From Candidatus Bathyarchaeia archaeon (GTDB taxonomy: Archaea; Thermoproteota; Bathyarchaeia; Bathyarchaeales; Bathycorpusculaceae): a stretch of DNA of 64,000 bases. The notes under the pieces were generated by a model that saw nothing but the letters and a program-made list of their open reading frames with translations, had not been told where the DNA came from and ran no database searches. The position numbers were made by a program, and so were the translations under genes. This document shows positions 1 through 64,000 of this stretch, piece by piece. Location of the stretch: assembly GCA_038882975.1 (NCBI GenBank), contig JAVZNE010000002.1, positions 32,001 to 96,000 on the forward strand, read 5' to 3'. Each line of letters begins with the position of its first letter. Position 1 is the stretch's first letter.

Positions 1-48
1 TGCTTTATATTTAGCGTTTACTTGAGAAAGGCTTAGGGTGAAAATGTT

Positions 49-1530
49 ATGGGCGAAGAAGGAGAGGGAAGACCTCCCTCTGAAAAAGTGCCCCTTGAAA
101 AAGTGAACGATTACACTTGGCGTATCCCAAAGTATAAACCCGGGATGCGCGTTCCGGGCATAATTTTTGCGGATAAAATGTTACTGGAGAAGATGCAGAC
201 GGACAGAACCCTTGAGCAGTGCGCGAATGTTGCCCACCTGCCCGGCATATACAAGTATTCCATAACATTGCCGGATGGACACGAGGGTTACGGCTTTCCA
301 ATTGGTGGTGTGGCTGCAACAGACTATAACGAGGGCGTAATTAGCCCAGGTGGAGTTGGTTACGACATAAACTGTGGTGTGCGCCTTCTGACAACAAACC
401 TTTCGGAACAAGACCTAAAACCCAAGCTGGTTCAGTTGACAAACGCCATTTTTGAGAATGTTCCGTGCGGTCTTGGAAGCCGTCGAAAAGATTTCAAAGT
501 GACAATCCATGACTTGGACAGGCTTGCAATAGAAGGCGTACAGTGGGTTATAGACCAGGGTCTGGGCTGGGATGAAGACGCGGAGCACTGCGAAGAGCAT
601 GGCTGCATGAAAAACGCCAACCCGGACAAGGTTTCAACAACCGCCAAGAACAGAGGGCTAACACAGATAGGCACGTTGGGCTCTGGGAACCACTTCCTAG
701 AAATTCAGAAAGTTGACAAAATCTATAATGAGCGAACGGCAAAAGCCTTTGGAATCGAGCATGAAGGACAAGTAACCGTCATGATTCATTGCGGCTCAAG
801 AGGTTTTGGACACCAAATCTGCTCAGACTACTTGCGGGTTATGGAGAGAGCCGTCCACAAATACAAAATAGTTTTGCCAGACAGAGAGCTTGCATGCGCA
901 CCCGGAAATAGCAACGAAGCCGAAGACTATTATGAGGCTATGGCCTGCGCCGTGAACTATGCTTTTGCAAATAGGCAGGCAATAATGCACTGGGTTCGCC
1001 AAAGCTTCCAGCAAGTTTTTAAAGAAGACCCCGAAAAGTTCGGCCTAAAACTCGTCTACGACGTGGCCCACAACATCGCAAAAATAGAAAACCACAAGGT
1101 TAACGGCGAACAACGAAAAGTTTGGGTTCACAGAAAAGGCGCCACAAGAGCCTTCCCGCCAGAGCATCCGGAAATCCCATCAGACTACAGAAGCGTCGGA
1201 CAGCCAGTAATAATACCAGGAAGCATGGGAACAAGCTCATGGATTCTAGTAGGCACCGAAAAAGCCATGGAAATAAGCTTCGGCTCAACAGCCCACGGCG
1301 CCGGAAGAATGCTAAGCCGAGCAGCCGCAAAACGTAAGTTCTATGGCGGAGACGTGAAGAAAAGCCTTGAACAGCGAGGCATAGCCGTCAGAGCGGCAAG
1401 TGCAGTCGTATTAGCCGAAGAGGCAGACCCAGCATATAAAAACGTTGACATAGTGGCAGAGGTCAGCCACAAAGTCGGCATAGCCACAAAAGTCGCCAGA
1501 CTCGTGCCACTGGCCGTTGTAAAAGGCTAA
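49..1530 (+). CDS. rtcB: tRNA-splicing ligase RtcB
   Basis: LPDGHEGYGFPIGG, VGYDINCG, GSGNHFLE, HCGSRG, YDVAHN, HRKGATR and HGAGR motifs; 493 aa. Confidence 0.98.
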   Translation: MGEEGEGRPPSEKVPLEKVNDYTWRIPKYKPGMRVPGIIFADKMLLEKMQTDRTLEQCANVAHLPGIYKYSITLPDGHEGYGFPIGGVAATDYNEGVISPGGVGYDINCGVRLLTTNLSEQDLKPKLVQLTNAIFENVPCGLGSRRKDFKVTIHDLDRLAIEGVQWVIDQGLGWDEDAEHCEEHGCMKNANPDKVSTTAKNRGLTQIGTLGSGNHFLEIQKVDKIYNERTAKAFGIEHEGQVTVMIHCGSRGFGHQICSDYLRVMERAVHKYKIVLPDRELACAPGNSNEAEDYYEAMACAVNYAFANRQAIMHWVRQSFQQVFKEDPEKFGLKLVYDVAHNIAKIENHKVNGEQRKVWVHRKGATRAFPPEHPEIPSDYRSVGQPVIIPGSMGTSSWILVGTEKAMEISFGSTAHGAGRMLSRAAAKRKFYGGDVKKSLEQRGIAVRAASAVVLAEEADPAYKNVDIVAEVSHKVGIATKVARLVPLAVVKG

Positions 1531-1548
1531 AACCAAAAATTTACGTAG

Positions 1549-1638
1549 TGGCGGGCGGGGTGGGATTTGAACCCACGATCACAAGCTCTCTTCGTGCGTT
1601 AGGAGGCTTGCGCCCTATCCTTGCTAGGCTACCCGCCC
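1549..1638 (-). tRNA. tRNA-Arg(CCT) with a 12-nt intron at 37/38 (intron 1588-1599); CCA encoded
   Basis: Reverse complement: GGGCGGG acceptor stem, anticodon arm CAAGC-CTCCTA[ACGCACGAAGAG]A-GCTTG, T arm GTGGG-TTCAAAT-CCCAC, then CCCGCCC-G-CCA. Confidence 0.93.
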
Positions 1639-1731
1639 ACCACGATTAGAAAATAACAACAATCTCAACTTAAATGTATCTTGACACGGAAAACTTAAAC
1701 ATTGGAAAACCTTTTGAGAATACTTGCTAGC

Positions 1732-1850
1732 GCGGGGGTACCCGAGCCAGGTCTAAATGGGCTGTTTGGGGCGAAGACAGCCTAAGATAAGGGGGAGGAC
1801 TTAAGATCCTCTGGCGTAGGCCTCCGTGGGTTCAAATCCCACCCCCCGCA
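1732..1850 (+). tRNA. tRNA-Leu(TAA) with a 34-nt non-canonical D-arm intron (1757-1790, ~position 22/23)
   Basis: GCGGGGG/CCCCCGC acceptor stem, GAGGA-CTTAAGA-TCCTC anticodon arm, long variable arm, GTGGG-TTCAAAT-CCCAC. The intron forms a GTCT/AGAT central helix, 3-nt bulges and a TGGGCTGTT/GACAGCCTA stem. Confidence 0.93.
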
Positions 1851-1958
1851 CTAATTTATCAGTTAAATGCTTGGATGCTGTGTTGTAAGTTGGATGTCTC
1901 CATTAAACGCCATGAAAGCTAAAGTTTTATATTCCATCCGAAGTCAAAATAGTGACCG

Positions 1959-2387
1959 GTGAAGATGGTGCCTCTCACCTTAAAAGTCCGAGACATACTA
2001 GAGAGCGGGGTGATAGCTCTTGAAAGCAATCAAACGGCCAGAGAAGCATTAAGGAGCATGATGGAAAATGATGTGTGGTCAATTGTTGTTAATGTCAACG
2101 GTGTTCCTTCCGGAGTCGTTACCGAGAGGGATTTATTGAAGAGGGTTATAGCCAAAAACCTAAACATTGACAAAGTGTTATTGAAGGATATAATGTCGTG
2201 TCCTTTGATAACTATAAAACCAGACGCGACATTTGGTGAAGCATGGGACCTTATGGTTGAGAAAAATGTTAGACGCTTATACGTTATTGACAAGGGAAAA
2301 ATTATAGGAAGAGTTACACAAACGGGCCTATTTAAAAAACTATTAGACGTATTGTTGGCATTAGCATCTCTAAAATACACGCTATAA
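1959..2387 (+). CDS. CBS-domain (Bateman) protein
   Basis: Two CBS repeats (GVVTERD, DIMS-PLITI, GRVTQT). Confidence 0.88.
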   Translation: MKMVPLTLKVRDILESGVIALESNQTAREALRSMMENDVWSIVVNVNGVPSGVVTERDLLKRVIAKNLNIDKVLLKDIMSCPLITIKPDATFGEAWDLMVEKNVRRLYVIDKGKIIGRVTQTGLFKKLLDVLLALASLKYTL

Positions 2388-2493
2388 ATATCTTTTTCAT
2401 CTCAACGCAAACGAGTATTTTTAAGCTGTTGGCTCATCATAAAAATGCTTATAGCCAAAAGAAAGTAAAATGCGTAATGTGGAGTTATAAAGT

Positions 2494-2673
2494 ATGTCTG
2501 AAGAATGTCCTCATGATAAAACGGAGTTCCTTGGGGAGCAGAAAGGTGAAAAAGGGGTTAATCGCTACTATAGATGTTTAAAATGCGGTCGCGTCTTAAT
2601 ATTGTCTGAAAACGGTGTTTTATATGGTGTAAAAAAGAAAAACAAGAGCAACAGCAGCAAGCCCACTAAATAA
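2494..2673 (+). CDS. Small (59 aa) Zn-ribbon-like protein, below the ORF-track cutoff
   Basis: Manual translation MSEECPHDKTEFLGEQKGEKGVNRYYRCLKCGRVLILSENGVLYGVKKKNKSNSSKPTK; CxH...CxxC; GGAG upstream. Confidence 0.7.
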   Translation: MSEECPHDKTEFLGEQKGEKGVNRYYRCLKCGRVLILSENGVLYGVKKKNKSNSSKPTK

Positions 2674-2789
2674 AACGTTACAAGATTCTATTCATTCTCA
2701 CACCATTGATTTAAGTAGGTAACGTTATGATCTCACTCCATAATGCAAATTAAAGAGTATAATCTTCCATTTCATGAGGTTTATGGATA

Positions 2790-3986
2790 ATGACCGTGAA
2801 ACTCTGTGTGCCAACTACTTTTGAGGACTCTTTCCTGGAAAAATTGAAGGAGCTGAATTGCAAATATTCGAAAACAAATATTCAAGTCTACGAGGTTTAC
2901 GGCTCACTTAAAACATCTATACTGGGAACAGAATGGCCCTCAACAGTTCTTCCTGAAATCGACGAAAATGGGCTTGCCCGACACGTTAAGAAAGCCCATT
3001 CTTGTGGTTTTAAGTTTGCATATACGTTAAATGCTGTTTGCATGAACCTGGTTGAATATACCGAAGAGGGGAGAAAAAACCTCAATAAGCTTTTAGAAAA
3101 ACTTGTAGAAGTGAAAGTTGATACTTTGATAGTTGCAATACCCTATCTTATTGAGTATATAGCAGAGAACTATCCCGAATTCAGGATTAACGCTTCTTCA
3201 TTGTGCTATATAGATTCTTTGAACAAGGCACGCGTTTACGAGAGTTTAGGGGCTTCTAGACTTACTTTGAGCGAGGATATTAATCGCTGTTTCAGCTTGC
3301 TAAAGCTCATAAGGGAAAACGTAAAAGCTGAACTGGAAGTGATAGCTAACAACGGCTGCCTGCTTAAATGCCCTTTTAGGACCTATCATAACACGATAAC
3401 AGCCCATGTCTCGCAAAGCGTGCTCTACGATCCAATAGGATTCACATACAAGCCTTACCCCCTCATGAGGTGCACGTTAGAGAGGTTAAGTAATCACAAA
3501 GAAATAATTAAGGCTCCATGGTTTAGACCGGAGGACATTAAGTACTACTCTACGATAGGAATAGATTATATCAAAATAGCTGGACGCGGATTGCCCGCGG
3601 AAGACCTATTAAAACTGGTTGAAGCCTACCTTTCAGGCGGATATGAGGGCGATATTTACGCCTTAATTGATAATTCTTACATGCATTTCTGCTGCGACAT
3701 GTTTGACCCAACAGCTGAACTGCTGCCACCATTGAAATTATCCATTGACAATCGATCCTTAGACAGCTGGTATGAATACTTCGTAAACAACAATCCACCG
3801 TGTATGGCTGGATGTGGAAACTGCAACTACTGTGAAGAAGTTGCAAAAAAGGTTGTTAAGACGGATCCTTATGTCGAGAAAATGTACATTGGAAGAATAA
3901 AGAACATGATAGGAAAGATCACGTCGTCTAAACCTCCAATAAAAATACAGCAAAGCGACAGAGGTAGGATTGTAGCTTACACTTGA
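2790..3986 (+). CDS. Peptidase U32 family Fe-S protein
   Basis: YTLNA, ELEVIANNGCLLKCP, KIAGR motif, C-terminal CxxxCxxCxxC. Confidence 0.85.
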   Translation: MTVKLCVPTTFEDSFLEKLKELNCKYSKTNIQVYEVYGSLKTSILGTEWPSTVLPEIDENGLARHVKKAHSCGFKFAYTLNAVCMNLVEYTEEGRKNLNKLLEKLVEVKVDTLIVAIPYLIEYIAENYPEFRINASSLCYIDSLNKARVYESLGASRLTLSEDINRCFSLLKLIRENVKAELEVIANNGCLLKCPFRTYHNTITAHVSQSVLYDPIGFTYKPYPLMRCTLERLSNHKEIIKAPWFRPEDIKYYSTIGIDYIKIAGRGLPAEDLLKLVEAYLSGGYEGDIYALIDNSYMHFCCDMFDPTAELLPPLKLSIDNRSLDSWYEYFVNNNPPCMAGCGNCNYCEEVAKKVVKTDPYVEKMYIGRIKNMIGKITSSKPPIKIQQSDRGRIVAYT

Positions 3987-4063
3987 AGGCTGCTGAGACG
4001 AAAGCTTAAAAATTTGTTTCCGCCTTTGATAAAACCATGCATTAAAAGAGGACCATTTAAAAC

Positions 4064-5149
4064 ATGAATGCTTTAACCCGTATAATTGAGAATTGCACTG
4101 AATGCCAACTCTGCGTCCAAGAATGCCCTTTTCTTTTGAAGCATAATAAAACACCCAAAAAAATAGCTGAGGAACTTGCAGAAAGTGTTGATGAAAGCAA
4201 AAATTATGTTATGGAATGTTTTTTATGTGGCTTATGTCAGGCGGTCTGCCCCCTAGATTTAGATTTCCCTCAAGTTATTTCGCATGCACGACAAAAACTG
4301 GCATGGAAGACCGCCAAAAACCCATGCTACAAGCTTTCCCTACCTGACGAGCCTCTCTTTTTCCCAACAGCATATAGGTTACATAAAAACTGGCGATATG
4401 ATTCATTAAGAAAGAAATCTTTTAAGTATGCTTTTTTCCCAGGATGCGCCATGTCTTGTTATTCTCCTGAAGCCACCGTGAAAGTCTACGAAAAGCTTGC
4501 AGAAAGATTCAATGATGTAGGTTTAGTTGATCAATGTTGCGGTAAACCGCTAGCTGACGTGGGCTTACAAGAGAGAGCTTCAAAATGGCTTGAGCGGCTA
4601 GAATCCTATATGAAAGAGCATGGTTGCACAGATATCATAACTGCCTGCCCCATGTGTTATTACTATTTGCAGTCCATGTTTCAAGGCGAATTTCATATCC
4701 TTACAATCTACGAAGTTTTACGGGATTCTTTCAAAGAAAGTATGCGAACAATAGATTTAAAAGTCACAGTTCACGACAGCTGCCCAGACAGATTTAAAGG
4801 AATTTTCGCCAGACAGATTAGAGAAATGTTCGGAAATAATCAGCTTGTAGAAATGCCCCACCACAAAGAAAAGTCTGTGTGTTGCGGGGCTGGAGGGTTG
4901 GTCTCATGTGTAGACCCGAACCTTACAGCCGCTTCCTCAATGACTAGGGTTAGCGAGTTCCTGGAGTCTGGAGCTGATTTAATGGTTGTTTACTGTTACA
5001 CGTGCGCACAAGTGTTTTGGGCTTCTCAGCCCATGATGCAAACAAAACATGTTATAGATTTAGCCCTAAAAACTCAAGACGCGTCGGAAAACGTTAAGAG
5101 TTTGGAAGTTGGCAGGTTTGCAGAGAAGTTGTTGATGGGGAAAATGTAA
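4064..5149 (+). CDS. (Fe-S)-binding protein with two CCG domains (GlpC/HdrD-like)
   Basis: Two CxxCxxCxxxCP motifs, FFPGC, QCCG, TACPMC, HDSC, CCGAGG. Confidence 0.85.
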   Translation: MNALTRIIENCTECQLCVQECPFLLKHNKTPKKIAEELAESVDESKNYVMECFLCGLCQAVCPLDLDFPQVISHARQKLAWKTAKNPCYKLSLPDEPLFFPTAYRLHKNWRYDSLRKKSFKYAFFPGCAMSCYSPEATVKVYEKLAERFNDVGLVDQCCGKPLADVGLQERASKWLERLESYMKEHGCTDIITACPMCYYYLQSMFQGEFHILTIYEVLRDSFKESMRTIDLKVTVHDSCPDRFKGIFARQIREMFGNNQLVEMPHHKEKSVCCGAGGLVSCVDPNLTAASSMTRVSEFLESGADLMVVYCYTCAQVFWASQPMMQTKHVIDLALKTQDASENVKSLEVGRFAEKLLMGKM

Positions 5150-5183
5150 TTTTAGCCATAAAACCTCTCTTAGCGTTTAAAGG

Positions 5184-5648
5184 TCACCATGGAATCCCTA
5201 AAGGATAGTATGGATCGTTATAGCGTAAAGCTTTGCTCATGCAGTGTTTTACACAGAAGGGCGTTTCCAAGTTTTTGTCCATGCACATATCGCATTTCTC
5301 GATTTTTCCAGTTTCTGGGTTAAGCCATATAGCGTGAATTGGACAAGCCTCTATGCATTTTCCACATCCATTGCACAAATCCTTGTTGACGGTTACGATG
5401 CCGTTGTTTCGCTTTTTTAAGGCCTCCGTAGGACAAGCGTCTACACATTTGGGCTTTTCACATTGCGTGCAACGAACTATCCTAAACTTCACCGTCAATT
5501 TTCCATTCTTATTATAATGCGGCCCGTTTCTCTCAACTTTGATTCGGAAAACTCCGGCTGGTAAGTTGTTGATTTGCTTGCAGGCAACCTCACATGAATG
5601 ACACCCAACACAAAGTTGTGGGTTCACCGCCAAATTCTTATTTGCCAT
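5184..5648 (-). CDS. 4Fe-4S dicluster electron-transfer subunit (DmsB-like)
   Basis: CVGCHSCEVAC, CTQCEKPKCVDACP, CNGCGKCIEACP, KCDMC; ATG at 5648 follows GGAGG. Confidence 0.9.
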   Translation of the reverse strand: MANKNLAVNPQLCVGCHSCEVACKQINNLPAGVFRIKVERNGPHYNKNGKLTVKFRIVRCTQCEKPKCVDACPTEALKKRNNGIVTVNKDLCNGCGKCIEACPIHAIWLNPETGKIEKCDMCMDKNLETPFCVKHCMSKALRYNDPYYPLGIPW

Positions 5649-5650
5649 GT

Positions 5651-7810
5651 TCAATCCTCCGCCTTGTAAATTTTGCAAAGACGCCCCCTCATAACCGATG
5701 TTCCAACTATGGGTTCATAGCCATAGGCAGGTTTCAGTGGCATTATAACGTTTATGTTAGGTTCAAAAGTTTTCTTCTCATATGTTCTCTCCTCCGGATA
5801 CCACCATAAAGCTTGAGCGGACACAACTTGTGGATGAATGCCATAAGTTAGCGCAGCCTTCATCTTTACACGCCCATCGATGTTAGGAGTTTCAATGTAA
5901 ACCCAGTCTCCATCTTTAACGCCAAGTTTCTCGGCTGTTTCAGGGTGAATTTCAACCAAGGGATCGGGTAAAAGCTCCCGCAAGTAGGGAATGTTATGGC
6001 CCATAGTCTGATAAGAGGATATGTGTCTCGCACCCGTTATCAGTATCAGCGGGTATTCCATCGTCAGTTCAGGGGTTGAGTATGGGCTTTCTGGAGGCTC
6101 AACATAGTTTGGCAGTGGGTCATATCCGTACTTTTCGAGAAGAGTTGAATATAACTCGCACTTGCCCGTGGGGGTTTTAAAACCAGGCTTGCCGTCTTCC
6201 CGAAACATGCCTTTTTTATATCTTTCTTCAACAACTTTGGAGAACACATACCCTTTTTCCTTAAACTCCTCGAAAGTCATGCCTAACTCCTTTAGGCGAT
6301 GGTCCAAAAACTCTTTATAAGAGGATACTGAAAAGGGAGGTTTAAGGCCCATCCTTTTTATGAGCTCGAAGAGCACCTCGTTGTCGTCTCTACATTCACT
6401 AATGGGCTCTATGGCCTTTTGACGCGCTGCTATAAAGCGTGTGTAGCAAAACGCGTCACATATATCATCGCACTCGAGATATGTTGCTGAAGGTAAAACA
6501 TAATCTGCAAGCTCAGCGGTTGGCGTCATGAAGAAATCCATCACAACCAGTAATTCTAAATTTTTAAAAGCTTCAATGACCTTTCTGCTGTCTTCAAAGC
6601 TTACGGCGAGATTAGAGGTTGCGATCAAAGCTTTAACTGGATAGGGCTTCCCAGTCAACATGGCTTCAATAACGCTTGGCGGATGGGTTAGACATCTAAA
6701 AGAGTCAGGCCCAGAAAGTAGTGGATAATTTTCAGCTCCTATGGCTTTTTTCTCTATTTCCCTGTTTAAGCGTAGCTGCCTTTTAATGTTCATGTAGGTG
6801 AGTTTTATTGGATAGTTTGGGATCTCTGCTCCTCCTTTTACATCCAGGTTGCCAGTTATAGCCACCATAATTGACAACGCCCTACTGGCTTGCACTGAAT
6901 TGTAGCTCATCGACACTCCGAGGTGAGACTGAAGCGACGCTGGTTTTGAGGTGGCATAAACTTCAGCCGCCCTAATTATTTCTTCTTTGGGCACCCAAGT
7001 GATTTCTTCAACCTTTTCTGGTGGATATCCTTGAACTCTCTTAGCTAATTCGTCAAAACCGTAACACCACTTTTCCACAAAATCAGCGTCGTAAAGTTTC
7101 CGGTTTATTATAACGTTAAGCATGCCGAGAGCGAGAGCGCCGTCGGTCCCGGGTCTAACTTGCAACCAAATATCTGCCATTGCTGCCAACTCGGTTAAAC
7201 GCGGATCCACAACTATGAGCTTCGCCCCTTTACTCTTGGCTTCAATAATTTTCTTTCCCAGTGGTGGATAAGTATGCAGAGGATTGAAGCCCCACAAGAC
7301 TATGCATTTGCTTTTTCTGTAATCTGGCACCCCAAGTTCGCATGTATACACCTCTCCACATGTGAGCAGGTCAGCTGTTAGGTGGGGGGTGTAACAGTAG
7401 TGGCAATTCCCAATTAGTTGGTTAGGAGAGCCCAACGCGGCTAGAAATAAACTTAATCCAATGGCCACCCTTTTTGGGTAAGTTCCATAAGAAACCGCAA
7501 TGGCCTGAGACCCATACTCGTTTTTTATCCTTAAAAACTCCCTACTTATATCGTTTAAAGCCTCTTCCCACGTTATGCATTTCCACAGTCCCTCTCCCCT
7601 TGCTCCAGCCCTTTTAAGGGGATACCTTAATCTTTCCGGATGATAAACTAGTTGCAGGAAGGATAAGCCTTTAGGACACATGTAACCTTCATTCAAGGGA
7701 TGTTGTGGGTCGCCTTCAATCCTAAAGGCTTTTCCGTTTTCGTCAACGTGAACTAGAACTCCACATTCGCACATGCAACCTCCACATACAGTCCTTACAA
7801 TTCTAGTCAT
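5651..7810 (-). CDS. bis-MGD molybdo/tungsto-oxidoreductase, acetylene-hydratase/catechol-dehydroxylase-like clade
   Basis: CGGCMCEC...C cluster, RLRYPLKR, HYCYTP putative Cys ligand, RPGTDGALALG, ADYVLP, C-terminal molydopterin-binding domain; no TAT signal. Confidence 0.88.
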   Translation of the reverse strand: MTRIVRTVCGGCMCECGVLVHVDENGKAFRIEGDPQHPLNEGYMCPKGLSFLQLVYHPERLRYPLKRAGARGEGLWKCITWEEALNDISREFLRIKNEYGSQAIAVSYGTYPKRVAIGLSLFLAALGSPNQLIGNCHYCYTPHLTADLLTCGEVYTCELGVPDYRKSKCIVLWGFNPLHTYPPLGKKIIEAKSKGAKLIVVDPRLTELAAMADIWLQVRPGTDGALALGMLNVIINRKLYDADFVEKWCYGFDELAKRVQGYPPEKVEEITWVPKEEIIRAAEVYATSKPASLQSHLGVSMSYNSVQASRALSIMVAITGNLDVKGGAEIPNYPIKLTYMNIKRQLRLNREIEKKAIGAENYPLLSGPDSFRCLTHPPSVIEAMLTGKPYPVKALIATSNLAVSFEDSRKVIEAFKNLELLVVMDFFMTPTAELADYVLPSATYLECDDICDAFCYTRFIAARQKAIEPISECRDDNEVLFELIKRMGLKPPFSVSSYKEFLDHRLKELGMTFEEFKEKGYVFSKVVEERYKKGMFREDGKPGFKTPTGKCELYSTLLEKYGYDPLPNYVEPPESPYSTPELTMEYPLILITGARHISSYQTMGHNIPYLRELLPDPLVEIHPETAEKLGVKDGDWVYIETPNIDGRVKMKAALTYGIHPQVVSAQALWWYPEERTYEKKTFEPNINVIMPLKPAYGYEPIVGTSVMRGRLCKIYKAED

Positions 7811-7981
7811 AAAGGGCCCTCTTCGAAGAAAACACCTTAACGACAGTAGGTGATATATCCCTTTCTTTACCTCCAACTTAAATAATGCTTATAGGATTAT
7901 AGGGCTAAGCATCATTTAAGCATGCGTTTGATAAATGGTCGGATTGGGTTTAAAAAGAGGAGAATGAGACTTGGTTTATGT

Positions 7982-10546
7982 TTATGACCTATTCGCTGGG
8001 AACTGCATGAAAGGTACAAGGCCTACTGCTCTGTATACCTTGCATAGGAGGGCTCTGTTCTGCCAAGAGCCCGTGTAGGGGTCTAGGGTTTCAAGGTCAT
8101 CTGGTACGAGCACATTTGTATTGGATATCCAATTGCCGTACCACCAGTATTTGTCGCCGGGAAGCTCGGGATACCACCAGCTGGCTTCAGCATTTACAAC
8201 CTTGGGATGTATGGCGCTTGATATTTTGGCTTTCATAAGGATTTTGCCTCTTTTGGTTTCTATCCAAACCCATTCGCCTTCAGCTATGCCAAGCTCCCGT
8301 GCTGTCTCGGGGTGTATTTCAACCAGCGGGTCAGGATGCTGTTCCCGCATCCCCATGCCCCATTGTCTCAGCTCAGAGTGGAATTGTGGCCTAAACCTTC
8401 CACCAGTTGTGAGTATTAATGGGTATTCTTTGGCTAGCTCCGGTTGCGTTACTGGACTTTCATATGGCTCAATATAGTACGGAAGAGGACTCTTTCCTAA
8501 CTGTTTAAATATCGTCACCCAAATTTCAGCTCTGCCAGTAGGAGTACCGAAACCTCTTGGTCTGCCAGTGTTCGGATTAATGTGCTCATAGCTCCTCGGT
8601 GTCCATGTAGCTATTACGTATAAGTCCTTTGCCTCTTCGAGCGTAAAACCTATTGGCTCCAATCTTGCATTATCAGCCTCTTCCAGAGTTTCCCATGGAA
8701 AAGCGTCTCTCCACTTCTCTTCTGGAAGCAGTCTTTTTGCAAGCTCTCTGAAAATCCAGTATTCATCTTTTCTTTCGCCTAAAGGTTCGATTGCCTTTTC
8801 CCAAACCGTTAATCCAGGATGGAAGTCTTCAAAAGTGGCTACGTAGGGTCTTTCAAGGGACTTCGTTGCAGCTGGCAACACATAGTCTGCAAAGGTGCAT
8901 GATGGATTCATCCACCTATCTATTACAACTGTTAATTCTAAATTAGGGCTGCTTAATGCTTGATAAACGAGTTTAGTATTGGGAGCCCACACAGCAGGAT
9001 TTCCAGCCCATATTATTAGACTCTTGACTGGATACGGTTTACCGGAGATTATTGCTCGAGCTAAAACTGGCCAGTTAACACCAAACATGTGGCCTGAAAC
9101 ACACGGGTTGATTCTCCAAACCCTTTTGTAGTGAGGCTTTACTAGGTCGAACATGGGCCAAGCCATTATTGGAAATATGTCCGCTCCAAGCTGTTTCTTC
9201 TTCATTTCAGGTGAAAGATGATCTTGATAGTCCAGCAAAGCCTCCCTCAGAAACATTCTCCCGCCTATCTCTGGGCCTGGCTGCGTCATGATGTCCCCGC
9301 CGACCACATCTAAGTTTCCTGTGAGAATTCTTAACATGCAGCGGGCTATTTCAACAGACATCGAAGCTCTACCAAGCTGATCTGGGGCTACGCCCCTATA
9401 CATACATGCAGGCTTTGTTGTAGCATAAAGCCTAGCTGACTCCACTAAGAGTTTCTCTGGAACCCACGTAACCTCAGACATCTTTTCTGGAGGATACTCC
9501 ATAACCCTTTCCTTGAGGGCTGTGAAAGCAGTTTTACATTCAACAGTCTGACCGTCAACAGTCTCCACTTTGAAGTACCCTTCCGACTCAACTTTAACAT
9601 CCTCATCTGGAATAGGCTCACCGCCCAGCGTGTAGAATTGCTGCATCACCGGATCCCATATGACTGGACCCCTCTTTTTGTCTATAGCCACGTATCTGTC
9701 ATCTCTGCCGCCTTTAACAATGTCTTTTTCCGTGAGCCACCAATCTTTATCTATTCTAAGCAACAATGGTCCGTTGGACCACCTTTCAATAAACCCTTGG
9801 TCATACAGCTTCTCTTTAAGTATGACATACATCCATGCTAAGAAAACCCCAGCGTCCGTTCCAGGCCTCAGCTGAAGCCAATAATCCGCCACTCTAGCCT
9901 CTTCAGTGAACCTCGGATCCAACACTATGAGGTGAACTTCCTCCCCGCTTGCCTTCCGCCTCATTATGTTGTTCCATTGTTGTGGAAGCGACTCCGAAGG
10001 ATGCCGGCTGTCCAGAACTATACATTTTGAATTGGCTATGTCCGGTGTATGTGTATTGTTACCGTAAATGCAGTACTGCATGGAAACGTCGCATGTGGAG
10101 CATATGGTTCCGGGCGAAGAAATATTGCCGGGGTTGCCTATCGCAAACGCAAACCTAGATCTTGCCCAATAAAGGTCGCTTCTATAAGTTCCTTCAATGA
10201 AGGCTATGCACTCAGGCCCATACTTATCAATAAGCTCTCTAAGTTTGGCAGCGATTTCATCCAATGCTTGATTCCACGATATTCTTTGCCATTGTCCCGA
10301 CCCTCTTTCGCCGATACGTTTAAGTGGATACTTAAGTTGATCAGGATGGTAAATGAAGTCAACCATGTGACGTATTCTCTCTTCACATACAAATCCACGG
10401 CTCACAGGATGCTCCGGATTACCTGTGACCTTCACAAGACGCCCAGTCTTTTTATCCACGTAAGCCAGCAGACCGCAACGGCACCAACACCCTGGCTCAC
10501 CACTGTGACAGCCGATTTTTTTAACTTCGAGTTCCTCTTCAGACAT
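7982..10546 (-). CDS. bis-MGD oxidoreductase, acetylene-hydratase-like clade
   Basis: CHSGEPGCWCRC...C cluster, GTICSTC, LRPGTD, KKKQLGADIFP...KPYPVK segment resembling acetylene hydratase. Confidence 0.87.
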   Translation of the reverse strand: MSEEELEVKKIGCHSGEPGCWCRCGLLAYVDKKTGRLVKVTGNPEHPVSRGFVCEERIRHMVDFIYHPDQLKYPLKRIGERGSGQWQRISWNQALDEIAAKLRELIDKYGPECIAFIEGTYRSDLYWARSRFAFAIGNPGNISSPGTICSTCDVSMQYCIYGNNTHTPDIANSKCIVLDSRHPSESLPQQWNNIMRRKASGEEVHLIVLDPRFTEEARVADYWLQLRPGTDAGVFLAWMYVILKEKLYDQGFIERWSNGPLLLRIDKDWWLTEKDIVKGGRDDRYVAIDKKRGPVIWDPVMQQFYTLGGEPIPDEDVKVESEGYFKVETVDGQTVECKTAFTALKERVMEYPPEKMSEVTWVPEKLLVESARLYATTKPACMYRGVAPDQLGRASMSVEIARCMLRILTGNLDVVGGDIMTQPGPEIGGRMFLREALLDYQDHLSPEMKKKQLGADIFPIMAWPMFDLVKPHYKRVWRINPCVSGHMFGVNWPVLARAIISGKPYPVKSLIIWAGNPAVWAPNTKLVYQALSSPNLELTVVIDRWMNPSCTFADYVLPAATKSLERPYVATFEDFHPGLTVWEKAIEPLGERKDEYWIFRELAKRLLPEEKWRDAFPWETLEEADNARLEPIGFTLEEAKDLYVIATWTPRSYEHINPNTGRPRGFGTPTGRAEIWVTIFKQLGKSPLPYYIEPYESPVTQPELAKEYPLILTTGGRFRPQFHSELRQWGMGMREQHPDPLVEIHPETARELGIAEGEWVWIETKRGKILMKAKISSAIHPKVVNAEASWWYPELPGDKYWWYGNWISNTNVLVPDDLETLDPYTGSWQNRALLCKVYRAVGLVPFMQFPANRS

Positions 10547-10947
10547 GAGAATATTCTCCTTAAAGAAGAGAAGGTGTGGCACCAGTTAATAAAAAAATTT
10601 CGGTAACATCTAGTTCTAATTTAAATGGTGCTTTATGATTCTAGGCATTGTAAAAATTAAATTATGAAGCCAACAGAACCATTTCGAGGTATAGTGTTGT
10701 CCGCTCGTCTAGGATGGATATGCTGTTTACGGGAGATGGTGTTAACCTTTGTCTTGGTTTGCTTTATGCGTAGGGAGCTTTCCAAACGGTTTTGAGAAAT
10801 GAACCATTTTCATGGACCACGACTCAAACACAGATACCATACATAGCATAGCTGCAGTTTACGTGTCTCCCTTAACAATGTACCTGCTAGAGAACCTTGG
10901 TGCAGTTAAAGTTAAAATTTATTTGTTTCCCTTATGGAATGTACTTT

Positions 10948-12345
10948 ATGGATGCTCTCGCCGAAACGAATAGCCTCTGCCCAGAGTGCCTCCAAGTCGT
11001 TCCTGCTAAGATAACCACTGACGGTGCAAGAGTTTACATAGAGAAATTTTGCGGACAGCATGGAAAAACAACAGCCTTAATATGGAGTGACCTTAAACTC
11101 TACACACGGGCACTGCGTTTTTCTAGACCGGGTAAACCAGCTAAACCCCATATTAAAAACATTGTTAGAGGTTGCCCCTTTGACTGTGGCCTTTGCCCTT
11201 CTCATAGGCAACATACATGCCTAGCTATATTAGAGGTTACAGACGCTTGCAACCTTTTATGTCCAGTATGCCTCGCGGATTCAAAAAGCATTCCTAAATG
11301 GAACCCAACAATCGAAGACTTTGAAATGATGCTTAAAGAACTTTTAAGGTGCGAGGGCAAACCCACTGCCATTCAGCTGTCAGGAGGAGAACCAACAATT
11401 AGAAAAGACCTCCTTGACATAGTAGGGTTGTGTAAGGATTTAGGCTTTAAGTTGATTGAGATAGACACAAATGGCATAGAGCTGGCGAAAAATCCAAGTC
11501 TAGCTAAAGATTTAGCAGATATTGAAATCAGCGGAATATACTTGCAATTTGATGGTTTATTCCGGGAAGTTTATCAAATAATCAGGGGGCGTGATTTAAC
11601 AAAAATTAAGGAAAAAGCTATTAAAAACTGTTTAAACGCGGGTTTGAGCGTAACCTTGGCAGTAACCGTTATAAAAGGCGTTAACGAGCATCATCTGTGG
11701 GATATAATTAAATACGCGGTGTCAAGGAAAGCCATAGGAGTTAACTTCCAACCTTTTGCCGCTCTTGGGAGATATCCGTTAACCCTATTTAACCCATTAA
11801 ATAGGACAACTATAAGTGATGTACAAATAGGGATTGAACAACAAAGCTGCGGAAAAGTTAAAGCTGTCGATTTCATGCCAGTGCCGTGTCCCGACCCAAG
11901 ATGTTCATCGCTATTATACGCCTATTACCGCACAAACAGAGAGCTACACACAATGAACACGCTTGCTGACATGGAGCAATTAATAGATAAATATTCACTC
12001 AAAAATGAGTTCATAGAGTTTGACAAGCTGTTAAAGGCTGTAGCCGATGAGCTCAATATTTCAAATACCTTCCTTAGAAAATTCAAACCTCAAGCAATCG
12101 GTTCACCCCTCAGACTCTTACTAGAATATTTGAAGCCGGAAGGCTTCTTTTCCGTAGGGTGCCACTTCGCCCAAGACGCTTGGACAGTTAATTTAGAAAG
12201 ACTATCAAAGTGCTGTGTCCACGAATTGAGGGAAAACGGAAGACTTGTACCATTCTGTCTCTACAATATTACATCCACGGATGGTGAAAAGCTGTACAGA
12301 AACAGCGATTTATTCCTTAGATCATCTGGAGTTCGACGGGTATAG
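10948..12345 (+). CDS. Radical SAM protein of the MJ0619/Tes-related superfamily, TrsS-like
   Basis: N-terminal CPEC...CxxH, GCPFDCGLC, CNLLCPVC radical SAM motif, GGEP, C-terminal QDAW...KCCVH...PFCLYN...LYR. Confidence 0.85.
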   Translation: MDALAETNSLCPECLQVVPAKITTDGARVYIEKFCGQHGKTTALIWSDLKLYTRALRFSRPGKPAKPHIKNIVRGCPFDCGLCPSHRQHTCLAILEVTDACNLLCPVCLADSKSIPKWNPTIEDFEMMLKELLRCEGKPTAIQLSGGEPTIRKDLLDIVGLCKDLGFKLIEIDTNGIELAKNPSLAKDLADIEISGIYLQFDGLFREVYQIIRGRDLTKIKEKAIKNCLNAGLSVTLAVTVIKGVNEHHLWDIIKYAVSRKAIGVNFQPFAALGRYPLTLFNPLNRTTISDVQIGIEQQSCGKVKAVDFMPVPCPDPRCSSLLYAYYRTNRELHTMNTLADMEQLIDKYSLKNEFIEFDKLLKAVADELNISNTFLRKFKPQAIGSPLRLLLEYLKPEGFFSVGCHFAQDAWTVNLERLSKCCVHELRENGRLVPFCLYNITSTDGEKLYRNSDLFLRSSGVRRV

Positions 12346-12589
12346 GTGACTGTTGATTTATACAGTTAATTATCGCGTTAAAGTTTGGATTTTCACCTGA
12401 AAGATTAAGTTTGCCGCCTGAAAGCTTAACGATGAAATCCTTGGCGCATTGTTTGAAAGTCATGACGAAAGTGGCATAAATCATCGGTTCAAGTTTAGGC
12501 TCCGTCGTTATTTCATAATTTGTCTCAGCAACCTTTTTAACAACCACCAGAAGTTTTGGGGGTAAATTTGATCTCGGTAAGAATATCAT
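12317..12589 (-). CDS. Hypothetical protein
   Basis: 90 aa ORF with GAGAGG upstream of ATG; no recognised motif. Confidence 0.5.
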   Translation of the reverse strand: MIFLPRSNLPPKLLVVVKKVAETNYEITTEPKLEPMIYATFVMTFKQCAKDFIVKLSGGKLNLSGENPNFNAIINCINQQSPIPVELQMI

Positions 12590-12760
12590 GCTGAAACCTC
12601 TCAGCTAAAAAGTAAATGATCAAATTAAAGCTTTTCGCATTTATACCAGTGCTTCAATATTTTCGTCTAGGTGTTGGAGGAATAGGCGTTCAGACTGAAA
12701 AATAAACCTTACTGAAAATTAAATATCGCCTTGATTAGAAAATAAGCAAAGGGAGAAGAA

Positions 12761-13108
12761 ATGTCTGCCATATTGTGTCCCAAAATTAAACTGTGGTTTG
12801 TCAATGAAAATAATGAGCCCATATTAGGCGAAGGCCTTGCGAGGCTATTAGAAGCCATTGAAAAGTACGGCTCCATCACTCAGGCGTCATCAAATTTAAA
12901 TATGTCCTATCGATACGCTCTTCACAGAATTTCCCTTGCAGAGAAACGCTTAGGGTTTAAACTTGTCCAGAGACATCGCGGCGGGGTTTTGGGAGGTTCT
13001 TCAGAATTGACGACTAAAGGAAAGGTGCTTCTTGAAAAGTATGAAAAACTAGAAAAGGAAGTGGCTAAATTCCTAAAAACTGGGAGGCATAGATTTAAAA
13101 TTAGATAG
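12761..13108 (+). CDS. ModE-family winged-helix transcriptional regulator (DNA-binding domain only)
   Basis: GEGLARLLEAIEKYGSITQA..LNMSYR...RGGVLGGSSELT. Confidence 0.9.
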   Translation: MSAILCPKIKLWFVNENNEPILGEGLARLLEAIEKYGSITQASSNLNMSYRYALHRISLAEKRLGFKLVQRHRGGVLGGSSELTTKGKVLLEKYEKLEKEVAKFLKTGRHRFKIR

Positions 13109-13126
13109 CATATTTCTGTTAAACTC

Positions 13127-13921
13127 TTAAAGTTGCTTAGGTCTAATTATTATTTGCTGGCAAGCGTTTTTGAAACCTGGAGTCCCGCCTCCCTCTGAGA
13201 CCACTTGTAGAACTTTATTGCTATCTGTGATTCTTATACCACCTATGATTGTAACACCGCGCTTGAAAAGAGGATCTGGAAACATATTCGCTGTTGGACC
13301 TACAAGGGCTACTTCTTTTGCAGTTTTAGAAAGTTCCAAGAGATGATCTATGGTTCCATTGGCTAAAGTTGTTCCAGTGATTATGGCAATGGTGGCTTGC
13401 GGGAGGATTTCATCGGCTGCTGTGTCTGGAAAAACGTTTGCCTCACGCATCCTCGGGTTTCTTTCTAATATGAAAATTTTTCTGGTTTTCTCCATGATTT
13501 TTGGGATGAAGGGATGAATATTTCCTACAAGGACAACTGTATCATTTCGCCTGATTTTAAGTTGATCGATAAGGTCTCCTTCAGCAATCACGTATCTATC
13601 CAGATTTTTCTCCATAGCCAGCTGAGATAGGGCGTTTAAAGCTGCTACGCCTACGACGGCCTCGCTTAAATCCCATGATAAAGATAATTCAGCGATTTTT
13701 ATGGCAGAGCTGCCGGCTAAGGTTCCGGCTTTTCTCCAAATTTGGCAGCAATTTGGCGCTATTTCGCTGCTGAAAGTGTAACATAATCCTACATGTCCCG
13801 TACTCAGTTGAACTGCAGTATAACCCAATCCAATAAGAACCCTTTTGGCTTGTATCGCATTTATATCCTCAATTTGAGCCTTAACAAAGTGCAATAATTC
13901 TCTGATTATTTTTCCCGGCAC
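13127..13921 (-). CDS. DUF364/DUF4213 Rossmann-like putative metal-chelation protein
   Basis: GLGYTAVQL, GVAALNA, IITGTTLANGT, LVGPTA motifs. Confidence 0.82.
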   Translation of the reverse strand: MPGKIIRELLHFVKAQIEDINAIQAKRVLIGLGYTAVQLSTGHVGLCYTFSSEIAPNCCQIWRKAGTLAGSSAIKIAELSLSWDLSEAVVGVAALNALSQLAMEKNLDRYVIAEGDLIDQLKIRRNDTVVLVGNIHPFIPKIMEKTRKIFILERNPRMREANVFPDTAADEILPQATIAIITGTTLANGTIDHLLELSKTAKEVALVGPTANMFPDPLFKRGVTIIGGIRITDSNKVLQVVSEGGGTPGFKNACQQIIIRPKQL

Positions 13922-14038
13922 GACGGAAACCTCAAGGTTGGATTTTCGGTTAGAAGGAATATTAAAGCTTTTATATCGATGTTACAAATTTATAATATCG
14001 CTTTAAGCCAAAATCAACAACACAAGGGGATGAAAGGA

Positions 14039-14614
14039 ATGGAAGAAGTAAAGTTGGCTGAGATGCTTCATGGACATCTATCTCCGGGAGTTGCTCTCGG
14101 GATTCGAATGGGACAAATTGGGTTAGAAAAGTTGAACCTTTCGAAGGGGGATAAAAGGCTTTTCGCCGTCGTCGAAACAGCGCTGTGCTTGGCTGACGGC
14201 GTTCAAGTAAGCACTGGATGCACGCCCGGGCACTCCTCTTTATGCGTTAAAGATTTCGGAAAACTCGCCGTCTGCATAGCTAGATCAGATACAAAGGAGG
14301 GGGTGCGATTGTCTCTGAAGCATGAACGTGTACCCTCGACGGTTGAGGACTGGATTATGCGCAGGAGAAAGTTTAGCCACGATGAGGAGGAGAAAGTTGT
14401 CAGAGAAATACTACGTTTAGACGAGGCGTTTTTTCATGTAGAGCATGTGGCCGTTGAACCGTTCTCGAATTTTGAAGAAGCAACAATAGTAAAGTGCGAC
14501 GCATGTAGTGAATGGGTTGTTGAAACAAAAACGGTCAAAGCTAAGGAAAAAATCCTTTGTAAATCATGCAGCGGTGCAAGATACTACCAGCCACTTAAAC
14601 CTTCCAGCAAATAG
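14039..14614 (+). CDS. FmdE-family protein with C-terminal Zn finger
   Basis: HGHLSPGVALG, CLADGVQVSTGCTPG, CxxC...CxxC. Confidence 0.88.
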   Translation: MEEVKLAEMLHGHLSPGVALGIRMGQIGLEKLNLSKGDKRLFAVVETALCLADGVQVSTGCTPGHSSLCVKDFGKLAVCIARSDTKEGVRLSLKHERVPSTVEDWIMRRRKFSHDEEEKVVREILRLDEAFFHVEHVAVEPFSNFEEATIVKCDACSEWVVETKTVKAKEKILCKSCSGARYYQPLKPSSK

Positions 14615-14634
14615 AACTTTGAGGAGGTTAAGAG

Positions 14635-15744
14635 ATGCGGAAAAGCCTTCTCGCCCTAATAATTTCCATTTTGCTATTAGCCTTATGTTTGACAGCTTAC
14701 CACGCGTGGCTTTCTCCAAACCGCAACGAAGGAACCATTGTGGTTACTGACGCCCTCGGCAGAACCGTCAAAATAAAAACGCCGATAAACAAGGTGATAA
14801 TAACCGGAAAAAGCGCATGGCCTATAATAACAGTGGCGTACATGTTTCCAAACGCCAAAAACGTTCTAATTAATTTAAGTGCAAGTATAAATGTCCCACT
14901 GTTCCAGAAAATCGACCCAAACATAAAATCCAAAACTGTTCAAACAACTGAGCTCAGTGCTGAGGCAATAGCTGGGGCAAAACCAGACGTTGTTATACTC
15001 AAGTCTACCATGACCATGAAGGAATTAGGCGACCAGCTTGAAGGGTTAGACATTAAAGTTGTCTATGTTGATTTTGAAAACTTGGAAAACTACATTCGAG
15101 ACTTAAAAGTGCTAGGAAAAATTTTCATGGACGAGAAAAGAGGCGAAAAATTAGCAAGATACTACAATGAAACATACAATTTCATTACATCAAGAACTAA
15201 AACGCTTGCAATCAATGAACGCGAAAAAGTTCTATTCCTATATTACAGTACCAAAGGCGGCATTATCACATTTAACGTGCCAGGCAGCGGTTGGCTGCAA
15301 ACATTCATGATAGAAGCCGCAGGAGGCTCCTCATTATCAAAGGAACTATCTGGAGCCGGATGGAACCCCGTGAATTTTGAGCAAATTGCAAAATGGAACC
15401 CGGACGTAATATTCCTTGTCACTTACTCAAAATCTCCGACGTCCAGCGACTTAAAAAGGCAACTTCTAGAAAACGCCACTTGGAGTAGCATATCTGCCGT
15501 TCAAAGCGGGAGGGTTTACGCTGTTCCAGACGACTGTAACGTTGGCGCTTTAGGAAGTTGGGATTGCCCAGGCTCGCGTTGGATCATCGGACTAGAATGG
15601 ATGGCAAAGAAAATAAACCCAGAACTTTTCAGCAGCGACTTAGACATTATAGCGGAAACTAGAAAGTTCTACATGGAAATGTATGGCCTAAGCCAGTCAG
15701 ACGCTGAAGCAATCATTAACCAAATTACTGGAGATTTTCCATAG
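14635..15744 (+). CDS. Class III (BtuF/FepB/MolA-type) ABC substrate-binding protein
   Basis: N-terminal TM anchor, TDALGRTV, EAIAGAKPDVV, FEQIAKWNPDVI. Confidence 0.88.
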   Translation: MRKSLLALIISILLLALCLTAYHAWLSPNRNEGTIVVTDALGRTVKIKTPINKVIITGKSAWPIITVAYMFPNAKNVLINLSASINVPLFQKIDPNIKSKTVQTTELSAEAIAGAKPDVVILKSTMTMKELGDQLEGLDIKVVYVDFENLENYIRDLKVLGKIFMDEKRGEKLARYYNETYNFITSRTKTLAINEREKVLFLYYSTKGGIITFNVPGSGWLQTFMIEAAGGSSLSKELSGAGWNPVNFEQIAKWNPDVIFLVTYSKSPTSSDLKRQLLENATWSSISAVQSGRVYAVPDDCNVGALGSWDCPGSRWIIGLEWMAKKINPELFSSDLDIIAETRKFYMEMYGLSQSDAEAIINQITGDFP

Positions 15745-15755
15745 TACCTCAAAGG

Positions 15756-16739
15756 GTGGCGTTAGTGGCCAAACATACCAGCCGATTTCTAGCGCTTGTA
15801 TGCATATTGACCCTCACATTTATAATTTCCATTTTATTTGTCGGTAGGTACACGTTTAATATTTTTCAACTCATGAATGACGAGTTAGCCTTAAACATAA
15901 TTCTGAAAATTCGGTTACCCCGTGTGCTGACGGCAATGATGCTTGGCATGGCTTTGTCCGTTGCCGGGGCGGCTATGCAATCTGCCTTTAAAAACCCCCT
16001 AGTAGGCCCAGAAATTTTGGGTGTAAGCCAAGGAGCAGCATTCGGCGCAGCATTGGCTATACTTTTTCTCCCCGGAGACCCTTTAAAAGTGGAGCTTCTT
16101 TCAACAGTCTTTGGTTTATCGGCGCTAGTGGCGTCTTACGCTATTTCTTCGGCGATAAGGTATGGTGGGAGAATACTTAGACTTGTATTAGCCGGTTTGG
16201 CGGTTTCAGCCATGTTTTCGGCTGGCGTAGGCGTCATGAAATATTTGGCAGACCCTCTTAAACAACTGCCCGAGTTAACTTTTTGGCTTTTAGGAGGCTT
16301 ATCCGGCGTTGTTTGGAGGGACTTCTTTTACATGGCTCCATTAGCAGCCGCAGCCATCGCAATACTATTCATTGTTAGATGGCGAATAAACCTATTAACA
16401 CTAGATGACGACGTAATCACATCACTTGGAACAGACCCCAAGAAACTTAGAGCGTTAGTTGTTGCTTTAGCAGTGATCGCCACGGCAGCAGTGACCTCCG
16501 TGGCCGGGATCATAGGATGGATTGGGTTAACAGTTCCCCATATCTGCAGAAAGCTTTTCGGAGCTGAAAGCAGCAAGGTTATACCTGCGTCTATACTGCT
16601 AGGCGCCATACTGATGATTATTTTCGACGATATTGCACGGGCGGTATCAGCTGGTGAAATTCCCCTAGGCATAGTCACGTCGTTCCTAGGCGCCATCTTA
16701 TTTGTGTTATTCCTTTCAAGAGGAGTGCCACATGAATAA
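15756..16739 (+). CDS. FecCD/BtuC-family ABC permease
   Basis: IRLPR, QSAFKNPL..P.ILGVS.GA, GIIGWIGL.VPH, GEIPLG. Confidence 0.92.
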   Translation: MALVAKHTSRFLALVCILTLTFIISILFVGRYTFNIFQLMNDELALNIILKIRLPRVLTAMMLGMALSVAGAAMQSAFKNPLVGPEILGVSQGAAFGAALAILFLPGDPLKVELLSTVFGLSALVASYAISSAIRYGGRILRLVLAGLAVSAMFSAGVGVMKYLADPLKQLPELTFWLLGGLSGVVWRDFFYMAPLAAAAIAILFIVRWRINLLTLDDDVITSLGTDPKKLRALVVALAVIATAAVTSVAGIIGWIGLTVPHICRKLFGAESSKVIPASILLGAILMIIFDDIARAVSAGEIPLGIVTSFLGAILFVLFLSRGVPHE

Positions 16740-17526
16740 AATAGTCCTCAATAATCTAAGGTACCGGTACCCTATTTCTAAAACAAACGTGCTAAGGGGA
16801 GTAAACCTACAAATTCCAGAAGGCAAAGTCACGGCTTTACTGGGGCCAAACGGGTCGGGAAAATCCACACTTTTCAAAGTTTTGCTTAAAGTTTTAAGCC
16901 CATACGAAGGCGATGTATACGTAAACGGTGAAGATTTAAAACACATTAATGTTGATGCCTTAAGCAGAACGATAGCCTGGGTCCCCCAGGAGGAGGATGC
17001 GCTGTTTCCATACACAGTTTTAGACTATGTACTTTTGGGTAGAACACCCCATCTTGGCTTCTTTGATATGCCAAGCAAAAAAGACAAGGAAATTGCATAC
17101 AACGTTTTAACACGGCTAAACTTGTCCAATATAACCCATAGAAATGTTCCAACATTAAGTGGTGGCGAAAAGAAACTTGTTTCTATAGCTAGAGCACTTG
17201 TCCAAGAGTCGGATACTCTCGTCTTAGACGAGCCCACAGCACACTTAGACATTGGAAACAAGGTGAAAGTATTGAACATAATTAGAAAGATGGCTGACTC
17301 TGGAAAAACAGTTATATTCTCAACACATGACCCCAACGAAGCCTTCCTAGTTGCCGATAAAGTAGCCATAATAAACAATGGCGAGATTGTGAGTGAAGGC
17401 CCACCAGCTGCAGCCATGACGGAAGAGTTGTTGGAAAAAGTTTATGGCGTACCAGTTACTGTGCAGAGAGTGAATGATAAGCAGGTTTTGATGGGCATTG
17501 ACCCCGAAAGTTTTAGATCCACTTAA
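16732..17526 (+). CDS. ABC ATP-binding protein (FecE/BtuD/MolC type)
   Basis: GPNGSGKST, LSGGE, LDEPT, STHD. Confidence 0.93.
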   Translation: MNKIVLNNLRYRYPISKTNVLRGVNLQIPEGKVTALLGPNGSGKSTLFKVLLKVLSPYEGDVYVNGEDLKHINVDALSRTIAWVPQEEDALFPYTVLDYVLLGRTPHLGFFDMPSKKDKEIAYNVLTRLNLSNITHRNVPTLSGGEKKLVSIARALVQESDTLVLDEPTAHLDIGNKVKVLNIIRKMADSGKTVIFSTHDPNEAFLVADKVAIINNGEIVSEGPPAAAMTEELLEKVYGVPVTVQRVNDKQVLMGIDPESFRST

Positions 17527-18283
17527 TCAAAAGTTCAATTTCCTCCGCTTGACCGATATCATTTAGGGAGGAGACCATACCGACCAAAACCTTTCTTATA
17601 AACAGGCTGGGAAAAGATTTTAAAGGTACAATCTTCCCGTTAACCTTTAAAACTACATCCTTCTTGCCATAAAGTGGACATGCCTTCAAATTTGCGGTTC
17701 CAGCGATTATAGCCTTTGCAAGCTCATGACATGAATTGTACCCACATTCCCCGCAATGCGCAAAGCTGGGAAAAAATGGAAGAGCCTTTTGCACAACTAT
17801 GTCGGCAAGCCTCCTCGACTCTAGCTTGCAATTAAGTACGGGAACACCGAGCACTGAAGCCTTTTCCACTTCTTCTTTAGATTCAGTTATAACTCCTGAA
17901 ATTGCAATGGCTAAACCATCACAGAATGCTCGTGCTTCAGCAGCATTTTTCGCTGCAACTATTTTTGCCACAGTTTTCTCGCTTTCAAAACCCTCTAAAA
18001 GGAGATAATCAAATCCCGGAAAGAAGCCGTTTATCTCTCCTAAGCTAAGTTTCCTTTTAATGAAAAGTACCGTCTCATTTACAGCAGACCCCGCTACGAT
18101 TTCAGCACCAGCCTCTCCATGCATCCACGTTTCCTTTCCAGGTGTGTCAATCCACTTAACATTTGGCATTTCCTTCACAGACCCAACTTTATAGCCTCTG
18201 CCCTTAAGCTCGCGGGTTAAATATTGAATAACTGTGGTTTTTCCGGAGTGTTTGCCTCCAACAACAGCCACAATCTTTACCAT
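17513..18283 (-). CDS. mobB: Molybdopterin-guanine dinucleotide biosynthesis protein B with C-terminal Fe-S domain
   Basis: GGKHSGKTT, DTPGKET..H..AGA, LLEGF, CGECGYNSC...C. Confidence 0.85.
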   Translation of the reverse strand: MVKIVAVVGGKHSGKTTVIQYLTRELKGRGYKVGSVKEMPNVKWIDTPGKETWMHGEAGAEIVAGSAVNETVLFIKRKLSLGEINGFFPGFDYLLLEGFESEKTVAKIVAAKNAAEARAFCDGLAIAISGVITESKEEVEKASVLGVPVLNCKLESRRLADIVVQKALPFFPSFAHCGECGYNSCHELAKAIIAGTANLKACPLYGKKDVVLKVNGKIVPLKSFPSLFIRKVLVGMVSSLNDIGQAEEIELLIKWI

Positions 18284-18357
18284 CGAAGACCACGAGAAAA
18301 GCATACACACAAACTATATAAATACATTTAACTTCTCTCGCTTTGGCGTGTTTATAC

Positions 18358-19632
18358 ATGAAAAGAACAGCCCAAAAAAGGACGCTCAAACTGACTTCCT
18401 ATCCAAAGGCTTTAGAAAAGCTCTTTGAAACCTTCCAAAAACCAATAAGCTACGAAACTGTCTCAATAGAAGAGTCGATGGGCCGTGTTTTGGCCGAAGA
18501 CATAGTGGCAGATGCTGATATCCCCCAAACCGACATCGCAACAGTTGATGGATACGCACTCAAACATGAAGATGTAACTGAGGCTTCGATAACACACCCC
18601 GTTTTTTTAAAGATTGTTGGAAAACTCTATCCATGGAACAACTCATCCGATGCTAAACTAGCAAATGGGCAAGCAGTCTACGTTACATGCGGAGCACCAA
18701 TACCGGAAGGAGCTGACTCAGTGATAATGGTTGAAAAAACAATTCTGCACGACGGCAAAATCGAGGTACGAAACCCTGTAAAAAAGGGAGAAAACGTAGC
18801 CCATGCTGGAGAAGACATCAAAAAAGGAAATCTAATTCTCAAAAAAGGAAACGTTCTAAGGCCGCAAGACATAGGAGTTTTGGCAGGCTTAGGAATCAAA
18901 CAAGTTAAAGTATTCAGAAAGCCACGAGTGGCAATTATCGCAACTGGAAACGAACTTATTGAACTGAGCCAAAAAGACCCAACGAGGATTGTTGACAATT
19001 ACGCCCTCATAATTTCAGGTTTAATTTTAAATATGGGAGGGGAACCTGTAAGGCTCGGTATAGCACCCGACGATCTTCAGGAGACCAAAGATAAAATCAG
19101 CGAAGCTCTTGAAAATGTGGACATAGTGGTAACCATAGGAGGCTGTTCCGTGGGCGAGAAAGATTTTGTTCCAGACGCAATTAACTCCCTCAGCCAACCT
19201 GGAGTGCTAATCCACGGAATAAAAGTGAAACCCGGAAAAGTAACAGGATTTGGAATAGTTAAAGGAAAACCAGTTGTAATGCTTCCCGGGCTGTTTGCAT
19301 CCACCATGGCTGGCTTTTACCTGATTCTCGCACCGCTAATCGCTTCATATGCAGGCTTAGAGAGGAAGCAAATGTTTCCAATAATTACAGCTAAAATGAG
19401 CCAGAATTTAGATTCCGACGGTAAGCCTCATTATAGGTTTTTGCCTGTTCGCATTCGACAGCAGAAGGGAAAATTTTACGCACAAATAGTCTCTGGAGGC
19501 CCGAACAGTTTAAACAGATTTCTGAACTCTAACGGTTTCATATTGATTCCTCCGAAAAAAAGTTTAAGGAAGGATGAGGAAGTAAATGTTGCATTGTTCA
19601 GCAAAGAAGAATTCCACATGTTCTTCAATTAA
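18358..19632 (+). CDS. moeA: Molybdopterin molybdotransferase MoeA
   Basis: GRVLAEDI, DGYAL, GAPIPEGADSVIM, ATGNEL, GG.SVGEKDF, KPGK. Confidence 0.94.
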   Translation: MKRTAQKRTLKLTSYPKALEKLFETFQKPISYETVSIEESMGRVLAEDIVADADIPQTDIATVDGYALKHEDVTEASITHPVFLKIVGKLYPWNNSSDAKLANGQAVYVTCGAPIPEGADSVIMVEKTILHDGKIEVRNPVKKGENVAHAGEDIKKGNLILKKGNVLRPQDIGVLAGLGIKQVKVFRKPRVAIIATGNELIELSQKDPTRIVDNYALIISGLILNMGGEPVRLGIAPDDLQETKDKISEALENVDIVVTIGGCSVGEKDFVPDAINSLSQPGVLIHGIKVKPGKVTGFGIVKGKPVVMLPGLFASTMAGFYLILAPLIASYAGLERKQMFPIITAKMSQNLDSDGKPHYRFLPVRIRQQKGKFYAQIVSGGPNSLNRFLNSNGFILIPPKKSLRKDEEVNVALFSKEEFHMFFN

Positions 19633-19648
19633 AAAGGAAGTGAAAAAC

Positions 19649-20200
19649 ATGATTGTAATGGCCGTTGTTGGAGTAAGCAAATCTGGCAAAACAACGACAA
19701 TAGAATACTTAGCATCGAGGCTTACAAAAGAGGGATACAAAGTAGGCTCAATAAAGCACATCCATCACCCAGACTTTTCAATAGACACCGAAGGCACAGA
19801 CACGTGGAGACACATGCATGCGGGAGCAAAAGTAACAGTTGCCCTCGCACCTAAAGAAACAACAATCATTAAAAAAACGGACCATATTCCAAATAACCTG
19901 GACAACATTATCAAACTACTTAAAGACGAAAATCTAGACATAATATTCATTGAAGGACTACATTCACTCACGGCCAAAAGGAAAGACATCCCAAAAATCA
20001 TAACAGCAAAAGATGATCAAGATCTCATGAAAACATTGGAAGGAACTGAACCAATACTAGCAGTAACAGGAGTTATAACCAGTAAGAAAACAAAAATAAG
20101 CAAAGTTAACGTGCCCATGATCGATTTAAATAGGGAAGGCGCCACACTACTGAGACTCGTTAAAAATAAGCTGAGCGTCAAAAAATTAAGCGAGACTTAA
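19649..20200 (+). CDS. mobB: Molybdopterin-guanine dinucleotide biosynthesis protein B (second copy)
   Basis: GVSKSGKTT, IKHIHH, DTEGTDTWRH..AGA, IEG. Confidence 0.9.
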   Translation: MIVMAVVGVSKSGKTTTIEYLASRLTKEGYKVGSIKHIHHPDFSIDTEGTDTWRHMHAGAKVTVALAPKETTIIKKTDHIPNNLDNIIKLLKDENLDIIFIEGLHSLTAKRKDIPKIITAKDDQDLMKTLEGTEPILAVTGVITSKKTKISKVNVPMIDLNREGATLLRLVKNKLSVKKLSET

Positions 20201-20212
20201 AGAGGAAGTGTT

Positions 20213-21265
20213 TTGGTTAAAAAATGCGCAATAGTGCTTGCAGGAGGAAAAGCTGAAAGATTCCAAGTAAAGGATAGTCCATGGATAGATAAGGCATTGG
20301 CAAACGTTATCGGCAAACCGCTGCTTATACATGTAATTGAAAGGGTAAAGCCAGTAGTTGAAGAAATCATAATCTGCGTTAATAATGAAACGCGAAGACG
20401 CAAATACATGAGAGTGTTGCGAAACTTTCTAATAAAAAATGACTATGTAAAAATTGTGAAAGACTTTAAAATTCCATCTATCAGCGGCCCAGCTGTGGCA
20501 ATAGCCACTGGGCTGAGCGTTTCAAATGCTGACCACTGTATTATAGTGCCATGTGACACACCATTTATACAGCCAGCTGTGGTTGATTATCTTTTTAACG
20601 CTATTGGAGATGCAAGCATAGCCGTTCCAATACATGCGGATGGAAGTGCAGAGACACTAATGTTTACATGCGAAAGGGGAAAAATCGCTGAGATATCAGA
20701 AACGCTTTGTTGGCTTGGACGCGACAGACCGGACGACTTGCTAAGGGGATCGCCAAAAGTGAAATTTATCTCAACCAAAAGACTAAAAAATTTGGATCCA
20801 GAGTTCAAGAGTTTCATCAATATAAATTTCCAGAAGGACTTGGCTGAATTACGGACAAGAGTTACTCTGAATGGACCAATAAAAAGAAATGTGTGCATAA
20901 ATTTAGGTGCTCCAAAGAGCTTTGAGCTGAAAATGCTGAAAAAGGCTGCAGAAAAATACCTGCATAATAAATTTATTGAAGCAGTGAAAGTTTTTTCATC
21001 CCTATCCAACTTTTTTGAGGAAAGAAGATTATACTTTTGGGCGGGACTTTGTTGGGAAAAGGAAGGTAGCGCCATACAAACCCTAATAAAAAATCGAAGA
21101 GACATGGAGACCAAAAGCGAATGGCGAGAAAAAAGTAAACAAGCGTTTAGAAAAGCTGTGCAGAATTACGCCTTAGAAGCAGAAATTTTTACTCGAAAAC
21201 AAATCTATCTCTTAGCTAAACGTGCAAAAGAAGATGAGCTTTGGTGTAAACATCTATCTTCCTAG
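20213..21265 (+). CDS. mobA: Molybdenum cofactor guanylyltransferase MobA with C-terminal helical extension
   Basis: VLAGG...RF...DKAL, GPAVAI, PCDTPF, FININ. Confidence 0.85.
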   Translation: MVKKCAIVLAGGKAERFQVKDSPWIDKALANVIGKPLLIHVIERVKPVVEEIIICVNNETRRRKYMRVLRNFLIKNDYVKIVKDFKIPSISGPAVAIATGLSVSNADHCIIVPCDTPFIQPAVVDYLFNAIGDASIAVPIHADGSAETLMFTCERGKIAEISETLCWLGRDRPDDLLRGSPKVKFISTKRLKNLDPEFKSFININFQKDLAELRTRVTLNGPIKRNVCINLGAPKSFELKMLKKAAEKYLHNKFIEAVKVFSSLSNFFEERRLYFWAGLCWEKEGSAIQTLIKNRRDMETKSEWREKSKQAFRKAVQNYALEAEIFTRKQIYLLAKRAKEDELWCKHLSS

Positions 21266-21961
21266 GTAGGCTTCTTTCACTTTTGGGTTTTTTAAGAGCT
21301 CTTCAGGGGCTCCTTCTAAAACTATTCTTCCATTCTCAATCACATAAGCCCTCTTTGAAAGCTTTAAGGACGCCAGAACATTTTGCTCAACAAGCAGAAT
21401 GGCAACCTTTTCCACATCGTTTATCTTTTTTACAGTATCAAATATGGATGCGGCTAGTTTGGGCGCAATTCCAAGCGACGGCTCATCCAATAATAGTAGT
21501 TTTGGCCTCAGCATTAGCGCCCTTCCAATAGCTAGCATTTGCTGTTCTCCTCCGCTTAGAGTCCCAGCCAGCTGACTACGCCTTTCCTTAAGCCTTGGAA
21601 AGAGGTTAAAAACAATCTCAAAAGTTTCGTCTTTTTTCTTCCATGCTTGGGGCAGATATGCGCCCATTTTTAGATTCTCTTCCACTGTTAGGTTTGGAAA
21701 GAGTCTCCTGCCCTCCATGACGTGAGCTATGCCCAAAGCAGCTCTTTTGTGCGGTTTTAACGTAGATATATCCTTATCAAAAAATTTGATTCGCCCTTCT
21801 CTTGGATACAGCTGACCGCTTATGGTCCTTAACAATGTTGTCTTGCCGGCGCCGTTACTCCCAATAACCGCAACAAGTTCGCCCGTTGAAACATTTAGAC
21901 TTACATCCCTTAAAACTTGTAGATCCCCGTAAGCAGCGCTAACCTTCTCTACCTCAAGCAT
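21254..21961 (-). CDS. livF: Liv-type (HAAT) ABC ATPase LivF
   Basis: GSNGAGKTT, LSGGEQQMLAIGRALM, LDEPSLG, VEQN. Confidence 0.93.
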   Translation of the reverse strand: MLEVEKVSAAYGDLQVLRDVSLNVSTGELVAVIGSNGAGKTTLLRTISGQLYPREGRIKFFDKDISTLKPHKRAALGIAHVMEGRRLFPNLTVEENLKMGAYLPQAWKKKDETFEIVFNLFPRLKERRSQLAGTLSGGEQQMLAIGRALMLRPKLLLLDEPSLGIAPKLAASIFDTVKKINDVEKVAILLVEQNVLASLKLSKRAYVIENGRIVLEGAPEELLKNPKVKEAYLGR

Positions 21962-21970
21962 AACATCACC

Positions 21971-22690
21971 TCACGCGGAGTGGGGGCCTAAATATGCCTC
22001 TATTACTCTTATATCAGCTGCTATTTTTTCTGGTGGACCATCCGCTATAACCTTACCTTGATGTAGAACTATTATACGTTCCGCCAATGACATAACAACT
22101 CTCATCACATGCTCTGTTAACATTATCGTTAAGCCTTCCTTCCAAATCTTCTTAACAATGTCTATCATCTCGTCTGTTTCGGCAGGATTTAAGCCAGCGA
22201 AGGTTTCATCAAGCAATAAGATCCTTGGATTGGTTGCCAAGGCCCTTGCCAATTCACATCTTCTTCTAAAGTTGAAGTTTAATTTATTAACCGGCAGATC
22301 AGCGTACTCGTCCATCATCAAAAAGCGTAATATATCTTTTGCGCGTTCTTTCGCCTTTTCCAAGGAAAAATTTGCGCCTAAAGCACCAACGGTCACATTT
22401 TCAAGCAATGTCAAATTTAAGAACGGACGGGGAATCTGAAATGTTCGAGCGATTCCAGATTTGCATATTTTATGGCTAGGTAGACCAACAATATTTTTCC
22501 CATTAAATATTATTTTGCCAGATGTTGGCTTGTAAAAGCCTGTAATGCAATTGTATAGGGTTGTTTTGCCTGCGCCATTAGGGCCTATAAGACCGATGAT
22601 GCTTCCTTCTTCAACCTCAAAGTTAACGTCGTCTAGGGCGACTACCCCGCCAAAGCGTTTGGAAACTCCTTTTATTTCAAGGATTGACAT
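21971..22690 (-). CDS. livG: Liv-type ABC ATPase LivG
   Basis: GPNGAGKTT, IARTFQ, LARALAT.P, EHVM, EAYLG. Confidence 0.93.
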   Translation of the reverse strand: MSILEIKGVSKRFGGVVALDDVNFEVEEGSIIGLIGPNGAGKTTLYNCITGFYKPTSGKIIFNGKNIVGLPSHKICKSGIARTFQIPRPFLNLTLLENVTVGALGANFSLEKAKERAKDILRFLMMDEYADLPVNKLNFNFRRRCELARALATNPRILLLDETFAGLNPAETDEMIDIVKKIWKEGLTIMLTEHVMRVVMSLAERIIVLHQGKVIADGPPEKIAADIRVIEAYLGPHSA

Positions 22691-22702
22691 TCTAATGGCA
22701 CC

Positions 22703-23704
22703 TCATAGAGCTTTAAGAAAGCTTAACTTTGCCTTTAAAAGTCCCCATATACCTTTTCTTGCAAGAAAGAATATCAAAATAAAGACTGCCCCAAACACAA
22801 CAAGATCCATTCCAGCCCTAAATCCGAATGAAACTCGAAGATATTCTCCAACCCCTATTCTTATTACAGAACCAACTGCCGGGCCGATAATGGTCTGCGC
22901 CCCTCCAATAACAGTTATTAAAACTGGTTCAATCGAGGTAAACAATGAAAGCACTCCTCCAGGCTCCATAGACGGGTCTATATACGAAATATAAACTGCG
23001 TATAAAGCCCCTACAGTACCAGCAATAAAGCCACTCACCAACATTGCTAACATTTTTAGTCTAAAAGGGTTCACCCCTAACGTTGACGCAGCGTCTTCGT
23101 CTTCTCTAATCGATTGGAGTAGCAGCCCGTAACGAGATTTGGATATGTAACTAACAACGAAAAACGACACAAGTAGAAGGATGAAAGATATGTAATAATA
23201 AGGAAGCTTCTCGGCAAAATTTATTACAAAAAAGGGTGTAGACACGGATGCGGGACGGGGTATTGAGATCCCTAAAGCCCCTTGTGTGAACTCCGTATTC
23301 AACACTACAAGTCTTATAACCTCAGTAGATGCCAGAGTTGCCAAAGCGAAATATGGGCCCCTAACCCTAAAGCACACAGCACCTATCGCCAAACCTATCA
23401 ACGATCCAACAGCGCCGCCGAGGATTATACCTAACCATGGACTAGCTTCAAAGTAATCAACATAAAATGTTAACAGCCCAACGGTGTATGCTCCCATGCC
23501 AAAGAAGGCTGCGTGTCCCAAAGACGATTGGCCTGCAAAACCTGAAAGCAGGTTCCATGACTGGGCAAGTGTAGCGAATAGTAAGATTAGTATTAACATA
23601 TGCATAAGGTAAGTTTGATGTGCCACAAATATGGGGGCCGCCAAGGCGATTAATATCAGGATAATTATCGCGATGGTTTTTGAGTTTATCTTTGGGTACT
23701 TCAT
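22703..23704 (-). CDS. livM: Liv-type ABC permease LivM
   Basis: WNLLSGFAGQ.SLGHAAFFG, GPYFALATLA, IREDEDAA. Confidence 0.92.
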   Translation of the reverse strand: MKYPKINSKTIAIIILILIALAAPIFVAHQTYLMHMLILILLFATLAQSWNLLSGFAGQSSLGHAAFFGMGAYTVGLLTFYVDYFEASPWLGIILGGAVGSLIGLAIGAVCFRVRGPYFALATLASTEVIRLVVLNTEFTQGALGISIPRPASVSTPFFVINFAEKLPYYYISFILLLVSFFVVSYISKSRYGLLLQSIREDEDAASTLGVNPFRLKMLAMLVSGFIAGTVGALYAVYISYIDPSMEPGGVLSLFTSIEPVLITVIGGAQTIIGPAVGSVIRIGVGEYLRVSFGFRAGMDLVVFGAVFILIFFLARKGIWGLLKAKLSFLKAL

Positions 23705-23708
23705 GAAA

Positions 23709-24590
23709 TCAACCCTTTGTGAACAACCCCTTTGGTCTAAATATTAGGATTAAAATGAAAAGGGCGAATCCAACAGCTGGAGTTAATGCGTATGGAACCC
23801 AGATTGTAGATACAGACTGCGCCACACCTATGATCATTCCTCCAAAAAAGGCTCCAAGAACATTTCCTAATCCTGCAAGAACACATATGATCAACGCGTA
23901 TAGCGTAAGCAATACACCAAGGTATGGATATATGTAGTAAATAAGGGAAAGGATAGCGCCTCCACAACCAGCCAATGCGATGCCAAGCCCGCCGCCTATT
24001 AACCTAATTCTTTCGGAGGATACTCCAAGGGATTCGGCAGCGTCTACATCTTGACTTACTGCTCTTATAGCAATACCCAGTTTGGTTTTTGACAGAAAAA
24101 GCTGTGTCGAAATTATTAATGCTAATGTTACTGCAAATGCAACTAAATATGCGCCACCAACAGATACCGGCCCCACTCGATAAGTCTCAAGCGAGATGCT
24201 AATGATCCTGTAGTCGCCACCCCATACAAGAAGCATAACATTTTCTACAAAGATGGATAAACCGAAAGTTAAGATTATTGACCCAAGCATTTCACCTATT
24301 AAATATTTGAATATGACTTTTGTTATAGCCATGCCACCAATAAAAAACAGGATAAACACTATCACAAAGGCTAATGCAAACGACACCATAGATGGAGGAA
24401 TGTTAAACCATATCTGGAAGTATTCGAAAAGGAAATAGGTTGTAAACATTCCCAATACGGCGAAGTCGCCGTGTGCCAAATTTTTTATGCCCATGACACC
24501 GAAAATTAAGCTCATTCCCATAGCTATAGTTGAATAGATTACACCGAGAATAAGACCATGTACGATCGTTGACGCCAGCAGATCTAGCAT
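23709..24590 (-). CDS. livH: Liv-type ABC permease LivH
   Basis: G.SLIFGVM...NLAHGDF, GIAIRAVSQD..AA, RPKGLF. Confidence 0.92.
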   Translation of the reverse strand: MLDLLASTIVHGLILGVIYSTIAMGMSLIFGVMGIKNLAHGDFAVLGMFTTYFLFEYFQIWFNIPPSMVSFALAFVIVFILFFIGGMAITKVIFKYLIGEMLGSIILTFGLSIFVENVMLLVWGGDYRIISISLETYRVGPVSVGGAYLVAFAVTLALIISTQLFLSKTKLGIAIRAVSQDVDAAESLGVSSERIRLIGGGLGIALAGCGGAILSLIYYIYPYLGVLLTLYALIICVLAGLGNVLGAFFGGMIIGVAQSVSTIWVPYALTPAVGFALFILILIFRPKGLFTKG

Positions 24591-24762
24591 TTGACCTCAC
24601 CGAGTTTCCTTGAGTTTAACGTAATTTTAGCGTATATATTCTAAACTTTCTATATAAAAGCTACGGTATTTTCCAATACTGCGTTAATTTAGGCGGAAAC
24701 ATCAGTTGAAGAAACACGAAAATTTTATAAGCTGTATTCTTTCACTTATTTCCGTGGTATAT

Positions 24763-26160
24763 ATGAAGAAAATTGAATTAATTATGGGAGGTATTGCTGT
24801 CATCGCTTTGATCCTCTCTATAGTATCGTTGGGTTACCTTTATACGATAACGTCTGGCATTGAGTCTAGGCTTTCCAGCGTTGAGGAGCAGCTTAACGCT
24901 TTGACAGCGAAGCCTTTGCTGTGGGGTTATGAGTTGAGGGTTGGGATATGTCTGCCGCTTTCTGGGGCTATGGCTGCTTTCGGTCAATCGGGATTACGAG
25001 GTGCGGAGCTGGCAACCGAGGAAATCAACTTTGCTGGGGGCATTTTAGGAGCCAGGATTAAGTTATACATTGAGGATTTTGCTGGAGATCCTAAAGTTGC
25101 GGTTTCAGCAACTGAGAAGCTCATAACAACCAATAAAGTACACGTTTTAAGAGGATACTTCACAAGCTCTGGAGCCATGTCAGCCATGCCAACAGCCGAA
25201 AGCTATAAATGCCCTGTACTTTCCATAGGCAGCAGCGCCAAAGAGCTCTGTCAAAAAGGATGGAAATACTGGTTTAAGACCCCGCCCAACAGTACAATGT
25301 TCGCTAAAGTATCTGTGGAGTTCTTAAAAAGCGAAATTGTACCTAGATTAAACCTCGGAAGACCTTTGAAGGTCGCAGTGCTGCACGAAAACACCTTAAT
25401 GGGAGTTTCAGACAAAAACGAGTTCCTAGCGGTTGTTAACGCATCAGAAGTCAATTGGCAGATAGTAGCCGTCAAAGACTATACGGCGGGCTCCTTGGAC
25501 TTTAGGCCAGTTTTAGAAACAATTAAGGCAGCGGGACCTGACGTTTTGGCTATGTCCGGCTACCTCACAGACAGCGTGTTAATAGCTAAGCAATCAAAAG
25601 AGATCGGATTAAACCCGTTGTTTATAAGCATTGGAGGGGCTGGCATGCAAACGCCAGCGCTTATTGACTTGGCTGGGGGAGATGTGGCATATTGGTTTGT
25701 AGCCAATGAGTACTGGTGGGACAGGGCATATCCAAGCCGCGAGGCCGGGAGGAAAGTTGCCGAAGCGTTTGTAGATAGATACGGTGTTCCCCCAGACTTC
25801 CAAGGGTGGGCGGGCTATGCGGGGCAATACATGCTCAAAGAACTATATGAAAAACTAGCAGAAACCCAGGCTGATGCCCTAAAAGATGCTTTCCAAAACA
25901 ATAAAGTGGAGGTTATACGTAACATGACTAGGGATGGCTTAGCAACTTTAAAGCTCTACTTGGACTGGACTGGAGAGCTATACTTCGAACCAAATGGTCA
26001 ATTGGCGTATTCGCTGACTGGCCCATGCATGGGATGCACAATAATACAAGTTCAACCAGCCACACAAGATGACTTGTGGTCCACTAAAGGGTACACGTTC
26101 CGCACGGTCTTCTCATCAGTCTATAAGGTCGCAGATCCGATAATCCCGCCAAGAACTTAA
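24763..26160 (+). CDS. LivK/LivJ-family (PBP1) substrate-binding protein, membrane anchored
   Basis: N-terminal TM plus coiled coil, PLSGAMAAFG, EINFAGGILG; divergent from livHMGF. Confidence 0.88.
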   Translation: MKKIELIMGGIAVIALILSIVSLGYLYTITSGIESRLSSVEEQLNALTAKPLLWGYELRVGICLPLSGAMAAFGQSGLRGAELATEEINFAGGILGARIKLYIEDFAGDPKVAVSATEKLITTNKVHVLRGYFTSSGAMSAMPTAESYKCPVLSIGSSAKELCQKGWKYWFKTPPNSTMFAKVSVEFLKSEIVPRLNLGRPLKVAVLHENTLMGVSDKNEFLAVVNASEVNWQIVAVKDYTAGSLDFRPVLETIKAAGPDVLAMSGYLTDSVLIAKQSKEIGLNPLFISIGGAGMQTPALIDLAGGDVAYWFVANEYWWDRAYPSREAGRKVAEAFVDRYGVPPDFQGWAGYAGQYMLKELYEKLAETQADALKDAFQNNKVEVIRNMTRDGLATLKLYLDWTGELYFEPNGQLAYSLTGPCMGCTIIQVQPATQDDLWSTKGYTFRTVFSSVYKVADPIIPPRT

Positions 26161-26322
26161 ACGCCACATACTTCGTGACTTATTTTTCTCTTCTCTACAT
26201 ATGGTAATCCTTTGTTCAGCTTTAAACAGTAAAGTGGGCTTTTCGAAAGGAAATGGTAAAAAGCTATCATAACTATAGCAAAAATTATTGGCAAAACTGT
26301 GTGACTGGATGGCAGAATAGAC

Positions 26323-26925
26323 ATGAGGAAAACCTTAGTAGTTATAGCGTTAATAACCCTTTCAGTGGGAGTTTTCGTTTCCTTTTCATTTCAAGCACAA
26401 TACAGTGAACAAGTTGTAGCATATGACTGGACAATACACCCACGGGAACTAGCCCCGCCCAAAGAAGAGAATACAATCCCACAAAATGAGAATGAGTTTT
26501 CTACAACTGGCCTGGCATTCATTAGCATCACGAAGACCCAGGATGTTATAAAAAAATTTCCAAAGCTAACTGTTATAGCACTCGAATTGAACGTAACGGC
26601 ATCGCAGCCAGTTAGGGTAATAGTGGGTAGACTAATTCATTCAGATCCAGTTACCTTTGACCATGTAATATTTAACAGCTCAAGTACAACTTTCTCTGAA
26701 AGTATCACAACAAAAGGAACAGAGGCGGACTTTTTGGAAATAAGGAATGAAGGAGACACTTCAGTAAATGTCATGGGCAACGTGAAAGTTATCGGAGAGA
26801 TTGTTCATGCCAAGTACCCTTACATGAATATCGGCACCCTGATTTTCTTGTCTGGACTTGTCTTGCTAGTTTACGGAATCGCCATTAAGCCAAAAAAGAG
26901 AATCAAATATCTTAAAGGTTCATAA
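26323..26925 (+). CDS. Hypothetical membrane protein (N- and C-terminal TM helices)
   Basis: Hydrophobic termini flanking a beta-rich extracellular domain. Confidence 0.7.
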   Translation: MRKTLVVIALITLSVGVFVSFSFQAQYSEQVVAYDWTIHPRELAPPKEENTIPQNENEFSTTGLAFISITKTQDVIKKFPKLTVIALELNVTASQPVRVIVGRLIHSDPVTFDHVIFNSSSTTFSESITTKGTEADFLEIRNEGDTSVNVMGNVKVIGEIVHAKYPYMNIGTLIFLSGLVLLVYGIAIKPKKRIKYLKGS

Positions 26926-26993
26926 ATTTCTGCCACTAAATATTTAATTAAACGCCAATACATACAAAGCCACGATACCTCTCTTAGCAAACG

Positions 26994-29585
26994 GTGACAA
27001 AAATGTATAGGATTGATGATGGAACATTGCGGTACACAAACTGTACTAAGGGTGGACCGGTATTTGTTTATGTAAAAGATGGAAGAATTGTTCGTATTGA
27101 ACCCCTTGAATTGAGCCCTGAGGATGCTGAGTCATGGGTTATCGAGGCAAGGGGAAAAACCTTTAAACCGCCAAGGAAAGCCAACGTAGCCGCTTGGACC
27201 CTGTCCGTGAGGGCGAAGGTTTACGCACTCAATAGGATTTTGCAACCACTAAAAAGGGTGGACTTCAACCCGGAGGGACAAAGAAACCCGGAGAATCGAG
27301 GAAAATCCACATATGAACCAATCAGTTGGGAAGAGGCCCTAAACATTTTAGCCTCAGAAATTGAACGCATAAACAAAAATTATGGCCCCGCGGCAATTTT
27401 AACAACGGCTTCTTCGCATCACAGCTGGGGGAACATAGGCTATAGAACAAGTGCATATCACAGGTTTATGGCAATTCTAGGAGCAACGTATGCAGACCAC
27501 AACCCTGACAGTTGGGAAGGCTGGTTCTGGGGTGCAATGCACCACTGGGGTTTTTCATGGAGACTTGGAATACCCGAACAATACGACCTCCTTGAAGACG
27601 CCCTAAAATATTGCGAAATGATAGTTTTCTGGTCATGCGACCCCCACGCCACGCTTGGAACATACGGAGGCCACGAATCAGTCCCGTGGAGATTTTGGCT
27701 TAAAGAATTAGGAGTAAAAATGGTTTTTATTGATCCCTTTTATAATTGGACCGCCATAAACTTCGCCGACAAGTGGCTAGCTCCAAAGCCCGGAACAGAC
27801 ACAGCTCTAGCCTTAGCCATCGCCTATACATGGATAAAAGAAGATACATACGACAAAGACTACATTGAAAAACGCACCTTAGGATTCGAAAAATGGAGAA
27901 GCTACGTTTTAGGCGAAGAAGACGGCGTTCCAAAAACTCCCGAATGGGCGGAAAAAATATGCGATGTACCAGCCCGCGAAATAAGAGCCCTTGCAAGGGA
28001 ATGGGCAAGAAAACGCACAATGCTTGCCTGTGGACGCGGCGGAATGGGAGGCGCCTGCAGAGCCTCCTACGGCCATGAATGGGCGAGAATGATGGTCTTA
28101 TTAGCAGCCATGCAAGGATTAGGAAAGCCTGGACGAAACATCTGGGGGACAACAGCGGGCGTGCCATACAACGGGAAATTCTACTTTCCAGGCTATGCTG
28201 AAGGGGGAATCTCCGGCGACGCAACAAACACAGCGGCAGCTACCTTACTTTCAAGAGGAATAACCAGGATGCCTGTCAGATGGACGACAAACGAGCCTCA
28301 AGGACAGCATGTTCTAAGGCTTTTAATTCCGGAGGCTGTTTTAAACCCGCCGTTGAGATGGAGGGGAAAAGGCTTTGCGGGAGCTTTCCCGGAAGCCCAA
28401 TTCAAAGAGTATAAGTACCCAGAGGATGGATTCCCACTGGCTAGAATGTTCTGGAGGTACGGCGCATCCTATATCTCAACAATGACCGAGACCAACAGAT
28501 GGGTTAAAATGTACAGAAGCCCGAAGCTCGATTTTGTCGTTTGCCAAGCAATATGGTTTGAAGGGGAAGCCAAATTTGCGGATCTAATCCTTCCAGCATG
28601 TACAAATTTTGAAAGATGGGACATTGGAGAGTGGGCAACTTCCGGCGGCTACACTCCGCACTTGTCCTACTCGACAAACCATCGCATCATAGTACTACAA
28701 ATGAAATGCATAGAACCCTTAGGAGAATCGAAATCCGACTACGAAATATTCGCCGCCGTCGCGAAAAAACTTGGATTTTACGAAAAATACACGGAGAACG
28801 GCATGACCGAGTTAGATTGGGTTAAAAGAATGTTTGAAGTCACAGACTTGTCAAAATATATTACGTGGGAGGAATTTTTTAAGAAGGGATATTTTGTCGT
28901 GCCTCTGCCTAAACCATACAAGCCAACTCCGGCGCTGAGATGGTTCGCCGAGGGGAGAAAAAGAGACACGCCAGACACTGGCCTCGCGGGAGGTAGAATA
29001 ATGGGTATACCTGATGGATACGGTCTGGGAACAACATCTGGCCTCCTAGAGTTTGAAGCTAGCACTTTAAAAAGGTTTAACCCAAATGATCCTGAAAGGC
29101 CGCCCGTACCCAAATACATTCCTTCATGGGAAGGCCCGGAAAGCCCGATTTCACAAAAGTATCCCCTTCAGCTGATTTCTCCGCATCCAAGGTATTCGTT
29201 TTTCACACAATATGATGGAAAAGACAGCTGGATTAACGATATCCCAGACCACAGACGCAAGGGTAAGGATGGTTATTACTATTGGATACTTAGGATAAAC
29301 CCTGTAGATGCAAATAGAAGGGGCATCTGCAATGGAGACATCATTAAAGTTTACAACGACAGAGGTGCCGTGATATGCATAGCTGAGGTTACCGAAAGAA
29401 TACGTCCCGGAGTTGTGCATGCCTATGAGGGAAGCGCGGTTTACGACCCTATAGATGAGCCTGGAAAGTCTCCGGACCGTGGAGGTTGCGTAAACTTGCT
29501 GACCCCTTCACGTCTAATGTCTAAAAATGCCAGTGGAATGGCGCCCAACTCGTGTCTTGTGGAAGTTTGCAAGTTAGGAGAGTAG
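26994..29585 (+). CDS. athL: Pyrogallol-phloroglucinol transhydroxylase (pyrogallol hydroxytransferase) large Mo subunit
   Basis: Long blocks match the recalled Pelobacter AthL sequence: GGPVFVYVKDG, SSHHxWGNxGYR, YADHNPDSWEGW, WGFSWRLGxPEQYDLLED, YFPGYAEGGISGD, LPACTNFERWD; no N-terminal Fe-S motif. Confidence 0.9.
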   Translation: MTKMYRIDDGTLRYTNCTKGGPVFVYVKDGRIVRIEPLELSPEDAESWVIEARGKTFKPPRKANVAAWTLSVRAKVYALNRILQPLKRVDFNPEGQRNPENRGKSTYEPISWEEALNILASEIERINKNYGPAAILTTASSHHSWGNIGYRTSAYHRFMAILGATYADHNPDSWEGWFWGAMHHWGFSWRLGIPEQYDLLEDALKYCEMIVFWSCDPHATLGTYGGHESVPWRFWLKELGVKMVFIDPFYNWTAINFADKWLAPKPGTDTALALAIAYTWIKEDTYDKDYIEKRTLGFEKWRSYVLGEEDGVPKTPEWAEKICDVPAREIRALAREWARKRTMLACGRGGMGGACRASYGHEWARMMVLLAAMQGLGKPGRNIWGTTAGVPYNGKFYFPGYAEGGISGDATNTAAATLLSRGITRMPVRWTTNEPQGQHVLRLLIPEAVLNPPLRWRGKGFAGAFPEAQFKEYKYPEDGFPLARMFWRYGASYISTMTETNRWVKMYRSPKLDFVVCQAIWFEGEAKFADLILPACTNFERWDIGEWATSGGYTPHLSYSTNHRIIVLQMKCIEPLGESKSDYEIFAAVAKKLGFYEKYTENGMTELDWVKRMFEVTDLSKYITWEEFFKKGYFVVPLPKPYKPTPALRWFAEGRKRDTPDTGLAGGRIMGIPDGYGLGTTSGLLEFEASTLKRFNPNDPERPPVPKYIPSWEGPESPISQKYPLQLISPHPRYSFFTQYDGKDSWINDIPDHRRKGKDGYYYWILRINPVDANRRGICNGDIIKVYNDRGAVICIAEVTERIRPGVVHAYEGSAVYDPIDEPGKSPDRGGCVNLLTPSRLMSKNASGMAPNSCLVEVCKLGE

Positions 29586-29589
29586 AGCT

Positions 29590-30450
29590 GTGAAAAAATG
29601 GGTTATGATCGTAGATGTGGATAAGTGCATAGCATGCTATGCTTGTTTCACTGCATGTAAAGATGAATTTTGGAGCAATGACCACCTCCCATATTCAGCT
29701 GGCATCAAAAAACGGGAGCAGACACTCATAAGGCTCGAAAAAAGGGAACGAGGGAAATTTCCCCATGTGAAAGTGGCTTATATGCCAGTTCTGTGCATGC
29801 AATGCGATAACCCCCCATGCTTGAAAGCAGCTGAGGATAACGCTGTATACAAAAGGGAAGACGGAATAGTGATAATAGATCCCGTAAAAGCCTTGGGGCA
29901 GCAAGAGATAATGAAGGCATGCCCGTATAACGCGGTTTCATGGAACGACGAGAAAAACCTCCCCCAAAAGTGCACTTTTTGTATTCACAGAGTCGAAGAT
30001 GGTAGTGCACCTCGATGTGTCCAAGCATGTCCCAGCGGAGCACTGTTATTCGGCGATTTAAACGACCCAAAAGGCGAAATAAGCAAAGTCTTGAAGTCAG
30101 GTTTAGCAGAGCCATTTCACCCAGAATACGGCACTAAGCCAAACGTTTACTACATGGGCCTTTATAAAATGACAAAATATTTCATAGCGGGGAACGTTGC
30201 ATTTAAAGAAAACGACGAATGTGCGGAAGGAGTAGAGGTGACCTTGATAAACGAGGAAACCGGTGAAACTAAAAAATTAAAAACTGATACCTTCGGAGGC
30301 TTTGAATTTGACGGGTTGGAACCAAACACAAGATACCGCATAAAGTTAGATTACCCGGGATACGCCTCTAAAGAAATGCGACTGGAACTCGACGGTGCAG
30401 ACGTATATCTTGGGTACGTGTTTATAGAAAAGAGCAACAAAGACGCTTAA
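29590..30450 (+). CDS. athM: Pyrogallol hydroxytransferase small Fe-S subunit
   Basis: DmsB-like with one cluster motif degenerate (DPVKALGQQEIMKACPY), plus C-terminal beta-sandwich domain (ECAEG...TDTFGGFEFDGL) as in AthM. Confidence 0.87.
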   Translation: MKKWVMIVDVDKCIACYACFTACKDEFWSNDHLPYSAGIKKREQTLIRLEKRERGKFPHVKVAYMPVLCMQCDNPPCLKAAEDNAVYKREDGIVIIDPVKALGQQEIMKACPYNAVSWNDEKNLPQKCTFCIHRVEDGSAPRCVQACPSGALLFGDLNDPKGEISKVLKSGLAEPFHPEYGTKPNVYYMGLYKMTKYFIAGNVAFKENDECAEGVEVTLINEETGETKKLKTDTFGGFEFDGLEPNTRYRIKLDYPGYASKEMRLELDGADVYLGYVFIEKSNKDA

Positions 30451-30506
30451 AACGTTAAATGTTAGATATAAAGATTTAATGGTTCTAAATCTTGGAGGTG
30501 AAATTG

Positions 30507-32960
30507 TTGCCAAATCAATCTCGTGTTAAAGTTGTGCGCACATCCGCATGGTCAGCCGGTCCTGGTTGCCATGGAGGTTGTGGGGTTGAGGTTTACGTAA
30601 AAGATGGCAAACTTGAGAAGGTGGAAGGCGATCCAAAGAATCCCTTCAACATGGGCAGGGTATGCGCCAGATGTCTGGCAATGAAACAGTATTTTTACCA
30701 TCCTCTACGATTGCTTTATCCTCTAAAACGAGTGGGGAAACGTGGCGAAAATAAATGGCAGAGAATCTCGTGGAGTGAGGCTTTCGACATTATAGAAAAG
30801 AAATTCCGAGAAATAAGTGAGAAATATGGCCCGGAAAGCATACTTTTTTGCCAGGGAACGGGCAGAGACATAGGAGCCGCTCTCACATTATTGGCGTATT
30901 CTGTTGGCAGCCCCAACTGGATTCAGCTCGGGTTAAGCGGGCATGCATGTTATACCCCAAGACTCGCCGCCATGTGGCTAACAACAGGCGAATATCAAGT
31001 ATTGGACGCTTCCCAATGGTTAGAAAAGAGATACGACGATCCCGAGTATAATCCTCCAAAATACATCATAGTTTGGGGCTATAACCTGCCAAGCACATGC
31101 CCAGACGGTTTCTTTGGACACTGGATAGTTGACCTAATGAAACATGGATCAAAGCTTATAGTGGTTGACCCAAGAGTTACGTGGCTTGCGTCAAGGGCGG
31201 AAATCCATTTACGCGTTAGACCCGGCACGGATGGGGCCTTAGCTTTGGGCATGTTAAAGGTGATTATTGATGAAAAACTTTATGATGAGGAGTTTGTTAA
31301 GAAGTGGACAAACGCCGCTTTTTTGGTTAGGACAGACACGAATAAGCTTCTTAGAGAGAATGATGTAAGCTCAAAGGGTAAACATGAAAACTTGGTTGTT
31401 TGGAATGAACGAAAAAATGATGTAACAATTTGGAACACAAAGAACCTAACCTATGAACCAATAGATACCGAGCCAGCTTTGGAAGGGTATTACAACGTCA
31501 CTTTGGCCAATGGCACCACCGTCCAATGTAAAACGGTATGGACAGCCTTAAAAGAAAGGGTTGCGGACTATACGCCGGAAAAAGTTGCAGAGATCACGTG
31601 GATTCCCGACCCCAGAGATATTGTTGAAGCGGCAAGGCTTTACGCCCAAAACAAGCCCTCAGCTATACATTGGGGGGTTGCCAGCTCAGACCATGCAGGG
31701 CCCAATGCAATCCCAACAGCTCAAGCAATAACCCAGCTATGGTGTGTTACAGGAAATTTAGACGCCCCTGGTGGAAATGTTATTGCAAGATACGCGTTTG
31801 GAGTCGTTGTTTACCCATTCCACGCTGGAGTTGGACCAGTGGCCCCTCCGGACACCTTCTACACGAAAAGATCAGGGGTGTGGAAGTACCCTGTTCTAAA
31901 AAACTTCCGGTCATGGGCCTTGTCAGACACGGCTTTAGAACAGATGTTTACTGGTGAACCCTACCCAATAAAAGCGGTATGGATGCAGACATGCAACCCG
32001 ATAGCGGGACAAAGTCCAGAGCCGCAAAAACTGCTCGAAGGTTTAAGGAAATGCGATTTCGTTGTTGTTGTAGACGCATTTATGACGCCAACAGCAGTAG
32101 CATGCGCCGATATAGTTTTGCCAGTATGCACCTTCATAGAAAGATACGGACTTAGAGCATGGTGGACCCCCTTGGAGGCAATGGTTAAAGCCATAGAACC
32201 TTTGGGAGAAACAAAATCTGACTATGAAATATGTTTAGAACTTGCCAGAAGATTCAACCCCAAAATTAAGTGGAAAGATCCCAAAGAGATGTTTACAGAT
32301 CTTGCGAAAGCTGCGGGCATAGATTACGATGAACTTTGCGAAAAAGTTTGGATGTTCACGCCAAAAGGTCACTCTTCAAGGCCGTATAAAAGATATGAAA
32401 GAGCACTATTAAGGCTCGACGGCAAGCCTGGTTTTCAAACACCTTCAGGAAAAGTTGAGTTATGGTCCTCGCTGCTGGAGGACTGGGGGTTAGAACCACT
32501 GCCATATTATGAGGAACCACCCTTCAGCCCCATAAGAACACCTGAACTTTACAGGGAGTACCCGCTTATTCTGGGGACTGGGAGAAGGTCATGGGCGTTT
32601 TTCCATTCAGAGCATAGGCAAATTCCATGGCTTAGAGAACTAGATCCAGACCCTGTTGTGGAGATTAACCCCGAAACCGCAGCTAAATATGGCATTAAAG
32701 ACGGCGACTGGGTGTGGATTGAAAACCATTTAGGAAAGTGTAAAAGAAAAGCCGTTGTAACGCCGATAATTCCTCCATGGATGGTTATGGCGCCTCACAA
32801 TTGGTGGCTCCCCGAAAAACCCGCCGCAGAGCCGAGCCTCTACGGAACATGGGAAATAAACGTAAACCAGCTAGTACCATATGGCTATGTGGGTGAAGGC
32901 GGGTTTGGTGCACCTTACAAAACAATGCTATGCAAAATATACAAAGCTGAGGAGGAGTAA
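30507..32960 (+). CDS. bis-MGD oxidoreductase, catechol dehydroxylase (Dadh/Hcdh/Cadh)-like
   Basis: TSAWSAGPGCHGGCG...C N-terminal motif, GHACYTPR ligand region, FFHSEHRQIPWLRE; TTG start after GGAGGTG. Confidence 0.85.
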   Translation: MPNQSRVKVVRTSAWSAGPGCHGGCGVEVYVKDGKLEKVEGDPKNPFNMGRVCARCLAMKQYFYHPLRLLYPLKRVGKRGENKWQRISWSEAFDIIEKKFREISEKYGPESILFCQGTGRDIGAALTLLAYSVGSPNWIQLGLSGHACYTPRLAAMWLTTGEYQVLDASQWLEKRYDDPEYNPPKYIIVWGYNLPSTCPDGFFGHWIVDLMKHGSKLIVVDPRVTWLASRAEIHLRVRPGTDGALALGMLKVIIDEKLYDEEFVKKWTNAAFLVRTDTNKLLRENDVSSKGKHENLVVWNERKNDVTIWNTKNLTYEPIDTEPALEGYYNVTLANGTTVQCKTVWTALKERVADYTPEKVAEITWIPDPRDIVEAARLYAQNKPSAIHWGVASSDHAGPNAIPTAQAITQLWCVTGNLDAPGGNVIARYAFGVVVYPFHAGVGPVAPPDTFYTKRSGVWKYPVLKNFRSWALSDTALEQMFTGEPYPIKAVWMQTCNPIAGQSPEPQKLLEGLRKCDFVVVVDAFMTPTAVACADIVLPVCTFIERYGLRAWWTPLEAMVKAIEPLGETKSDYEICLELARRFNPKIKWKDPKEMFTDLAKAAGIDYDELCEKVWMFTPKGHSSRPYKRYERALLRLDGKPGFQTPSGKVELWSSLLEDWGLEPLPYYEEPPFSPIRTPELYREYPLILGTGRRSWAFFHSEHRQIPWLRELDPDPVVEINPETAAKYGIKDGDWVWIENHLGKCKRKAVVTPIIPPWMVMAPHNWWLPEKPAAEPSLYGTWEINVNQLVPYGYVGEGGFGAPYKTMLCKIYKAEEE

Positions 32961-32963
32961 TGC

Positions 32964-33311
32964 GTGAACAAAATCTCCAAAATAAAGTATGGGTTGCTTA
33001 TCGATTACGAGCACTGCACGGGCTGTCATACGTGTGAAATTGCATGTAAACAAGAGAACGAGCATCCTGTGGGAGAGTGGGGCATAAGAGTTTTGGAGTT
33101 TATTCAGCAGCTACCGAGCAAAAAGATCTACGTTACATACGTACCGTTCCCAACAGAGCTTTGTAATCTATGCATGGAACGTGTTAAGACGGGAAAACTG
33201 CCAGCTTGCGTAAAGCATTGCATGGCAAACTGTATGACTTTTGGCCCCATTGACAAATTAGCCAAAAAACTCAAGGAAAAACCAAGACAAGTGCTTTGGG
33301 CGCCAAAATAG
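32964..33311 (+). CDS. Short two-cluster 4Fe-4S partner subunit of the preceding Mo enzyme
   Basis: GLLIDYEHCTGCHTCEIAC, CNLC...PACVKHC; 115 aa. Confidence 0.88.
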   Translation: MNKISKIKYGLLIDYEHCTGCHTCEIACKQENEHPVGEWGIRVLEFIQQLPSKKIYVTYVPFPTELCNLCMERVKTGKLPACVKHCMANCMTFGPIDKLAKKLKEKPRQVLWAPK

Positions 33312-33331
33312 CATTCCGTAAAAAATAACAG

Positions 33332-34234
33332 TTACTTCACGGAGAATGTGGTTCTGGTTTCAACGGCGGACGCCCGGATATGCACTTTCTTCCTACACTT
33401 AACATTTAATTCTTTAACCAAAGCTTTATACGAGGTAAGCCTCTCTAATGCTTCGTTCCACGCACCAGATTTTATTTCCGAATGTAAAATTTCAGTTCTT
33501 TCATGGACTATAGCCTTCGGCGGGCAAACCTCTTGACATGCACCACAATATATACAGGATTTTCTATCCACAACTGGTTTTCCCTCATCGTCCAAGCTTA
33601 TACACTTTGAAGGACAAATATCAACGCAGATTTGACATTTTTCTGGGCATAAACTTGTATTCACTTTTATGAGTCCGTTCATAGGCTTTACGACTTTGAT
33701 GGCATCAAAGGGGCAGGCTATTTCACACTTTTTACAAAAGATGCAAAGCTGCTTATCCACTTGAACGTCAATTATTTTCGGCTTTTTAAGGGGCCCCTCG
33801 CCTTCGGTAATCACTTTTACCGCTTTTGTTGGGCAAATCTCTTGGCAAGCTAGCTCGCAAGTGGGATCGCATAAAGTAATGTTAACAGCAATGTCTTTAA
33901 CGATTTTCGGAAAGGCTTCATTTTCAATAACTGGGATTCTTTCTTTTCCATCAATTTCTATCTTAATAGCGTTTAGTGGACACAGAACAACGCACTCACC
34001 GCAAAAATGGCATTTTTCGGCGTCTATGTCGATTTGGCATCTTCTCAGCAATCTGCCTTCATGAACCTCGGCGGGAAATTTTGTAACGGCTTTCTCTGGG
34101 CAAATTTTTTCACAAATTCCGCATCCAACACAAAGTTCAGAGTTTAGCATTAAAACTTGACGAGATGACAAAGTAGCCCTTTCTAATGTTAGTTTTTTGC
34201 GTGATTTAGATTTAATAATAGTTCTTGATACCAT
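33332..34234 (-). CDS. Polyferredoxin (FwdF-like, six 4Fe-4S motifs)
   Basis: Six CxxCxxCxxxCP-type motifs. Confidence 0.85.
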   Translation of the reverse strand: MVSRTIIKSKSRKKLTLERATLSSRQVLMLNSELCVGCGICEKICPEKAVTKFPAEVHEGRLLRRCQIDIDAEKCHFCGECVVLCPLNAIKIEIDGKERIPVIENEAFPKIVKDIAVNITLCDPTCELACQEICPTKAVKVITEGEGPLKKPKIIDVQVDKQLCIFCKKCEIACPFDAIKVVKPMNGLIKVNTSLCPEKCQICVDICPSKCISLDDEGKPVVDRKSCIYCGACQEVCPPKAIVHERTEILHSEIKSGAWNEALERLTSYKALVKELNVKCRKKVHIRASAVETRTTFSVK

Positions 34235-34435
34235 GTAAGCTTCCTGCGTAGAGGATTTTAGGAAACTACTCCCTTGATATAAAGCTTTACTTAGATTAAT
34301 TCCATGTCAGTGAAAATGAGAATCTTCTTAAGTAGGAAATGGCACAAATCTGCTTTAAATCAGATAGACATATAAGAATTGATGGGAAAAACCAAGGTGA
34401 GGCTGTAAAGGCACGTTTAAGCGGAGCTTGATGGT

Positions 34436-36769
34436 TTGATAGGAGTCTATATTTGTCATTGCGGGCGTAACATTAAGGGAGTTGTGGACGTTGAAAAAGT
34501 TAAGGAAGCCGTTTCACGTTTTAGAGATGTAAAAGTAGCTGAAACCTATGATTATCTTTGCAGCACACCTGGACAGAAAATAATTAAGGATGGGATAAAA
34601 GAGAAAGGCGTCAACAGAGTTGTCGTGGCTGCTTGCTCGGTTCAGCTTCACCTCGAAACCTTTCGCAAGGCTGTAGCAGATGCGGGATTAAATCCGTACC
34701 TTCTTGAAATGGTGAATATAAGGGAACACTGCAGCTGGGTTCACAGCGATGTCGACAAAGCTACTCTAAAAGCTATAGACCTAATAAGAGGAGCGGTTAA
34801 CCGTGCGAGACATCTGGAGGAACTGCAACCAATAAAAACTGTGGTTAAAAAAGATGTGCTGGTTGTCGGGGGAGGCATCGCCGGAATCCAAGCAGCTCTT
34901 GAATTAGCAGCTAAGGGCTACAAGGTTTATCTTGTTGAGCGGAATCCCAGCGTTGGAGGCCACATGGCGCAGTTGAGCGAAACTTTTCCAACCCTTGACT
35001 GCTCCTACTGTATACTGGCGCCAAGAATGGTTCAGGTTTCACAGCATCCAAATGTAGAAGTAATCACTATGGCAGAGCCTATTGCGGTAAAGGGCATACC
35101 AGGAGACTACAAAGTCACCATCAAGTTGGAGCCCAGATATGTAGATGAGAGCAAATGTACTGGCTGTGATGAATGTGCAAAAGTTTGCCCCGTCCAAATA
35201 TTAAATGAATTTGACGAGAATTTGGAGTTGAGAAAAGCCATATACATTCCATACCCTCAAGCTGTGCCCCGCGTATACGCAATCGATGTTGACCGCTGCA
35301 TTAAATGCTTTAGATGTGTGGACGTTTGTGGTCCAAGGGCGATAAACTTTTCAAAGGAACCAAATGAAATCGAATTAAACGTGGGTGCAATAGTCATTGC
35401 CACCGGTTATGACTTAATTGACCCACGACATCTGGGCGAATATTCTTACGGAATACACCCGGACATTGTAACGAACTTAGAGTTCGAACGTATTATGCGT
35501 TTGGGATTTCGTAGACCTTCAGATGGAAAGATCCCCAAAAAAGTGGCTTTCATTCTATGTGCTGGAAGTCGAGCGCTTCGAGAAGGTTCGAAGGAATACT
35601 GTTGTAAAATAGGGTGCATGGTTGCAATTAAACAGTCTATAATCCTTATGAAGGCTGTGGCGGGAGCTGAGCCTTGGATTTTCTATCAGGATCTAAGGGC
35701 AGCTGGTAGGGGTTATGAAGAATTCCTCAGCAGAGCCAAAGACCAGGGTGTAAAGTTCATCAGGGGCTTACCGTCAAGGGTTATACCTATGAAGAATGGA
35801 CTGGTGGTTAAGGCTACAGATACAATCTCTGGAATTCAAATTGAAGAGAACTTTGATATGGTGGTTTTGAGCGCAGCTATTGTACCAAGCTCGGGAACAG
35901 AGGCCCTAGCAAAAATTTTTAGCATCAGCACCGGAACCGACGGTTTTCTCCTCGAGAAGCACTACAAACTTGACCCCGTGGACAGTTTGCGAAAAGCAAT
36001 TTTTGTATGTGGATGCGCCCTCGGTCCAAAGGACATACGGGAATCGGTTGAGGGAGCCATGGCTGCGGCTTCTAGAGCCGCATCCTTCATTGGCAAGGGT
36101 GAACTGGAACACCCTCCAGAAGTGCCCAGAATAAATGTGGACAAGTGTAATCTTTGCGGCGAATGCGTCGCCATATGTCCAACAGGAGCATTATTGCTTG
36201 AAGAATCAAATGTTAAAATTGTTCCGGTGGCTTGCATAAACTGTGGCGCATGTGTAACTGCATGCCCGAAAAAGGCCATAGACCTTGCAAACTTCACCGA
36301 GGAACAGATTATTGAACAGATTAAAGGCGTATGTGAAGGAGAAATTGACGAACCAAAAATAATAGTTTTCGTTGAAAAAACCACAGCCTACGCCTCCCTC
36401 GATCTTGCCGGGACAAGAAGGTATAGCTACATAGCCAATGTTCGACCTATCCCAGTGCCAAGCTGCATGCGCGTTGGAACAAAACATGTTCTGACAGCCT
36501 TGGCTTTCGGCGCTGACGGGGTAGGCTTAATTGAAGGTGATGATAGCCCCTTCGCCGGTGAAAAATTACGCCAATATACTAATAAACTTAAGGATGAGCT
36601 AAGACATTACGGCGTAAACCCGCTTAGACTGCAATCCACAACCACAACAGTTCCACAATACGATAAAACCGTTGACTTTCTACAAACCTTAAGCACCAGA
36701 ATTTCCCGCCTAGGCAAAATTCCACAACATGAAAGAGGAAAAATAAAAGAAGTGCTTAGGAACCTATAA
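34436..36769 (+). CDS. hdrA: Heterodisulfide reductase subunit A fused to a degenerate MvhD-like domain
   Basis: IGVYICHCG, VAACS, NIREHCSWVH, GGGIAG, TFPTLDC, YCCKIGC, GPKDI; C-terminal DLAGTRR...GADGV. Confidence 0.93.
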   Translation: MIGVYICHCGRNIKGVVDVEKVKEAVSRFRDVKVAETYDYLCSTPGQKIIKDGIKEKGVNRVVVAACSVQLHLETFRKAVADAGLNPYLLEMVNIREHCSWVHSDVDKATLKAIDLIRGAVNRARHLEELQPIKTVVKKDVLVVGGGIAGIQAALELAAKGYKVYLVERNPSVGGHMAQLSETFPTLDCSYCILAPRMVQVSQHPNVEVITMAEPIAVKGIPGDYKVTIKLEPRYVDESKCTGCDECAKVCPVQILNEFDENLELRKAIYIPYPQAVPRVYAIDVDRCIKCFRCVDVCGPRAINFSKEPNEIELNVGAIVIATGYDLIDPRHLGEYSYGIHPDIVTNLEFERIMRLGFRRPSDGKIPKKVAFILCAGSRALREGSKEYCCKIGCMVAIKQSIILMKAVAGAEPWIFYQDLRAAGRGYEEFLSRAKDQGVKFIRGLPSRVIPMKNGLVVKATDTISGIQIEENFDMVVLSAAIVPSSGTEALAKIFSISTGTDGFLLEKHYKLDPVDSLRKAIFVCGCALGPKDIRESVEGAMAAASRAASFIGKGELEHPPEVPRINVDKCNLCGECVAICPTGALLLEESNVKIVPVACINCGACVTACPKKAIDLANFTEEQIIEQIKGVCEGEIDEPKIIVFVEKTTAYASLDLAGTRRYSYIANVRPIPVPSCMRVGTKHVLTALAFGADGVGLIEGDDSPFAGEKLRQYTNKLKDELRHYGVNPLRLQSTTTTVPQYDKTVDFLQTLSTRISRLGKIPQHERGKIKEVLRNL

Positions 36770-37578
36770 TGAAAGAAAATGTAGAGCTTAAAACTTCTAT
36801 TGTAAAATTCTACGAGGAAAACCTAAGAAAGCGCATTAAAAGTTTTGTGCCACTATGTTATCATCCGGGAGGAATAGAAACAACCGAAGAAATATTAAAG
36901 GAGGCAAAGATAGGCAAAGACTCCCATGTTTTGGATGTTGCGTCTGGAATAGGTGACACTGCAATTTACTTAGCGGCAAATGTAGGATCAAGGGTTACTG
37001 GCATAGACTTGTCACAGGAAATGGTTGCATATGCAAATACTCTAGTGAAAGAGGTTGAACTTGATCCTCATATTACCTTTTTAATGGCAGACGCTGAAAA
37101 CCTCCCTTTTAAAGACAATGTGTTTGACGTTGCAATAAGTGAATGCTCTTTATGTTTAGTTCCAAATACGCGAAAGGCGTTATGCGAAATGAAAAGGGTT
37201 ATTAAACCGGAGGCTAAGGTTGTTGTGTCAGATGTTGTGTTGAAAGAAAAACTTTCTCCAAACCTAAACAATTTTTTGTCGTATGCTAGCTGCATCGCAG
37301 GCGCCAAAACGTTAGGCGAATACATCAATGAATTCGAGAAAGCTGGTTTAACGAGGATTATAACGGCGGATCTCTCTTTTCAAGTTGTTAAGCAGATTTG
37401 CCAATATTTAGAAAACCAGAAAACAAGCTCCGAAGAAATAGTGAAAGTTGGAGAATCTCTAGTTACAAGTTTTCCAGAAAGATACGATATGAAGACTTTT
37501 CAAACAATTTCCTTTTATCTATGGCTTACCGGGAAAATAGGGTATTATATGATAAGTGGTGTTAAAACAAAACGGTAA
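36769..37578 (+). CDS. Class I SAM-dependent methyltransferase (ArsM/DVU_1556-like)
   Basis: HPGG, LDVASGIG, DAENLPF, SECSLCL, SCIAGA; ATG overlaps the hdrA stop. Confidence 0.85.
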   Translation: MKENVELKTSIVKFYEENLRKRIKSFVPLCYHPGGIETTEEILKEAKIGKDSHVLDVASGIGDTAIYLAANVGSRVTGIDLSQEMVAYANTLVKEVELDPHITFLMADAENLPFKDNVFDVAISECSLCLVPNTRKALCEMKRVIKPEAKVVVSDVVLKEKLSPNLNNFLSYASCIAGAKTLGEYINEFEKAGLTRIITADLSFQVVKQICQYLENQKTSSEEIVKVGESLVTSFPERYDMKTFQTISFYLWLTGKIGYYMISGVKTKR

Positions 37579-37588
37579 AGGTGAAGGC

Positions 37589-38116
37589 TTAAGGTAGGAT
37601 ATACAAGGCTGCCTTTTTCCCTTTTAAAAGTGAAATAAGTCTTCGCCCTTTCCTCTCTTTAGCTACTTTTTCAAGGTAGTCCACTGTTCCACATACTATA
37701 GCACCTGTTGGACAAACCTCTTCACACGCTCTAGGCATCCAGTCAGGACGGTCATTGCAAAACGTGCACTTTTGCATCTTAAGGTCAGGGCCATACTTTG
37801 GCGCTCCGAAGGGGCAGACCCAGCTGCAAAGTCTGCAGCCTATGCATTTCTCTTTATCAACCAAGACCAATCCGTCTTCTCGTTTATAAATAGCCTTAGC
37901 AGGGCATGCAGCTATACAGTAGGGCTCTTCACAGTGCATGCATGCGATGGAAACATTTGTCCTTTCAACGGAAGGAAAAACGCCACTTTCAATCTCCATC
38001 ACCGTTCGGTAAGAGGGGACTGTTATGCCGTTCCAAACACGGCAAGCTATTTCGCAAGCATGACATTTTATGCATCTTTCAATGTCAACGAAAAAGCCTT
38101 TACGCGTTGACATCAA
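37589..38116 (-). CDS. 4Fe-4S electron-transfer subunit (DmsB/PsrB-like)
   Basis: CIKCHACEIAC, CMHCEEPYCIAACP, CIGCRLCSWVCPF, KCTFC. Confidence 0.92.
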   Translation of the reverse strand: MMSTRKGFFVDIERCIKCHACEIACRVWNGITVPSYRTVMEIESGVFPSVERTNVSIACMHCEEPYCIAACPAKAIYKREDGLVLVDKEKCIGCRLCSWVCPFGAPKYGPDLKMQKCTFCNDRPDWMPRACEEVCPTGAIVCGTVDYLEKVAKERKGRRLISLLKGKKAALYILP

Positions 38117-40212
38117 GCCTTCCTCACTCTAACTTTACATTCGTTATAGGCTACTGCACCACTAATTGGGTCTACATATGTACCTATAAGCTTATTGATA
38201 CTTGCACCTCTTCCTTTTGCGATTTTCCCCACACTCCAATGGCCAAAACCGAAACCATGCACCACTGCCACAACGCCGGGGAGAATGCCCTCTGTCACTT
38301 TAGCCTTAACAGTTATGCTGTCTAAAGGGGATTCTATAACTATGTAATCTCCATTTTTTACTCCATACTTCTCAGCATCTCTTGGATTTATTTCCGCCCA
38401 ATTTTCATTCTCAATATCCATCAACATTGGGATATTCTGTGTTACAAGATTCGCTTGAAAAGGCATTCTTGCACTTATCAACCTAAAAGGATATTTCTCG
38501 TCGGGAGCCACAGCAGATTCTTTATATTCAGGCAGCGGGTTATGACCCATAACCTCCATTAACGTAGAGTATATTTCAACTTTGCCTGAGGGAGTTTTCA
38601 GCCCATTTTCATATTTCCTATACCTTGGTTGACCAATCCAAAACCCTTTCTGTTTAAGCTCCTCCAACGTAAACGGCAAGCCCTCTATAATATTTTTCAT
38701 CCACTCCTCCTCCGATTTCCAGTTGAAATATTTTCCATAACCCATCTTCTCAGCTATCCCTCTAACTATTTCGTAGATGGGTTTCGCCTCCCCTGGTGGT
38801 GGCACAGCAGGCTCGGAGTATAAAACCATAGGTGCATGGTTGAATCCTTGAAGTATGTCGTACCTCTCGAAATAGCAAGCGTCAGGAAGAACTATGTCAC
38901 AATACATGGCCGTCTCACTAAGGTAAATATCCACGGCGACGGAAAATTCAAGAGCTTTAAACGCTTCAATCCAAAGCTTTGTGTTGGCATCACTCATAAT
39001 GGGGTTAATTTGTGAAAGGATTAACGCCTTGACGGGGTAGGGTTTTCCCTCAAGTATTACTTGTGGCAAAAGCGCCGAGGGAAAGTCAGGGGCGATAGAA
39101 AAACCCAATGCCTCCCGCAGAGAAGGCTTCTCTATCTTTGCCCTTTCCTCTTCAGGAACTTTAATTGGCGGATTAAGCTGCGGGTCAAGCCCTTGCGGGC
39201 TGCCCGTGAGCAGTAAAGAACCAGGCTTATCAACGTTTCCGGTTAAAGCATTCAACAGAAGAACAGCCCGCATCGAGTCAAAACCATTTGTGTAGCATGT
39301 AAACACATGGTATGAGCTGGAAACAGCTGGTTTTGCCGTGGCAAATTCTCTAGCTATCCTTCTTATGGTGGCGGCTGGTACTCCGGTTATGCTTTCAGCC
39401 CACTCAGGTGTGTAACCCTTCTCGTTAAGGTGTTCTCTAAACTCGCTGAAGCCGTAACAGTAGTTTTCTACAAATTCTTTATCATAGAGGTTCTCGTCAA
39501 TTATTGTTTTGGCCATCGCCAACGCCATAGCCCCATCTGTGCCCGGTCTTATCGGAACCCATTCATCTGCTTTCTCAGCTGTTTTTGAAAGGCGTGGGTT
39601 AACCACGACAAGTTTTGCTCCTCTATCTTTAGCCTCCATTAAACCTTGCAGAAATCCTACAATCCTTGGAGCTTCGAGAGGCTCTTTACCCCATAACAAG
39701 ACGTACTTCGCATTCTCGTAATCTTCTATTGCCCAAAAAGTTCCAAAAAGGGATATGCAAGCGGTATCAAATGTAGCATCACAAGCGGCCGTGTGATCAT
39801 AAACGTTGGGAGAACCGTAAAGAAGGTACAGAAAGCTCCTGTAGAAGGTGACGCATCCCTGTCCATGATCTATTGAAACAACGGATTCGGGGCCATATTT
39901 TTCCCTTATTTCTTTAAGTTTTTCAGCTATTATGGTGAAAGCTTCATCCCATGTTATTCTTTTAAATTTTCCTTCGCCTCTCTCTCCAACCCTCATAAGG
40001 GGATATTTCAACCTATCTGGGTCGTAGGCGAACCAAATGCTAGCTAAGCCTTTTACGCACCTTTTGCCCTTTGTATTGGGGTTATCTGGATTACCCCTAG
40101 TGTATATTACTTTTCCATCTTTTACATAAACCTCTATAGAGCATCGAAAGGGGCAAACATGGCAAAACGACCTAAACATCTTTGAACCTTTCAGTTTCTC
40201 CGCGGCTTCCAT
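38113..40212 (-). CDS. bis-MGD oxidoreductase, PsrA/PhsA-like, without TAT signal
   Basis: CHVCPFRC...C, DPDRLKYPL, DHTAAC Cys-ligand region, IRPGTDGA, KTPSGKVE. Confidence 0.87.
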   Translation of the reverse strand: MEAAEKLKGSKMFRSFCHVCPFRCSIEVYVKDGKVIYTRGNPDNPNTKGKRCVKGLASIWFAYDPDRLKYPLMRVGERGEGKFKRITWDEAFTIIAEKLKEIREKYGPESVVSIDHGQGCVTFYRSFLYLLYGSPNVYDHTAACDATFDTACISLFGTFWAIEDYENAKYVLLWGKEPLEAPRIVGFLQGLMEAKDRGAKLVVVNPRLSKTAEKADEWVPIRPGTDGAMALAMAKTIIDENLYDKEFVENYCYGFSEFREHLNEKGYTPEWAESITGVPAATIRRIAREFATAKPAVSSSYHVFTCYTNGFDSMRAVLLLNALTGNVDKPGSLLLTGSPQGLDPQLNPPIKVPEEERAKIEKPSLREALGFSIAPDFPSALLPQVILEGKPYPVKALILSQINPIMSDANTKLWIEAFKALEFSVAVDIYLSETAMYCDIVLPDACYFERYDILQGFNHAPMVLYSEPAVPPPGEAKPIYEIVRGIAEKMGYGKYFNWKSEEEWMKNIIEGLPFTLEELKQKGFWIGQPRYRKYENGLKTPSGKVEIYSTLMEVMGHNPLPEYKESAVAPDEKYPFRLISARMPFQANLVTQNIPMLMDIENENWAEINPRDAEKYGVKNGDYIVIESPLDSITVKAKVTEGILPGVVAVVHGFGFGHWSVGKIAKGRGASINKLIGTYVDPISGAVAYNECKVRVRKA

Positions 40213-40317
40213 GCATATCGCCTTGGAAATCCAGTACGTTAAAGTTACGTTAAAGGTGGGGAATATTTATTAGTTGCTGAATTCAAATAAGAGTTTACAA
40301 GTTGAAAGTGATTTTAA

Positions 40318-40794
40318 ATGGCTTTACATGGCGGTTCAGAAGATCTAACAAAGAAAATTGTTGAGATGAGCGGGCAAAACATTTTTTCATGTAATTTATG
40401 CGGCAAATGTACGGCTGGTTGTCCAATAGCAGATGTCATGGATATAAAGCCTCATCAAGTTGTAAGGTTGGCCCAAATACAAGCTGAAATTTTGTTGACG
40501 TCTAGGGCAATATGGCTTTGTGCATGTTGCCTTGCATGTGTGTCCCGGTGTCCAAAGCAGATAGATATCCCCAAATTGATGGAATCCTTCAGAAATTTGG
40601 TTTTGTCTGGTGGGATAGACTTCCTTGAATATGCTCCCGATTTGTCAACGCAGCTTCCAGTGCAAGCAATGGTTGCTGCACGGAGCAGATATACCTCAGT
40701 GAATTTGCCATCCGTGCGTCCAAGCATGAGGTTAGAGAAATATTTTACTCGTGAAAGGATACTAGCTCTGGTTAAGGGTGAAACCTCCAAATGA
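40318..40794 (+). CDS. hdrC: Heterodisulfide reductase subunit C
   Basis: CNLCGKCTAGCP, IWLCACCLACVSRCP. Confidence 0.88.
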   Translation: MALHGGSEDLTKKIVEMSGQNIFSCNLCGKCTAGCPIADVMDIKPHQVVRLAQIQAEILLTSRAIWLCACCLACVSRCPKQIDIPKLMESFRNLVLSGGIDFLEYAPDLSTQLPVQAMVAARSRYTSVNLPSVRPSMRLEKYFTRERILALVKGETSK

Positions 40795-41648
40795 AAGTTC
40801 CCTATTACCCAGGATGCCTACCCTATTCACGAACCATCGGACTAAATCTGCCTATAAAGGCGATTGCAAACGCCCTTAAAATTGAACTTATAGAAATTCC
40901 GGGGATTTGTTGCGGAGCGTTTTTCACAACAAACCCAGCAGATATGTATGGTCCGGTCCGCACTCTCATGGATGCGGGGAAAATTGGAAACGAGTTAATG
41001 ACCACATGCGCACTCTGTTATAACGTACTTAAGCAAGCAAACTCCACCATCAAAAGGGAACCAAAGAAACGCGAACAAATCAACGCTTTTCTAGGCGAGG
41101 AATATAACGGCGAAGTTAATGTACTTCATTTTCTAGAGTTTCTACGAGATAAAATCGGCTTTAACAAGTTAAATGGATATGTCAAAGTAAGCCTACAAGG
41201 CTTAAAAGTGGCTCCGTATTACGGCTGCCTGCTCTTACGGCCCTATGAGGAAATCAAACTTGACAACCCTGAGCATCCCACAATTTTTGAGGATTTTCTA
41301 ATAAACATAGACTGCGAACCCGTAGACTTCCCATACAAAACTGAATGCTGCGGGTCTTATTTAGCTGCCATCTCTTTTGACGCTGTCATAGAACACTCCT
41401 ATTCAATAATCAAATCAGCCTTACAAAGTGGAGCGGAAGCAATAGCTGTAGTTTGCCCGCTTTGCCACTTCAATCTTGACCAAATGCAAGAAAAGGTCAA
41501 GTTAAAATATAAAGATTTAAGCGAGATGCCCATATTCTATTTCACTCAGTTATTGGCAATAGCGTTAGGAATAAGGGATTCTTTGGGTTTTGAGCAACAT
41601 TTTGTTAATCCCTACCCTTTGCTGGACAAGAAATTAGGTAAAATCTGA
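40791..41648 (+). CDS. hdrB: Heterodisulfide reductase subunit B
   Basis: YYPGC, CCGA, CALCY, PYYGCLLLRP, ECCGS, CPLCHFNLD. Confidence 0.92.
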   Translation: MKVPYYPGCLPYSRTIGLNLPIKAIANALKIELIEIPGICCGAFFTTNPADMYGPVRTLMDAGKIGNELMTTCALCYNVLKQANSTIKREPKKREQINAFLGEEYNGEVNVLHFLEFLRDKIGFNKLNGYVKVSLQGLKVAPYYGCLLLRPYEEIKLDNPEHPTIFEDFLINIDCEPVDFPYKTECCGSYLAAISFDAVIEHSYSIIKSALQSGAEAIAVVCPLCHFNLDQMQEKVKLKYKDLSEMPIFYFTQLLAIALGIRDSLGFEQHFVNPYPLLDKKLGKI

Positions 41649-42109
41649 TGGAAAGGTCGAGAATGCTTAACCTAAGAGCCCACCACATACTATGTTTAAT
41701 AATACCAGATTCCAACGAATTCTGCACAACAGCCAGAAAAAAGTTTATGGAGAAAGGATACACCGACAATTACATTAACGCATACATGAAGGTATTTAAT
41801 ATTGTCCGCAGGAAAAAGGATGCAGAGATAAAAATCTTAGACAACCCAAAAAATGACGACACCTGTGTACGCTGCGGTAATTACGCCGACGGTACATGTA
41901 TTTCACCCCACGCAACAACCTTTGCAAAGTGGGACAAAGAAATCCTAACCATTTTTGAGTTAAAGGTTAACGATGTTTTAAAGGTGCGAGACTTAATCAA
42001 GCTTGTCAAGAGAAGAGTTGACCCAAATAACATGCCGGGAGTCTGCCGAGGCTGCCTATTTAATTTGGACAGCAAATGCCGCGAAAGGCTTGTCTCCGCG
42101 AACCTTTAA
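41648..42109 (+). CDS. DUF1284-like Cys/His-rich (putative Fe-S) protein
   Basis: LRAHHILC, DDTCVRC, CRGC...C. Confidence 0.75.
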   Translation: MERSRMLNLRAHHILCLIIPDSNEFCTTARKKFMEKGYTDNYINAYMKVFNIVRRKKDAEIKILDNPKNDDTCVRCGNYADGTCISPHATTFAKWDKEILTIFELKVNDVLKVRDLIKLVKRRVDPNNMPGVCRGCLFNLDSKCRERLVSANL

Positions 42110-42185
42110 CAACAACCAGCAGTCCTTTAGTCTCCGGCTTTAAACGCACAAATCTTATAGAAGAAAAGGAAACTCTATATCAGCC

Positions 42186-43235
42186 GTGTTTAACATGAAA
42201 AATGAAGTTGAAAATGTTATGGAAGAACTGCCAAACTCCATGGAAACAGGTAGACACTTTTATTATCTGAAGTTGCTGGAGCTTTGGGATGGATCAACCC
42301 TTCACTTGCCAATAATAGTAGTTTCAGGGAGGAAGACATGTCCCACTTTGTGTATTGTTGCATCCGTTATGGGTGACGAATTTCCAGGAACAGTTGTGGC
42401 TAGAAAGGTTGCGCTGGAATTAGATCCCGGAAAATTAAGAGGAACAATTATATCCGTTCCGATAGCGAACCCACCGTCATTCGGCTTTGGATCACATCCA
42501 CCCCTACACGTAAGCCCCCTAGACCACATGAACATGAATAGAATTTTTCCGGGTCGCCAAGACGGATATCCAAGCGAAAGAATCGCTTACGCAATTTTTG
42601 AGAAAGTTGTACGGAAAATGAAGGCAAACTATGTTGTCTCTTTTCATGGAGGGGGACCCTACTGTGAAGTTTACCCAGCCACCTACTTCACGGAAACAAA
42701 AGTTACAGAAGCCTCAATAGAGCTGGCCCTAGCCTTCGGAGTTGAACTGAACACAAAAATTTCGGAGGAGCTTCTTCCAACAGAGGAGCCTGAACGAGTT
42801 ACCGGCACATTGGATGCATGCTGCGGAAGACACGCCATACCAGCTATAATCGCAGACATCGGCGGATGGGGCATACTCTCAAATTACGGCTACTCATGGG
42901 TGGAAATAGGGTCTCGTGGAATTCTGAACATAATGAGATACTACAAAATGATTCCCGGAAAAGCTAAATTCCACCCGAAAGCTAAAGTTTTCGAAGGAAG
43001 AGTTTGGGTAAGACCGAACACAGGTGGATTTTTCGAAGCTAAAGTAAAACTAGGCCAAGGAGTTTCTAAAGGAAAAACTCTCGGCATAGTAACTGACGTT
43101 TTCGGGAAGAAAAAAGAAGAATTAATAGCCCCAAAAGATGGGGTCGTGCAACTCATAAGAACATACCCTGTTATAGGTTCAGGAGAAGAAGCATTCCTCA
43201 TCCATTACGGCGGCAAACCTATAAAACCACAATAG
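42186..43235 (+). CDS. Succinylglutamate desuccinylase/aspartoacylase (M14-like) family protein with altered metal motif
   Basis: GDEFPG, VPIANP, NMNRIFPG..DG, FHGG, C-terminal biotinyl-like domain. Confidence 0.83.
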   Translation: MFNMKNEVENVMEELPNSMETGRHFYYLKLLELWDGSTLHLPIIVVSGRKTCPTLCIVASVMGDEFPGTVVARKVALELDPGKLRGTIISVPIANPPSFGFGSHPPLHVSPLDHMNMNRIFPGRQDGYPSERIAYAIFEKVVRKMKANYVVSFHGGGPYCEVYPATYFTETKVTEASIELALAFGVELNTKISEELLPTEEPERVTGTLDACCGRHAIPAIIADIGGWGILSNYGYSWVEIGSRGILNIMRYYKMIPGKAKFHPKAKVFEGRVWVRPNTGGFFEAKVKLGQGVSKGKTLGIVTDVFGKKKEELIAPKDGVVQLIRTYPVIGSGEEAFLIHYGGKPIKPQ

Positions 43236-43249
43236 GAACTGATGCAACC

Positions 43250-43945
43250 ATGGTGAATTCAAAAGAAGAGACCTTTGAAAACAGCCTTTTATGCGACACC
43301 CTAAAGAACTGCGGTAAAGTGTACTTTTTACTAGGAAAGATTTATGAAAAGGAAGTGACCGCTAACCTTCTTAAATCTCTTAGCGAAAGCATAACATTTT
43401 TTAGAAGCAAAAAGTTAAGCGACGAGGAATTAGAAAAAGGAATTGAACTGTTGGACGAGTATTTAAGTAAGCAAAGAAGCCGTGGCTTCGAGTGTGCAGA
43501 AGCAGAGTTGGCAGTTGATTATGCCAACCTTTTTCTAGGAGTTAAGGGCTTGCCTCATCCTTCAGAGTCAGCCTACAAGTGCGGTTTTATAATGGCAAGT
43601 CCTTGCGAGGAAGTACTTCGAACATATCAAAAGGCAAATCTTAACCTTAAAGAGGATTATAAAGAGCCAGCAGACCACATTGCCGTAGAACTATACTTCA
43701 TGGCAAACCTGTGCTGGAAAACCGCAGAAAATTTAGCCAAAAATAAGAAACACGAAGCCAAAAAGTGTTTACAAATAATGAAAGACTTTCTAAACAATCA
43801 TCTACTATCATGGATCCCGTCGTTCACTACGAACATTTCGAATTTAGCTATAACGGATTTTTATAGAGGTCTAGCAATAATCACTAAAAGGTTTGCCGAG
43901 CTTAACAAAGCCTTAACGGAACAAGCGCTTAAACTTTTAGCCTAA
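43250..43945 (+). CDS. TorD/DmsD-family Mo-enzyme maturation chaperone
   Basis: DYANLFLG, PSESAY, EPADHIAVELYFMA, HLLSW, FY. Confidence 0.9.
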   Translation: MVNSKEETFENSLLCDTLKNCGKVYFLLGKIYEKEVTANLLKSLSESITFFRSKKLSDEELEKGIELLDEYLSKQRSRGFECAEAELAVDYANLFLGVKGLPHPSESAYKCGFIMASPCEEVLRTYQKANLNLKEDYKEPADHIAVELYFMANLCWKTAENLAKNKKHEAKKCLQIMKDFLNNHLLSWIPSFTTNISNLAITDFYRGLAIITKRFAELNKALTEQALKLLA

Positions 43946-44023
43946 AACGCTGTTTACGGAAGTTTTTAAATAATTGCTCTTTAGTAACTGTTATCCAAAA
44001 CAATTGTAGAGGGGTAGGAGTCA

Positions 44024-46720
44024 ATGGATATTAAAGAATTATCGGACATTGCGTCGTCTTTAAGTCTTGCCTTCGACGGGGCAGCTTTAACCCGGGAAAC
44101 GCCGCTGAAGGAAGAAACTGCGAAAGAAATAGACTCAGACGACGTGAAGGTTTGCTATGTAAGTCACGGTCTTGGAGGCATCTCAGGTTCAGCTGAACCT
44201 CTCGAAGTTCACGTTAAAAATGGTAGAATATTGAGAATAAAGCCCATCCACTTCCCTGAGGTGAGGCTTTACGAGATAAAGGCTCGGGGAAAGACTTTCA
44301 CTCAGCCTGCTAAAACCTTACCATACTGGGTTAGCCTAGCCTACAAGAAACGTGTTTATTCACCTAACAGAGTAAGGTACCCCTTGAAAAGGGTGGATTG
44401 GAGCCCCGAAAACAGGAATCCCCAAAACAGAGGTAAAAGCGGTTTTGTTAGAATAACGTGGGAGGAAGCCCTAGACATAATTGAGAAGGAACTTAAACGC
44501 ATAAAAGAAACTTATGGACTGTGGTCCGTTCTTGTACAAGATGACGGGCATGGACAAGGAGGAGCTGTCCAAACACCCCACGGCATCCACCATGAATTGT
44601 TCCGCCAGCTTGGGGGATGGACACAGCAAGTTAGAAACCCCGACAGCTGGGAAGGATACTACTGGGGCGCAAAACACGTGTGGGGAATGGAGGGACCCCA
44701 CGCAGGGCTTCCACATCAAGACGCTATATTTGATGATATTCTTGAAAATACTGAAGTGCTAATTTTCACGGGATGCGATCCTGAAGCCACCGTTGCCGGA
44801 TTTGCGGGGCAGATCGGCAGCATCATGTGCCGATGGTTCAAAGAAGCTGGCATTAAAATAATTGCAATATCTCCCGACTGCAACTTTGCAAATGCAATAC
44901 ACGCCAATAAATGGATTCCAATAAGGCCAAATACGGATGGCGCGTTATATTTGGCAATTGCATATCTGTGGATAAAGAATGGAACGTACGACCAGAATTT
45001 TGTCCAAACCCACTGCGTTGGCTTTGAGGAATTCCGTAAATACGTAACCGGAGAGGAGGATGGAGTACCGAAAACACCAGAGTGGGCTGAGAAAATAACA
45101 GGGATTCCTTCTAGGGTTATAAAGGCGTTGGCTAAAGTATGGGTTAAAAAGCGGACATCTCTTGCACTTTTCTTCGGCGGTCCAAAAATTAGAGGCCCCT
45201 ACTCTCATGAAACAGCTAGGTTAGAAGTAATATGTTTGGCAATGCAGGGATTGGGAAAACCCGGGAGACAATTACTTAGAGGGTTCTACCCGGCCGCTAC
45301 TGGCAAAAGGATAGCGCCGATCCCTCAGTATCCAGAGACTACGAGAAGTTTTGTTAGCAGTCCCATGGCCAGATACACTGTTACAGCCGTTTCCCCAGTG
45401 ATTGTGCCAAAGGTGCTGGTAGCCGACGCAATTTTGAACCCCCCGATAACATGGTATGGTACAGGGGCGATAAGCGCAACAAGGGAAGATCAATTTAAAA
45501 AGTATACGTTTCCACCTGAGGGCCACCCGGGTATACGTATGATTTGGAACGCCAACGGCTGCTATATCACTTGCTGGAACAGTAAGATAATAGACGCATA
45601 TAGAAGCCCCCAGATAGAGTTCATAGTGGCTGTTACTCCTTGGCTTGAAAACGAGGCCATGTTTGCTGATATAATACTTCCAGCACAGACGATTTTTGAA
45701 CATGAAGATCTAATAATAACCAGTAGATCTGCGGTGAGCGCAACCACGTATCAGGAAAAATGTATTGAACCCATAGGTGAATCAAAAAGCGATTATGAAA
45801 TATGCCGTTTAATAGCCCAAAGGATGGGTGTTGGAAATGCTTTTCCACCACAAGAGGAGCTCATGAAAAGCTTATACGAAGCATCTTACGCTGCGACAAA
45901 ATATGGAGTAAGCTGGGAAGAATTCAAGAAAAGGAAAATATTCATCCCGGACCACCCAACATGGGAGGAATGGAAACAAATCCAAAATAATATAGCTACA
46001 ACCTATGGCCTAACATGGGGCGCCAAGCCAGGACTAACATGGTTCTATGAATTGCCGGAAGGAAAAGGTCTTGAAACCCCCACGGGCAAGCTAGAGATAG
46101 TTTCTAGCGGATTAGCCGAGCACTTTCCGGATGATGAGGAAAGGCCTCCTCTCCCCCGGTACATACCCTATGGGGAGACGCATCAAGAAAGTCTACTCCA
46201 CCCGAGAGCCAAAAAATACCCATTACTTTTGGAGTCAAACCATCCGAAATGGAGATTTCACGCACAAGGAGACGACATAACATGGTTGAGGGAAATACCC
46301 ACATGCAAAGTAAGGGGGCCGGATGGTTACCTATACGAGCCCGTTTGGATTCATCCCATCGACGCAGCCAAAAGAGGCATAAAAACAGGGGATATAGTGA
46401 AAGTTTACAATGAACTAGGAACGGTGCTCTGCGGAGCCTACGTAACGGAACGAATAATGCCTGGAAGCGTCCTTGCGCATCACGGGGCAAGGGCTGACTT
46501 GGTATCCATAAGCCCGCTCATAGATAGAGGTGGAGCAATCGACCTAATTGTTCCGCCCAAACCAATGTCTAAAAACGCTGTGGGTCAAGTTTGCAGCGGC
46601 ATCCTTGTTGAAGTTGAAAAAGTGGATATTACTGAGCTCATGAAAAAATATCCGGAGGCTTTTAAGCGTCCACAACATCCGGATGTTGGTCCATTCTATG
46701 AAACCTGGGTTATGGGGTGA
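44024..46720 (+). CDS. AthL-paralogous Ser-ligated Mo enzyme (pyrogallol hydroxytransferase / resorcinol hydroxylase family)
   Basis: IKARGKTF, RNPQNRGKSGF, DDGHG, VRNPDSWEGYYWGAKHVWG, MQGLGKPG, DRGG. Confidence 0.87.
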   Translation: MDIKELSDIASSLSLAFDGAALTRETPLKEETAKEIDSDDVKVCYVSHGLGGISGSAEPLEVHVKNGRILRIKPIHFPEVRLYEIKARGKTFTQPAKTLPYWVSLAYKKRVYSPNRVRYPLKRVDWSPENRNPQNRGKSGFVRITWEEALDIIEKELKRIKETYGLWSVLVQDDGHGQGGAVQTPHGIHHELFRQLGGWTQQVRNPDSWEGYYWGAKHVWGMEGPHAGLPHQDAIFDDILENTEVLIFTGCDPEATVAGFAGQIGSIMCRWFKEAGIKIIAISPDCNFANAIHANKWIPIRPNTDGALYLAIAYLWIKNGTYDQNFVQTHCVGFEEFRKYVTGEEDGVPKTPEWAEKITGIPSRVIKALAKVWVKKRTSLALFFGGPKIRGPYSHETARLEVICLAMQGLGKPGRQLLRGFYPAATGKRIAPIPQYPETTRSFVSSPMARYTVTAVSPVIVPKVLVADAILNPPITWYGTGAISATREDQFKKYTFPPEGHPGIRMIWNANGCYITCWNSKIIDAYRSPQIEFIVAVTPWLENEAMFADIILPAQTIFEHEDLIITSRSAVSATTYQEKCIEPIGESKSDYEICRLIAQRMGVGNAFPPQEELMKSLYEASYAATKYGVSWEEFKKRKIFIPDHPTWEEWKQIQNNIATTYGLTWGAKPGLTWFYELPEGKGLETPTGKLEIVSSGLAEHFPDDEERPPLPRYIPYGETHQESLLHPRAKKYPLLLESNHPKWRFHAQGDDITWLREIPTCKVRGPDGYLYEPVWIHPIDAAKRGIKTGDIVKVYNELGTVLCGAYVTERIMPGSVLAHHGARADLVSISPLIDRGGAIDLIVPPKPMSKNAVGQVCSGILVEVEKVDITELMKKYPEAFKRPQHPDVGPFYETWVMG

Positions 46721-46726
46721 ACATAT

Positions 46727-47569
46727 ATGGGGAAAGTCTTTGTCATAGACGTAGCTAAGTGCAATGGTTGCTACTGCTGCCAAATAGCATGCAAAGATGA
46801 ACATGTGGAAAACGATTGGAGACCCTACACGAAACCGCAGCCTGACACTGGACATTTTTGGCTGAAAATTGAAGAACAGGAAAGGGGCAGCACCCCCAAA
46901 GTTAGAGTAACCTACATACCGCGCCTCTGTATGCACTGCGATAGCCCGCCATGCATCACGGCATGCCCTGTCAGGGCGATAACAAAGAGGGCGGATGGAA
47001 TAGTCCTCATAGATCAAGCGAAATGTAATGGATGCAAACAGTGTCTGGATGCTTGTCCATACAATGCGATATATTTTAACGACCAATTTAAGGTCGCCCA
47101 AAAATGCACCATGTGCGCTCACATATTGGATGGAAAGGATCCACTTGTTAAAGTTCCAAGATGCGTTGAAGTCTGTCCCCATAACGCCATAATTTTCGGA
47201 GAGTATGCCGAACTGAAAGACTTAATTGAAAAAGCGGAATTTCTAAAACCCGAATACGACACCAAACCGCGAGTCTACTATCTAAACATGCCGAAGCCAT
47301 TCATAGCGGGAGAGGTTTACGACCCAGAACTGGATGAATGCATTGAAGGAGCAAAAGTGGTTGCAGTGAACCTGAGAACTGGGAAAACACATCACACCGA
47401 GACTGACGAGTTCGGAGACTTCTGGCTTGAAAACCTAGAGTGGGGAAACACTTACAAGGTTAATATAGAAAAGGAAGGCTACGTTCCGTGGTCTATAGAC
47501 GAAGTAAAAACGGATAAAGATGTAAACTTAGGCGAAATAACATTACTGAAAAAACCCAAAAAACGCTGA
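46727..47569 (+). CDS. AthM-like small subunit retaining four 4Fe-4S motifs
   Basis: CNGCYCCQIAC, CMHCDSPPCITACP, CNGCKQCLDACP, KCTMC...C; C-terminal ECIEGA...TDEFGDFW domain. Confidence 0.88.
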   Translation: MGKVFVIDVAKCNGCYCCQIACKDEHVENDWRPYTKPQPDTGHFWLKIEEQERGSTPKVRVTYIPRLCMHCDSPPCITACPVRAITKRADGIVLIDQAKCNGCKQCLDACPYNAIYFNDQFKVAQKCTMCAHILDGKDPLVKVPRCVEVCPHNAIIFGEYAELKDLIEKAEFLKPEYDTKPRVYYLNMPKPFIAGEVYDPELDECIEGAKVVAVNLRTGKTHHTETDEFGDFWLENLEWGNTYKVNIEKEGYVPWSIDEVKTDKDVNLGEITLLKKPKKR

Positions 47570-47637
47570 CGAGGAAACTATTTTAGCCAAAATGGCAAAG
47601 TTATAAAGCAAAGGCTATGCATTTGGCGAGTGGTGAT

Positions 47638-47973
47638 ATGATAAAAGTAAAATTTGAAGAGGCTAAACCATACGACGCCCGTGGACACTTTAACATGGTT
47701 GCATTGAGACTCCAACACAAAGAAAACACTGGGGTCGAAAAATTTTGGGTCGGTTTGTCACATTTTCTTCCCGGCGGAGGGGCAGAAATGTCTGCCAGCA
47801 ATTTCGAGAGAGTGTATGTAATGCTATCTGGCAAAATTACCGTAATAGCAGAGGACGGAAAGGAAATAGAGCTTGAACCCCTTGATTCAATTTACATACC
47901 ACCCGGCGAAAAGCGCTCACTAATCAACAGAACTAACATGCCGGCGAGCATGCTGGTCATTTGCAGCACTTAG
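47638..47973 (+). CDS. Cupin-domain protein
   Basis: FWVGLSHFLPGGGAE, ERVYVMLSG, DSIYIPPGE. Confidence 0.85.
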   Translation: MIKVKFEEAKPYDARGHFNMVALRLQHKENTGVEKFWVGLSHFLPGGGAEMSASNFERVYVMLSGKITVIAEDGKEIELEPLDSIYIPPGEKRSLINRTNMPASMLVICST

Positions 47974-48027
47974 ACCAAAAACAAAATAAGGATGGTTCTT
48001 TCACCACTTATGGCGGAGAGTGAATTT

Positions 48028-48894
48028 ATGCGTGAAGATGTGCTGGAAAAGTATTTGCATGGATTTTTAGACAAAAGCGCCCTTGGCAAGCCAGAAGATG
48101 CCCTCAAAAAGCCGCTAGCTAAAATCTTTGGAAAGAATGTTGAGATTTTCGATTTAACACAGCCTTTCAGTGGGATGACACCAATATGGCCTTACGCAGC
48201 TGGAAACCCGCAGGTCACAAGGCTACGTTCTCATAACCATGATCGTGTGGTGGCACATTCTATAACGCATACAATGCACATCGCGACACATGTGGATGCA
48301 CCGCTTCACGTTGAAGAGGGCTACCCATCAATTGACCAAATGCCTTTGGAGCGTTACATAGGAGATGGTGTTGTCGTCTCAATTCCTAAGAAAACATGGG
48401 AAGTGATTACCCCTGAAGATCTTGAGAAGGTTGACCCTCCAATATTGGAGGGCGACATAGTGATAATCAACTCTGGTTGGCATGTTTACTATGGAGACAG
48501 CACTCGTTACTTCTGTTATGCCCCAGGATTATACAAGGATGCGGCAGAATGGTTTGTCAAGAAGAAAGTCAAAGGTGTTGGTGTTGACGAGCCCGCCATT
48601 GATCATCCGCTTGGAACGAGGCTTGTCCAGACAGCAGGGGGCTTCCAGCCTCTCTTACCATGGCTGATTGAAGCGTACAAGAAAGCTACTGGAAGAGATG
48701 TCTATCAAGATTTCCCATACTGGGAGCCATGTCACAGAATACTATACACGCATGGAATCTTTGGAATAGAAAACGTTGGAGGAGAAATAGACAAGGTAAC
48801 TGGCAAGAGATGTGTCATAGCTGCTTTTCCGCTCAAATGGATTGGGGGCGACGGGTCAATGGTCCGCTTAGTAGCCATGGTGGAGAAAAGGTAG
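48028..48894 (+). CDS. Cyclase-family (kynurenine formamidase-like) metal hydrolase; candidate dihydrophloroglucinol cyclohydrolase
   Basis: HIATHVDAPLH metal motif, VSIPKK.WEVIT, DHPL, WEPCH, ENVGG, GDGS. Confidence 0.85.
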   Translation: MREDVLEKYLHGFLDKSALGKPEDALKKPLAKIFGKNVEIFDLTQPFSGMTPIWPYAAGNPQVTRLRSHNHDRVVAHSITHTMHIATHVDAPLHVEEGYPSIDQMPLERYIGDGVVVSIPKKTWEVITPEDLEKVDPPILEGDIVIINSGWHVYYGDSTRYFCYAPGLYKDAAEWFVKKKVKGVGVDEPAIDHPLGTRLVQTAGGFQPLLPWLIEAYKKATGRDVYQDFPYWEPCHRILYTHGIFGIENVGGEIDKVTGKRCVIAAFPLKWIGGDGSMVRLVAMVEKR

Positions 48895-48905
48895 GGAGGA
48901 TAACC

Positions 48906-49676
48906 GTGGAGGACTTGTTCAGGCTTGACGGCAAAATAGCAGTTGTGATAGGCGGTGGTGGAGGTATAGGAAGAAACCTCGCCGAGGGATTAGTTCGATA
49001 CGGTGCAAAAGTAGTCATAGCCAGCAGAAACCTAGAAAACCTAGAAAAAGTGGCTAGAGAAATAAGCTCAACCTATAATGGCGAAGTCACTGCTTTTCAA
49101 GTTGACGTTACAAACGACGAAAGTGTAGCGCGATTAAGGGACCAAGTGGTATCAAAGTATGGCACTGTTGACATCCTAGTAAATTCACAAGGATATAACG
49201 TGAAAAGCTCTGCGGCAGAGTTCCCAACAAATGAATGGAACACGTTATTTGACATCAACGTTAAAGGCACAATGCTGGCATGCCGAGAGTTTGGAAAAGT
49301 AATGATTGAGAAAAGAAAGGGAAAAATAATCAACATGTCATCGGTCAGAGGTATCCGCGCAACAAAATGGCCCGGCAACCTTGGCTACTGCACAACAAAA
49401 AGCGCTGTAGACATGATTACAAAAGCTTTGGCGGCTGAATGGGCTCCATACAACGTTAACGTTAACGCCATCGCTCCGGCATGGGTGGATACAGGCTTTT
49501 CTCCAAGCTTAAGAGACCCCGCCCGTTTAAAAATAGCCCTAGAAAGCATTCCCATGGGAAGAATCGCTACACCTAAAGATGTAGTTGGCGTATGTGTCTT
49601 TCTCGCATCACCTGCGTCAGACTATGTAACTGGCCAAATAATCTATGTGGATGGCGGACTTACCCTCATAGGGTAA
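48906..49676 (+). CDS. NADP(H)-type SDR; candidate phloroglucinol reductase
   Basis: GGGGGIG, ASR (basic residue typical of NADPH preference), SQGYN, SSVRG, YCTTK; GTG start after GGAGG. Confidence 0.85.
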   Translation: MEDLFRLDGKIAVVIGGGGGIGRNLAEGLVRYGAKVVIASRNLENLEKVAREISSTYNGEVTAFQVDVTNDESVARLRDQVVSKYGTVDILVNSQGYNVKSSAAEFPTNEWNTLFDINVKGTMLACREFGKVMIEKRKGKIINMSSVRGIRATKWPGNLGYCTTKSAVDMITKALAAEWAPYNVNVNAIAPAWVDTGFSPSLRDPARLKIALESIPMGRIATPKDVVGVCVFLASPASDYVTGQIIYVDGGLTLIG

Positions 49677-49779
49677 TGAAACTATTCTTTCCTTGTTCCT
49701 TTTTCTTTATGAAATCGTTAAAGCCTTTGTAGTGAACGCCCAGAAGGTATACAAAGAAAACGGGAGATAGAGTAAGCGT

Positions 49780-51012
49780 TTACCACCATTTTTCGAGAAT
49801 TATGCATCCGTAGGCGCCATATGCGCCGTAAGCTGTACACGCCCCAATTTTAAGGTTTTTCTTCGCTTGCCTTTCTTGAGCTTCTCCTCTGAGCTGCCTA
49901 AACAACTCGTGGATCATCATAAAGGCTTGGCTCATCACCGCCTCGCCGAAGGATGCCGTCCCGCCACTTAGGTTTACTGGCAGTTTGCCATCGTGCCTGA
50001 TCTGCTTCTCCTTAATGAGTTTGTCTGTTTCTTCCCTTTCCCATCCCATTAGTTGGTCTATCCAGTTTATGGTGTGGAAGCAGCTTGTGTCATGACATTC
50101 AACAATGTCGATGTCCTCAGCTGTGATACCAGCCAGTTTGTAGGCTTTTTCTACTGGTTTGCGCCACTCAGTGAAAGGTTTAAGCCCTTTTGCTCCACCT
50201 TGTGTGGAGAAAACGCGGAGCCGTGGTATGGGCTCGCCATAAACTGGACCCCCTACCGCTGAAGCCGCTATCTTTACTGGTTTATCCGTTATTTTCCTCG
50301 CCGTGTCGCCGTCTGTTATAACAGCTGCTCCTCCACCGCTGCTAGTTGCGCATATCATATACAAGTGTAAGGGGTCGCAGACAACGGGTGAACTTAGAAC
50401 GTCTCTGGCTAAAAACACTTTTTTGTATCGAGCATATGGGTTTCTAGCGCCATACTCGCTTTGAATCTCCTTCACTAAGGCCATAAGCTCTTTTATACTG
50501 TCAACATCTTGTCCCATTTCGTACGCGCGTCGCCTTGCCCACATAGCCCAGTAGGCGGGATTGGTCGCGCCAATAACTTTTATTGCAGCAGCGTATGGAT
50601 CCGGGTCTAGAATCGACTGCCCTGGCAGGTAAAACCCCTTTGGAGAATTGTCTATCCCGGCGATAAGCACCTTTTTAAGCGAGCCAGTTTTTATCATGGA
50701 ATCCGCAACAGCAAAGGATATGGAAGCACTTGCACAAGCTGCACAAACATTTACACATTGCGCGTTACTTGTGCCTATTCTTTCTGCAAGCCTATGAGCA
50801 AAATGTTGAGCACTTGTTGTGATATAAGATGGATTGTCAAAGGGAATTGCCGTAGTGTTAGTGATTATCGCATCAAGCTCTCCCGGCTTCATTTTAGCTT
50901 CCCTGAGAGCCCTTACGGCAACTTCTGCAAGCTTATCTATAAGCAGCGGAGTGGGCTGACCAGCTTCAACCCACTCTGTTATTGCAACACTAACAATTGC
51001 ACTTTCAGGCAT
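49780..51012 (-). CDS. SCP2-type thiolase (lipid-transfer-protein-like subfamily)
   Basis: AACASAS, GATNPAY, ICATS, ECHD, VNLSGG..SFGE, QLRGEA. Confidence 0.88.
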   Translation of the reverse strand: MPESAIVSVAITEWVEAGQPTPLLIDKLAEVAVRALREAKMKPGELDAIITNTTAIPFDNPSYITTSAQHFAHRLAERIGTSNAQCVNVCAACASASISFAVADSMIKTGSLKKVLIAGIDNSPKGFYLPGQSILDPDPYAAAIKVIGATNPAYWAMWARRRAYEMGQDVDSIKELMALVKEIQSEYGARNPYARYKKVFLARDVLSSPVVCDPLHLYMICATSSGGGAAVITDGDTARKITDKPVKIAASAVGGPVYGEPIPRLRVFSTQGGAKGLKPFTEWRKPVEKAYKLAGITAEDIDIVECHDTSCFHTINWIDQLMGWEREETDKLIKEKQIRHDGKLPVNLSGGTASFGEAVMSQAFMMIHELFRQLRGEAQERQAKKNLKIGACTAYGAYGAYGCIILEKWW

Positions 51013-51013
51013 G

Positions 51014-51430
51014 TTACATCACCGGCTCAAAGAAATAGCTTAAATAGACGCTTTCGTCGTCCTCGTAAAGTTTGTCGATTTTAAGTCTTAACCTCATGCC
51101 TATCTTAAGCAGCTTTTCATCTGGAACTTTTATTCTGCTGACAACTATTATGCCTTCAGGAAGCTCCACGGCGCCGACCACATAAGGTGCTTTATGGTAT
51201 TGGAACGGCTCGCGTAAACTGTATGCATGAACAGTATATGTATACAGCGTCCCCTCAGTGCTCAAGAACCACTCCTCAACATTGACGCTGTGGTCACACT
51301 CCGGGTTATTGCAAACGTTAGACTTTGGAAATTGTATGCTTCCACATTTAGGACATCTACTACCGATTAGCCGCGGATTTTCAGACGGCCATTCAAAAAG
51401 TCCATCCATTATAGGAACTTCTTTCTTCAT
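51014..51430 (-). CDS. DUF35 Zn-ribbon/OB-fold thiolase partner
   Basis: RCPKCG..QFP...C..C, GTLYTYT, PYVVGAVELPEG, IGM. Confidence 0.9.
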   Translation of the reverse strand: MKKEVPIMDGLFEWPSENPRLIGSRCPKCGSIQFPKSNVCNNPECDHSVNVEEWFLSTEGTLYTYTVHAYSLREPFQYHKAPYVVGAVELPEGIIVVSRIKVPDEKLLKIGMRLRLKIDKLYEDDESVYLSYFFEPVM

Positions 51431-51544
51431 ATTAACTAACCTCTTAAAAAGTGAGCTGCTACTGATTTTAATTTTTTGGTAATAGAAAACTAAATTAACA
51501 AAGGGTGAATACATGAAAGCGCAGCACGATAAAGAGGGTGAGTG

Positions 51545-52339
51545 ATGGACTCGGAATTTAAACGCATAATTTATGAGAAAAAGGACGGTGTCGCATGGAT
51601 CACCTTAAACAACCCAGAACGCTACAACGCCCTCGATTACGAGATGCGAAAGGAATTAAAAACTGCTCTAGAAGACGTGGGCAAAGATGGCAACATAGTT
51701 GCGGTCGTCATTAAAGGATCAGAAAAAGCATTTAGCGCCGGAGGGGATGTTCGCGCTTTTGCAGAAATGAAGCCTTTTGAGGTTCTAGAACTGATTAGAG
51801 ATGTTGGAACAGCCTTTGTCTTGGGAAAAATCATTAGAGACATGCCAAAACCAGTCATAGCAGCAGTAAGCGGATACTGTTTGGGAGCAGGGTTTGAACT
51901 AGCTCAAGCATGCGATATAATATTCGCCTCAGAAGACGCTGTTTTCGGCCAGCCCGAAATAAACGTTGGACTTATCCCCGGCGGTGGTGGAACCCAGAGG
52001 CTGCCAAGATTCATTGGAGAAAAGAAGGCTAAGGAATTAATTTTTACTGGAGATAGATTGTCAGCCAAAGAAATGGCCGAATTAGGTTTGATCAACAAAG
52101 TTGTTCCGTTAGATCAGCTCATGAACACTGTTAACGAGTTTATTGAAAAAATTAAAAGCAAAAGTCCGTTGGTAATTGGAATCGCCAAGGAAGCAATAAA
52201 CCAATCCTTGGAAACAAGTTTATCCGAAGGCTTCAAATACGAGGCCCAACTCTTCGCACAGTTGTTCAGCACCGAAGACCAAAAAGAAGGGGCAAAGGCA
52301 TTTCTAGAAAAAAGAAAGCCTGTTTGGAAGGGAAAATAA
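51545..52339 (+). CDS. Enoyl-CoA hydratase/isomerase (crotonase)
   Basis: AFSAGGD, CLGAGFELAQACD, FGQPE..GLIPGGGGTQRL. Confidence 0.93.
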   Translation: MDSEFKRIIYEKKDGVAWITLNNPERYNALDYEMRKELKTALEDVGKDGNIVAVVIKGSEKAFSAGGDVRAFAEMKPFEVLELIRDVGTAFVLGKIIRDMPKPVIAAVSGYCLGAGFELAQACDIIFASEDAVFGQPEINVGLIPGGGGTQRLPRFIGEKKAKELIFTGDRLSAKEMAELGLINKVVPLDQLMNTVNEFIEKIKSKSPLVIGIAKEAINQSLETSLSEGFKYEAQLFAQLFSTEDQKEGAKAFLEKRKPVWKGK

Positions 52340-52415
52340 CCGAGAGAAACATGTGGCAAGAATAGTCCAACCTAAATAATGTTTATAAATGTTCAACGGA
52401 GAAAACTAATCCAAC

Positions 52416-53564
52416 GTGAGTTGTATGATAAAAGCACCCTTAGAAGGAATAAAAGTACTCGATTTCACACATGAAGTTGCTGGACCACACTGCACAATGC
52501 TACTAGGTGATCTTGGTGCCGATATAATAAAGGTGGAGATGCCCGGGAAAGGAGACAGAGGAAGACACTGGGTTGGCATGAGAGAAACCATATTTATTAC
52601 AAATAACAGAAACAAGAAAAGCATTGTTTTAGACCTCAAAAGCGAAGAGGGAAGAAAAATAGCGTTCGAACTGGCAAAAAGGGTTGATGTGTTAGTTGAA
52701 AATTTTGTGCCTGGAACTATGAAGAAATTCGGCTTGGACTATGAAAGCATCAAAAGGGTTAACCCGAGAATAATTTATTGCTCGATTTCTGGATATGGGC
52801 AAGACGGCCCCTACAGTAGCCGCCCGGCATGGGATCCGATCATCGAGGCTGAATCCGGGTTAATGTCGCTTACTGGAGACCCAGAACCATGTTTGCCTTC
52901 AAGGATACCCGCCTCAATCATAGACTACGGCGCCGGTGTGTATGCAGCATTAGCAATAGTTTCAGCTTTACTGTATCGAGAGAAAACTGGAAACGGACAA
53001 ATGATTGACATCTCAATGCTTGATATCTCCGCGCTTTGGGCGGGATATTGGATTGCTTACAGTTCAATAACAGGGGAAGTCCGAGAAAGAATGGGTTCAG
53101 CTGCTCCTGTCGGAGCACCATACCAAGTTTTCAGAACAAAAGACTCCTACATTTTCATCGCAGCCTTTGAAGATGAACACTGGAAGAAATTATGCCAAGT
53201 TATAAAGGCGGAAAGTCTTTTGAACGATCCCTTGTATTCAACGAGGGAGAGCAGAGCTGCAAACAGAAAAATCCTTGTGGAAAAACTTGATAAGATAATC
53301 AGCGCATGGAACACTAAGGATTTGGTGGATGCTCTAATTGCAGCTGGAGTGCCATGTGCCCCCGTAAACAATACATTGGAAGTGGCAAGCCACCCACAAC
53401 TACTCTACCGAGGCATGATTGTTGAAATAGAATATAGGGGACAGAGAGTAAAAGTTCCAGGGATACCCTTCAAATTCTCTGAATGCCAATTAAAAATTAG
53501 GCACCTTCCACCGGAAATAGGGCAACACACAGAGGAAATTTTACATGCCCTCGGATTCAAATAG
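52416..53564 (+). CDS. Class III (CaiB/BaiF) CoA-transferase
   Basis: PLEGIKVLD, AGP, NRNKKS, ENF.PG, SISGYGQDGP, IIDY. Confidence 0.93.
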   Translation: MSCMIKAPLEGIKVLDFTHEVAGPHCTMLLGDLGADIIKVEMPGKGDRGRHWVGMRETIFITNNRNKKSIVLDLKSEEGRKIAFELAKRVDVLVENFVPGTMKKFGLDYESIKRVNPRIIYCSISGYGQDGPYSSRPAWDPIIEAESGLMSLTGDPEPCLPSRIPASIIDYGAGVYAALAIVSALLYREKTGNGQMIDISMLDISALWAGYWIAYSSITGEVRERMGSAAPVGAPYQVFRTKDSYIFIAAFEDEHWKKLCQVIKAESLLNDPLYSTRESRAANRKILVEKLDKIISAWNTKDLVDALIAAGVPCAPVNNTLEVASHPQLLYRGMIVEIEYRGQRVKVPGIPFKFSECQLKIRHLPPEIGQHTEEILHALGFK

Positions 53565-53646
53565 TAGCAGCTGAAAACATCCTTCCCAAATTTTTACTAG
53601 CATAACTAAGTAAAACTTAAGGTATTTTAAAAGATAAGGTGCGAGC

Positions 53647-54858
53647 TTAACTTTTCCTCAAAGGTAAGAGAAAAAGAATGGATAACGCTGAAGTGACGAT
53701 GGCGAGTAGAAACGACGATCTGAGAGTCCCAGTCATGTCGGCTATCCACCCAGCTATTGGAGGTGAGGCCATGCATCCTACTCCGAGGAATATGGTCATT
53801 AAACCCAGTGCCATGCCAGCATGTTCTAAGGAAAATATATCTGATGTTAAGGCGGTGTAGAGGGGCCAGGCAGCCCCATAACCGGCACCGTAAATGGCGG
53901 ATGAGACAGCTAGCATGATGGATTCCAAATTTGGAAAATTCCGAGCTACGACCATGCCTAAGATGCCTACTGTTGATATGCCTCCGCATAACAACATAGT
54001 TTTCAACCTACCAATAAACTCGGAAAGCGACGCCAAAACCAGGGTTCCTGGTATTGCTCCAAAAGCAATTATGCTCACAAGCATGGAGGCAAATTTGTAA
54101 GGCATGCCTATTTCTTGAAAGCCATATGTGCTAAGAAATGTGAAGGGGATCATTACGTAAAAACCGACAAGCATATACGAAAAGCCCACAAGCCACAATT
54201 TTATATTTTTGACTATTGCAACGCTTTCTTTCAAGAAGTTTTTGCCAACACTCCTGCTTTGACTTTGAGCGAAACCTTCTGGATAGGCTTTGAACAAGAG
54301 CCAAGTCATAGGGGCAAGCAAGAAGCCAGCCGCACTAAACACACGCCATCCAAGCTTCCAGCTTCCAATTTCTACCAACATTGGCAAAATTATGCCTGTT
54401 ACTGCGAAGCCTATTGGCGCACCGATATTCACCATTGCAACTGCGAAGGCCCTTTTCTTGAACCATCTCTGGACAACCACAACAACTGGAACCCAGCATG
54501 CTGCACAGCCAATACCTGCCAGCATGAAGGATAAACTTGCCTCCACCAACGTATTAGACAAGCTCATAAAAAGCGTGCCAGCACCTAGCACCAATATAAA
54601 AAGGGTGATTATCTTTCTTGCGTCAAATCTATCTACAATAACGCCTAGAAAAAACGAGAAGACAGTATAGCCAATGAAATAAGATGTGTAAATAACTCCG
54701 GCCTCAAGTTTCGAAGCGTTCAGTGAAGCCACCATTTCTGGGAGCAAAACGCCATAGCCATATCTGATTGAGTAATGGACAAGTATTATAAAAAACCCTA
54801 CAAGCAAAACAGAAACACCTTTGCCAGTAACAGCACCGGCACGCTTTTTTAACAGCAT
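53647..54858 (-). CDS. MFS transporter
   Basis: ~12 hydrophobic helices, GVIVDRFDARK motif A, QRWF. Confidence 0.9.
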   Translation of the reverse strand: MLLKKRAGAVTGKGVSVLLVGFFIILVHYSIRYGYGVLLPEMVASLNASKLEAGVIYTSYFIGYTVFSFFLGVIVDRFDARKIITLFILVLGAGTLFMSLSNTLVEASLSFMLAGIGCAACWVPVVVVVQRWFKKRAFAVAMVNIGAPIGFAVTGIILPMLVEIGSWKLGWRVFSAAGFLLAPMTWLLFKAYPEGFAQSQSRSVGKNFLKESVAIVKNIKLWLVGFSYMLVGFYVMIPFTFLSTYGFQEIGMPYKFASMLVSIIAFGAIPGTLVLASLSEFIGRLKTMLLCGGISTVGILGMVVARNFPNLESIMLAVSSAIYGAGYGAAWPLYTALTSDIFSLEHAGMALGLMTIFLGVGCMASPPIAGWIADMTGTLRSSFLLAIVTSALSILFLLPLRKS

Positions 54859-55195
54859 ACAATAAAATTATGACATGCGCCTTAAAACTTTTAGTTTCTT
54901 TTTCATTATAAGCTCGCTTAGTTCTTGTTTAACTCATGAAATCTTACTCAAAATGACGGCGTTATCCATCGTTTATCTCATATTTATGCCGTTTACAGCC
55001 TAAGAATTCAAACAAATGCTAACTATAAGCTGCATAAGGTTCTTATGTCAAATTTTTACCGTCTTTTATTGGTTCTATATAGGGGGAGCATCAGTGCACC
55101 TGCAATTTTAAATTTCCATTAACAACGTTTCAGATTAAATATCGGAAAGCCTATAAATTCTATTGGACCAGCCACCAGCGATAGTGACGTTAAAG

Positions 55196-55510
55196 ATGGA
55201 TGACGCAACAAAGCGCATAGCGAGACAGCGAATCCAAAGTCTTTTCCGTTTAGCCAGGGAAACCTATCATAATGATCCTTTTTTGGCTCAGCGTTATGTG
55301 GATATAGCCCGCCGTGTTGCTATGGCGGCTAAAATCCGTCTTCCAACAGAGTATAGGCGCATGGTTTGCCGCCACTGCAAAAGCCTTATCTTGCCCGGCG
55401 TCAGCTGTCGTGTCCGCATAAAACAGCAGAGAGAACCCCACGTGGTTATCACGTGCTTAAAATGTGGAAAGCATATGCGCATACCCCTAAAAAGGAAGAA
55501 GAAAGAATGA
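55196..55510 (+). CDS. rnp4: Ribonuclease P protein component 4 (Rpp21)
   Basis: IARQRI..LF, LAQRYV, CRHC..LILPG, ITCLKCG. Confidence 0.93.
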   Translation: MDDATKRIARQRIQSLFRLARETYHNDPFLAQRYVDIARRVAMAAKIRLPTEYRRMVCRHCKSLILPGVSCRVRIKQQREPHVVITCLKCGKHMRIPLKRKKKE

Positions 55511-55800
55511 GCAAACTTACCAGTAGAATGAAGCGCCGCATTAAAAGCGAGTTTGGCGGAGAAAAGCCAACGATTTGGATTGGGAAAAAACAAGTCTCCG
55601 ATGAACTGGTCAAAGAGATTGAGAAGCAGCTTGAGAAAAGGGAAGTAGTCAAAATCAAAATTTTGAAAAGCGCCTTGCAGGAGGGGAAAGCCAGCGAAAT
55701 AGCGTCAACAATTTCCAAGCAGACAGAAGCCGACTTAGTGGAGGTTAGAGGACATACTTTCATCCTTTATAAACGTAAAAGAAAAGCTCCAAAAGAGTGA
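55507..55800 (+). CDS. YhbY-family (CRM) RNA-binding protein
   Basis: KPTIWIGK, QLEKREVVKIKIL, VRGHTFILYK. Confidence 0.9.
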   Translation: MSKLTSRMKRRIKSEFGGEKPTIWIGKKQVSDELVKEIEKQLEKREVVKIKILKSALQEGKASEIASTISKQTEADLVEVRGHTFILYKRKRKAPKE

Positions 55801-55849
55801 AAGCCTTTAGTATAAAAACAACACTTTTAATATTTGGGGCATAGAAAAC

Positions 55850-56166
55850 ATGGGCGACAATATTAAGAAGGCCTTTTTCAGTAAATATGAGGAAAATTTT
55901 GAAAAAAGTAACCCAAAACCAAAAGACGTCATTGTAATGTTTAAATGGCTTGAAAATGAAAGTAAAAACGCCAAATTTTTGAGGACATTGAAAATTTAGA
56001 TGAGCTAAGACGAAATGTTGAAGCCCATTTTTCTCAATTTACAAACCTAAGAAGAAAAGTAGAAGAAGAATCTCTTAAAGTCAATAAAGTACTCAAGAAA
56101 AGGCTGGAAGAACTCAGAAAAACGCGCGAAGCAAAGGAGGAAGAAAAAGAAACGCCGCCCAAATAA
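55850..56166 (+). pseudogene. Frameshifted coiled-coil ORF (~105 codons)
   Basis: ATG 55850 frame (MGDNIKKAFF...KNAKF) stops near 56000; the -1 frame continues FEDIENLDELRR...EEEKETPPK* to 56166. Confidence 0.45.
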
Positions 56167-56217
56167 TCACGCGAGTTTGAAGGTTTTAAACTTTAGCTTA
56201 ATAGTTATTAAGAAGAA

Positions 56218-57132
56218 TCATTTCTCTTCGGGCATTCGAAGGTATTTTATGACTATTGGGCGCGAAAATCCCGTTATTTCTGCAATTTCGTCGATTGTCA
56301 GCCCTTGTTGTCTGAGTGCTCGCATTGTTTGTATGTCTTTGGGTGTTGGGCTTATGCCTTTTATGTGTGGTGTTATTGGAGTTTTCATTTTTAAGTATTC
56401 CATTAGTCTTTCTGGTTCAACTAGGCTTAGGACTGTTGGTGGCGTTGGTATTGTTGTGTTTGGTATGTAGAATTTTCCGTGTTGGAGTATTAAGTCCACT
56501 TGGGGGGCTTTTTCTCCTCTAATGTATGGTCTAATTTGCCTTAAGATTTCTATTAGTTTGTCTCCTGCAAGTTCTATTCTCCAGTTTCCCCTGTATAGGC
56601 GGGGTGTTACGCCCAAAATTTTTGCGAAGTGTTCAATGTCTTCAAGGTCTGTTTTTGCCACCCTAAATCTTGGATAGTAGCCCCAATATTCCCTACCATA
56701 TATGTCATGCACAACTGTGGGGCTTCTCTGGTATCTTAGGTATCCCTCATCCATTAATAATTGGGCTAGCTGGGCGGCTTCTATTGGGTTTAGCTTTGGG
56801 ATTACTTCGGGTGGGCGTGCACGAGGACGCACAATAACTTGATTGAGATTTGATGTTTGGTTTTCTATTAGGGGTTGGGGGTCTCTTCCATAAGGCATTG
56901 GGAAGTATCGTGCTTCATATCCTAACGCTTTAAGCCTTTCCACATGGATTCTAGCATATTCCATTTTAGAGAAAGGTCTAGGCTCTAGGCGTCTCCCCGT
57001 TGCTGGGTGAACGGCAACAACTTTCCACCATAATGCTTCACGTTGGGGGTTGTGGAGTGAAACTCCGCAAATAACACATTTCTCCCACTCTTCAGCATTA
57101 AGTGAACCGCAAGCAGGACAGCGTTTGCTCAT
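56218..57132 (-). CDS. Zn-ribbon + LAGLIDADG-like + C-terminal HTH fusion protein
   Basis: CPACG...CVICG; AQLAQLLMDEGYL...YPRFRVAKTD...WRIEL.G...IRPYIRGEKAPQ; LRQQGLTIDEIAEITGFSRPIVIKYL. Confidence 0.72.
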   Translation of the reverse strand: MSKRCPACGSLNAEEWEKCVICGVSLHNPQREALWWKVVAVHPATGRRLEPRPFSKMEYARIHVERLKALGYEARYFPMPYGRDPQPLIENQTSNLNQVIVRPRARPPEVIPKLNPIEAAQLAQLLMDEGYLRYQRSPTVVHDIYGREYWGYYPRFRVAKTDLEDIEHFAKILGVTPRLYRGNWRIELAGDKLIEILRQIRPYIRGEKAPQVDLILQHGKFYIPNTTIPTPPTVLSLVEPERLMEYLKMKTPITPHIKGISPTPKDIQTMRALRQQGLTIDEIAEITGFSRPIVIKYLRMPEEK

Positions 57133-57686
57133 TCCGTTACCCTCTCAAGTGAAGATATAGGTTCAGTCCTTAGAATTATGGAGAGAATTCCATCAACAAG
57201 GTTGTTCAAAAACCTTACAATATTGTCCGCCTTACCTACAAACTTTCGGAAAACCTCATAGGCTTCTCCCGTTTCTGTCCCTTGAGGAAACATCTTCGCC
57301 AACTCTACCCAATAGAGATTTTCGTCTTCCCCGACACTAATGACATCAAAACCGTTTTTCAAGGCTAAATTCCTTAAAAGCCTAAAATAATTGTCAATTA
57401 AGACGTTGTTTCTCCAATGTCTGGTTTTATGAGCTATTTCCAGTGACGAATAGCAATTCCGTAGCTTCAATAATCCTATGCTTGTGTCAATATCCAATTC
57501 CAAGTTTTCTGGAATGCCCCCTAGCTTTAACCCCTCTATTTCCTCAATGTCTAATCCATAAATTTTACCAGTAACATCCTCACATTCGCAAACATACTCT
57601 TTTCCATCAATCGCAACCTTTACTGGAACCTTAAATAGCGCACCGTTAAATTGAACTTCCTCAACCTCTAAAACTTCAATTTTCAC
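57129..57686 (-). CDS. Hypothetical protein (insert)
   Basis: 185 aa ORF whose stop overlaps the next ATG. Confidence 0.7.
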   Translation of the reverse strand: MKIEVLEVEEVQFNGALFKVPVKVAIDGKEYVCECEDVTGKIYGLDIEEIEGLKLGGIPENLELDIDTSIGLLKLRNCYSSLEIAHKTRHWRNNVLIDNYFRLLRNLALKNGFDVISVGEDENLYWVELAKMFPQGTETGEAYEVFRKFVGKADNIVRFLNNLVDGILSIILRTEPISSLERVTE

Positions 57687-57689
57687 TAA

Positions 57690-57911
57690 TCAGACCTCCT
57701 CGACAGTCAGTTTCACTATGTAACGGAAGTTAAGGAAAACTTTGGAATTTCCTACAAGGTATAGTATAACTGGAGAGCCATACCTAAATCCACGTAAAAC
57801 TCCATTAATAACTTCACCATTTGAAAGAGTCGCCGAACATCTACAGCCAACAGCCTCAGCCAACATCCTACCAATCTTATCTAACTTTCTATTCTTAATC
57901 ACTCTGGACAT
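57690..57911 (-). CDS. Sm/Lsm(Hfq)-like fold small protein
   Basis: LAEAVGCRCSATLSNGEVINGVLRGF resembles the Sm1 pattern; FLNFRYIVKL resembles Sm2. Confidence 0.55.
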   Translation of the reverse strand: MSRVIKNRKLDKIGRMLAEAVGCRCSATLSNGEVINGVLRGFRYGSPVILYLVGNSKVFLNFRYIVKLTVEEV

Positions 57912-58035
57912 TCTTAAGCAACTCCCTAAAAACCTCATCAACACTCTTAGCCTTCCACTTTTCCTTTAACTCGTTCAACTTAGCCCAAACCTCAAATGAA
58001 ACCCTAACACTTTTTCTATTCCTCAATTCAGACAC
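57895..58035 (-). CDS. Ribbon-helix-helix DNA-binding protein (46 aa, CopG/VapB-like), below the ORF-track cutoff
   Basis: GTG start; MSELRNRKSVRVSFEVWAKLNELKEKWKAKSVDEVFRELLKNVQSD fills the operon gap exactly. Confidence 0.72.
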   Translation of the reverse strand: MSELRNRKSVRVSFEVWAKLNELKEKWKAKSVDEVFRELLKNVQSD

Positions 58036-58038
58036 CCC

Positions 58039-58359
58039 TCAAAGGTAAATTTCATCGCCCATCCCCTTCAACTGCCTAAGAATACGCAACCAATCCTGCA
58101 TCTGAATGAAAAGGTCAAAATCGTTTCGAATACGCTCTTCAATCTTCTTCAGCATGAACTGCAGTAAGCAGGGCTTACAACGCTGAATGATGCCCTCCAA
58201 AGTCGCAACAGCCACTTCATTTTCAAGAATGTTCGGCGATTCCCAGTCTACGGCTAACAGATAACGCATAAATGGGTCAACCGCTTCCCAGCCCCTTTTC
58301 TCTTCGGCGTTTCGAATAGGTGGCGACTTCTTAACCCGAATGTCTGGAGGCTCATTCAT
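58039..58359 (-). CDS. Hypothetical protein (insert)
   Basis: 106 aa ORF abutting its neighbours in a tight operon. Confidence 0.65.
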   Translation of the reverse strand: MNEPPDIRVKKSPPIRNAEEKRGWEAVDPFMRYLLAVDWESPNILENEVAVATLEGIIQRCKPCLLQFMLKKIEERIRNDFDLFIQMQDWLRILRQLKGMGDEIYL

Positions 58360-58833
58360 CTAAGTTACGCCCCTCACAAATTCAACAATCCCCAATGCTT
58401 CAAGAACAGACCCCAAGTAATAGTAAATGAACAAAAACAAAATGCGAACTCTATAAGCATAAAGCCACATTTTATATTGCTTTTCATCAAGAAATTGGAG
58501 CAACAATGCTTGAATCTCGTCGCTCTTGACCGTTTGCCACCTGTGACCTTTGTAAATTGAAACCTCCTTCCGTCCGACTCCGAGCTTGTCTAAATAATCG
58601 CCTTTGCCAGACACCCTATTGGCAAACTTAAGGGTTAACCCAACGGTAGTCTTCGCCCGATTGACAGCGTACGCCTCAATTTCCTCCTCTCTTTTTTGGA
58701 GCAAAATGCTGCTCTTTCTGAGTGCCCTATGTAGTTCTGGCAGTTCTGGAACCCCCGCTATTATGTCAGTTGCTAGCGCTTCCGCAACCTGAGCCGGCAT
58801 GTCATCGATTTTTAATTTTCTTGTTGGTGGCAA
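58360..58833 (-). CDS. Hypothetical protein (insert)
   Basis: 157 aa ORF, first gene of the minus-strand operon; hydrophobic C-terminal helix. Confidence 0.65.
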   Translation of the reverse strand: MPPTRKLKIDDMPAQVAEALATDIIAGVPELPELHRALRKSSILLQKREEEIEAYAVNRAKTTVGLTLKFANRVSGKGDYLDKLGVGRKEVSIYKGHRWQTVKSDEIQALLLQFLDEKQYKMWLYAYRVRILFLFIYYYLGSVLEALGIVEFVRGVT

Positions 58834-58911
58834 TTTGCAACACCAGTTCTAATGTTAAACACAATAATATTTTTATGCAAAAGAGATATAAAACTTTCGG
58901 AGAAGACCATC

Positions 58912-59322
58912 ATGTTGCAAGGAGAATCAAGGCTTGTTATTTACAAAACAAAGTATAGAAACAAAACATACGATAAGTGCCTCATTAATATTCCAGCTAG
59001 CATTTTCAAAGATGAAAGATTTCCCTTCAAAAGTGAAGAAGAACTTAAAATCACAATTTACCCCGATGAAAAGGTTATAATTCTCTTTTCCTCAGACATT
59101 TGGAAGGAGCTAGTTAATCTTTCTCAAGAATTAGCTAAAGCCTATAGTAAAGGAATCGAAATAATAGACTCTGACAAGTCGCTTTCAACCCTACAAAAAG
59201 ACGTTGCTAAACTAGTTTATGACAGAATATTTAAACAAGAATTACAAAAATTCCTATCCACCACAATAAAAGAAGCTATTGAACATGCCAAACGTGGAAC
59301 AAAAGCCCTCAACACAAACTAA
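58912..59322 (+). CDS. AbrB/SpoVT-like (swapped-hairpin) regulator
   Basis: LINIPASIFKDERFPFKSEEELKITI pattern; divergent from the insert operon. Confidence 0.55.
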   Translation: MLQGESRLVIYKTKYRNKTYDKCLINIPASIFKDERFPFKSEEELKITIYPDEKVIILFSSDIWKELVNLSQELAKAYSKGIEIIDSDKSLSTLQKDVAKLVYDRIFKQELQKFLSTTIKEAIEHAKRGTKALNTN

Positions 59323-59342
59323 CCTTTACCAAACAAAAATTT

Positions 59343-59439
59343 TCCGAACCAAAAACACAACATCTGAACCATAAAATTAAAGACTCTGAACCGAACAACC
59401 AAAAAATCTGAACCAAACCCAAAAACCAAAAACTGAACC
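59343..59439 (+). repeat. Five copies of (T/A)C(T/C)GAACC spaced 20-25 bp in an A/C-rich tract (iteron-like)
   Basis: Copies start at 59343, 59363, 59385, 59407 and 59432. Confidence 0.7.
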
Positions 59440-59554
59440 AAAACAAGACCCCCAACACCCACCCCTCCCCTGCCACCCCTAACCAAATCCAACTCACAAC
59501 CCAAAACAAATATATTGGGCTTGGTGAATTACTGAAGGAAAACAACGGAGAAAA

Positions 59555-60028
59555 ATGGAATTGCCGACTCCAAACGATGTGCCAGCATCAGAATTCATCC
59601 AAAAACTAGCCCACTATTTAAAGGAAAATGTGGACGAGGTGACGCCCCCAGCATGGGCAAGCATAGTAAAAACCGGTGCTCACACACAGAGAACGCCTGA
59701 CAATTCGGACTGGTGGTATGTACGATGCGCCTCACTGTTGAGGAAAATATACATTCATGGACCAATAGGAATCGAGAGACTACGCGCAGAATACGGTGGC
59801 AGAAAAGATTTTGGTGTTAGGCCAGAACACGCCGTTAAGGCAGGCGGGGCAATAATAAGAAAGGCTTTGCAACAGCTTGAAAACGCCGGACTTGTCGAAA
59901 AGTTTCAGAACAAAGGAAGGCGAATAACAAAAGAAGGGAGAAAACTCCTAGAGGAAATAGCTGAAGAGATAATGAAAGACCTGCTCAAGAAAATGCCTCA
60001 ACTGGAGAAATACCAAAAGAGTGATTAA
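59555..60028 (+). CDS. rps19e: 30S ribosomal protein S19e
   Basis: [39 protein letters not shown]. Confidence 0.97.
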
Positions 60029-60360
60029 TGATGTCGGAGGAAGAGCTTGAAGAACTTCGCCAGAAAAAGCTTTTGGCACTGCAGCGAAGGATAGCCGAAG
60101 AACAGCGGAGAGCCCAAATGGAACAGCAACTCGAAATGCAAAAACAAGCCATATTAAAAAGCATACTAACACCAGAAGCGAGGCAAAGGTTGGCGAATCT
60201 AAAACTTGTTAAGCCAGAGTTTACGGCGCAGCTGGAGCTCCAGCTAATCCAGTTAGCTCAAATGGGAAAGCTGCCAGTACCTCTGACCGACGAGCAACTT
60301 AAAAAAATACTAATCCAGCTTCAGGGTCAAAGGCGTGAAATAAAGATAAGAAGGATTTAA
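60028..60360 (+). CDS. PDCD5-family dsDNA-binding protein
   Basis: [31 protein letters not shown]. Confidence 0.93.
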
Positions 60361-60361
60361 T

Positions 60362-60517
60362 ATGGCTAGATTCAAGCCTCCAGCCAAAAAGAGGAGACTG
60401 GCAAAAGCTGGAAAACAGAAAAGGGCTGTTCCAACATGGGTTATAGCAAAAACTGCCGGAAAATTTAGAACTCATCCAAAAAGGAGACATTGGAGAACCC
60501 GCAAAATAAAGGCTTAA
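60362..60517 (+). CDS. rpl39e: 50S ribosomal protein L39e (not in ORF track)
   Basis: [51 protein letters not shown]. Confidence 0.96.
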
Positions 60518-60530
60518 GAGGTGAAAAGGC

Positions 60531-61061
60531 ATGAGGGCAGAAGAAGCCAAAGAAAAGACAAGTGAAGATGTTGAGGAGGAAGCTGGCAGAGGAGAAACCG
60601 AGCAAAAAGAAGAGGAAACCACCGAAGAGGCGAGAGGAGAGGAAGCTGCAGAGGAATCTTTAGAGGAAGAATTAGTAGAGGAGACTGAAGCTGAAAAACC
60701 GCTAGAAGAGGAGGAAGCCAAAGAAGAGGTTAAGCCTCCAAGAGAGGAGATTGAAGAAGAAATTGTTGAAGAAAGATTTTATACTATACCGCTTGGTAAG
60801 GCTTGGCTTGTACCTCCGAACAAGAGGGCGCCAAAAGCCATTAGGATAATACGGGATTTTATTAAAAGGCATATGAAGCTGGAGGCAAAAAGAGAGGGCG
60901 AGGAAGAAGAGGAAGCCGAGCCTAAGAAGCTCATAATAAGTAATGAGGTAAATGAGAGGGTTTGGAGCAGGGGTATAGAGAAGCCTCCGCGGAAAATACG
61001 TGTGAGAGCCGCTAGAGATAGGGATGGAAACGTTACTGTTTATCTGGCTGAAGGAGACTAA
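60531..61061 (+). CDS. rpl31e: 50S ribosomal protein L31e with long acidic N-terminal extension
   Basis: ERFYTIPL, KRAPKAI, VNERVWSRGIEKPPRKIRV. Confidence 0.95.
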   Translation: MRAEEAKEKTSEDVEEEAGRGETEQKEEETTEEARGEEAAEESLEEELVEETEAEKPLEEEEAKEEVKPPREEIEEEIVEERFYTIPLGKAWLVPPNKRAPKAIRIIRDFIKRHMKLEAKREGEEEEEAEPKKLIISNEVNERVWSRGIEKPPRKIRVRAARDRDGNVTVYLAEGD

Positions 61062-61063
61062 GC

Positions 61064-61759
61064 TTGGCAATTTACCTAGCAAGCCTCTTTGGAAGCTCAA
61101 GCATAGGAGTATATTCGCTAGCCACCGAGAAGATACTTATAATCCCAAAGTTTGTCCCCCTCAAAAAAGCTGAAAGAATTGGAAATTGGCTTAAAGTCAA
61201 ACTTGTACACACAACTATAGGAGGCTCAATACTGGTCGGCGCTTTGGCGTGCGCCAACTCAAATGGAATTCTTCTGCCCCACTTTGTAAGAGACTATGAA
61301 ATTGATGCAATAAAAGCCGCATTCGACGGAAACATAACAGTCATGGAAACAAAGAAGACAGCTTACGGAAACATGGTTCTGGCAAACGATTACGGTGCAA
61401 TTGTAGACCCAAGGTTGAAGACGTCTGAAATTAGGAAAATCTCCGACACCCTCGGTGTTGAGGCTGTCCCCGGGGAAATAGCTCAACTCCCATATGTAGG
61501 CTCATTGGCGGTTGCAACTAATAAAGGTGTGTTAGCGCATCCACTGCTGAAGGAAGAGGAGCGTAAGCTTTTGGAAGATGTTCTAAAAGTACCGGTGGAC
61601 GTTGGCACGGTTAACTGCGGCATACCATACGTGGGAACAGGACTAATAAGTAACAGCCACGCTGCCGTTGCTGGTTCGCTTACAACCGGCCCAGAAATGT
61701 TTATAATTGGACATGCCTTGGGTGTAGTAAAGGAAGATGAGCAAAGTGAAAGTTTTTAG
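61064..61759 (+). CDS. eif6: Translation initiation factor 6 (aIF-6)
   Basis: IGVY, ANSNG, GNMVLANDYGA, GTVNCG, TTGPE. Confidence 0.96.
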   Translation: MAIYLASLFGSSSIGVYSLATEKILIIPKFVPLKKAERIGNWLKVKLVHTTIGGSILVGALACANSNGILLPHFVRDYEIDAIKAAFDGNITVMETKKTAYGNMVLANDYGAIVDPRLKTSEIRKISDTLGVEAVPGEIAQLPYVGSLAVATNKGVLAHPLLKEEERKLLEDVLKVPVDVGTVNCGIPYVGTGLISNSHAAVAGSLTTGPEMFIIGHALGVVKEDEQSESF

Positions 61760-61976
61760 AGTTACGGGCGAAATTAGAAAACCAAATCTGAAAACCCATT
61801 TCAGAAAAGAGGTCATAGCGGTTAAGCCCGAACACGCCATAGAAAAAGTCTATACTGAATTGGGCAGCAAACACCGCGTTAAACGCTTCCACATAAAAAT
61901 AACCAGCGTGGACGAAATCTCGCTACAAGAAATTGAAGACCCATTGATAAGGAAGATGGTAGTAGGGGAAATATAA
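61737..61976 (+). CDS. rpl18a: 50S ribosomal protein L18Ae/LX
   Basis: FRKEV.A..PEHAIEKVYTELGSKHRVKR. Confidence 0.94.
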   Translation: MSKVKVFRVTGEIRKPNLKTHFRKEVIAVKPEHAIEKVYTELGSKHRVKRFHIKITSVDEISLQEIEDPLIRKMVVGEI

Positions 61977-61977
61977 G

Positions 61978-62412
61978 TTGGCGGCAAAAGCTGAAGAAGA
62001 GCTAAGAAGATTAAGCGTTGAAATGCGCATTTTAGAACAGACAGCGGAAGCCCTGCAATCGCGAATAAACATGATAAATGCGGTAATAACGGACTTGACT
62101 TATGCAAACATGACATTGGAAGGCTTAGAAAAGCAGAAGGAGAACGCGGAGCTTCTGGTCCCGATAGGTGGAAATTCCTACATAAAAGCGAGGCTTGAAA
62201 CTCCTGACAAGGTAACCGTGGGAATTGGAGCTGGCGTCTCAGTTGAGAAAACTTTGCAAGAAGCCAAGGAGATAATTAGGAAAAGGCTTGAGGAGTTGGA
62301 AAAGAGTAGGACGTCCCTCCAGCAGCAGTTTTCACAAGTTGTTGATAGAATAAATGAAGATAGGGAACGATTTGAGGAGTTGGCGTCCCATTTAAGAAAG
62401 GAGTCTTCCTAA
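61978..62412 (+). CDS. pfdA: Prefoldin alpha subunit
   Basis: LLVPIGGNSYIKA, VGIGAGVSVEK, coiled coils. Confidence 0.95.
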   Translation: MAAKAEEELRRLSVEMRILEQTAEALQSRINMINAVITDLTYANMTLEGLEKQKENAELLVPIGGNSYIKARLETPDKVTVGIGAGVSVEKTLQEAKEIIRKRLEELEKSRTSLQQQFSQVVDRINEDRERFEELASHLRKESS

Positions 62413-62416
62413 AGGG

Positions 62417-63322
62417 ATGTTTGAGAGGCTTAAGTCTGGCTTAAGCAGTCTAATAAGCAAGATTACAACAACAGAGCTTAAACCCGAAAACCTCCGACAA
62501 ATACTTTCAGAGTTTAAGCTAAATCTGATAGAGAACGACGTTGCAGTTCCTGTGGCAGAACGCATATGCGAAGAAATAGAAAAACGCTTGAACGGGGTTC
62601 AGGTCAAAAGGCTTGAGGACAAAAAGAAGGTTGTGGAGCAGCACCTCCGTGAAGTACTCTTAGGGGTTATGCGCACAAACAGCAAAATAGATTTGTTTAA
62701 AGCAATTGAGGAGAAAAGAAAGCAAAGGGAGCCTTTTGTCATCGTTTTTGTTGGGATAAACGGCACTGGAAAAACAACGACAATAGCCAAGGTTGCCAAA
62801 CTCCTGAACAATAATGGTTATACTGTTGTACTTGCTTGTAGTGACACCTACCGAGCGGGCTCCATTGAACAATTAGAGACCCATGCTAAGCGTTTAGGCA
62901 TACGAATGATAAAGCACAAGTATGGTGCAGACCCAGCGGCTGTAGCTTATGATGCAATAAGCCATGCAAAGGCTCACGGAATTCACGCTGTCTTGATAGA
63001 TACTGCGGGTCGGATGCAGACAAACCGCAACTTGATGAGTGAACTTGCAAAAATTAAGCGGGTTGTAAACCCTGACCTAACTATCTTAACGGTCGACTCT
63101 TTAACCGGCAATGATGCAGTAATGCAAGCAGAAGAATTTCACAAAAGTGTTGGCATAGACGCAACAATTCTGACGAAGGTGGATGCTGACATTAAAGGCG
63201 GTTCAGCCCTAAGTGTAACATACGTTACACAAAAACCCATCTTGTTTGTTGGAACCGGACAAAGATATGAGGATTTAGAGGAATTTCAGCCTGAAAAATT
63301 TGTTGACATGATACTGAAATAA
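62417..63322 (+). CDS. ftsY: SRP receptor FtsY
   Basis: GINGTGKTTTIAK, DTYRAG, DTAGR, TKVD, GTGQ. Confidence 0.97.
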   Translation: MFERLKSGLSSLISKITTTELKPENLRQILSEFKLNLIENDVAVPVAERICEEIEKRLNGVQVKRLEDKKKVVEQHLREVLLGVMRTNSKIDLFKAIEEKRKQREPFVIVFVGINGTGKTTTIAKVAKLLNNNGYTVVLACSDTYRAGSIEQLETHAKRLGIRMIKHKYGADPAAVAYDAISHAKAHGIHAVLIDTAGRMQTNRNLMSELAKIKRVVNPDLTILTVDSLTGNDAVMQAEEFHKSVGIDATILTKVDADIKGGSALSVTYVTQKPILFVGTGQRYEDLEEFQPEKFVDMILK

Positions 63323-63328
63323 TCGGTT

Positions 63329-63844
63329 CTATTGTTTATGCTCATCTACCGTGAAACGTAGCCGCTTAAAAATTTCTTTAAAGCCCAGCTTCCTAAATAG
63401 TTTTAGGGATGGAATGTTGTTAGAGTAGACGTCGGCCTCCACGCATTCCACACCCTTGCCAATGAACCAATCGAGCATAGCCTTCACAAGTGCTTTACCG
63501 ATGCCACGCCTTCTGTAAGATTTTTCAACAAAACAGTCGCATATATAGCCCCTCTTACCCTTATAAGCCCAAGGCTGGCTAACCCAGCCAAGTGAGTAGC
63601 CAACGATTTTCCCTTCAACTTCGGCGACAAAAACAACAGTGTTCTCACCCTTTATGTTCTTGAGAAGCCAGCTTGGACTTTGAAACTCACTGGGCAGTGG
63701 AGAAATCATAGAGTCCATAGCGCTCTCGTCCCTTCCAAGCTTTTCCGAAAGCTTAACAATCTCCTGTAAATCCTCTTCATTGGCATGTCGAATCTTCACA
63801 TCTACAAGAGAAACGCTTGAGGATTTCGCTTTGTTGGACGACAT
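63329..63844 (-). CDS. GNAT-family N-acetyltransferase
   Basis: FVEKSYRRRGIGKAL acetyl-CoA motif, N..SLKLFRKLGF. Confidence 0.9.
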   Translation of the reverse strand: MSSNKAKSSSVSLVDVKIRHANEEDLQEIVKLSEKLGRDESAMDSMISPLPSEFQSPSWLLKNIKGENTVVFVAEVEGKIVGYSLGWVSQPWAYKGKRGYICDCFVEKSYRRRGIGKALVKAMLDWFIGKGVECVEADVYSNNIPSLKLFRKLGFKEIFKRLRFTVDEHKQ

Positions 63845-63866
63845 AAAATCACTTCCAAAATTTGAG

Positions 63867-64000
63867 CTATTGCAACGCTCCGCTGGAAACATTTAATTTC
63901 TTGAGAATTTCCTTGTGCAATTTCGGATGAGTCAAATCTTCATTAATATCAATGAACTTAATTCTCAATCTTCGATCCGCCTCTGCTGGAAGTTTTGCAA
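63867..64000 (-). CDS. 3' end of a CDS running off the window
   Basis: Open frame ...AKLPAEADRRLRIKFIDINEDLTHPKLHKEILKKLNVSSGALQ*. Confidence 0.4.
   Translation of the reverse strand, partial: AKLPAEADRRLRIKFIDINEDLTHPKLHKEILKKLNVSSGALQ

What the first reader, a model, noticed from the sequence alone, without database searches (positions are those of the whole stretch)
26994..53564. Candidate archaeal anaerobic pyrogallol to phloroglucinol to acetyl-CoA (polyphenol) degradation pathway
Seen: an AthL/AthM pair (26994-30450), a co-oriented cupin + cyclase + NADPH-type SDR trio (47638-49676), then SCP2-thiolase/DUF35, crotonase and class III CoA-transferase genes, plus Liv-type and MFS transporters. 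Known: Pelobacter acidigallici transhydroxylase converts pyrogallol to phloroglucinol. In fermenting bacteria (Eubacterium oxidoreducens, Clostridium scatologenes) an NADPH SDR reduces phloroglucinol, a cyclohydrolase opens the ring to 3-hydroxy-5-oxohexanoate, and that is cleaved to acetyl-CoA units. Inference: this island encodes the route in an archaeon, probably downstream of lignin/tannin monomer O-demethylation. I know of no biochemically described archaeal phloroglucinol pathway. No gallate decarboxylase or 3-hydroxy-5-oxohexanoate dehydrogenase is visible in the window.
Basis: partly seen in the sequence, partly recalled or inferred. Interest (0 to 1): 0.92.

Follow-up and report, generated by a model that had tools for sequence, protein, structure and literature searches.

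The report
Archaeal pyrogallol and phloroglucinol breakdown island
A hot-spring archaeon carries genes that closely match the bacterial enzymes for breaking down plant trihydroxybenzenes without oxygen, but the last steps appear to use a different, untested set of CoA-dependent enzymes.

Summary
Genes 26994-30450 are full-length counterparts of both subunits of the solved Pelobacter acidigallici pyrogallol-phloroglucinol transhydroxylase. The catalytic and substrate-pocket residues are kept.

The cupin, cyclase and SDR at 47638-49676 belong to the gene set that accompanies dihydrophloroglucinol cyclohydrolase (DPGC) homologues in 79 fetched loci. In trees, the cyclase and the SDR both sit inside the context-defined DPGC and phloroglucinol reductase (PGR) clades.

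The organism is an archaeon. The closest relatives are Bathyarchaeia genomes assembled from metagenomes (MAGs), and the sample is a hot spring.

This type is found in archaea and is not tied to the pathway in relatives.

The known lower enzymes are missing: there is no BKACE lyase in the genome and no adjacent TfD. A CoA-transferase, a crotonase and an atypical thiolase/DUF35 pair stand in their place. This swap recurs in 7 archaeal loci.

A canonical phloroglucinol cluster in Archaeoglobus was already noted in 2023. I rate this a new variant of a known pathway, supported by homology and gene context only. Interest is moderate.

The parts
23709..24590 (-). Liv-type ABC permease. Candidate uptake system, together with the ORFs at 21254-23704, which I did not annotate.
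   Evidence: PF02653. A 68% identical copy lies beside the AthL1 orthologue and a cyclase in L018. LivH/LivM families occur in 17-18 of 79 cyclase loci.
24706..26160 (+). Periplasmic-type substrate-binding protein of the Liv family.
   Evidence: PF13458. 75% identical copy in L018.
26994..29585 (+). AthL1: large, Mo-bis-MGD subunit. Candidate pyrogallol-phloroglucinol transhydroxylase.
   Evidence: 1096 bits to PDB 4v4c_A over residues 12-860 against 5-866. PF21423 first domain. Equivalents of H144, Y152, R153, D174, S175, W176 and Y404 are kept.
29590..30450 (+). AthS1: small Fe-S subunit of the transhydroxylase.
   Evidence: 196.9 bits to 4v4c_B, residues 1-277 against 1-272. Fer4_11 plus a C-terminal CarboxypepD_reg-like domain.
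43250..43945 (+). TorD/NarJ-type maturation chaperone, probably for AthL2.
   Evidence: PF02613. TorD model at 101 bits, below its cut-off of 132. Conserved beside AthL2-type genes in L006, L008, L009 and L090. Fused to AthL2-type proteins in 7 listed homologues.
44024..46720 (+). AthL2: divergent AthL-like large subunit of an archaeal subfamily. Substrate unknown.
   Evidence: 451.5 bits to 4v4c_A in two stretches. 40-42% identical to AthL1. Keeps the H144, D174, S175, W176 and Y404 equivalents, but Y152/R153 are replaced by T/P and the W354 region differs.
46727..47569 (+). AthS2: Fe-S subunit partner of AthL2.
   Evidence: Fer4_11 + CarboxypepD_reg. 42% identical to AthS1.
47638..47973 (+). 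Small cupin, a conserved member of phloroglucinol clusters. Function unknown.
   Evidence: PF07883. A homologue lies within 8 kb of the cyclase in 35 of 79 loci by clustering, or in 47 of 79 fetched loci by BLAST hit to the window cupin, with no distance limit. No HxH metal motif. Invariant Y19, H24, W44, S48, Y67, R100, N104. Model pLDDT 93.5.
47992..48894 (+). Cyclase-family hydrolase. Candidate dihydrophloroglucinol cyclohydrolase (DPGC).
   Evidence: PF04199. H96, H100, D102 and H106 are invariant, and W66-P-Y68 matches CsDPGC Trp20/Tyr22. 62% identical to the A. fulgidus homologue. Placed inside the archaeal clade that holds canonical-context loci.
48891..49676 (+). Classical SDR. Candidate NADPH-dependent phloroglucinol reductase (PGR).
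   Evidence: PF13561/PF00106. Y-x3-K and an Arg in 'SRN' after strand 2. The only SDR hit in the genome. Lies within the 55-row clade of cyclase-linked SDRs (98*).
49780..51012 (-). Atypical SCP2-type thiolase-like protein. Candidate C-C cleaving enzyme of the lower pathway.
   Evidence: PF22691. Best PDB matches are 6esq_A (102 bits) and PhlC 5m3k_C (81 bits). Cys ('AACAS') and His-Asp are kept, but the GHP histidine is Glu in 6 of 6 cluster copies.
51014..51433 (-). DUF35 (Zn-ribbon + OB fold) partner of the thiolase-like protein. The ORF runs to 51514; the likely start is M28.
   Evidence: PF01796 + PF12172. Orthologues are 140-145 aa. Sequence.
51542..52339 (+). Enoyl-CoA hydratase (crotonase).
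   Evidence: PF00378, 249 bits. 'GAGFELA' and 'GQPE' hold both catalytic Glu; the sequence is and the motif roles are recalled. Conserved in 8 loci.
52416..53564 (+). Class III CoA-transferase.
   Evidence: PF02515, 417 bits. Best PDB match is succinate-hydroxymethylglutarate CoA-transferase, 283 bits. Single copy in the genome.
53647..54858 (-). MFS transporter. Link to the pathway is weak.
   Evidence: PF07690. Only one locus (L024, 31% identity) has a counterpart.
18343..21265 (+). MoeA and MobA-like molybdenum cofactor genes. They supply the bis-MGD cofactor and are context, not pathway steps.
   Evidence: NCBIfam matches, none above its curated cut-off: a 'molybdopterin biosynthesis protein' model at 361 bits (cut-off 534), the MoeA model proper at 254 bits (cut-off 440), and the MobA models at 71-75 bits (cut-offs 152-164). 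Syntenic with an AthL2-like gene in relative G145.

Best explanation
The window comes from a hot-spring archaeon related to Bathyarchaeia. It carries an accessory island for anaerobic breakdown of trihydroxybenzenes.

Upper pathway, supported by homology and gene context:
- AthL1/AthS1 (26994-30450) is a cytoplasmic Mo-bis-MGD/Fe-S transhydroxylase that isomerises pyrogallol to phloroglucinol.
- The SDR (48891-49676) reduces phloroglucinol with NADPH to dihydrophloroglucinol.
- The cyclase-family enzyme (47992-48894) opens the ring hydrolytically to 3-hydroxy-5-oxohexanoate.
- The small cupin (47638-47973) is a conserved helper in this cluster with an unknown role.
- A Liv-type ABC system may import the substrate.

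Lower pathway, inferred only:
- The known steps are replaced. These are the free-acid dehydrogenase TfD and the BKACE lyase TAL.
- The class III CoA-transferase would make the CoA thioester of the C6 acid.
- The crotonase and the atypical thiolase-like/DUF35 pair would cleave it to C2 and C4 acyl-CoA units.
- Those units would enter the genome's ordinary beta-oxidation and Hbd/Crt enzymes, ending as acetyl-CoA.

AthL2/AthS2 with TorD is a paralogous hydroxyl-transferring molybdoenzyme for a different, unknown phenolic substrate. It may feed the same route here.
For: **Transhydroxylase**
- AthL1 scores 1096 bits end to end against the solved large subunit.
- AthS1 scores 197 bits end to end against the small subunit.
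- The H144, Y152, R153, D174, S175, W176 and Y404 equivalents are kept.

**Cyclase**
- The metal-binding H/H/D/H residues are invariant.
- The W-P-Y motif matches CsDPGC Trp20/Tyr22.
- It is 62% identical to the A. fulgidus protein. The mBio paper names the genus Archaeoglobus as carrying the cluster.

**Gene context.** I took a census of 79 loci with a cyclase homologue. These were the best 80 of 581 confirmed stretches, which gave 79 distinct loci. Counts within 8 kb of the cyclase:

| Neighbouring gene | Loci (of 79) |
|---|---|
| SDR | 44 |
| 3HCDH (TfD type) | 36 |
| cupin | 35 |
| BKACE (TAL type) | 24 |
| AthL | 13 |

**Trees**
- Cyclase tree: the window lies in an archaeal clade (22 rows, 100*) that also holds canonical-context loci and A. 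fulgidus.
- SDR tree: 55 cyclase-linked SDRs, including the window's, separate from 5 unlinked SDRs at 98*.
- This SDR is the only SDR hit in the genome.

**Lower module**
- Thiolase-like, DUF35, crotonase and CoA-transferase genes accompany the cyclase-SDR pair in 7 archaeal loci, in differing gene orders. None of these 7 has 3HCDH or BKACE within 8 kb.
- AthL1-type genes are embedded in such clusters in L024 and L011.
- The 7 variant loci and the window fall in one 9-row cyclase clade (97*).
- The genome has no BKACE match.
- A separate complete beta-oxidation operon and an Hbd-Crt pair exist elsewhere in the genome.

**Archaeal origin**
- An archaeal SRP RNA scores 183.5 bits.
- The nearest loci are Bathyarchaeia MAGs.
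Against: - There is no biochemical or expression evidence.
- No characterised PGR or DPGC sequence was in my trees, so the clades rest on gene context. The SDR outgroup had only 5 rows and the tree used the 'quick' method.
- The SDR is as similar to Thermotoga TM0441 (1vl8, 204 bits), filed as gluconate 5-dehydrogenase, as a canonical-cluster SDR is (210 bits). Sequence alone therefore does not fix the substrate.
- The published TR(S/N) motif reads SRN here, and that position varies widely among cluster SDRs.
- W354 of the solved enzyme is Met in AthL1.
- An oxidation step is chemically required to balance the NADPH spent, and no dehydrogenase lies in the cluster.
- The thiolase-like protein lacks the GHP histidine, so ordinary thiolysis is uncertain.
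- AthL2-type genes occur in relatives without any cyclase: G020 has four copies and G145 has one. AthL2 is therefore not tied to phloroglucinol.
- A clade of 10 bacterial cyclases 53-54% identical to the window's cyclase sits in an unrelated gene context. Identity above 50% alone does not prove DPGC function.
- The genome's only UbiD protein cannot be assigned as a gallate decarboxylase.
Confidence: 0.68

Rival explanations
1. The cyclase-SDR pair of the archaeal variant clade has shifted to a related cyclic 1,3-dione substrate, for example dihydroresorcinol (1,3-cyclohexanedione) or a substituted phloroglucinol. The CoA-transferase, crotonase and thiolase-like genes would then be a beta-oxidation-like route for a 5-oxohexanoate-type product, and AthL2 would prepare that other phenol.
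For: - TfD and TAL are absent from the cluster, and BKACE is absent from the genome.
- A crotonase has an obvious role in beta-oxidation of 5-oxohexanoyl-CoA, but none in the published route (inference).
- The archaeal SDR clade sits on a long branch (0.81, 100*).
- AthL2 has a changed substrate pocket.
Against: - AthL1 keeps the full pyrogallol pocket and lies in the same island.
- AthL1-type genes are embedded directly in variant clusters in L024 and L011.
- The cyclase keeps the W-P-Y residues named for CsDPGC.
- No acyl-CoA dehydrogenase lies in the cluster.
Confidence: 0.15
2. Only the upper genes (AthL1/S1, SDR, cyclase, cupin) serve phloroglucinol. The thiolase-like/DUF35, crotonase and CoA-transferase genes are an unrelated acyl-CoA module that lies next door. 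The C6 acid would be handled by the two 3-hydroxyacyl-CoA dehydrogenase homologues and other enzymes elsewhere, or excreted.
For: - Thiolase/DUF35, crotonase and CoA-transferase sets are common in archaeal acyl-CoA metabolism. The genome has paralogues on C4, C9 and C11.
- The two 3HCDH homologues are 36-45% identical to TfD-family proteins.
Against: - The module travels with the cyclase-SDR pair in 7 loci, with rearranged gene order and cyclase identity from 59 to 88%.
- The loci with the module are exactly those that lack 3HCDH and BKACE nearby.
- The thiolase-like protein is a distinct subtype (His to Glu), only 24-31% identical to the genome's other thiolases.
- The CoA-transferase is single-copy in the genome.
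Confidence: 0.12
3. The island is not archaeal. The contig is a bacterial contaminant of the MAG.
For: - Estimated contamination is 2.9%.
- AthL1 has 69-71% identical bacterial (Chloroflexota) relatives.
Against: - The contig is 256 kb.
- The block from 38113 to 53564 is syntenic with L006, a Bathyarchaeia MAG.
- The closest cyclase, SDR, AthL1 and AthL2 homologues that carry organism names are archaeal.
- The cofactor gene block 14635-21265 is syntenic with a same-family genome, G145.
- The window also holds an RtcB ligase and a Tes/TrsS-like radical SAM gene.
Confidence: 0.03

Closest known systems
[quoted passage not shown]
   Same: AthL1/AthS1 share these features with it:
- the two-subunit layout
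- the AhtL-type first domain in place of a Fe4S4 domain
- the Ser ligand with its Asp, His and Tyr neighbours
- the Fe-S subunit with a C-terminal beta-barrel domain
- end-to-end alignment of both subunits
   Different: The host is an archaeon. W354 is Met. A further molybdopterin enzyme gene follows 42 bases downstream. AthL2/AthS2 keeps the catalytic core but not Y152/R153, has about 50 extra N-terminal residues, and comes with a TorD chaperone.
PGR-DPGC-TfD-TAL phloroglucinol cluster of Clostridium scatologenes (Zhou et al., mBio 2023, PMC10470551; abstract and sections 4 (part 1 of 3), 12 and 13 read, plus passages found by term search)
   Same: An SDR lies next to a cyclase-family hydrolase with the Trp/Tyr substrate residues. 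The same gene set (SDR, cyclase, 3HCDH, BKACE) appears around the window's cyclase relatives in bacteria and in some archaea.
   Different: The cluster has no TfD and no TAL, and the genome has no BKACE. Instead there are a class III CoA-transferase, a crotonase and a thiolase-like/DUF35 pair. A cupin is also present; the word does not occur in the paper's main text.
Benzylsuccinate beta-oxidation module (BbsEF CoA-transferase, BbsH hydratase, BbsCD SDR, BbsAB thiolase + DUF35)
   Same: It combines the same enzyme families: a class III CoA-transferase, a crotonase, an SDR, and an SCP2-type thiolase with a DUF35 partner. PDB matches are BbsB 7pxp_C at 64 bits, the benzylsuccinate CoA-transferase subunit 9fn0_B at 148 bits, and BbsD 7pcs_B for a canonical-cluster SDR.
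   Different: The similarity is low and is not orthology. There is no acyl-CoA dehydrogenase in the cluster. Here the SDR groups with cyclase-linked reductases, not with BbsCD. The composition of the Bbs operon is recalled, not taken from a call.
Archaeal acetoacetyl-CoA thiolase/HMG-CoA synthase/DUF35 complex (PDB 6esq) and PhlC of the PhlACB acetyltransferase (PDB 5m3k)
   Same: These are the best solved matches of the thiolase-like protein, at 102 and 81 bits. Both work with a DUF35 partner. The Cys nucleophile and the His-Asp motif are kept.
   Different: The conserved Gly-His of both solved proteins is Gly-Glu in the window protein and in its 5 cluster orthologues. No HMG-CoA synthase or PhlA gene lies nearby.
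Resorcinol hydroxylase RhLS of Azoarcus anaerobius (RhL/PgtL family in PMC10100899; passages read)
   Same: It is another Ser-ligated, AthL-like hydroxylating molybdoenzyme acting on a phenol. It is the obvious model for what AthL2 might do.
   Different: No RhL sequence was available to compare. A net hydroxylase would need an electron acceptor, and none is evident beside AthL2.

Membership tests
Pyrogallol-phloroglucinol transhydroxylase (AthL/BthL), tested on AthL1/AthS1 | Full-length similarity of both subunits to the solved P. acidigallici enzyme. | tested here: met
   1096 bits, residues 12-860 against 5-866 of 875. 196.9 bits, residues 1-277 against 1-272 of 274.
Pyrogallol-phloroglucinol transhydroxylase (AthL/BthL), tested on AthL1/AthS1 | Ser175 as the Mo ligand, with Asp174, His144 and Tyr404, and pocket residues Tyr152, Arg153 and Trp176. 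The roles are recalled from Messerschmidt et al. 2004, which is not held in the library. | tested here: met
   All seven positions are identical in the printed alignment and in the family alignment. Trp354 is Met.
Pyrogallol-phloroglucinol transhydroxylase (AthL/BthL), tested on AthL1/AthS1 | AhtL-type first domain without a Fe4S4 site. Small subunit with ferredoxin clusters plus a C-terminal beta-barrel domain. | tested here: met
   PF21423 at 84 bits. Fer4_11 plus CarboxypepD_reg.
Pyrogallol-phloroglucinol transhydroxylase (AthL/BthL), tested on AthL1/AthS1 | Hydroxyl transfer between pyrogallol and tetrahydroxybenzene. | not testable with these tools
   Needs an enzyme assay.
Pyrogallol-phloroglucinol transhydroxylase, tested on AthL2/AthS2 | The same substrate pocket as the solved enzyme. 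| tested here: not met
   The H144, D174, S175, W176 and Y404 equivalents are kept. Y152/R153 are replaced by T/P, and the W354 segment is replaced. Only 451 bits, in two stretches.
Dihydrophloroglucinol cyclohydrolase (DPGC) | Cyclase-family fold with the metal-binding His/His/Asp/His residues. | tested here: met
   PF04199 at 121 bits. H96, H100, D102 and H106 are invariant in 16 sequences.
Dihydrophloroglucinol cyclohydrolase (DPGC) | Trp20 and Tyr22 of CsDPGC in place of the isatin hydrolase residues Ile32 and Leu34. | tested here: met
   The window has W66-P67-Y68. W66 and P67 are invariant, while Y68 varies (F or T) in 2 of 16 sequences. The register with CsDPGC is inferred, because I had no CsDPGC sequence.
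Dihydrophloroglucinol cyclohydrolase (DPGC) | Clade membership with cyclases of PGR-DPGC-TfD-TAL clusters. | tested here: met
   Tree of 81 rows (quick method). The archaeal clade (100*) holds the window together with canonical-context loci L010, L014, L019, L020 and L023 and with A. fulgidus.
Dihydrophloroglucinol cyclohydrolase (DPGC) | Direct comparison with an assayed DPGC (A0A0E3JZE4). | not tested
   The sequence was not obtainable with the tools. C. scatologenes was not among the 80 loci kept.
Phloroglucinol reductase (PGR) | Classical SDR catalytic residues and a determinant for NADP(H). | tested here: met
   PF13561 at 210 bits. Ser and the Y-C-T-T-K motif are present, and there is an Arg in 'ASRN'. 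The motif roles are recalled.
Phloroglucinol reductase (PGR) | The TR(S/N) motif named for PGRs in the mBio paper. | tested here: inconclusive
   The window reads SRN. None of the 60 aligned SDRs has T at the first position, and the triplet varies widely even in canonical clusters.
Phloroglucinol reductase (PGR) | Clade membership with SDRs encoded beside DPGC. | tested here: met
   55 cyclase-linked SDRs separate from 5 unlinked ones at 98*. The window lies in an 8-row archaeal clade at 100*. The outgroup is small and the method was 'quick'.
Phloroglucinol reductase (PGR) | Comparison with an assayed PGR. | not tested
   No entry named PGR appears among the best 60 PDB matches, either for the window SDR or for a canonical-cluster SDR. 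No PGR sequence was obtainable.
Published lower pathway (TfD + TAL) | A BKACE-family triacetate acetoacetate-lyase. | tested here: not met
   PF05853 gave 0 matches in the own genome, which is 94.7% complete. It is also absent within 8 kb in the 7 variant loci.
Published lower pathway (TfD + TAL) | A 3HCDH-type 3-hydroxy-5-oxohexanoate dehydrogenase in the cluster. | tested here: not met
   None lies in the window. Two 3HCDH genes lie elsewhere, one in a beta-oxidation operon and one beside a crotonase.
Catalytically canonical thiolase | Cys nucleophile, His of the HDCF-type motif, and His of the GHP-type motif. | tested here: not met
   The Cys and His-Asp are kept. The GHP histidine is Glu in 6 of 6 cluster copies, while 2 of the 5 other thiolase-like ORFs of the genome (on C4 and C11) read 'KGHP'.

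The most novel reading that the evidence does not exclude
In a clade of Thermoproteota archaea, the two published lower enzymes of anaerobic phloroglucinol breakdown (TfD and the BKACE lyase TAL) have been replaced by a CoA-dependent branch that has never been tied to genes.

The proposed steps are:
1. A class III CoA-transferase activates 3-hydroxy-5-oxohexanoate.
2. The crotonase dehydrates the thioester to 5-oxohex-2-enoyl-CoA.
3. The thiolase-like enzyme, which has Glu in place of His and works with DUF35, cleaves it in a vinylogous retro-Claisen reaction to acetyl-CoA plus crotonyl-CoA.

This would give a molecular basis to the old proposal, recalled from work on Eubacterium oxidoreducens extracts, that the C6 acid is split as a CoA ester into a C4 acyl-CoA and acetyl-CoA. 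The probability given here is for a CoA-dependent lower branch carried out by these genes. The specific vinylogous mechanism is much less likely, roughly 0.15.
Probability: 0.4. Interest if true: 0.72.

Novelty: new variant of a known kind. Interest (0 to 1): 0.55.

Why it matters
Phloroglucinol is the funnel through which tannins and flavonoids are broken down without oxygen. Who can do this bears on how carbon is preserved in anoxic soils and sediments.

Outside a bioinformatic note on Archaeoglobus, the route has been treated as bacterial. A 2023 survey of the molybdoenzyme superfamily counted 0 archaeal hits among 285 in the RhL/PgtL family.

This island shows a complete-looking upper pathway in an archaeon whose closest cyclase homologues are in Bathyarchaeia MAGs. 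That group is abundant in sediments and has been linked to lignin use.

The island also points to a gene set for an alternative lower branch, and to a large archaeal family of AthL-like enzymes whose substrates are unknown. All three leads can be tested with ordinary enzyme assays.

Tried and rejected
- **PDB search for a solved phloroglucinol reductase.** None appears among the best 60 matches of the window SDR or of a canonical-cluster SDR. Both hit Thermotoga 1vl8 best, so this route gave no reference.
- **Fetching C. scatologenes or other assayed sequences.** No assayed PGR or DPGC entered the trees.
- **NCBIfam.** It has no specific model that any of the pathway proteins reaches. All the best matches are below their curated cut-offs, except glucose 1-dehydrogenase PRK07231 for the SDR (224.9 against 215 bits), which I treat as a generic SDR match.
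- **Gallate decarboxylase.** The genome's one UbiD protein passes only the general UbiD model. It reaches 294 bits on the VdcC model, whose cut-off is 650, and it has no UbiX/LpdB-like neighbour among the two I scanned. It stays unassigned.
- **Cupin function.** The sequence search of the PDB gave only weak hits. A confident model (pLDDT 93.5) matched generic small cupins (TM1459, RemF, DddK, KdgF) with no functional lead.
- **ESM Atlas for the thiolase-like protein.** It returned only generic thiolase clusters.
- **Expression.** No RNA holder was listed for 44024-53564. The DNA holders are hot-spring metagenomes, and one of them may be the source sample. I did not lay reads.
- **PhlACB-like reading of the thiolase/DUF35 pair (acetyl transfer on phloroglucinol).** I considered and set this aside. 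There is no PhlA-like gene, and the match to PhlC is only 81 bits.
- **Papers not held.** Messerschmidt 2004 and Krumholz 1987 are not in the library. Residue roles and the old CoA-ester proposal are therefore recalled.
- **Literature searches.**
  - 'Bathyarchae' + 'phloroglucinol' found 2 papers, neither on such a pathway.
  - 'triacetyl-CoA' + 'phloroglucinol' found 0 papers.
  - '3-hydroxy-5-oxohexanoate' found 12 papers. From the listing, none concerns an alternative lower pathway.
  - 'transhydroxylase' + 'pyrogallol' + 'archaea' found 12, and 'pyrogallol hydroxytransferase' + 'archaea' found 13. No archaeal enzyme is described in those I opened.
- **Supplements.** Supplementary data 2-4 of the mBio paper list the clusters and may include further archaea.

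Full report
**What is in the sequence**

- 26994-29585 is a molybdopterin oxidoreductase. Its first domain is the 'pyrogallol hydroxytransferase large subunit-like' type (PF21423).
- 29590-30450 is its Fe-S partner, with a C-terminal CarboxypepD_reg-like domain.
- Next come a cupin (47617/47638-47973), a cyclase-family protein (47992-48894) and a classical SDR.
- The SDR ORF starts at 48729. The PDB alignments begin near residue 60 and orthologues are 256-265 aa, so the start is most likely the GTG at 48891.
- After the SDR come a thiolase-like gene and a DUF35 gene on the minus strand, a crotonase, a class III CoA-transferase and an MFS transporter.
- A Liv-type permease and a binding protein lie upstream of the first pair.

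It is preceded by a TorD/NarJ-type chaperone at 43250-43945 and lies immediately upstream of the cupin.

The 13 kb between the two pairs holds other redox genes:
- a third and a fourth molybdopterin enzyme
- a polyferredoxin
- an HdrA2/FlpD fusion
- HdrB/C-like proteins
- a methyltransferase

I could not connect these to the pathway.

**Organism**

- The genome is 1.42 Mb in 15 contigs, estimated 94.7% complete and 2.9% contaminated.
- It has an archaeal SRP RNA at 183.5 bits, against a gathering score of 96.5. No SSU rRNA was found.
- The closest cyclase homologues are in MAGs labelled Bathyarchaeia (88, 80, 76 and 75% identity).
- The block from 38113 to 53564 is syntenic with one of them, L006.
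- The cofactor gene block 14635-21265 is syntenic with a same-family genome, G145.
- The DNA is held by hot-spring metagenomes.

I take the island to be archaeal.

**The transhydroxylase**

AthL1 aligns end to end with the solved P. acidigallici large subunit (1096 bits). AthS1 aligns end to end with the small subunit (196.9 bits).

I counted positions along the printed alignment and checked them in a family alignment. Both show that His144, Tyr152, Arg153, Asp174, Ser175, Trp176 and Tyr404 of the solved enzyme are all identical in AthL1. Trp354 is Met. The roles of these residues are recalled from the structure paper, which is not held.

AthL1-type proteins at 56-86% identity lie next to cyclase homologues in 11 of the 79 loci examined, both bacterial and archaeal.

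**The ring-reducing and ring-opening pair**

That scan found 581 confirmed stretches, of which the best 80 (79 distinct loci) were kept.

I called ORFs in all 79 loci and clustered those within 8 kb of the cyclase. These are the families found in the most loci:

| Family | Loci (of 79) |
|---|---|
| SDR | 44 |
| 3-hydroxyacyl-CoA dehydrogenase type | 36 |
| cupin | 35 |
| BKACE | 24 |
| Liv permeases | 17-18 |
| IclR | 16 |
| AthL | 13 |

Looser BLAST counts, over whole loci with no distance limit, were 55 for the SDR and 47 for the cupin.

The recurrent bacterial order is IclR, cyclase, cupin, SDR, 3HCDH, BKACE, often followed by AthL/AthS. This is the PGR-DPGC-TfD-TAL cluster of Zhou et al. 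2023. Its reported hosts (marine gammaproteobacteria, sulfate reducers, Mycobacterium, Archaeoglobus) match the loci I recovered.

Further support for the cyclase:
- The window cyclase has the invariant His/His/Asp/His residues.
- It has a W-P-Y motif that fits the Trp20/Tyr22 named for CsDPGC.
- In a tree of 81 cyclases (quick method), archaeal sequences form one clade (22 rows, 100*). That clade contains the window, A. fulgidus and loci with the canonical gene set.
- A derived bacterial clade of 10 rows (Nitrospinota and unnamed bacteria) has an unrelated context. It is distant from the window.

Support for the SDR:
- In a tree of 60 SDRs, 55 cyclase-linked ones, including the window's, separate from 5 unlinked ones at 98*. 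The window lies in an 8-row archaeal clade at 100*.
- It is the only SDR hit in the whole genome at E below 1e-10.

Weak points:
- No assayed PGR or DPGC sequence could be included in the trees.
- The published TR(S/N) motif reads SRN here, and that position is variable.
- The best solved match for both the window SDR and a canonical-cluster SDR is Thermotoga 1vl8, filed as gluconate 5-dehydrogenase.

**The lower pathway differs**

The own genome has no BKACE match. Its two 3HCDH genes lie elsewhere. One is in a full beta-oxidation operon on contig 4, and the other is beside a crotonase on contig 9.

Seven archaeal loci share a different arrangement. They are L006, L008, L009, L011, L015, L024 and L025, labelled Bathyarchaeia or Nitrososphaerota.
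- The cyclase is accompanied by some or all of a thiolase-like gene, DUF35, a crotonase and a class III CoA-transferase. An SDR lies next to it in 6 of the 7 loci; none was found in L008.
- The gene orders differ between loci.
- None has 3HCDH or BKACE within 8 kb.
- In L024 and L011, an AthL1-type gene is embedded in the same cluster.
- These seven loci, the window and L007 form one cyclase clade (97*).

The thiolase-like protein is only 24-31% identical to the genome's other thiolases. It keeps the nucleophilic Cys and the His-Asp motif. The Gly-His that is conserved in the solved archaeal thiolase and in PhlC is Gly-Glu in all 6 cluster copies, while 2 of the 5 other thiolase-like ORFs of the same genome keep 'KGHP'.

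The crotonase has both glutamates in the expected motifs (the motif roles are recalled). The CoA-transferase is single-copy in the genome. It is closest to a succinate-hydroxymethylglutarate CoA-transferase.

I infer that these genes replace TfD and TAL and act on a CoA ester of the C6 acid. Overall the pathway must contain one oxidation to balance the NADPH used. That step could fall on the Hbd-type enzymes elsewhere in the genome. One chemically coherent scheme runs as follows:
1. CoA transfer to 3-hydroxy-5-oxohexanoate.
2. Dehydration by the crotonase.
3. Cleavage to acetyl-CoA plus crotonyl-CoA.

This scheme is my own speculation and is untested.

**AthL2**

AthL2 is 40-42% identical to AthL1. 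It keeps the Ser ligand and the Asp, His, Trp176 and Tyr404 equivalents, but not Tyr152/Arg153. It carries about 50 extra N-terminal residues without a twin-arginine motif.

Among the best 120 database homologues, all 20 whose source names an organism are archaeal: Bathyarchaeia, Nezhaarchaeales, Nitrososphaerota and the cultured Conexivisphaera calida. Seven of the 120 are fused to a TorD domain.

AthL2-type genes lie beside the cyclase in the window, L006, L009 and L025. The link does not hold more widely:
- In a sample of 201 genomes of the class, AthL-like genes were found in 4 and the cyclase in 2, both counts including the window's genome.
- No genome other than the window's has both.
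- G020 has four AthL2-like copies, one 81-82% identical, and no cyclase. G145 has one copy beside its cofactor genes.

AthL2 is therefore a member of an archaeal family with unknown substrates. Its link to phloroglucinol here rests on adjacency alone.

**What is already known**

- The mBio paper reports the canonical cluster in Archaeoglobus (sections 12 and 13 read).
- NCBI names one Bathyarchaeota protein, 71% identical to AthL1, 'pyrogallol hydroxytransferase large subunit'.
- In contrast, a 2023 survey of the superfamily lists 285 RhL/PgtL hits, none of them archaeal (passage read).
- My searches found no paper describing such a pathway in Bathyarchaeia, or a CoA-dependent gene set for the lower branch.
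- The supplements of the mBio paper could not be seen, and they may list more archaea.

**Verdict**

The lower pathway is not the published one and remains an inference. The trait is rare in the class sampled: the cyclase was found in 2 of 201 genomes.

I rate this a new variant of a known kind. It is of moderate interest, with a testable enzymological lead in the CoA-transferase, crotonase and atypical thiolase module.

Noticed in passing
window 5651-46720: BLAST with AthL1 and AthL2 against the whole genome hit six molybdopterin-oxidoreductase catalytic-subunit genes, all in this window. They are at 5651-7876, 7982-10582, 26994-29585, 30492-32960, 38113-40212 and 44024-46720. MoeA (18343-19632) and a MobA-like gene (20213-21265) lie among them. 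No family-level search of the genome was run.
   Followed up: partly
window 47638-47973 and 35 loci: A small cupin is a conserved member of phloroglucinol clusters in bacteria and archaea. It has no HxH metal motif. Its invariant residues are Y19, H24, W44, S48, Y67, R100 and N104. The word 'cupin' does not occur in the main text of the 2023 pathway paper. Its role is unknown; a tautomerase or some other helper role is my guess only.
   Followed up: partly
proteins P0274, P0288, P0300, P0305, P0317, P0322, P0337: Seven AthL2-type homologues of 1103-1142 aa carry a TorD/NarJ domain (PF02613) fused into the catalytic subunit.
   Followed up: no
L089 (G020:C2) and three other places in G020: A 100%-complete relative has four AthL2-like genes (54-82% identity) but no cyclase match. 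This family therefore has a role outside phloroglucinol breakdown.
   Followed up: partly
L047, L050, L051, L053, L057-L059, L065, L074, L077: A clade of bacterial cyclases (Nitrospinota and unnamed bacteria) is 53-54% identical to the window's cyclase. It sits in a quite different conserved context (a 2-hydroxyacid dehydrogenase, an aminotransferase, IPP transferase and others) with no SDR, TfD or TAL.
   Followed up: no
window 1549-1638 (-) and 49-1530 (+): ARAGORN reports a 90-base tRNA with an unreadable four-base anticodon 'ccta', possibly an intron-containing archaeal tRNA. It lies next to an RtcB RNA ligase gene.
   Followed up: no
window 33332-41648: A polyferredoxin, an HdrA2/FlpD fusion, a SAM methyltransferase, a PhsA-like molybdoenzyme with its Fe-S partner, and HdrC/HdrB-like genes lie here. 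The part from 37589 to 42109 is conserved in L006 at 65-91% identity. It may be an electron-bifurcating complex. No link to the pathway was found.
   Followed up: partly
window 10897-12345: A radical SAM protein falls between the TrsS model (416 bits, cut-off 490) and the tetraether lipid synthase Tes model (334 bits, cut-off 450).
   Followed up: no
L010 (Caldarchaeum MAG): One 12 kb contig carries two cyclase-SDR pairs. One belongs to the variant-type clade and the other to the canonical archaeal type, with a 3HCDH and a cupin between them.
   Followed up: no

Follow-up and report, generated by a model that had tools for sequence, protein, structure and literature searches.

Genes of the locus

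The window (the whole analysed stretch of 64,000 nucleotides) contains two gene pairs coding for AthL-type enzymes. The first pair comprises AthL1 (26994..29585, plus strand, 863 aa), a large (Mo/W-bisMGD) subunit from a pocket-variant lineage of the AthL family, and AthS1 (29590..30450, plus strand, 286 aa), an Fe-S subunit with three usable cysteine groups out of four and a C-terminal beta domain of the CarboxypepD_reg type. The likelier start of AthL1 is the ATG at 27003, with GGTGA upstream. A gene for an acetylene-hydratase-like Mo/W enzyme with an N-terminal Fe4S4 domain (30492..32960; Pfam), whose best match among solved structures is 2e7z_A (288 bits), begins 41 nt past AthS1 on the same strand and is followed by the gene of its ferredoxin-like small partner (32964..33311, plus strand, 115 aa; Fer4_11 and partial DmsB-type matches). 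As the gaps along the four genes are 4, 41 and 3 nt, AthL1 and the acetylene-hydratase-like gene appear to share an operon in the window. The acetylene-hydratase-like gene was absent next to AthL1 from all twelve related loci examined; at locus L194, such a gene and a ferredoxin adjoin SDR-AthL1-AthS1.

Further downstream, profile matches identified a polyferredoxin gene (33332-34234, minus strand) and, at 34436-36769, a gene for an HdrA-MvhD fusion. Upstream of AthL1, Pfam matches identified a branched-chain-type ABC transporter (region 21254..26160), a candidate uptake system for the aromatic substrate. Its two ATPases and two permeases are encoded on the minus strand, its Peripla_BP_6 binding protein on the plus strand (24706-26160). 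A set of Mo/W cofactor genes (MobB-FeS, MoeA, MobB and MobA-like; 17513..21265; Pfam) is also kept upstream at locus L017. Transporter genes stand beside AthL1 at L010, L011, L015, L017 and L019.

The second pair consists of AthL2 (44024..46720, plus strand, 898 aa), a divergent AthL-family paralogue 44% identical to AthL1 (598.7 bits), and the Fe-S subunit AthS2 (46727..47569, plus strand), which has a CarboxypepD_reg domain and four intact cysteine groups (CCCC CCCC CCCC CCCC). It is preceded by a TorD/NarJ-family chaperone gene (43250..43945, plus strand; PF02613, with a TorD match of 101 bits, below its cut-off). Next to this pair, about 17 kb from AthL1, a block of phloroglucinol-type genes occupies 47.6-53.6 kb of the window. 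It contains a cupin-domain protein (47617..47973, plus strand; Pfam), whose association with the cyclase is conserved (41 of 80 cyclase loci); a PF04199 Cyclase-family protein (47992..48894, plus strand; 122.7 bits), a candidate dihydrophloroglucinol cyclohydrolase (DPGC); a short-chain dehydrogenase (SDR; 48906..49676, plus strand, with a GTG start at 48906 behind GGAGG; Pfam), a candidate phloroglucinol reductase; and, also by Pfam, a thiolase-like protein (49780-51012, minus strand), its DUF35/OB-fold partner (51014-51514, minus strand), an enoyl-CoA hydratase (51542-52339, plus strand) and a family III CoA-transferase (52416-53564, plus strand). An SDR adjoins the cyclase at 52 of 80 loci; for the SDR of the window, the best solved match is a gluconate 5-dehydrogenase, not a phloroglucinol reductase. 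The cyclase is 62% identical to A. fulgidus O29068, and by this link falls in the group given as DPGC in the supplementary lists of Zhou et al. 2023 (PMC10470551), which include O29068 itself and Bathyarchaeota entries. A profile search of the host genome found no BKACE-type lyase, while 3HCDH had two strong matches elsewhere in that genome.

Family membership and catalytic residues

AthL1 aligned over its full length with 4v4c_A, the large subunit of the Pelobacter acidigallici pyrogallol hydroxytransferase (HMMER; query 12-860, chain 5-866; 1096 bits, E=0). This match is far above chance, since the second-ranking solved structure, DMSO reductase, reached 262 bits. AthS1 matched 4v4c_B, named 'small subunit' in the PDB, with 196 bits. 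In AthL1, Pfam identified PF21423 (AhtL-like_1st; 84.2 bits at a cut-off of 27), PF00384 and PF01568, and the scan of this ORF did not find the Fe4S4 domain PF04879, the AhtL-like first domain being there instead; the domains of AthS1 are Fer4_11 and PF13620. The AthL1 translation has no twin-arginine motif. The matches to both 4v4c chains and PF21423 place AthL1 in the AthL/BthL transhydroxylase family and in no other branch of DMSO reductases, as the sequence-only reading had proposed. Archaeal proteins of this kind are already named 'pyrogallol hydroxytransferase' in database annotation.

All motifs on which that reading was based are present in AthL1: SSHH (140), GYR (149), PDSW (171), GGMGG (349), PGYAEGG (399), GKGFAG (458) and ATSGGY (548). 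The alignment to 4v4c_A shows that the catalytic His, Asp and Tyr residues are conserved (H142=H144, D172=D174, Y401=Y404, Y553=Y560), and residue by residue the HMMER alignment further pairs Y150 with Y152, R151 with R153 and S173 with S175, so that D172 and S173 of PDSW correspond to D174 and the metal-ligating S175. His144 and Tyr404 reportedly have catalytic roles in the transhydroxylase whose structure was described in 2004. AthL1 has the complete catalytic set, which is close to invariant in AthL1 and its best 120 relatives: H144, S175 and Y404 are present in 121 of 121 sequences, Y152 in 120, D174 in 119, R153 in 117 and Y560 in 116. There are only two full-length AthL-type genes in the host genome (94.7% complete), and the full catalytic set is found only in AthL1. 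As judged from these alignments, AthL1/AthS1 is a genuine member of the transhydroxylase family, with a pocket variant specific to its clade, for which candidate substrates can be proposed.

The cysteine pattern of AthS1 is CCCC CCCA AQIC CCCC, with groups I and IV complete; group II lacks its fourth Cys and group III its first three, both here and in 4v4c_B. By this pattern, one [4Fe-4S] site is lost in AthS1 and three are retained. The loss, described earlier as exactly that of the Pelobacter small subunit, is thus real and affects the same cysteines, but it indicates no special likeness between the two proteins, as the identical pattern occurs in 26 of the 38 partner subunits examined.

AthL2 differs in these respects. 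It matches 4v4c_A with 451 bits in two pieces, leaving chain residues 387-445 unaligned, and keeps the His and the Asp-Ser pair (signature HGTPDSGA----) but not the GYR, GGWGG, PGYAEGG and NCSGY elements. Because GYR, PGYAEGG and NCSGY are missing and its partner is of the four-cluster type, AthL2 looks less like a transhydroxylase.

Lineage-wide remodelling of pocket-type positions

Two active-site substitutions relative to the Pelobacter enzyme had been noted from the sequence alone. The replacement of the Trp of GGWGG by Met stands (M351=W354). The replacement of Cys by Ser in ANCSGY is also seen (S550=C557), but this change is wider and comprises three residues, since T549/S550/G551 align to N556/C557/S558 (NCS to TSG). 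The equivalents of W354 and C557 presumably line the substrate/co-substrate pocket. Overall, the canonical signature of W354, N/H556-C557-S558, H180 and I561 is absent from AthL1, which has M, T-S-G, F and T at these positions, and the loop TPDWGP of 4v4c_A is changed to TPDTGL and followed by a 3-residue insertion.

The substitutions are not private to AthL1: M or H together with x-S/A-G was found in 16 of 16 members of a Bathyarchaeia-labelled clade. Besides W354, which is replaced by M or H, there are ten columns, each at least 90% conserved among 85 canonical relatives, in which none of the 16 members keeps the canonical residue. Six of these ten changes are, in AthL1 numbering, H to F at 178, C to S/A at 550, S to G at 551, I to T/S at 554, W to T/P at 662 and P to L/M/F at 664. 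W plus x-C-x was present in 14 of 14 picked canonical loci, Eubacterium oxidoreducens included. Pocket-type positions have been remodelled lineage-wide with the catalytic residues retained. A shifted pocket is plausible, and the shift is larger than first described.

In a tree rooted only on a long-branch paralogue and not including the Pelobacter sequence, the 16 Bathyarchaeia-labelled sequences, AthL1 among them, are monophyletic (support 1.0) and fall outside a clade of 141 tips (support 0.999) to which the E. oxidoreducens homologue and the other canonical sequences belong. To call AthL1 near-orthologous to the pyrogallol transhydroxylases was therefore too strong.

Gene context, proposed function and comparison with known systems

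The association of AthL1 with phloroglucinol-degradation genes recurs at related loci (L018, L012, L013 and L011) in a pattern that matches the canonical ones. At L018 the gene order is CoA-transferase, cyclase, SDR, cupin, DUF35, thiolase, AthL1, AthS1, ECH, MFS; that is, the variant AthL1/AthS1 pair lies inside a phloroglucinol-type block and AthL2 is absent. An SDR directly precedes AthL1 at L012 and L013, a CoA-transferase adjoins AthS1 at L011, and thiolase/DUF35 genes are kept with AthL1 at L013 and L018. Among 80 canonical bacterial AthL loci, 31 have an SDR, 26 a cupin, 24 a cyclase and 25-29 an ABC transporter of the type found in the window; among 80 cyclase loci, 12-16 (depending on the component) have this type nearby. 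At L088 and L099, as in the window, AthL2/AthS2 is immediately upstream of cupin, cyclase and SDR. On the basis of gene order, this context supports a putative role of AthL1 as a feeder of the reductive phloroglucinol route.

We propose, with a probability of about 0.6, that AthL1/AthS1, as an AthL/BthL-family enzyme with a Mo (or W) bis-MGD cofactor, transfers hydroxyl groups in the cytoplasm independently of oxygen and feeds a phloroglucinol-type route. A trihydroxybenzene would bind to the metal held by Ser173, as in the Pelobacter enzyme; His142, Asp172 and Tyr401 would perform the acid-base steps; and a polyhydroxybenzene co-substrate would take part in the hydroxyl exchange, so that no net redox change results. 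The product, phloroglucinol or another ring usable by the neighbouring reductase, would be reduced by the SDR, the reduced ring would be opened by the DPGC-type cyclase, and CoA-transferase, 3-hydroxyacyl-CoA dehydrogenase (encoded elsewhere), thiolase/DUF35 and enoyl-CoA hydratase might then yield acetyl units via CoA esters. By default the substrate would be pyrogallol, though with odds of about even at most, since the positions changed here are fixed throughout the canonical enzymes examined.

The same chemistry may act on another polyhydroxylated ring (for instance hydroxyhydroquinone, a tetrahydroxybenzene or a carboxylated ring like gallate) or with a co-substrate different from 1,2,3,5-tetrahydroxybenzene, the product still entering the phloroglucinol route; we consider this rather unlikely. 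In its favour are the replaced columns described above, several of which have exchanged a bulky residue for a smaller one (W to M/H, W to T/P), and the Peripla_BP_6-type ABC transporter beside AthL1. The same positions vary among other subfamilies (F with NCG, V with NVG, W with SPQ, W with GCL, E/M with NIS) while the catalytic set is fixed, a pattern expected of specificity sites. Sequential transhydroxylations of hydroxyhydroquinone reportedly occur in Pelobacter massiliensis. However, the host genome has no canonical copy, so its pyrogallol enzyme may just be AthL1; the gene context of AthL1 equals that of the canonical genes, and no particular alternative substrate is indicated. In a broader form, the Bathyarchaeia-type clade could constitute a distinct transhydroxylase specificity class with a donor/acceptor pair other than pyrogallol and 1,2,3,5-tetrahydroxybenzene, a tentative proposal that we rate clearly below even odds. 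The changes named for such a class are W354 to M/H, H180 to F, NCS to x-S/A-G, I561 to T/S and the rebuilt TPDWGP loop. Its candidate substrates include hydroxyhydroquinone or a carboxylated ring, e.g. gallate taken up via the adjacent ABC transporter.

It is improbable that AthL1/AthS1 catalyzes a net redox reaction, either as a water-dependent hydroxylase of the resorcinol/3,5-dihydroxybenzoate type or as a reductive dehydroxylase, with electrons passing from AthS1 to the polyferredoxin and HdrA-MvhD. RhLS and DbhLS are such net hydroxylases, which act with water and an electron acceptor. In AthS1 three cluster sites are complete, but this pattern is shared by the Pelobacter enzyme, which is redox-neutral, and by 26 of the 38 partner subunits. 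Polyferredoxin and HdrA-MvhD genes follow AthS1 in the window and at L010, L016 and L017, and follow AthL1 at L015 and L019 with no recognisable AthS1 between; however, the polyferredoxin is on the opposite strand, and the Hdr module is absent beside AthL1 at L011, L012, L013 and L018. Although the AthL1 clade falls outside the canonical one, the equivalents of Tyr404, Tyr560 and Arg153 are all retained. That AthL2/AthS2 feeds the phloroglucinol genes, while AthL1 and the acetylene-hydratase-like enzyme perform an unrelated aromatic conversion, would agree with the position of the second pair immediately upstream of cupin, cyclase and SDR (window, L088, L099), with the apparent operon of AthL1 and with the arrangement at L194, but is highly unlikely given the lost motifs and four-cluster partner of AthL2, the L018 block and the twelve loci lacking the acetylene-hydratase-like gene.

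Compared with the P. acidigallici enzyme (4v4c), the proposed hydroxyl-transferase AthL1/AthS1 matches both subunits over their full length (1096 and 196 bits) and shares the domains (the AhtL-like first domain and the small-subunit C-terminal beta domain among them), the Ser ligand, the equivalents of H144, Y152, R153, D174, Y404 and Y560, and the loss of one Fe-S site; it differs in W354 (M), N556/C557/S558 (T/S/G), H180 (F) and I561 (T), and in its archaeal host. The AthL homologue of E. oxidoreducens DSM 3217 (L234) is 58% identical to AthL1 over the alignment and has the same catalytic set, and its partner subunit has the cysteine pattern of AthS1; in contrast, it retains the canonical H, W, NCS, I, W and P where the AthL1 clade is changed, and lies inside the 141-tip clade that excludes the AthL1 clade. 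To our knowledge, a solved structure exists for a single transhydroxylase, whose pocket usually serves as the model for the family as a whole. A clade that keeps the catalytic residues and has fixed another set of pocket-type residues represents a natural experiment on the choice of substrate and co-substrate.

The pyrogallol-phloroglucinol isomerase activity of E. oxidoreducens is known, as cited in PMC10470551. According to the branches described in PMC10100899, RhLS (Azoarcus anaerobius) and DbhLS (Thauera aromatica AR-1) belong to the RhL/PgtL branch of Ser-ligated MopB enzymes, in which AthL1 also falls. With the reductive phloroglucinol pathway of Clostridium scatologenes (PGR, DPGC, TfD, TAL; PMC10470551) the window shares the DPGC-type cyclase and the adjacent SDR. 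It differs in the conserved cupin beside the cyclase, of which the consulted parts of PMC10470551 make no mention, and in that the host genome lacks the BKACE/TAL gene and has CoA-transferase, thiolase/DUF35 and enoyl-CoA hydratase instead, which suggests a CoA-ester route.

The MopB superfamily survey (PMC10100899), in the parts consulted, gives 285 RhL/PgtL matches, none of them archaeal, and places the family's origin later than the rise of land plants. Since the annotation 'pyrogallol hydroxytransferase' and the Bathyarchaeota DPGC entries in the supplementary lists of PMC10470551 already exist, the gain is incremental. Together with AthL1/AthS1, the DPGC, SDR and CoA-ester genes would give Bathyarchaeia-type archaea an anaerobic route for rings derived from tannins and flavonoids. 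If the clade does form a distinct specificity class, it would provide the first route in archaea by which plant polyphenols reach the phloroglucinol pathway.

Family assignment and phylogenetic position of AthL1/AthS1

The pair is encoded on the plus strand by two ORFs, P0001 (AthL1, 26994-29585, 863 aa) and P0002 (AthS1, 29590-30450, 286 aa), separated by 4 nt; the likelier start of P0001 is ATG 27003, with GGTGA a few bases upstream. A search of all PDB chains matched P0001 to the large subunit of the Pelobacter acidigallici pyrogallol hydroxytransferase (4v4c_A) with 1096 bits (query 12-860, chain 5-866), the second-ranking family being DMSO reductase with 262 bits, and P0002 to the small subunit 4v4c_B with 196 bits (runner-up 126 bits). 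Because of the 1096-bit match to a solved chain, the fold of P0001 is already fixed. The Pfam domains are the AhtL-like first domain PF21423 (84 bits), PF00384 and PF01568 in P0001, and Fer4_11 and a CarboxypepD_reg-type domain in P0002; no NCBIfam model was reached by either protein.

The window is archaeal by gene content, with S19e, L31e, eIF-6, prefoldin and RtcB, and the host genome comprises 1.42 Mb in 15 contigs (94.7% complete). The closest P0001 loci among genome contigs are 80-90% identical and mostly titled Candidatus Bathyarchaeia or Bathyarchaeota. Archaeal-labelled records with family members come from Bathyarchaeia, Nezhaarchaeales and Nitrososphaerales. Some Bathyarchaeota proteins are already labelled pyrogallol hydroxytransferase by NCBI; the RhL/PgtL table row of a MopB superfamily survey counts 285 hits, none from Archaea (PMC10100899). 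Literature searches on Bathyarchaeota and pyrogallol and on Bathyarchaeia and phloroglucinol found no paper whose available text assigns an AthL enzyme or the pathway to this group.

We built a FastTree phylogeny (LG+gamma) of 167 sequences: P0001, 120 hits, 45 ORFs from the relatives' loci and the paralogue P0005 (AthL2), which served as the root. The tree was built without the Pelobacter sequence and without the large subunits of resorcinol and 3,5-dihydroxybenzoate hydroxylases; the Eubacterium oxidoreducens DSM 3217 homologue (L234) was the anchor in place of Pelobacter AthL. Sixteen query-type sequences form a single clade (support 1.0), which is excluded from a clade of 141 tips (support 0.999) holding L234, the proteins P0104 and P0013 and the locus L207; the root is a long branch, and the placement of the 16-member clade near the base is weakly supported (0.44-0.54). 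The sequence-only reading had called the enzyme near-orthologous to that of Pelobacter, which is too strong given this position in the P0005-rooted tree without the Pelobacter sequence. On this tree the AthL1 lineage appears as a separate lineage within the AthL family.

Catalytic residues and putative pocket remodelling

All motifs named in the sequence-only reading were found in the P0001 translation. Aligned to 4v4c_A, P0001 conserves H142, Y150, R151, D172, S173, Y401 and Y553 (H144, Y152, R153, D174, S175, Y404 and Y560 of the chain). The functions given here, in catalysis and in the pocket, are those that Messerschmidt 2004 reportedly describes for the Pelobacter enzyme; the catalytic residue numbers all fall on near-invariant alignment columns. 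In P0001 and its best 120 database relatives, each at least 62% identical (n=121), the catalytic set was present as follows: H144 in 121, Y152 in 120, R153 in 117, D174 in 119, S175 in 121, Y404 in 121 and Y560 in 116.

Family and catalytic set support part of the earlier transhydroxylase interpretation, its near-orthology excepted. They are consistent with AthL1/AthS1 being a redox-neutral hydroxyl-transferase, probably (about 0.6) converting a trihydroxybenzene into a ring that the candidate reductase accepts, phloroglucinol or a different one; its metal site and acid-base residues would do the work they do in the Pelobacter enzyme.

The alignment bore out the replacement of the Trp of GGWGG by Met (M351, chain W354). 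The change claimed as Cys to Ser in ANCSGY is present and covers three residues, T549-S550-G551 standing for N556-C557-S558. Among the 121 sequences, position 354 is occupied by W in 84, M in 11, F in six, H in two, E in two and L in one, with alignment gaps in 15; position 557 is C in 91, P in 14, S in eight, I in five and A in three. M or H at 354 combined with x-[S/A]-G at 556-558, as in the query, was found only in the proteins that share 80% identity or more with P0001 (P0007-P0011) and in ten of ten loci L010-L019, ORFs having been translated from 31 of the 78 listed loci; the next relative, P0012 at 76% identity, is canonical (W, HCS).

A wider comparison used 85 canonical sequences, defined by C-S at 557-558 together with either W or a gap at 354. 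Of 367 columns conserved in at least 90% of them, the 16-member clade retains 313 in at least 90% of its sequences, and ten are replaced in all 16 members (query positions 178, 322, 441, 491, 550, 551, 554, 662, 664 and 813). The replacements include H to F at 178, five residues past the Ser ligand, C to S/A at 550, S to G at 551, I to T/S at 554, W to T/P at 662, P to L/M/F at 664 and S to G/A at 813; the change of W354 to M/H is additional to these ten columns. In contrast, L234 has canonical residues at all sites changed in the clade; the pyrogallol-phloroglucinol isomerase of E. oxidoreducens is cited in the pathway paper PMC10470551. Canonical loci picked from 80 listed have W and x-C-x in 14 of 14 cases, and H at 180 in 13 of 14. 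A regex look-up for the kind of insertion present in the Pelobacter chain found none among the sequences compared. Remodelling of the putative pocket is thus selective, extends across the lineage and involves more than two residues.

Proteobacterial, acidobacterial and Desulfobacterales relatives (L020-L061, for example L029 9617-12574), about 50-58% identical and with an N-terminal extension of about 125 aa, have different pocket signatures (F|NCG, V|NVG).

The positions changed in the clade are fixed in every canonical enzyme examined, which would fit an AthL1 with a shifted substrate or co-substrate pair; on the other side, the genome contains no canonical AthL copy. We regard such a shift as possible but rather unlikely. 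If AthL1/AthS1 is a redox-neutral transferase, the odds that pyrogallol is its physiological substrate are about even.

Small subunits and neighbouring Mo/W enzymes

In the alignment, group II has lost its fourth Cys and group III its first three in both P0002 and 4v4c_B, which removes one [4Fe-4S] site. The sequence-only reading was right about this loss, which characterises the family and does not mark out the Pelobacter enzyme as a particular relative. Of 38 partner subunits examined (P0002, P0006 and 36 ORFs that follow large subunits in the loci), 26 show the pattern CCCC CCCx xxxC CCCC, including P0002 and the L234 partner; seven, partners of proteobacterial-type large subunits with the N-terminal extension, have lost more Cys; and one, P0006 (AthS2), has all four groups.

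In L015 (4174-7820) and L019 (9965-13469) the variant AthL1 gene has no adjoining Fe-S subunit gene: the ORF behind it (239 or 230 aa) is without any Cys group and is not an Fe-S subunit. L019 and L012 belong to one MAG, as do L015 and L013, and the AthL1 copies of L012 and L013 are each accompanied by a partner subunit.

The upstream flank of the pair contains Mo/W-cofactor genes (17513-21265), the genes of a branched-chain-type ABC transporter, including its Peripla_BP_6 binding protein (21254-26160), and a gene for a 200-aa protein whose ends are hydrophobic (26323-26925). Starting 41 nt past AthS1 on the same strand are genes for an 822-aa Mo/W enzyme, which among solved structures matches acetylene hydratase best (2e7z_A, 288 bits), and a 115-aa ferredoxin (30492-33311). 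Gut catechol dehydroxylases are described as closest to the acetylene-hydratase-like class (PMC7028382). These two genes are absent from the loci of 12 close relatives. Next to SDR-AthL1-AthS1 in a Desulfobacula MAG (L194) lies a copy at 55% identity, accompanied by two ferredoxin-like hits.

Past the ferredoxin follow a polyferredoxin (minus strand), an HdrA-MvhD fusion, a methyltransferase, a PhsA-like Mo enzyme (481 bits to the PhsA model, cut-off 694) with a ferredoxin, and HdrC/HdrB-like genes (33332-41648). This module is conserved beside the AthL1 gene(s) in five of ten close relatives (L010, L015, L016, L017 and L019), where the gene order of the window is repeated with the module behind the AthL1 gene or pair. 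Two further Mo/W-bisPGD oxidoreductase genes (741 and 866 aa; 5651-10582 and 2790-5149) are on the minus strand, together with a ferredoxin, an HdrD-like CCG protein, a U32 peptidase-family gene and a radical SAM gene. In total, the 64-kb window has six Mo/W enzymes beside a cofactor-biosynthesis cluster.

The recurrent module speaks for a net-redox role of AthL1, as a hydroxylase or dehydroxylase that would exchange electrons with the polyferredoxin/HdrA proteins; set against the catalytic residues and the Cys pattern shared with the Pelobacter enzyme, we consider this improbable and keep to redox-neutral hydroxyl transfer.

Linkage to phloroglucinol-type genes and the second pair

A TorD-like chaperone and the second AthL-like pair (43250-47569) precede a block of phloroglucinol-type genes about 17 kb from AthL1. 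Directly behind the pair is a cupin (47617-47973, 118 aa), followed by a cyclase-family protein (47992-48894; PF04199, 122.7 bits), a candidate dihydrophloroglucinol cyclohydrolase, and an SDR (48906-49676, start placed at GTG 48906), a candidate phloroglucinol reductase; past the SDR lie in series a thiolase with its DUF35 partner, an enoyl-CoA hydratase (ECH), a family III CoA-transferase and an MFS transporter. The cyclase shares 62% identity with Archaeoglobus fulgidus O29068, listed as dihydrophloroglucinol cyclohydrolase in the supplementary data of Zhou et al. 2023 (PMC10470551), which also have six Candidatus Bathyarchaeota entries. Among 80 listed loci with cyclase relatives, an SDR is present in 52 and a cupin in 41; the cupin-accompanied loci span many phyla, and the available text of PMC10470551 makes no mention of a cupin beside the cyclase. 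Rubrivivax gelatinosus and Mycobacterium, both named in that paper, have records among the cyclase loci. At E <= 1e-40 the PDB matches of the SDR were gluconate 5-dehydrogenase (best) and FabG-type enzymes, none named phloroglucinol reductase.

No BKACE/TAL gene was found in the 94.7% complete genome, which has two strong hits for 3-hydroxyacyl-CoA dehydrogenase; the later steps of the route would therefore run on CoA esters. Such a route has reportedly been proposed for Pelobacter. The sole UbiD-family gene (contig C1) scored 294 bits to the VdcC model (cut-off 650) and was discounted as evidence for a gallate decarboxylase.

Relatives show direct linkage: L018 has the order CoA-transferase, cyclase, SDR, cupin, DUF35, thiolase, AthL1, AthS1, ECH, MFS; in L012 and L013 AthL1 is immediately preceded by an SDR, and AthL2 pairs and TorD lie in the vicinity; and in L011 a CoA-transferase adjoins AthS1. 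The 80 listed canonical bacterial AthL loci have an SDR (31), a cupin (26), a cyclase (24), ABC transporter genes (25-29) and an AthL2-type gene (11). Since canonical loci have the same neighbours, the AthL1 variant shares its genomic setting with the canonical enzyme.

The second large subunit, P0005 (AthL2, 44024-46720), is 44% identical to P0001 and matches 4v4c_A with 451 bits in two pieces; it retains the His and the Asp-Ser and lacks the GYR, GGWGG, PGYAEGG and NCSGY elements. Its partner P0006 (46727-47569) has four intact Fe-S sites, and despite the TorD-like chaperone the pair has no twin-arginine motif. AthL2/AthS2 may be a redox-active hydroxylase or dehydroxylase. Sediment Chloroflexi are described as having two AthLS complexes per genome (PMC3971608). 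The place of the second pair directly upstream of cupin, cyclase and SDR would suit AthL2 as the true feeder enzyme, a role that, with its missing elements, we consider very improbable.

The pathway context of the AthL1 variant is already known. AthL1/AthS1 is real and intact, an archaeal member of a known enzyme family with a pocket variant specific to its lineage, and as a redox-neutral transferase it would feed its product to the SDR, the cyclase and the CoA-ester route.

Follow-up and report, generated by a model that had tools for sequence, protein, structure and literature searches.

Three genes in a 64,000-nucleotide stretch of archaeal DNA (the window) encode a small cupin, a cyclase-family hydrolase and an SDR, and together they probably reduce and open the ring, as the core of an anaerobic pathway for phloroglucinol (1,3,5-trihydroxybenzene) in an archaeon, probably of the Bathyarchaeia. 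The genes are genuine, closely packed and co-directional, as the initial annotation had it and as their ORFs and family matches bear out: 68 bp separate a BthL-like gene from the cupin, 18 bp the cupin from the cyclase, and 11 bp the cyclase from the SDR (Table 1). The short strings quoted at that stage are also in the translations, i.e., SQGYN, SSVRG and GYCTTK in the SDR and HIATHVDAP, WEPCH, ENVGG and GDGS in the cyclase. Read from the genes alone, the locus suggests a variant of the known phloroglucinol pathway, and it suggests that sediment archaea of this kind ferment plant phenols.

Table 1. Genes of the window that are discussed in the text, with their best supporting matches
Feature	Position	Strand	Match
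True AthL orthologue (pyrogallol-phloroglucinol transhydroxylase large subunit), AthL1	26994..29585	+	4V4C_A 1096 bits, residues 12-860
BthL, small subunit of the true transhydroxylase	29590..30450	+	Fer4_11 E 3.9e-31 + CarboxypepD_reg
TorD/NarJ-type chaperone for the molybdoenzyme at 44024	43250..43945	+	PF02613 E 3.1e-28
AthL paralogue (AthL2), Mo-bisPGD transhydroxylase-family large subunit	44024..46720	+	4V4C_A 451 bits
BthL-like iron-sulfur small subunit of AthL2	46727..47569	+	Fer4_11 E 1.9e-25 + CarboxypepD_reg
Small cupin (111 aa from ATG 47638)	47638..47973	+	PF07883 E 5.4e-11
Cyclase-family hydrolase, DPGC family, archaeal subclade A1	47992..48894	+	PF04199 E 5.6e-35
Classical NADPH-type SDR, clade B1, proposed phloroglucinol reductase	48906..49676	+	adh_short_C2 E 2.4e-62
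SCP-x/lipid-transfer-type thiolase-like protein	49780..51012	-	PF22691 E 1.7e-25; NF004715 269 bits, below cut-off
DUF35 (OB-fold/zinc-ribbon) thiolase partner	51014..51514	-	PF01796 E 2.9e-15; PF12172 E 3.7e-09
Crotonase-family enoyl-CoA hydratase	51542..52339	+	PF00378 E 4.5e-74
Family III CoA-transferase	52416..53564	+	PF02515 E 9.1e-125
MFS transporter flanking the cluster	53647..54858	-	PF07690 E 3.1e-52

Phloroglucinol is the funnel intermediate in the anaerobic breakdown of tannins and flavonoids, a process linked with the storage of carbon where soils and sediments are anoxic (Zhou et al. 2023, PMC10470551). A search of the accessible literature for Bathyarchaeia together with phloroglucinol or pyrogallol did not find a role in polyphenol turnover; if the present reading is true, these very abundant sediment archaea would have one that is concrete and testable.

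According to the accessible text of the same paper, the cluster of Clostridium scatologenes comprises phloroglucinol reductase (PGR), dihydrophloroglucinol cyclohydrolase (DPGC), TfD and TAL. The window shares with it an SDR beside a cyclase-family hydrolase of the DPGC family, and a nearby MFS transporter. It differs in that its host is archaeal and its cluster is tied to two Mo transhydroxylase operons. Moreover, neither 3HCDH (the TfD type) nor BKACE (the TAL type) was found in the window, nor BKACE in the genome, and the cupin has no counterpart in the accessible part of Zhou et al. (2023, PMC10470551).

The cyclase and the reductase

The cyclase scores 121 bits against PF04199 (cut-off 23.1 bits) and is 62% identical to UniRef100_O29068 (P0047) of Archaeoglobus fulgidus, an archaeal DPGC-type cyclase with which it shares an N-terminal extension and, in a tree with distant cyclases as outgroup, a starred archaeal clade whose sister is formed by 30 bacterial cluster cyclases. 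O29068 is listed as a DPGC in supplementary data 4 of Zhou et al. (2023, PMC10470551), and its cluster is named by these authors as an archaeal phloroglucinol cluster. Identity to the bacterial cluster cyclases is 50-57% (54% to the homologue in Rubrivivax gelatinosus locus L056), and those clusters also hold the known type of reductase, TfD, TAL and the same cupin. We assign the cyclase, as a predicted member, to the DPGC family, a link that runs through proteins which Zhou et al. (PMC10470551) placed there by bioinformatics only. O29068 belongs to subclade A2 and the window cyclase to subclade A1, which goes with SDR clade B1 and thiolase-type genes. The A2 loci whose flanks were read (L017, L023 and L021, the last with a cyclase ~61% identical and collapsed in the tree) go with cupin, SDR-B2, 3HCDH or BKACE genes; the neighbors of O29068 itself lie outside this set.

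In an alignment of 17 members of the cyclase family, H96, H100 and D102 (in HIATHVDAP) and H248 (in WEPCH) do not vary; they are putative metal ligands like those of isatin hydrolase. The stretch W66-P67-Y68 follows the DL motif at a distance of 12 residues, and its first two residues are invariant in nine relatives. W66 and Y68 are residues 20 and 22 of the 250-aa bacterial homologue P0092 and would correspond, by numbering and not by alignment, to Trp20 and Tyr22 of CsDPGC, the DPGC-specific substrate-loop residues that are Ile/Leu in isatin hydrolase (Zhou et al. 2023, PMC10470551).

Among the best 80 genome loci with relatives of the cyclase, 61 have an SDR, 48 a cupin, and 41 a 3HCDH and/or BKACE gene (both in 29). 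The scan used a 9-sequence alignment, the 17-sequence one having no stretch that was conserved enough. Clostridia were not found among these 80 loci, and the clusters behind ten distant cyclase representatives yielded no named Clostridium entry.

As for the SDR, its longest ORF begins at 48729, and the start is most likely the GTG at 48906 because it lies 6 nt after a GGAGG and gives a protein of 256 aa, the length of the closest homologues. The Gly-rich NADP site GGGGGIG and the catalytic Ser-Tyr-Lys residues of a classical SDR (S150/S151 and Y166-x3-K170) are kept in the B1 alignment. The Arg after beta-2, from which an NADPH type had been proposed, was recovered in the string ASRN: S45-R46-N47, placed by motif and not by alignment with 5G4L, has Arg and Asn conserved in B1 and Ser in place of Thr. 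It would correspond to the PGR motif T-R-(S/N), which contacts the 2'-phosphate of NADPH (Zhou et al. 2023, PMC10470551).

PGR (5G4K) is not among the SDR's best 60 of 382 PDB matches (all at least 125 bits), and in the tree the SDR is not an orthologue of the crystallized enzyme (5G4K/5G4L) and falls in a separate, deep and starred clade, B1, with a support of 100; the C. scatologenes proteins themselves were outside the comparison. The tree has four outgroup SDRs only and leaves the order of B1, B2 and the canonical clade unresolved. An SDR beside a cyclase-cupin pair in another locus (L041), by comparison, has 5G4K as its top PDB match (185 bits, next 145) and belongs to a starred clade with proteobacterial and mycobacterial loci. 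The proposed match to the signatures of clostridial phloroglucinol genes does not hold for the SDR of the window. What stands of the suggested likeness to a PGR/cyclohydrolase module is the type of module (the cyclase family, the co-occurrence with a cupin and the context of the SDR), while the placement of the SDR with the crystallized PGR clade falls away.

What, then, is clade B1? It unites the window SDR with those of two kinds of cluster, BKACE-cyclase-SDR-cupin-3HCDH and AthL-cyclase-SDR-thiolase, and the same two kinds (the second as transhydroxylase-cyclase-SDR-thiolase) recur in 80 metagenome loci found with the B1 alignment. Each of the 80 has exactly one SDR. A cyclase lies within 3 kb in 51 of them. 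Where the flanks extend for at least 3 kb in both directions (26 loci), 21 have such a cyclase; all 26 carry a cyclase, a TAL/TfD-type or a thiolase-type gene. Some loci in these counts are not independent (L098 equals L099, and the SDRs are identical in L096/L024 and in L102/L016). A word-indexed SDR search scored the best 8000 candidates, and among the 120 matches listed all are at least 61% identical to the window SDR. Another classical SDR was not found in the genome of the window, which is 94.7% complete. Because B1, nearly confined to phloroglucinol-type clusters, is the sole SDR in them, it is most likely an unrecognized, predicted clade of phloroglucinol reductases. If so, surveys for the clostridial PGR type alone would miss many degraders.

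Could the SDR of thiolase-type clusters serve instead at the TfD step, as a dehydrogenase of 3-hydroxy-5-oxohexanoate or its CoA ester, while another enzyme reduces the ring? The locus has no 3HCDH, and the pathway needs an oxidation that balances the NADPH spent (following the logic of Zhou et al., PMC10470551); in addition, the nearest solved relatives of the SDR are ketoacyl and sugar-acid reductases. In L021, a cyclase-3HCDH-BKACE-cupin cluster, a luciferase-like oxidoreductase is present but an SDR is not, so that ring reduction may use other folds. We nevertheless consider this role improbable: B1 SDRs occur together with 3HCDH in 33-34 of the 80 metagenome loci, where an SDR acting as TfD would be redundant, the thiolase-type loci have no other conserved gene that is a candidate for the reductase, and generic 3HCDH genes are present elsewhere in the genome.

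It may also be asked if the three genes are simply chance neighbors, i.e., an SDR of the gluconate 5-dehydrogenase type beside a kynurenine formamidase and a stray cupin. The best matches do bear the names "gluconate 5-dehydrogenase", "glucose 1-dehydrogenase" and "kynurenine formamidase". The top PDB match and closest solved structure of the SDR, Thermotoga maritima 1VL8 ("gluconate 5-dehydrogenase", 204 bits), shares its fold and cofactor motifs and stands in a different genomic context. For the cyclase, the closest solved structures are those of the kynurenine formamidase/isatin hydrolase group of PF04199 (PDB 4CO9 and 5NNB), with the same fold and metal motifs; the similarity, however, is weak (E 1e-9 to 1e-12), covers only the core, and the genomic context differs. 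Chance is nonetheless a very remote explanation, given that the trio is found together in archaea and in many bacterial phyla, with its gene order shuffled and in the company of TfD/TAL or transhydroxylase genes, that no tryptophan or gluconate pathway genes were found nearby, and that the family scores stay under the curated cut-offs (233.7 vs 279 bits for gluconate 5-dehydrogenase NF006070 with the SDR; 61.6 vs 223 bits for kynurenine formamidase TIGR03035 with the cyclase). On cut-offs and context we reject both of these identities. The initial annotation had counted such best hits, in unrelated contexts, as evidence against itself; the names have appeared, and the contexts are those of phloroglucinol clusters.

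Transhydroxylases and the likely substrate

A true AthL gene, AthL1, lies 17 kb upstream of the cluster, and with its BthL it is the orthologue of the transhydroxylase 4V4C of Pelobacter acidigallici, an organism in which this enzyme is followed by the phloroglucinol pathway. The equivalents of His144, Tyr152, Arg153, Asp174 and Ser175 are retained in AthL1; we take the first four to be active-site residues of 4V4C and the Ser to be the Mo ligand, roles that reportedly go back to Messerschmidt et al. in 2004, and the residue identities were confirmed in the 4V4C sequence. The gene directly upstream of the trio had been described as a paralogue and not the true AthL, and its 451 bits to 4V4C, against 1096 for AthL1, agree. 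In AthL2, H176, D207 and S208 match His144, Asp174 and Ser175, and Thr184/Pro185 replace Tyr152/Arg153, so that the transhydroxylase active-site set is incomplete. This type is conserved in 12 sequences (the window and 11 locus ORFs), and a TorD/NarJ-type chaperone gene occupies the equivalent position in L015.

Does the paralogue supply the substrate of the trio, as was first suggested? The order of AthL2/BthL2 followed by cupin-cyclase-SDR recurs in L097-L100, while L095 has the trio with no upstream AthL on its 4.4-kb contig. A true AthL-type gene adjoins the ECH-cyclase-SDR-CoAT-DUF35 module in L018 and L169, and the same cyclase-SDR module in 12 further metagenome loci of the thiolase type or likely thiolase type; these AthL-type genes are 52-68% identical to AthL1. 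The suggestion is not borne out by these neighborhoods, and the adjacency of AthL2 to the trio is, in this comparison, lineage-specific. Since relatives place true AthL-type genes beside the same module, phloroglucinol is the likeliest predicted substrate.

A different view is that the same SDR/cyclase enzymology acts on another meta-hydroxylated aromatic made by the AthL paralogue, e.g., hydroxyhydroquinone, resorcinol, or a methyl- or acyl-phloroglucinol. The position of the trio directly 3' of AthL2, with its changes at the Tyr152/Arg153 equivalents, is in keeping with this, and HdrC/HdrB-like genes upstream could mean a net redox reaction. The cyclase subclade A1 and the SDR subclade B1 stand apart from the A2/B2 set of the A. 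fulgidus type. In a Caldarchaeum locus (L017), a cyclase-A1/SDR-B1 pair is accompanied by a second set, cupin/SDR-B2/cyclase-A2, that lies next to a DAPG-hydrolase gene, which hints that the two cyclase/SDR pairs may have different substrates. We regard a substrate other than phloroglucinol as unlikely: B1 SDRs occur in complete BKACE-cyclase-SDR-cupin-3HCDH clusters that have no other reductase, the true AthL type, whose known product is phloroglucinol, adjoins the module in the 14 loci just mentioned, and a true AthL is encoded in the window as well.

A resorcinol/1,3-cyclohexanedione route was considered because a crotonase and a thiolase are present, and it was rejected: the module offers no candidate for an acyl-CoA dehydrogenase or a resorcinol reductase, and in relatives it is flanked by true AthL-type genes.

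Downstream genes and the fate of the C6 acid

In place of TfD and TAL, ~26 loci (some of them near-duplicates) have CoA-transferase, crotonase, thiolase and DUF35 genes, almost always beside transhydroxylase genes. The thiolase-like gene is kept beside cyclase-SDR in L015, L016, L024 and 22 of the 80 metagenome loci; the crotonase accompanies the thiolase/DUF35 pair in 20 of the 80 and in L015, L016, L018 and L024. DUF35 homologues are ~140 aa long (140-141 aa in L015, L016 and L024), so the true start of the window gene is probably internal. CoA activation appears to be entrusted to non-homologous enzymes: a family III CoA-transferase in the archaeal loci, found also in L015, L016, L018 and L169, and an ADP-forming acyl-CoA synthetase instead in the bacterial thiolase-type loci. 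Two 3HCDH genes reside in beta-oxidation clusters elsewhere in the genome.

Phloroglucinol catabolism could then proceed as follows. AthL/BthL (26994-30450) and the paralogue operon (44024-47569) would deliver phloroglucinol, on the basis of the orthology of AthL1 to 4V4C, and the SDR would reduce its keto tautomer with NADPH to dihydrophloroglucinol. The cyclase, judging from its family, would hydrolyze this product in a metal-dependent retro-Claisen reaction to 3-hydroxy-5-oxohexanoate. The CoA-transferase would activate the C6 acid (3-hydroxy-5-oxohexanoate or triacetate), a 3-hydroxyacyl-CoA dehydrogenase whose gene lies outside the locus, in another part of the genome, would oxidize the activated product, and thiolase/DUF35 would cleave the C6-CoA to acetoacetyl-CoA and acetyl-CoA.

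This chemistry leaves no step for the crotonase, a gene that the module nevertheless keeps strictly. A retro-aldol role for thiolase/DUF35 and crotonase, by analogy with steroid side-chain cleavage, is a candidate idea.

Set beside Pelobacter acidigallici, the CoA-transferase and the thiolase would be in keeping with a cleavage that depends on CoA and splits a triacetate-level intermediate into acetyl units. Brune and Schink are said to have described, in 1992, CoA-dependent later steps in the trihydroxybenzene fermentation of Pelobacter. The window differs in its second AthL paralogue, its crotonase and the absence of a dedicated dehydrogenase from the locus; the downstream genes of Pelobacter were outside the comparison. 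For that organism, work with cell extracts had led to the proposal of 3-hydroxy-5-oxohexanoate and triacetate, and no genome was available (Zhou et al. 2023, PMC10470551).

Another branch, that of Collinsella sp. zg1085, uses an aldolase and leads to acetone and malonate semialdehyde (Li et al. 2024, via review PMC13039779). PGR and ring-opening come first there too, as the accessible text of the review has it, and divergence sets in after 3-hydroxy-5-oxohexanoate, which shows the pathway to be modular in its later steps. Where Collinsella has its aldolase, the window locus has CoA-transferase, crotonase and thiolase/DUF35. The thiolase-type module is outside the two branches published in the accessible sources (TAL-dependent and aldolase-dependent), and the Pelobacter-type route may rest on genes of this kind.

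A bolder reading, possible and on the whole somewhat doubtful, takes the locus as a third branch of anaerobic phloroglucinol catabolism, one that depends on CoA, is driven by an unrecognized deep PGR clade and is fed by two Mo transhydroxylase paralogues. It would be made up of a CoA-transferase (or an ADP-forming ligase), a crotonase and a DUF35-paired SCP-x thiolase. If this is true, two consequences follow: (i) Bathyarchaeia and allied sediment archaea would ferment tannin-derived trihydroxybenzenes, and (ii) the cupin, poor in histidine as it is, would join the catalysis as a fifth component, with the labile keto-tautomer or dihydrophloroglucinol as the intermediate on which it acts.

The cupin

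The longest cupin ORF spans 47617-47973, and the start is likely the ATG at 47638 because a Met at ORF position 8 is common to 93% of 68 homologues. The translation contains FWVGLSHFLPGGGAE, as noted at the outset, and the earlier remark that an obvious two-His metal motif is lacking proved right: His-x-His and the His of the second motif are absent. The protein is homologous to NF050094 (the M. tuberculosis cupin "beta-D-galactosidase") over residues 13-116 and is not an equivalog, at 88.1 bits against a cut-off of 175. A PDB search returned weak generic cupin matches only (E 1e-3 or worse), and a protein atlas search generic cupin clusters only.

Besides the 48 cyclase loci counted above, 19 of the 80 metagenome SDR loci have cupin homologues. 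The gene was not found in the closest relatives (L015, L016, L024 and L096) and is for this reason not essential. From this distribution the cupin is a conserved fifth gene, accessory in predicted phloroglucinol clusters, with a candidate role only: it may act on or near a shared labile intermediate, and a tautomerase-like function is a guess. A complex prediction for the cyclase and the SDR with the cupin as partner, run without controls, gave a score of 0.00, which is uninformative on binding either way. In the alignment of homologues, Ser48/His49/Phe50 and Arg100 occupy the canonical metal-His sites, and Y19, H24, S48, P52, E64, Y67, G72, D90, E98 and R100 are invariant or nearly so.

The locus, its host and its cyclase

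Taken together, the comparisons below support the view that this locus is a variant of the known phloroglucinol pathway, in an unexpected host. The initial annotation had proposed a phloroglucinol-type trio of cupin, cyclase and SDR; the core of that reading stands, while its placement of the SDR and the role it gave to the neighboring transhydroxylase paralogue do not.

Genes for eIF-6, prefoldin and the ribosomal proteins S19e and L31e mark the window as archaeal DNA. The nearest titled relatives of the locus in the genome scan are Bathyarchaeia MAGs, and the closest named matches of the SDR, among those listed, are ∼90% identical and also from Bathyarchaeia. A cyclase orthologue was found in none of the 13 same-genus genomes and in one of the 11 other same-family genomes searched, which makes the module an accessory trait of the lineage. 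The trio closes a run of ten co-directional genes (40318 to 49676). The cupin most likely starts at an ATG (47638) and the SDR at a GTG (48906) preceded by GGAGG; all the motifs originally quoted for the trio are found in the translations.

Features of the window, with recurring regions of related loci
Feature	Position	Strand	Remark
HdrC-like, HdrB-like (CCG), DUF1284	40318-42109		first three of ten-gene run
AstE/AspA-type deacylase	42186-43235		fourth of ten-gene run; PF24827, E 2.6e-15
TorD-type chaperone			fifth of ten-gene run
AthL-like Mo-bisPGD subunit (AthL2)	44024-46720		sixth of ten-gene run
BthL-like Fe-S subunit	46727-47569		seventh of ten-gene run
Cupin	47638-47973	plus	eighth of ten-gene run
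Cyclase	47992-48894	plus	ninth of ten-gene run
SDR	48906-49676	plus	last of ten-gene run
SCP-x-type thiolase, DUF35 protein		minus	downstream of SDR
Crotonase, then family III CoA-transferase		plus	past thiolase/DUF35
MFS transporter			beyond CoA-transferase
Mo/W-bisPGD catalytic subunits (six)	5651-7876, 7982-10582, 26994-29585, 30492-32960, 38113-40212, 44024-46720		
MoeA	18343-19632		molybdoenzyme island
MobB-domain genes (two)	17513-18310, 19586-20200		molybdoenzyme island
MobA-like gene	20213-21265		molybdoenzyme island
Binding-protein/FecCD/ABC transporter	14635-17526		molybdoenzyme island
Peptidase-U32/radical SAM regions	2790-5149, 10897-12345; L016:12260-16385; L024:12703-14064; L097:12328-13686		

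Phloroglucinol breakdown in C. scatologenes was shown to be the work of four enzymes: PGR, an SDR; DPGC, a Mn-dependent, ring-opening member of the cyclase family; TfD, a 3HCDH-type dehydrogenase; and TAL, a BKACE-type lyase (Zhou et al. 2023, PMC10470551). The cyclase of the window matches PF04199 (E 5.6e-35) and, at 61.6 bits, falls short of the 223-bit cut-off of the equivalog model for kynurenine formamidase. With A. fulgidus O29068 (homologue P0047), given as DPGC in supplementary data 4 of that study (PMC10470551), it shares 62% identity. In a FastTree phylogeny rooted with distant cyclases as the outgroup, after removal of 87 of 143 rows that shared 85% identity or more with a retained one, it falls within a starred archaeal clade, next to 30 bacterial cluster cyclases. 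Subclade A1 holds the window, L096, L102, L017_2650 and L018, and subclade A2 holds O29068, L017_8832, L020, L022 and L023. The putative metal ligands are invariant across the alignment, and a W-P-Y loop occupies the place of Trp20/Tyr22, reported as DPGC-specific (PMC10470551), the correspondence to CsDPGC numbering being indirect. Some homologues (P0121, P0012 and P0017-P0021) are longer, 464-524 aa with ∼48% match to the query; the match of P0121 falls into two stretches, suggesting a tandem duplication of the cyclase domain.

A genome scan with the cyclase gave, as its best 80 loci, relatives 49-88% identical, among them Rubrivivax gelatinosus and many Mycobacterium species, groups also named by Zhou et al. 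(PMC10470551). An SDR occurs in 61 of these 80 and a cupin homologue in 48; 3HCDH and/or BKACE genes are present in 41 (both in 29), and thiolase/DUF35 in four, all archaeal. The commonest bacterial order is cyclase-cupin-SDR. For one such SDR, from L041, the best PDB match, by 40 bits, is the crystallised PGR 5G4K/5G4L (code from supplement 1, PMC10470551), which indicates that these loci are genuine phloroglucinol clusters with the cupin as a regular member.

L017 of Caldarchaeum (2650-10597) carries two cyclase/SDR sets: one has an A1 cyclase, a B1 SDR and an HMGL-like gene; the other has a 3HCDH, a DHDPS-family gene, a cupin, a B2 SDR, an A2 cyclase and a DAPG (phloretin-type) hydrolase. 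An A1/B1 pair plus an A2/B2 set beside a DAPG-hydrolase gene leaves room for another substrate. In the Bathyarchaeia locus L021 (7965-12260), cyclase-3HCDH-BKACE-cupin is followed by a luciferase-like oxidoreductase; the locus has no SDR, and the oxidoreductase may take over ring reduction in its place.

The SDR and its clade

How should the SDR be read? Membership of the clostridial PGR subfamily, as first proposed, fails: its best PDB match is 1VL8 (204 bits), the top 60 of its 382 PDB matches do not include 5G4K, and it sits in a separate clade. Its best NCBIfam model is a gluconate 5-dehydrogenase subfamily, below cut-off. In trees of the SDRs of these loci, three groups are deep and starred: the canonical PGR clade; B2, made of archaeal cupin-adjacent SDRs and Dehalococcoidia; and B1, which holds the SDR of the window. 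The three group together against an outgroup of four unrelated SDRs from the same loci, which is thin, and the trees leave the order in which they branch unsettled.

The neighborhoods of B1 are more telling. A metagenome scan with the B1 alignment gave 80 loci with exactly one SDR per locus (80/80), 58-89% identical to that of the window. Some of the loci compared are near-duplicates (L098 = L099; identical SDRs in L096/L024 and L102/L016). Within 3 kb of the SDR lie a cyclase in 51/80, a BKACE in 37/80, a 3HCDH in 34/80, a thiolase in 22/80 and an AthL-type gene in 23/80 (25/80 anywhere in the locus); the nine loci with none of these partners are short or have the SDR near a contig end. Where both flanks reach at least 3 kb (26 loci), a cyclase is within 3 kb in 21; 12 are of TAL/TfD type and 15 of thiolase type, one being both and none neither. 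L106, L142, L164 and L173 read BKACE-cyclase-SDR-cupin-3HCDH, the four published enzymes with the cupin added and a B1 SDR as the reductase. Context is the decisive evidence on this SDR. Because of it, and because no second classical SDR was found in the window's genome (94.7% complete), the association argues for B1 as an isofunctional, unrecognised phloroglucinol reductase clade.

One B1 contig, L141 (94-9504), combines the SDR with a GntR regulator, an SMP-30/gluconolactonase-like protein, a class II thiolase, a 3HCDH, thiolase/DUF35, a crotonase and an acyl-CoA synthetase. Since no cyclase is present on the contig, the lactonase-like protein might replace it.

Proposed downstream CoA chemistry

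No TfD or TAL is encoded in the window, and no BKACE in the genome. What takes their place? Thiolase/DUF35, a crotonase and a CoA-activating enzyme accompany the cyclase and B1 SDR, in rearranged orders, in archaeal L015, L016, L018 and L024, and the same set is found in 22/80 metagenome loci. For CoA activation, the archaeal loci and L169 have a family III CoA-transferase; bacterial L128, L163, L115 and L141 have an ADP-forming acyl-CoA synthetase, as do L140 and L126, where it was assigned from ATP-grasp subunits. This swap between non-homologous enzymes supports activation of a free acid. L115 and L141 have an additional 3HCDH; in the window's genome, beta-oxidation clusters away from the locus contain two 3HCDH genes.

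In the proposed route, the C6 acid would be CoA-activated, oxidised to the 3,5-dioxo level and cleaved by thiolysis to acetoacetyl-CoA and acetyl-CoA. The strictly conserved crotonase has no step in it, and this is a real gap. The activation-oxidation-thiolysis sequence resembles the pathway of Pelobacter acidigallici, reportedly described by Brune and Schink in 1992.

Transhydroxylases, cupin and other neighbors

With 1096 bits, the gene at 26994 is clearly orthologous to the transhydroxylase of P. acidigallici, and it retains the equivalents of His144, Tyr152, Arg153, Asp174 and Ser175. Its paralogue, AthL2, scores 451 bits and keeps His144, Asp174 and the Mo ligand Ser175, with Thr and Pro at 152/153. 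The AthL2 type forms a conserved subfamily of 12 sequences (the window and 11 locus ORFs) and adjoins AthL1-type genes in L110, L111 and L157, which fits a remark by Hug et al. (2013) on two transhydroxylase operons in sediment Chloroflexi. The idea that AthL2 supplies the trio's substrate was not borne out: the AthL1 type adjoins the same cyclase-SDR module in L018, L169 and 12 further thiolase-type or likely thiolase-type metagenome loci, so that the adjacency of AthL2 is lineage-specific and is no proof that the paralogue defines the substrate. One possibility is that AthL2 converts another trihydroxybenzene isomer; the upstream HdrBC-like genes could indicate a net redox reaction.

As for the cupin, 68 homologues share Y19, H24, S48, P52, Y67, G72 and R100, and at least 93% of them E64, D90 and E98; the canonical metal-site histidines are not conserved among them. 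With SDR and cyclase in the locus (63 cupin genes), it lies on the same strand and at most 150 bp from the SDR in 44, and within 150 bp of the cyclase in 47. The closest relatives (L015, L016, L024, L096) lack it, but L095 and L097-L100 have it at the equivalent place. Because PGR is reported to reduce the keto tautomer (Zhou et al., PMC10470551), a tautomerase-like role is a reasonable guess, nothing more.

Other neighbors deserve mention. The HdrC-like, HdrB-like and DUF1284 genes head the AthL2 operon, recur in the same place in L015 (1517-3305, 65-84% identity) and may connect the paralogue to electron transfer. For the deacylase between DUF1284 and the TorD-type chaperone, the thresholds applied gave no counterpart in the best 80 genome loci. 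Two close relatives, L024 (2-3366) and L097 (2-2786), carry a second AthL/BthL-like pair immediately upstream of their AthL2 pair; its large subunit lacks a PF21423 match and in L024 shares 55% identity with AthL2. Genes of the Amidohydrolase_2 family (PF04909), which includes non-oxidative aromatic-acid decarboxylases, are located upstream of two clusters with a cyclase and a B1 SDR (L128:3-1016; L017:329-1090, the latter split into two ORFs). Positions 5651-40212 of the window form a molybdoenzyme island. In the window and L016, the module has a peptidase-U32-family gene with a CCG/4Fe-4S protein as a recurring neighbor; the window, L016, L024 and L097 share a radical SAM gene that has an HMPTM zinc ribbon.
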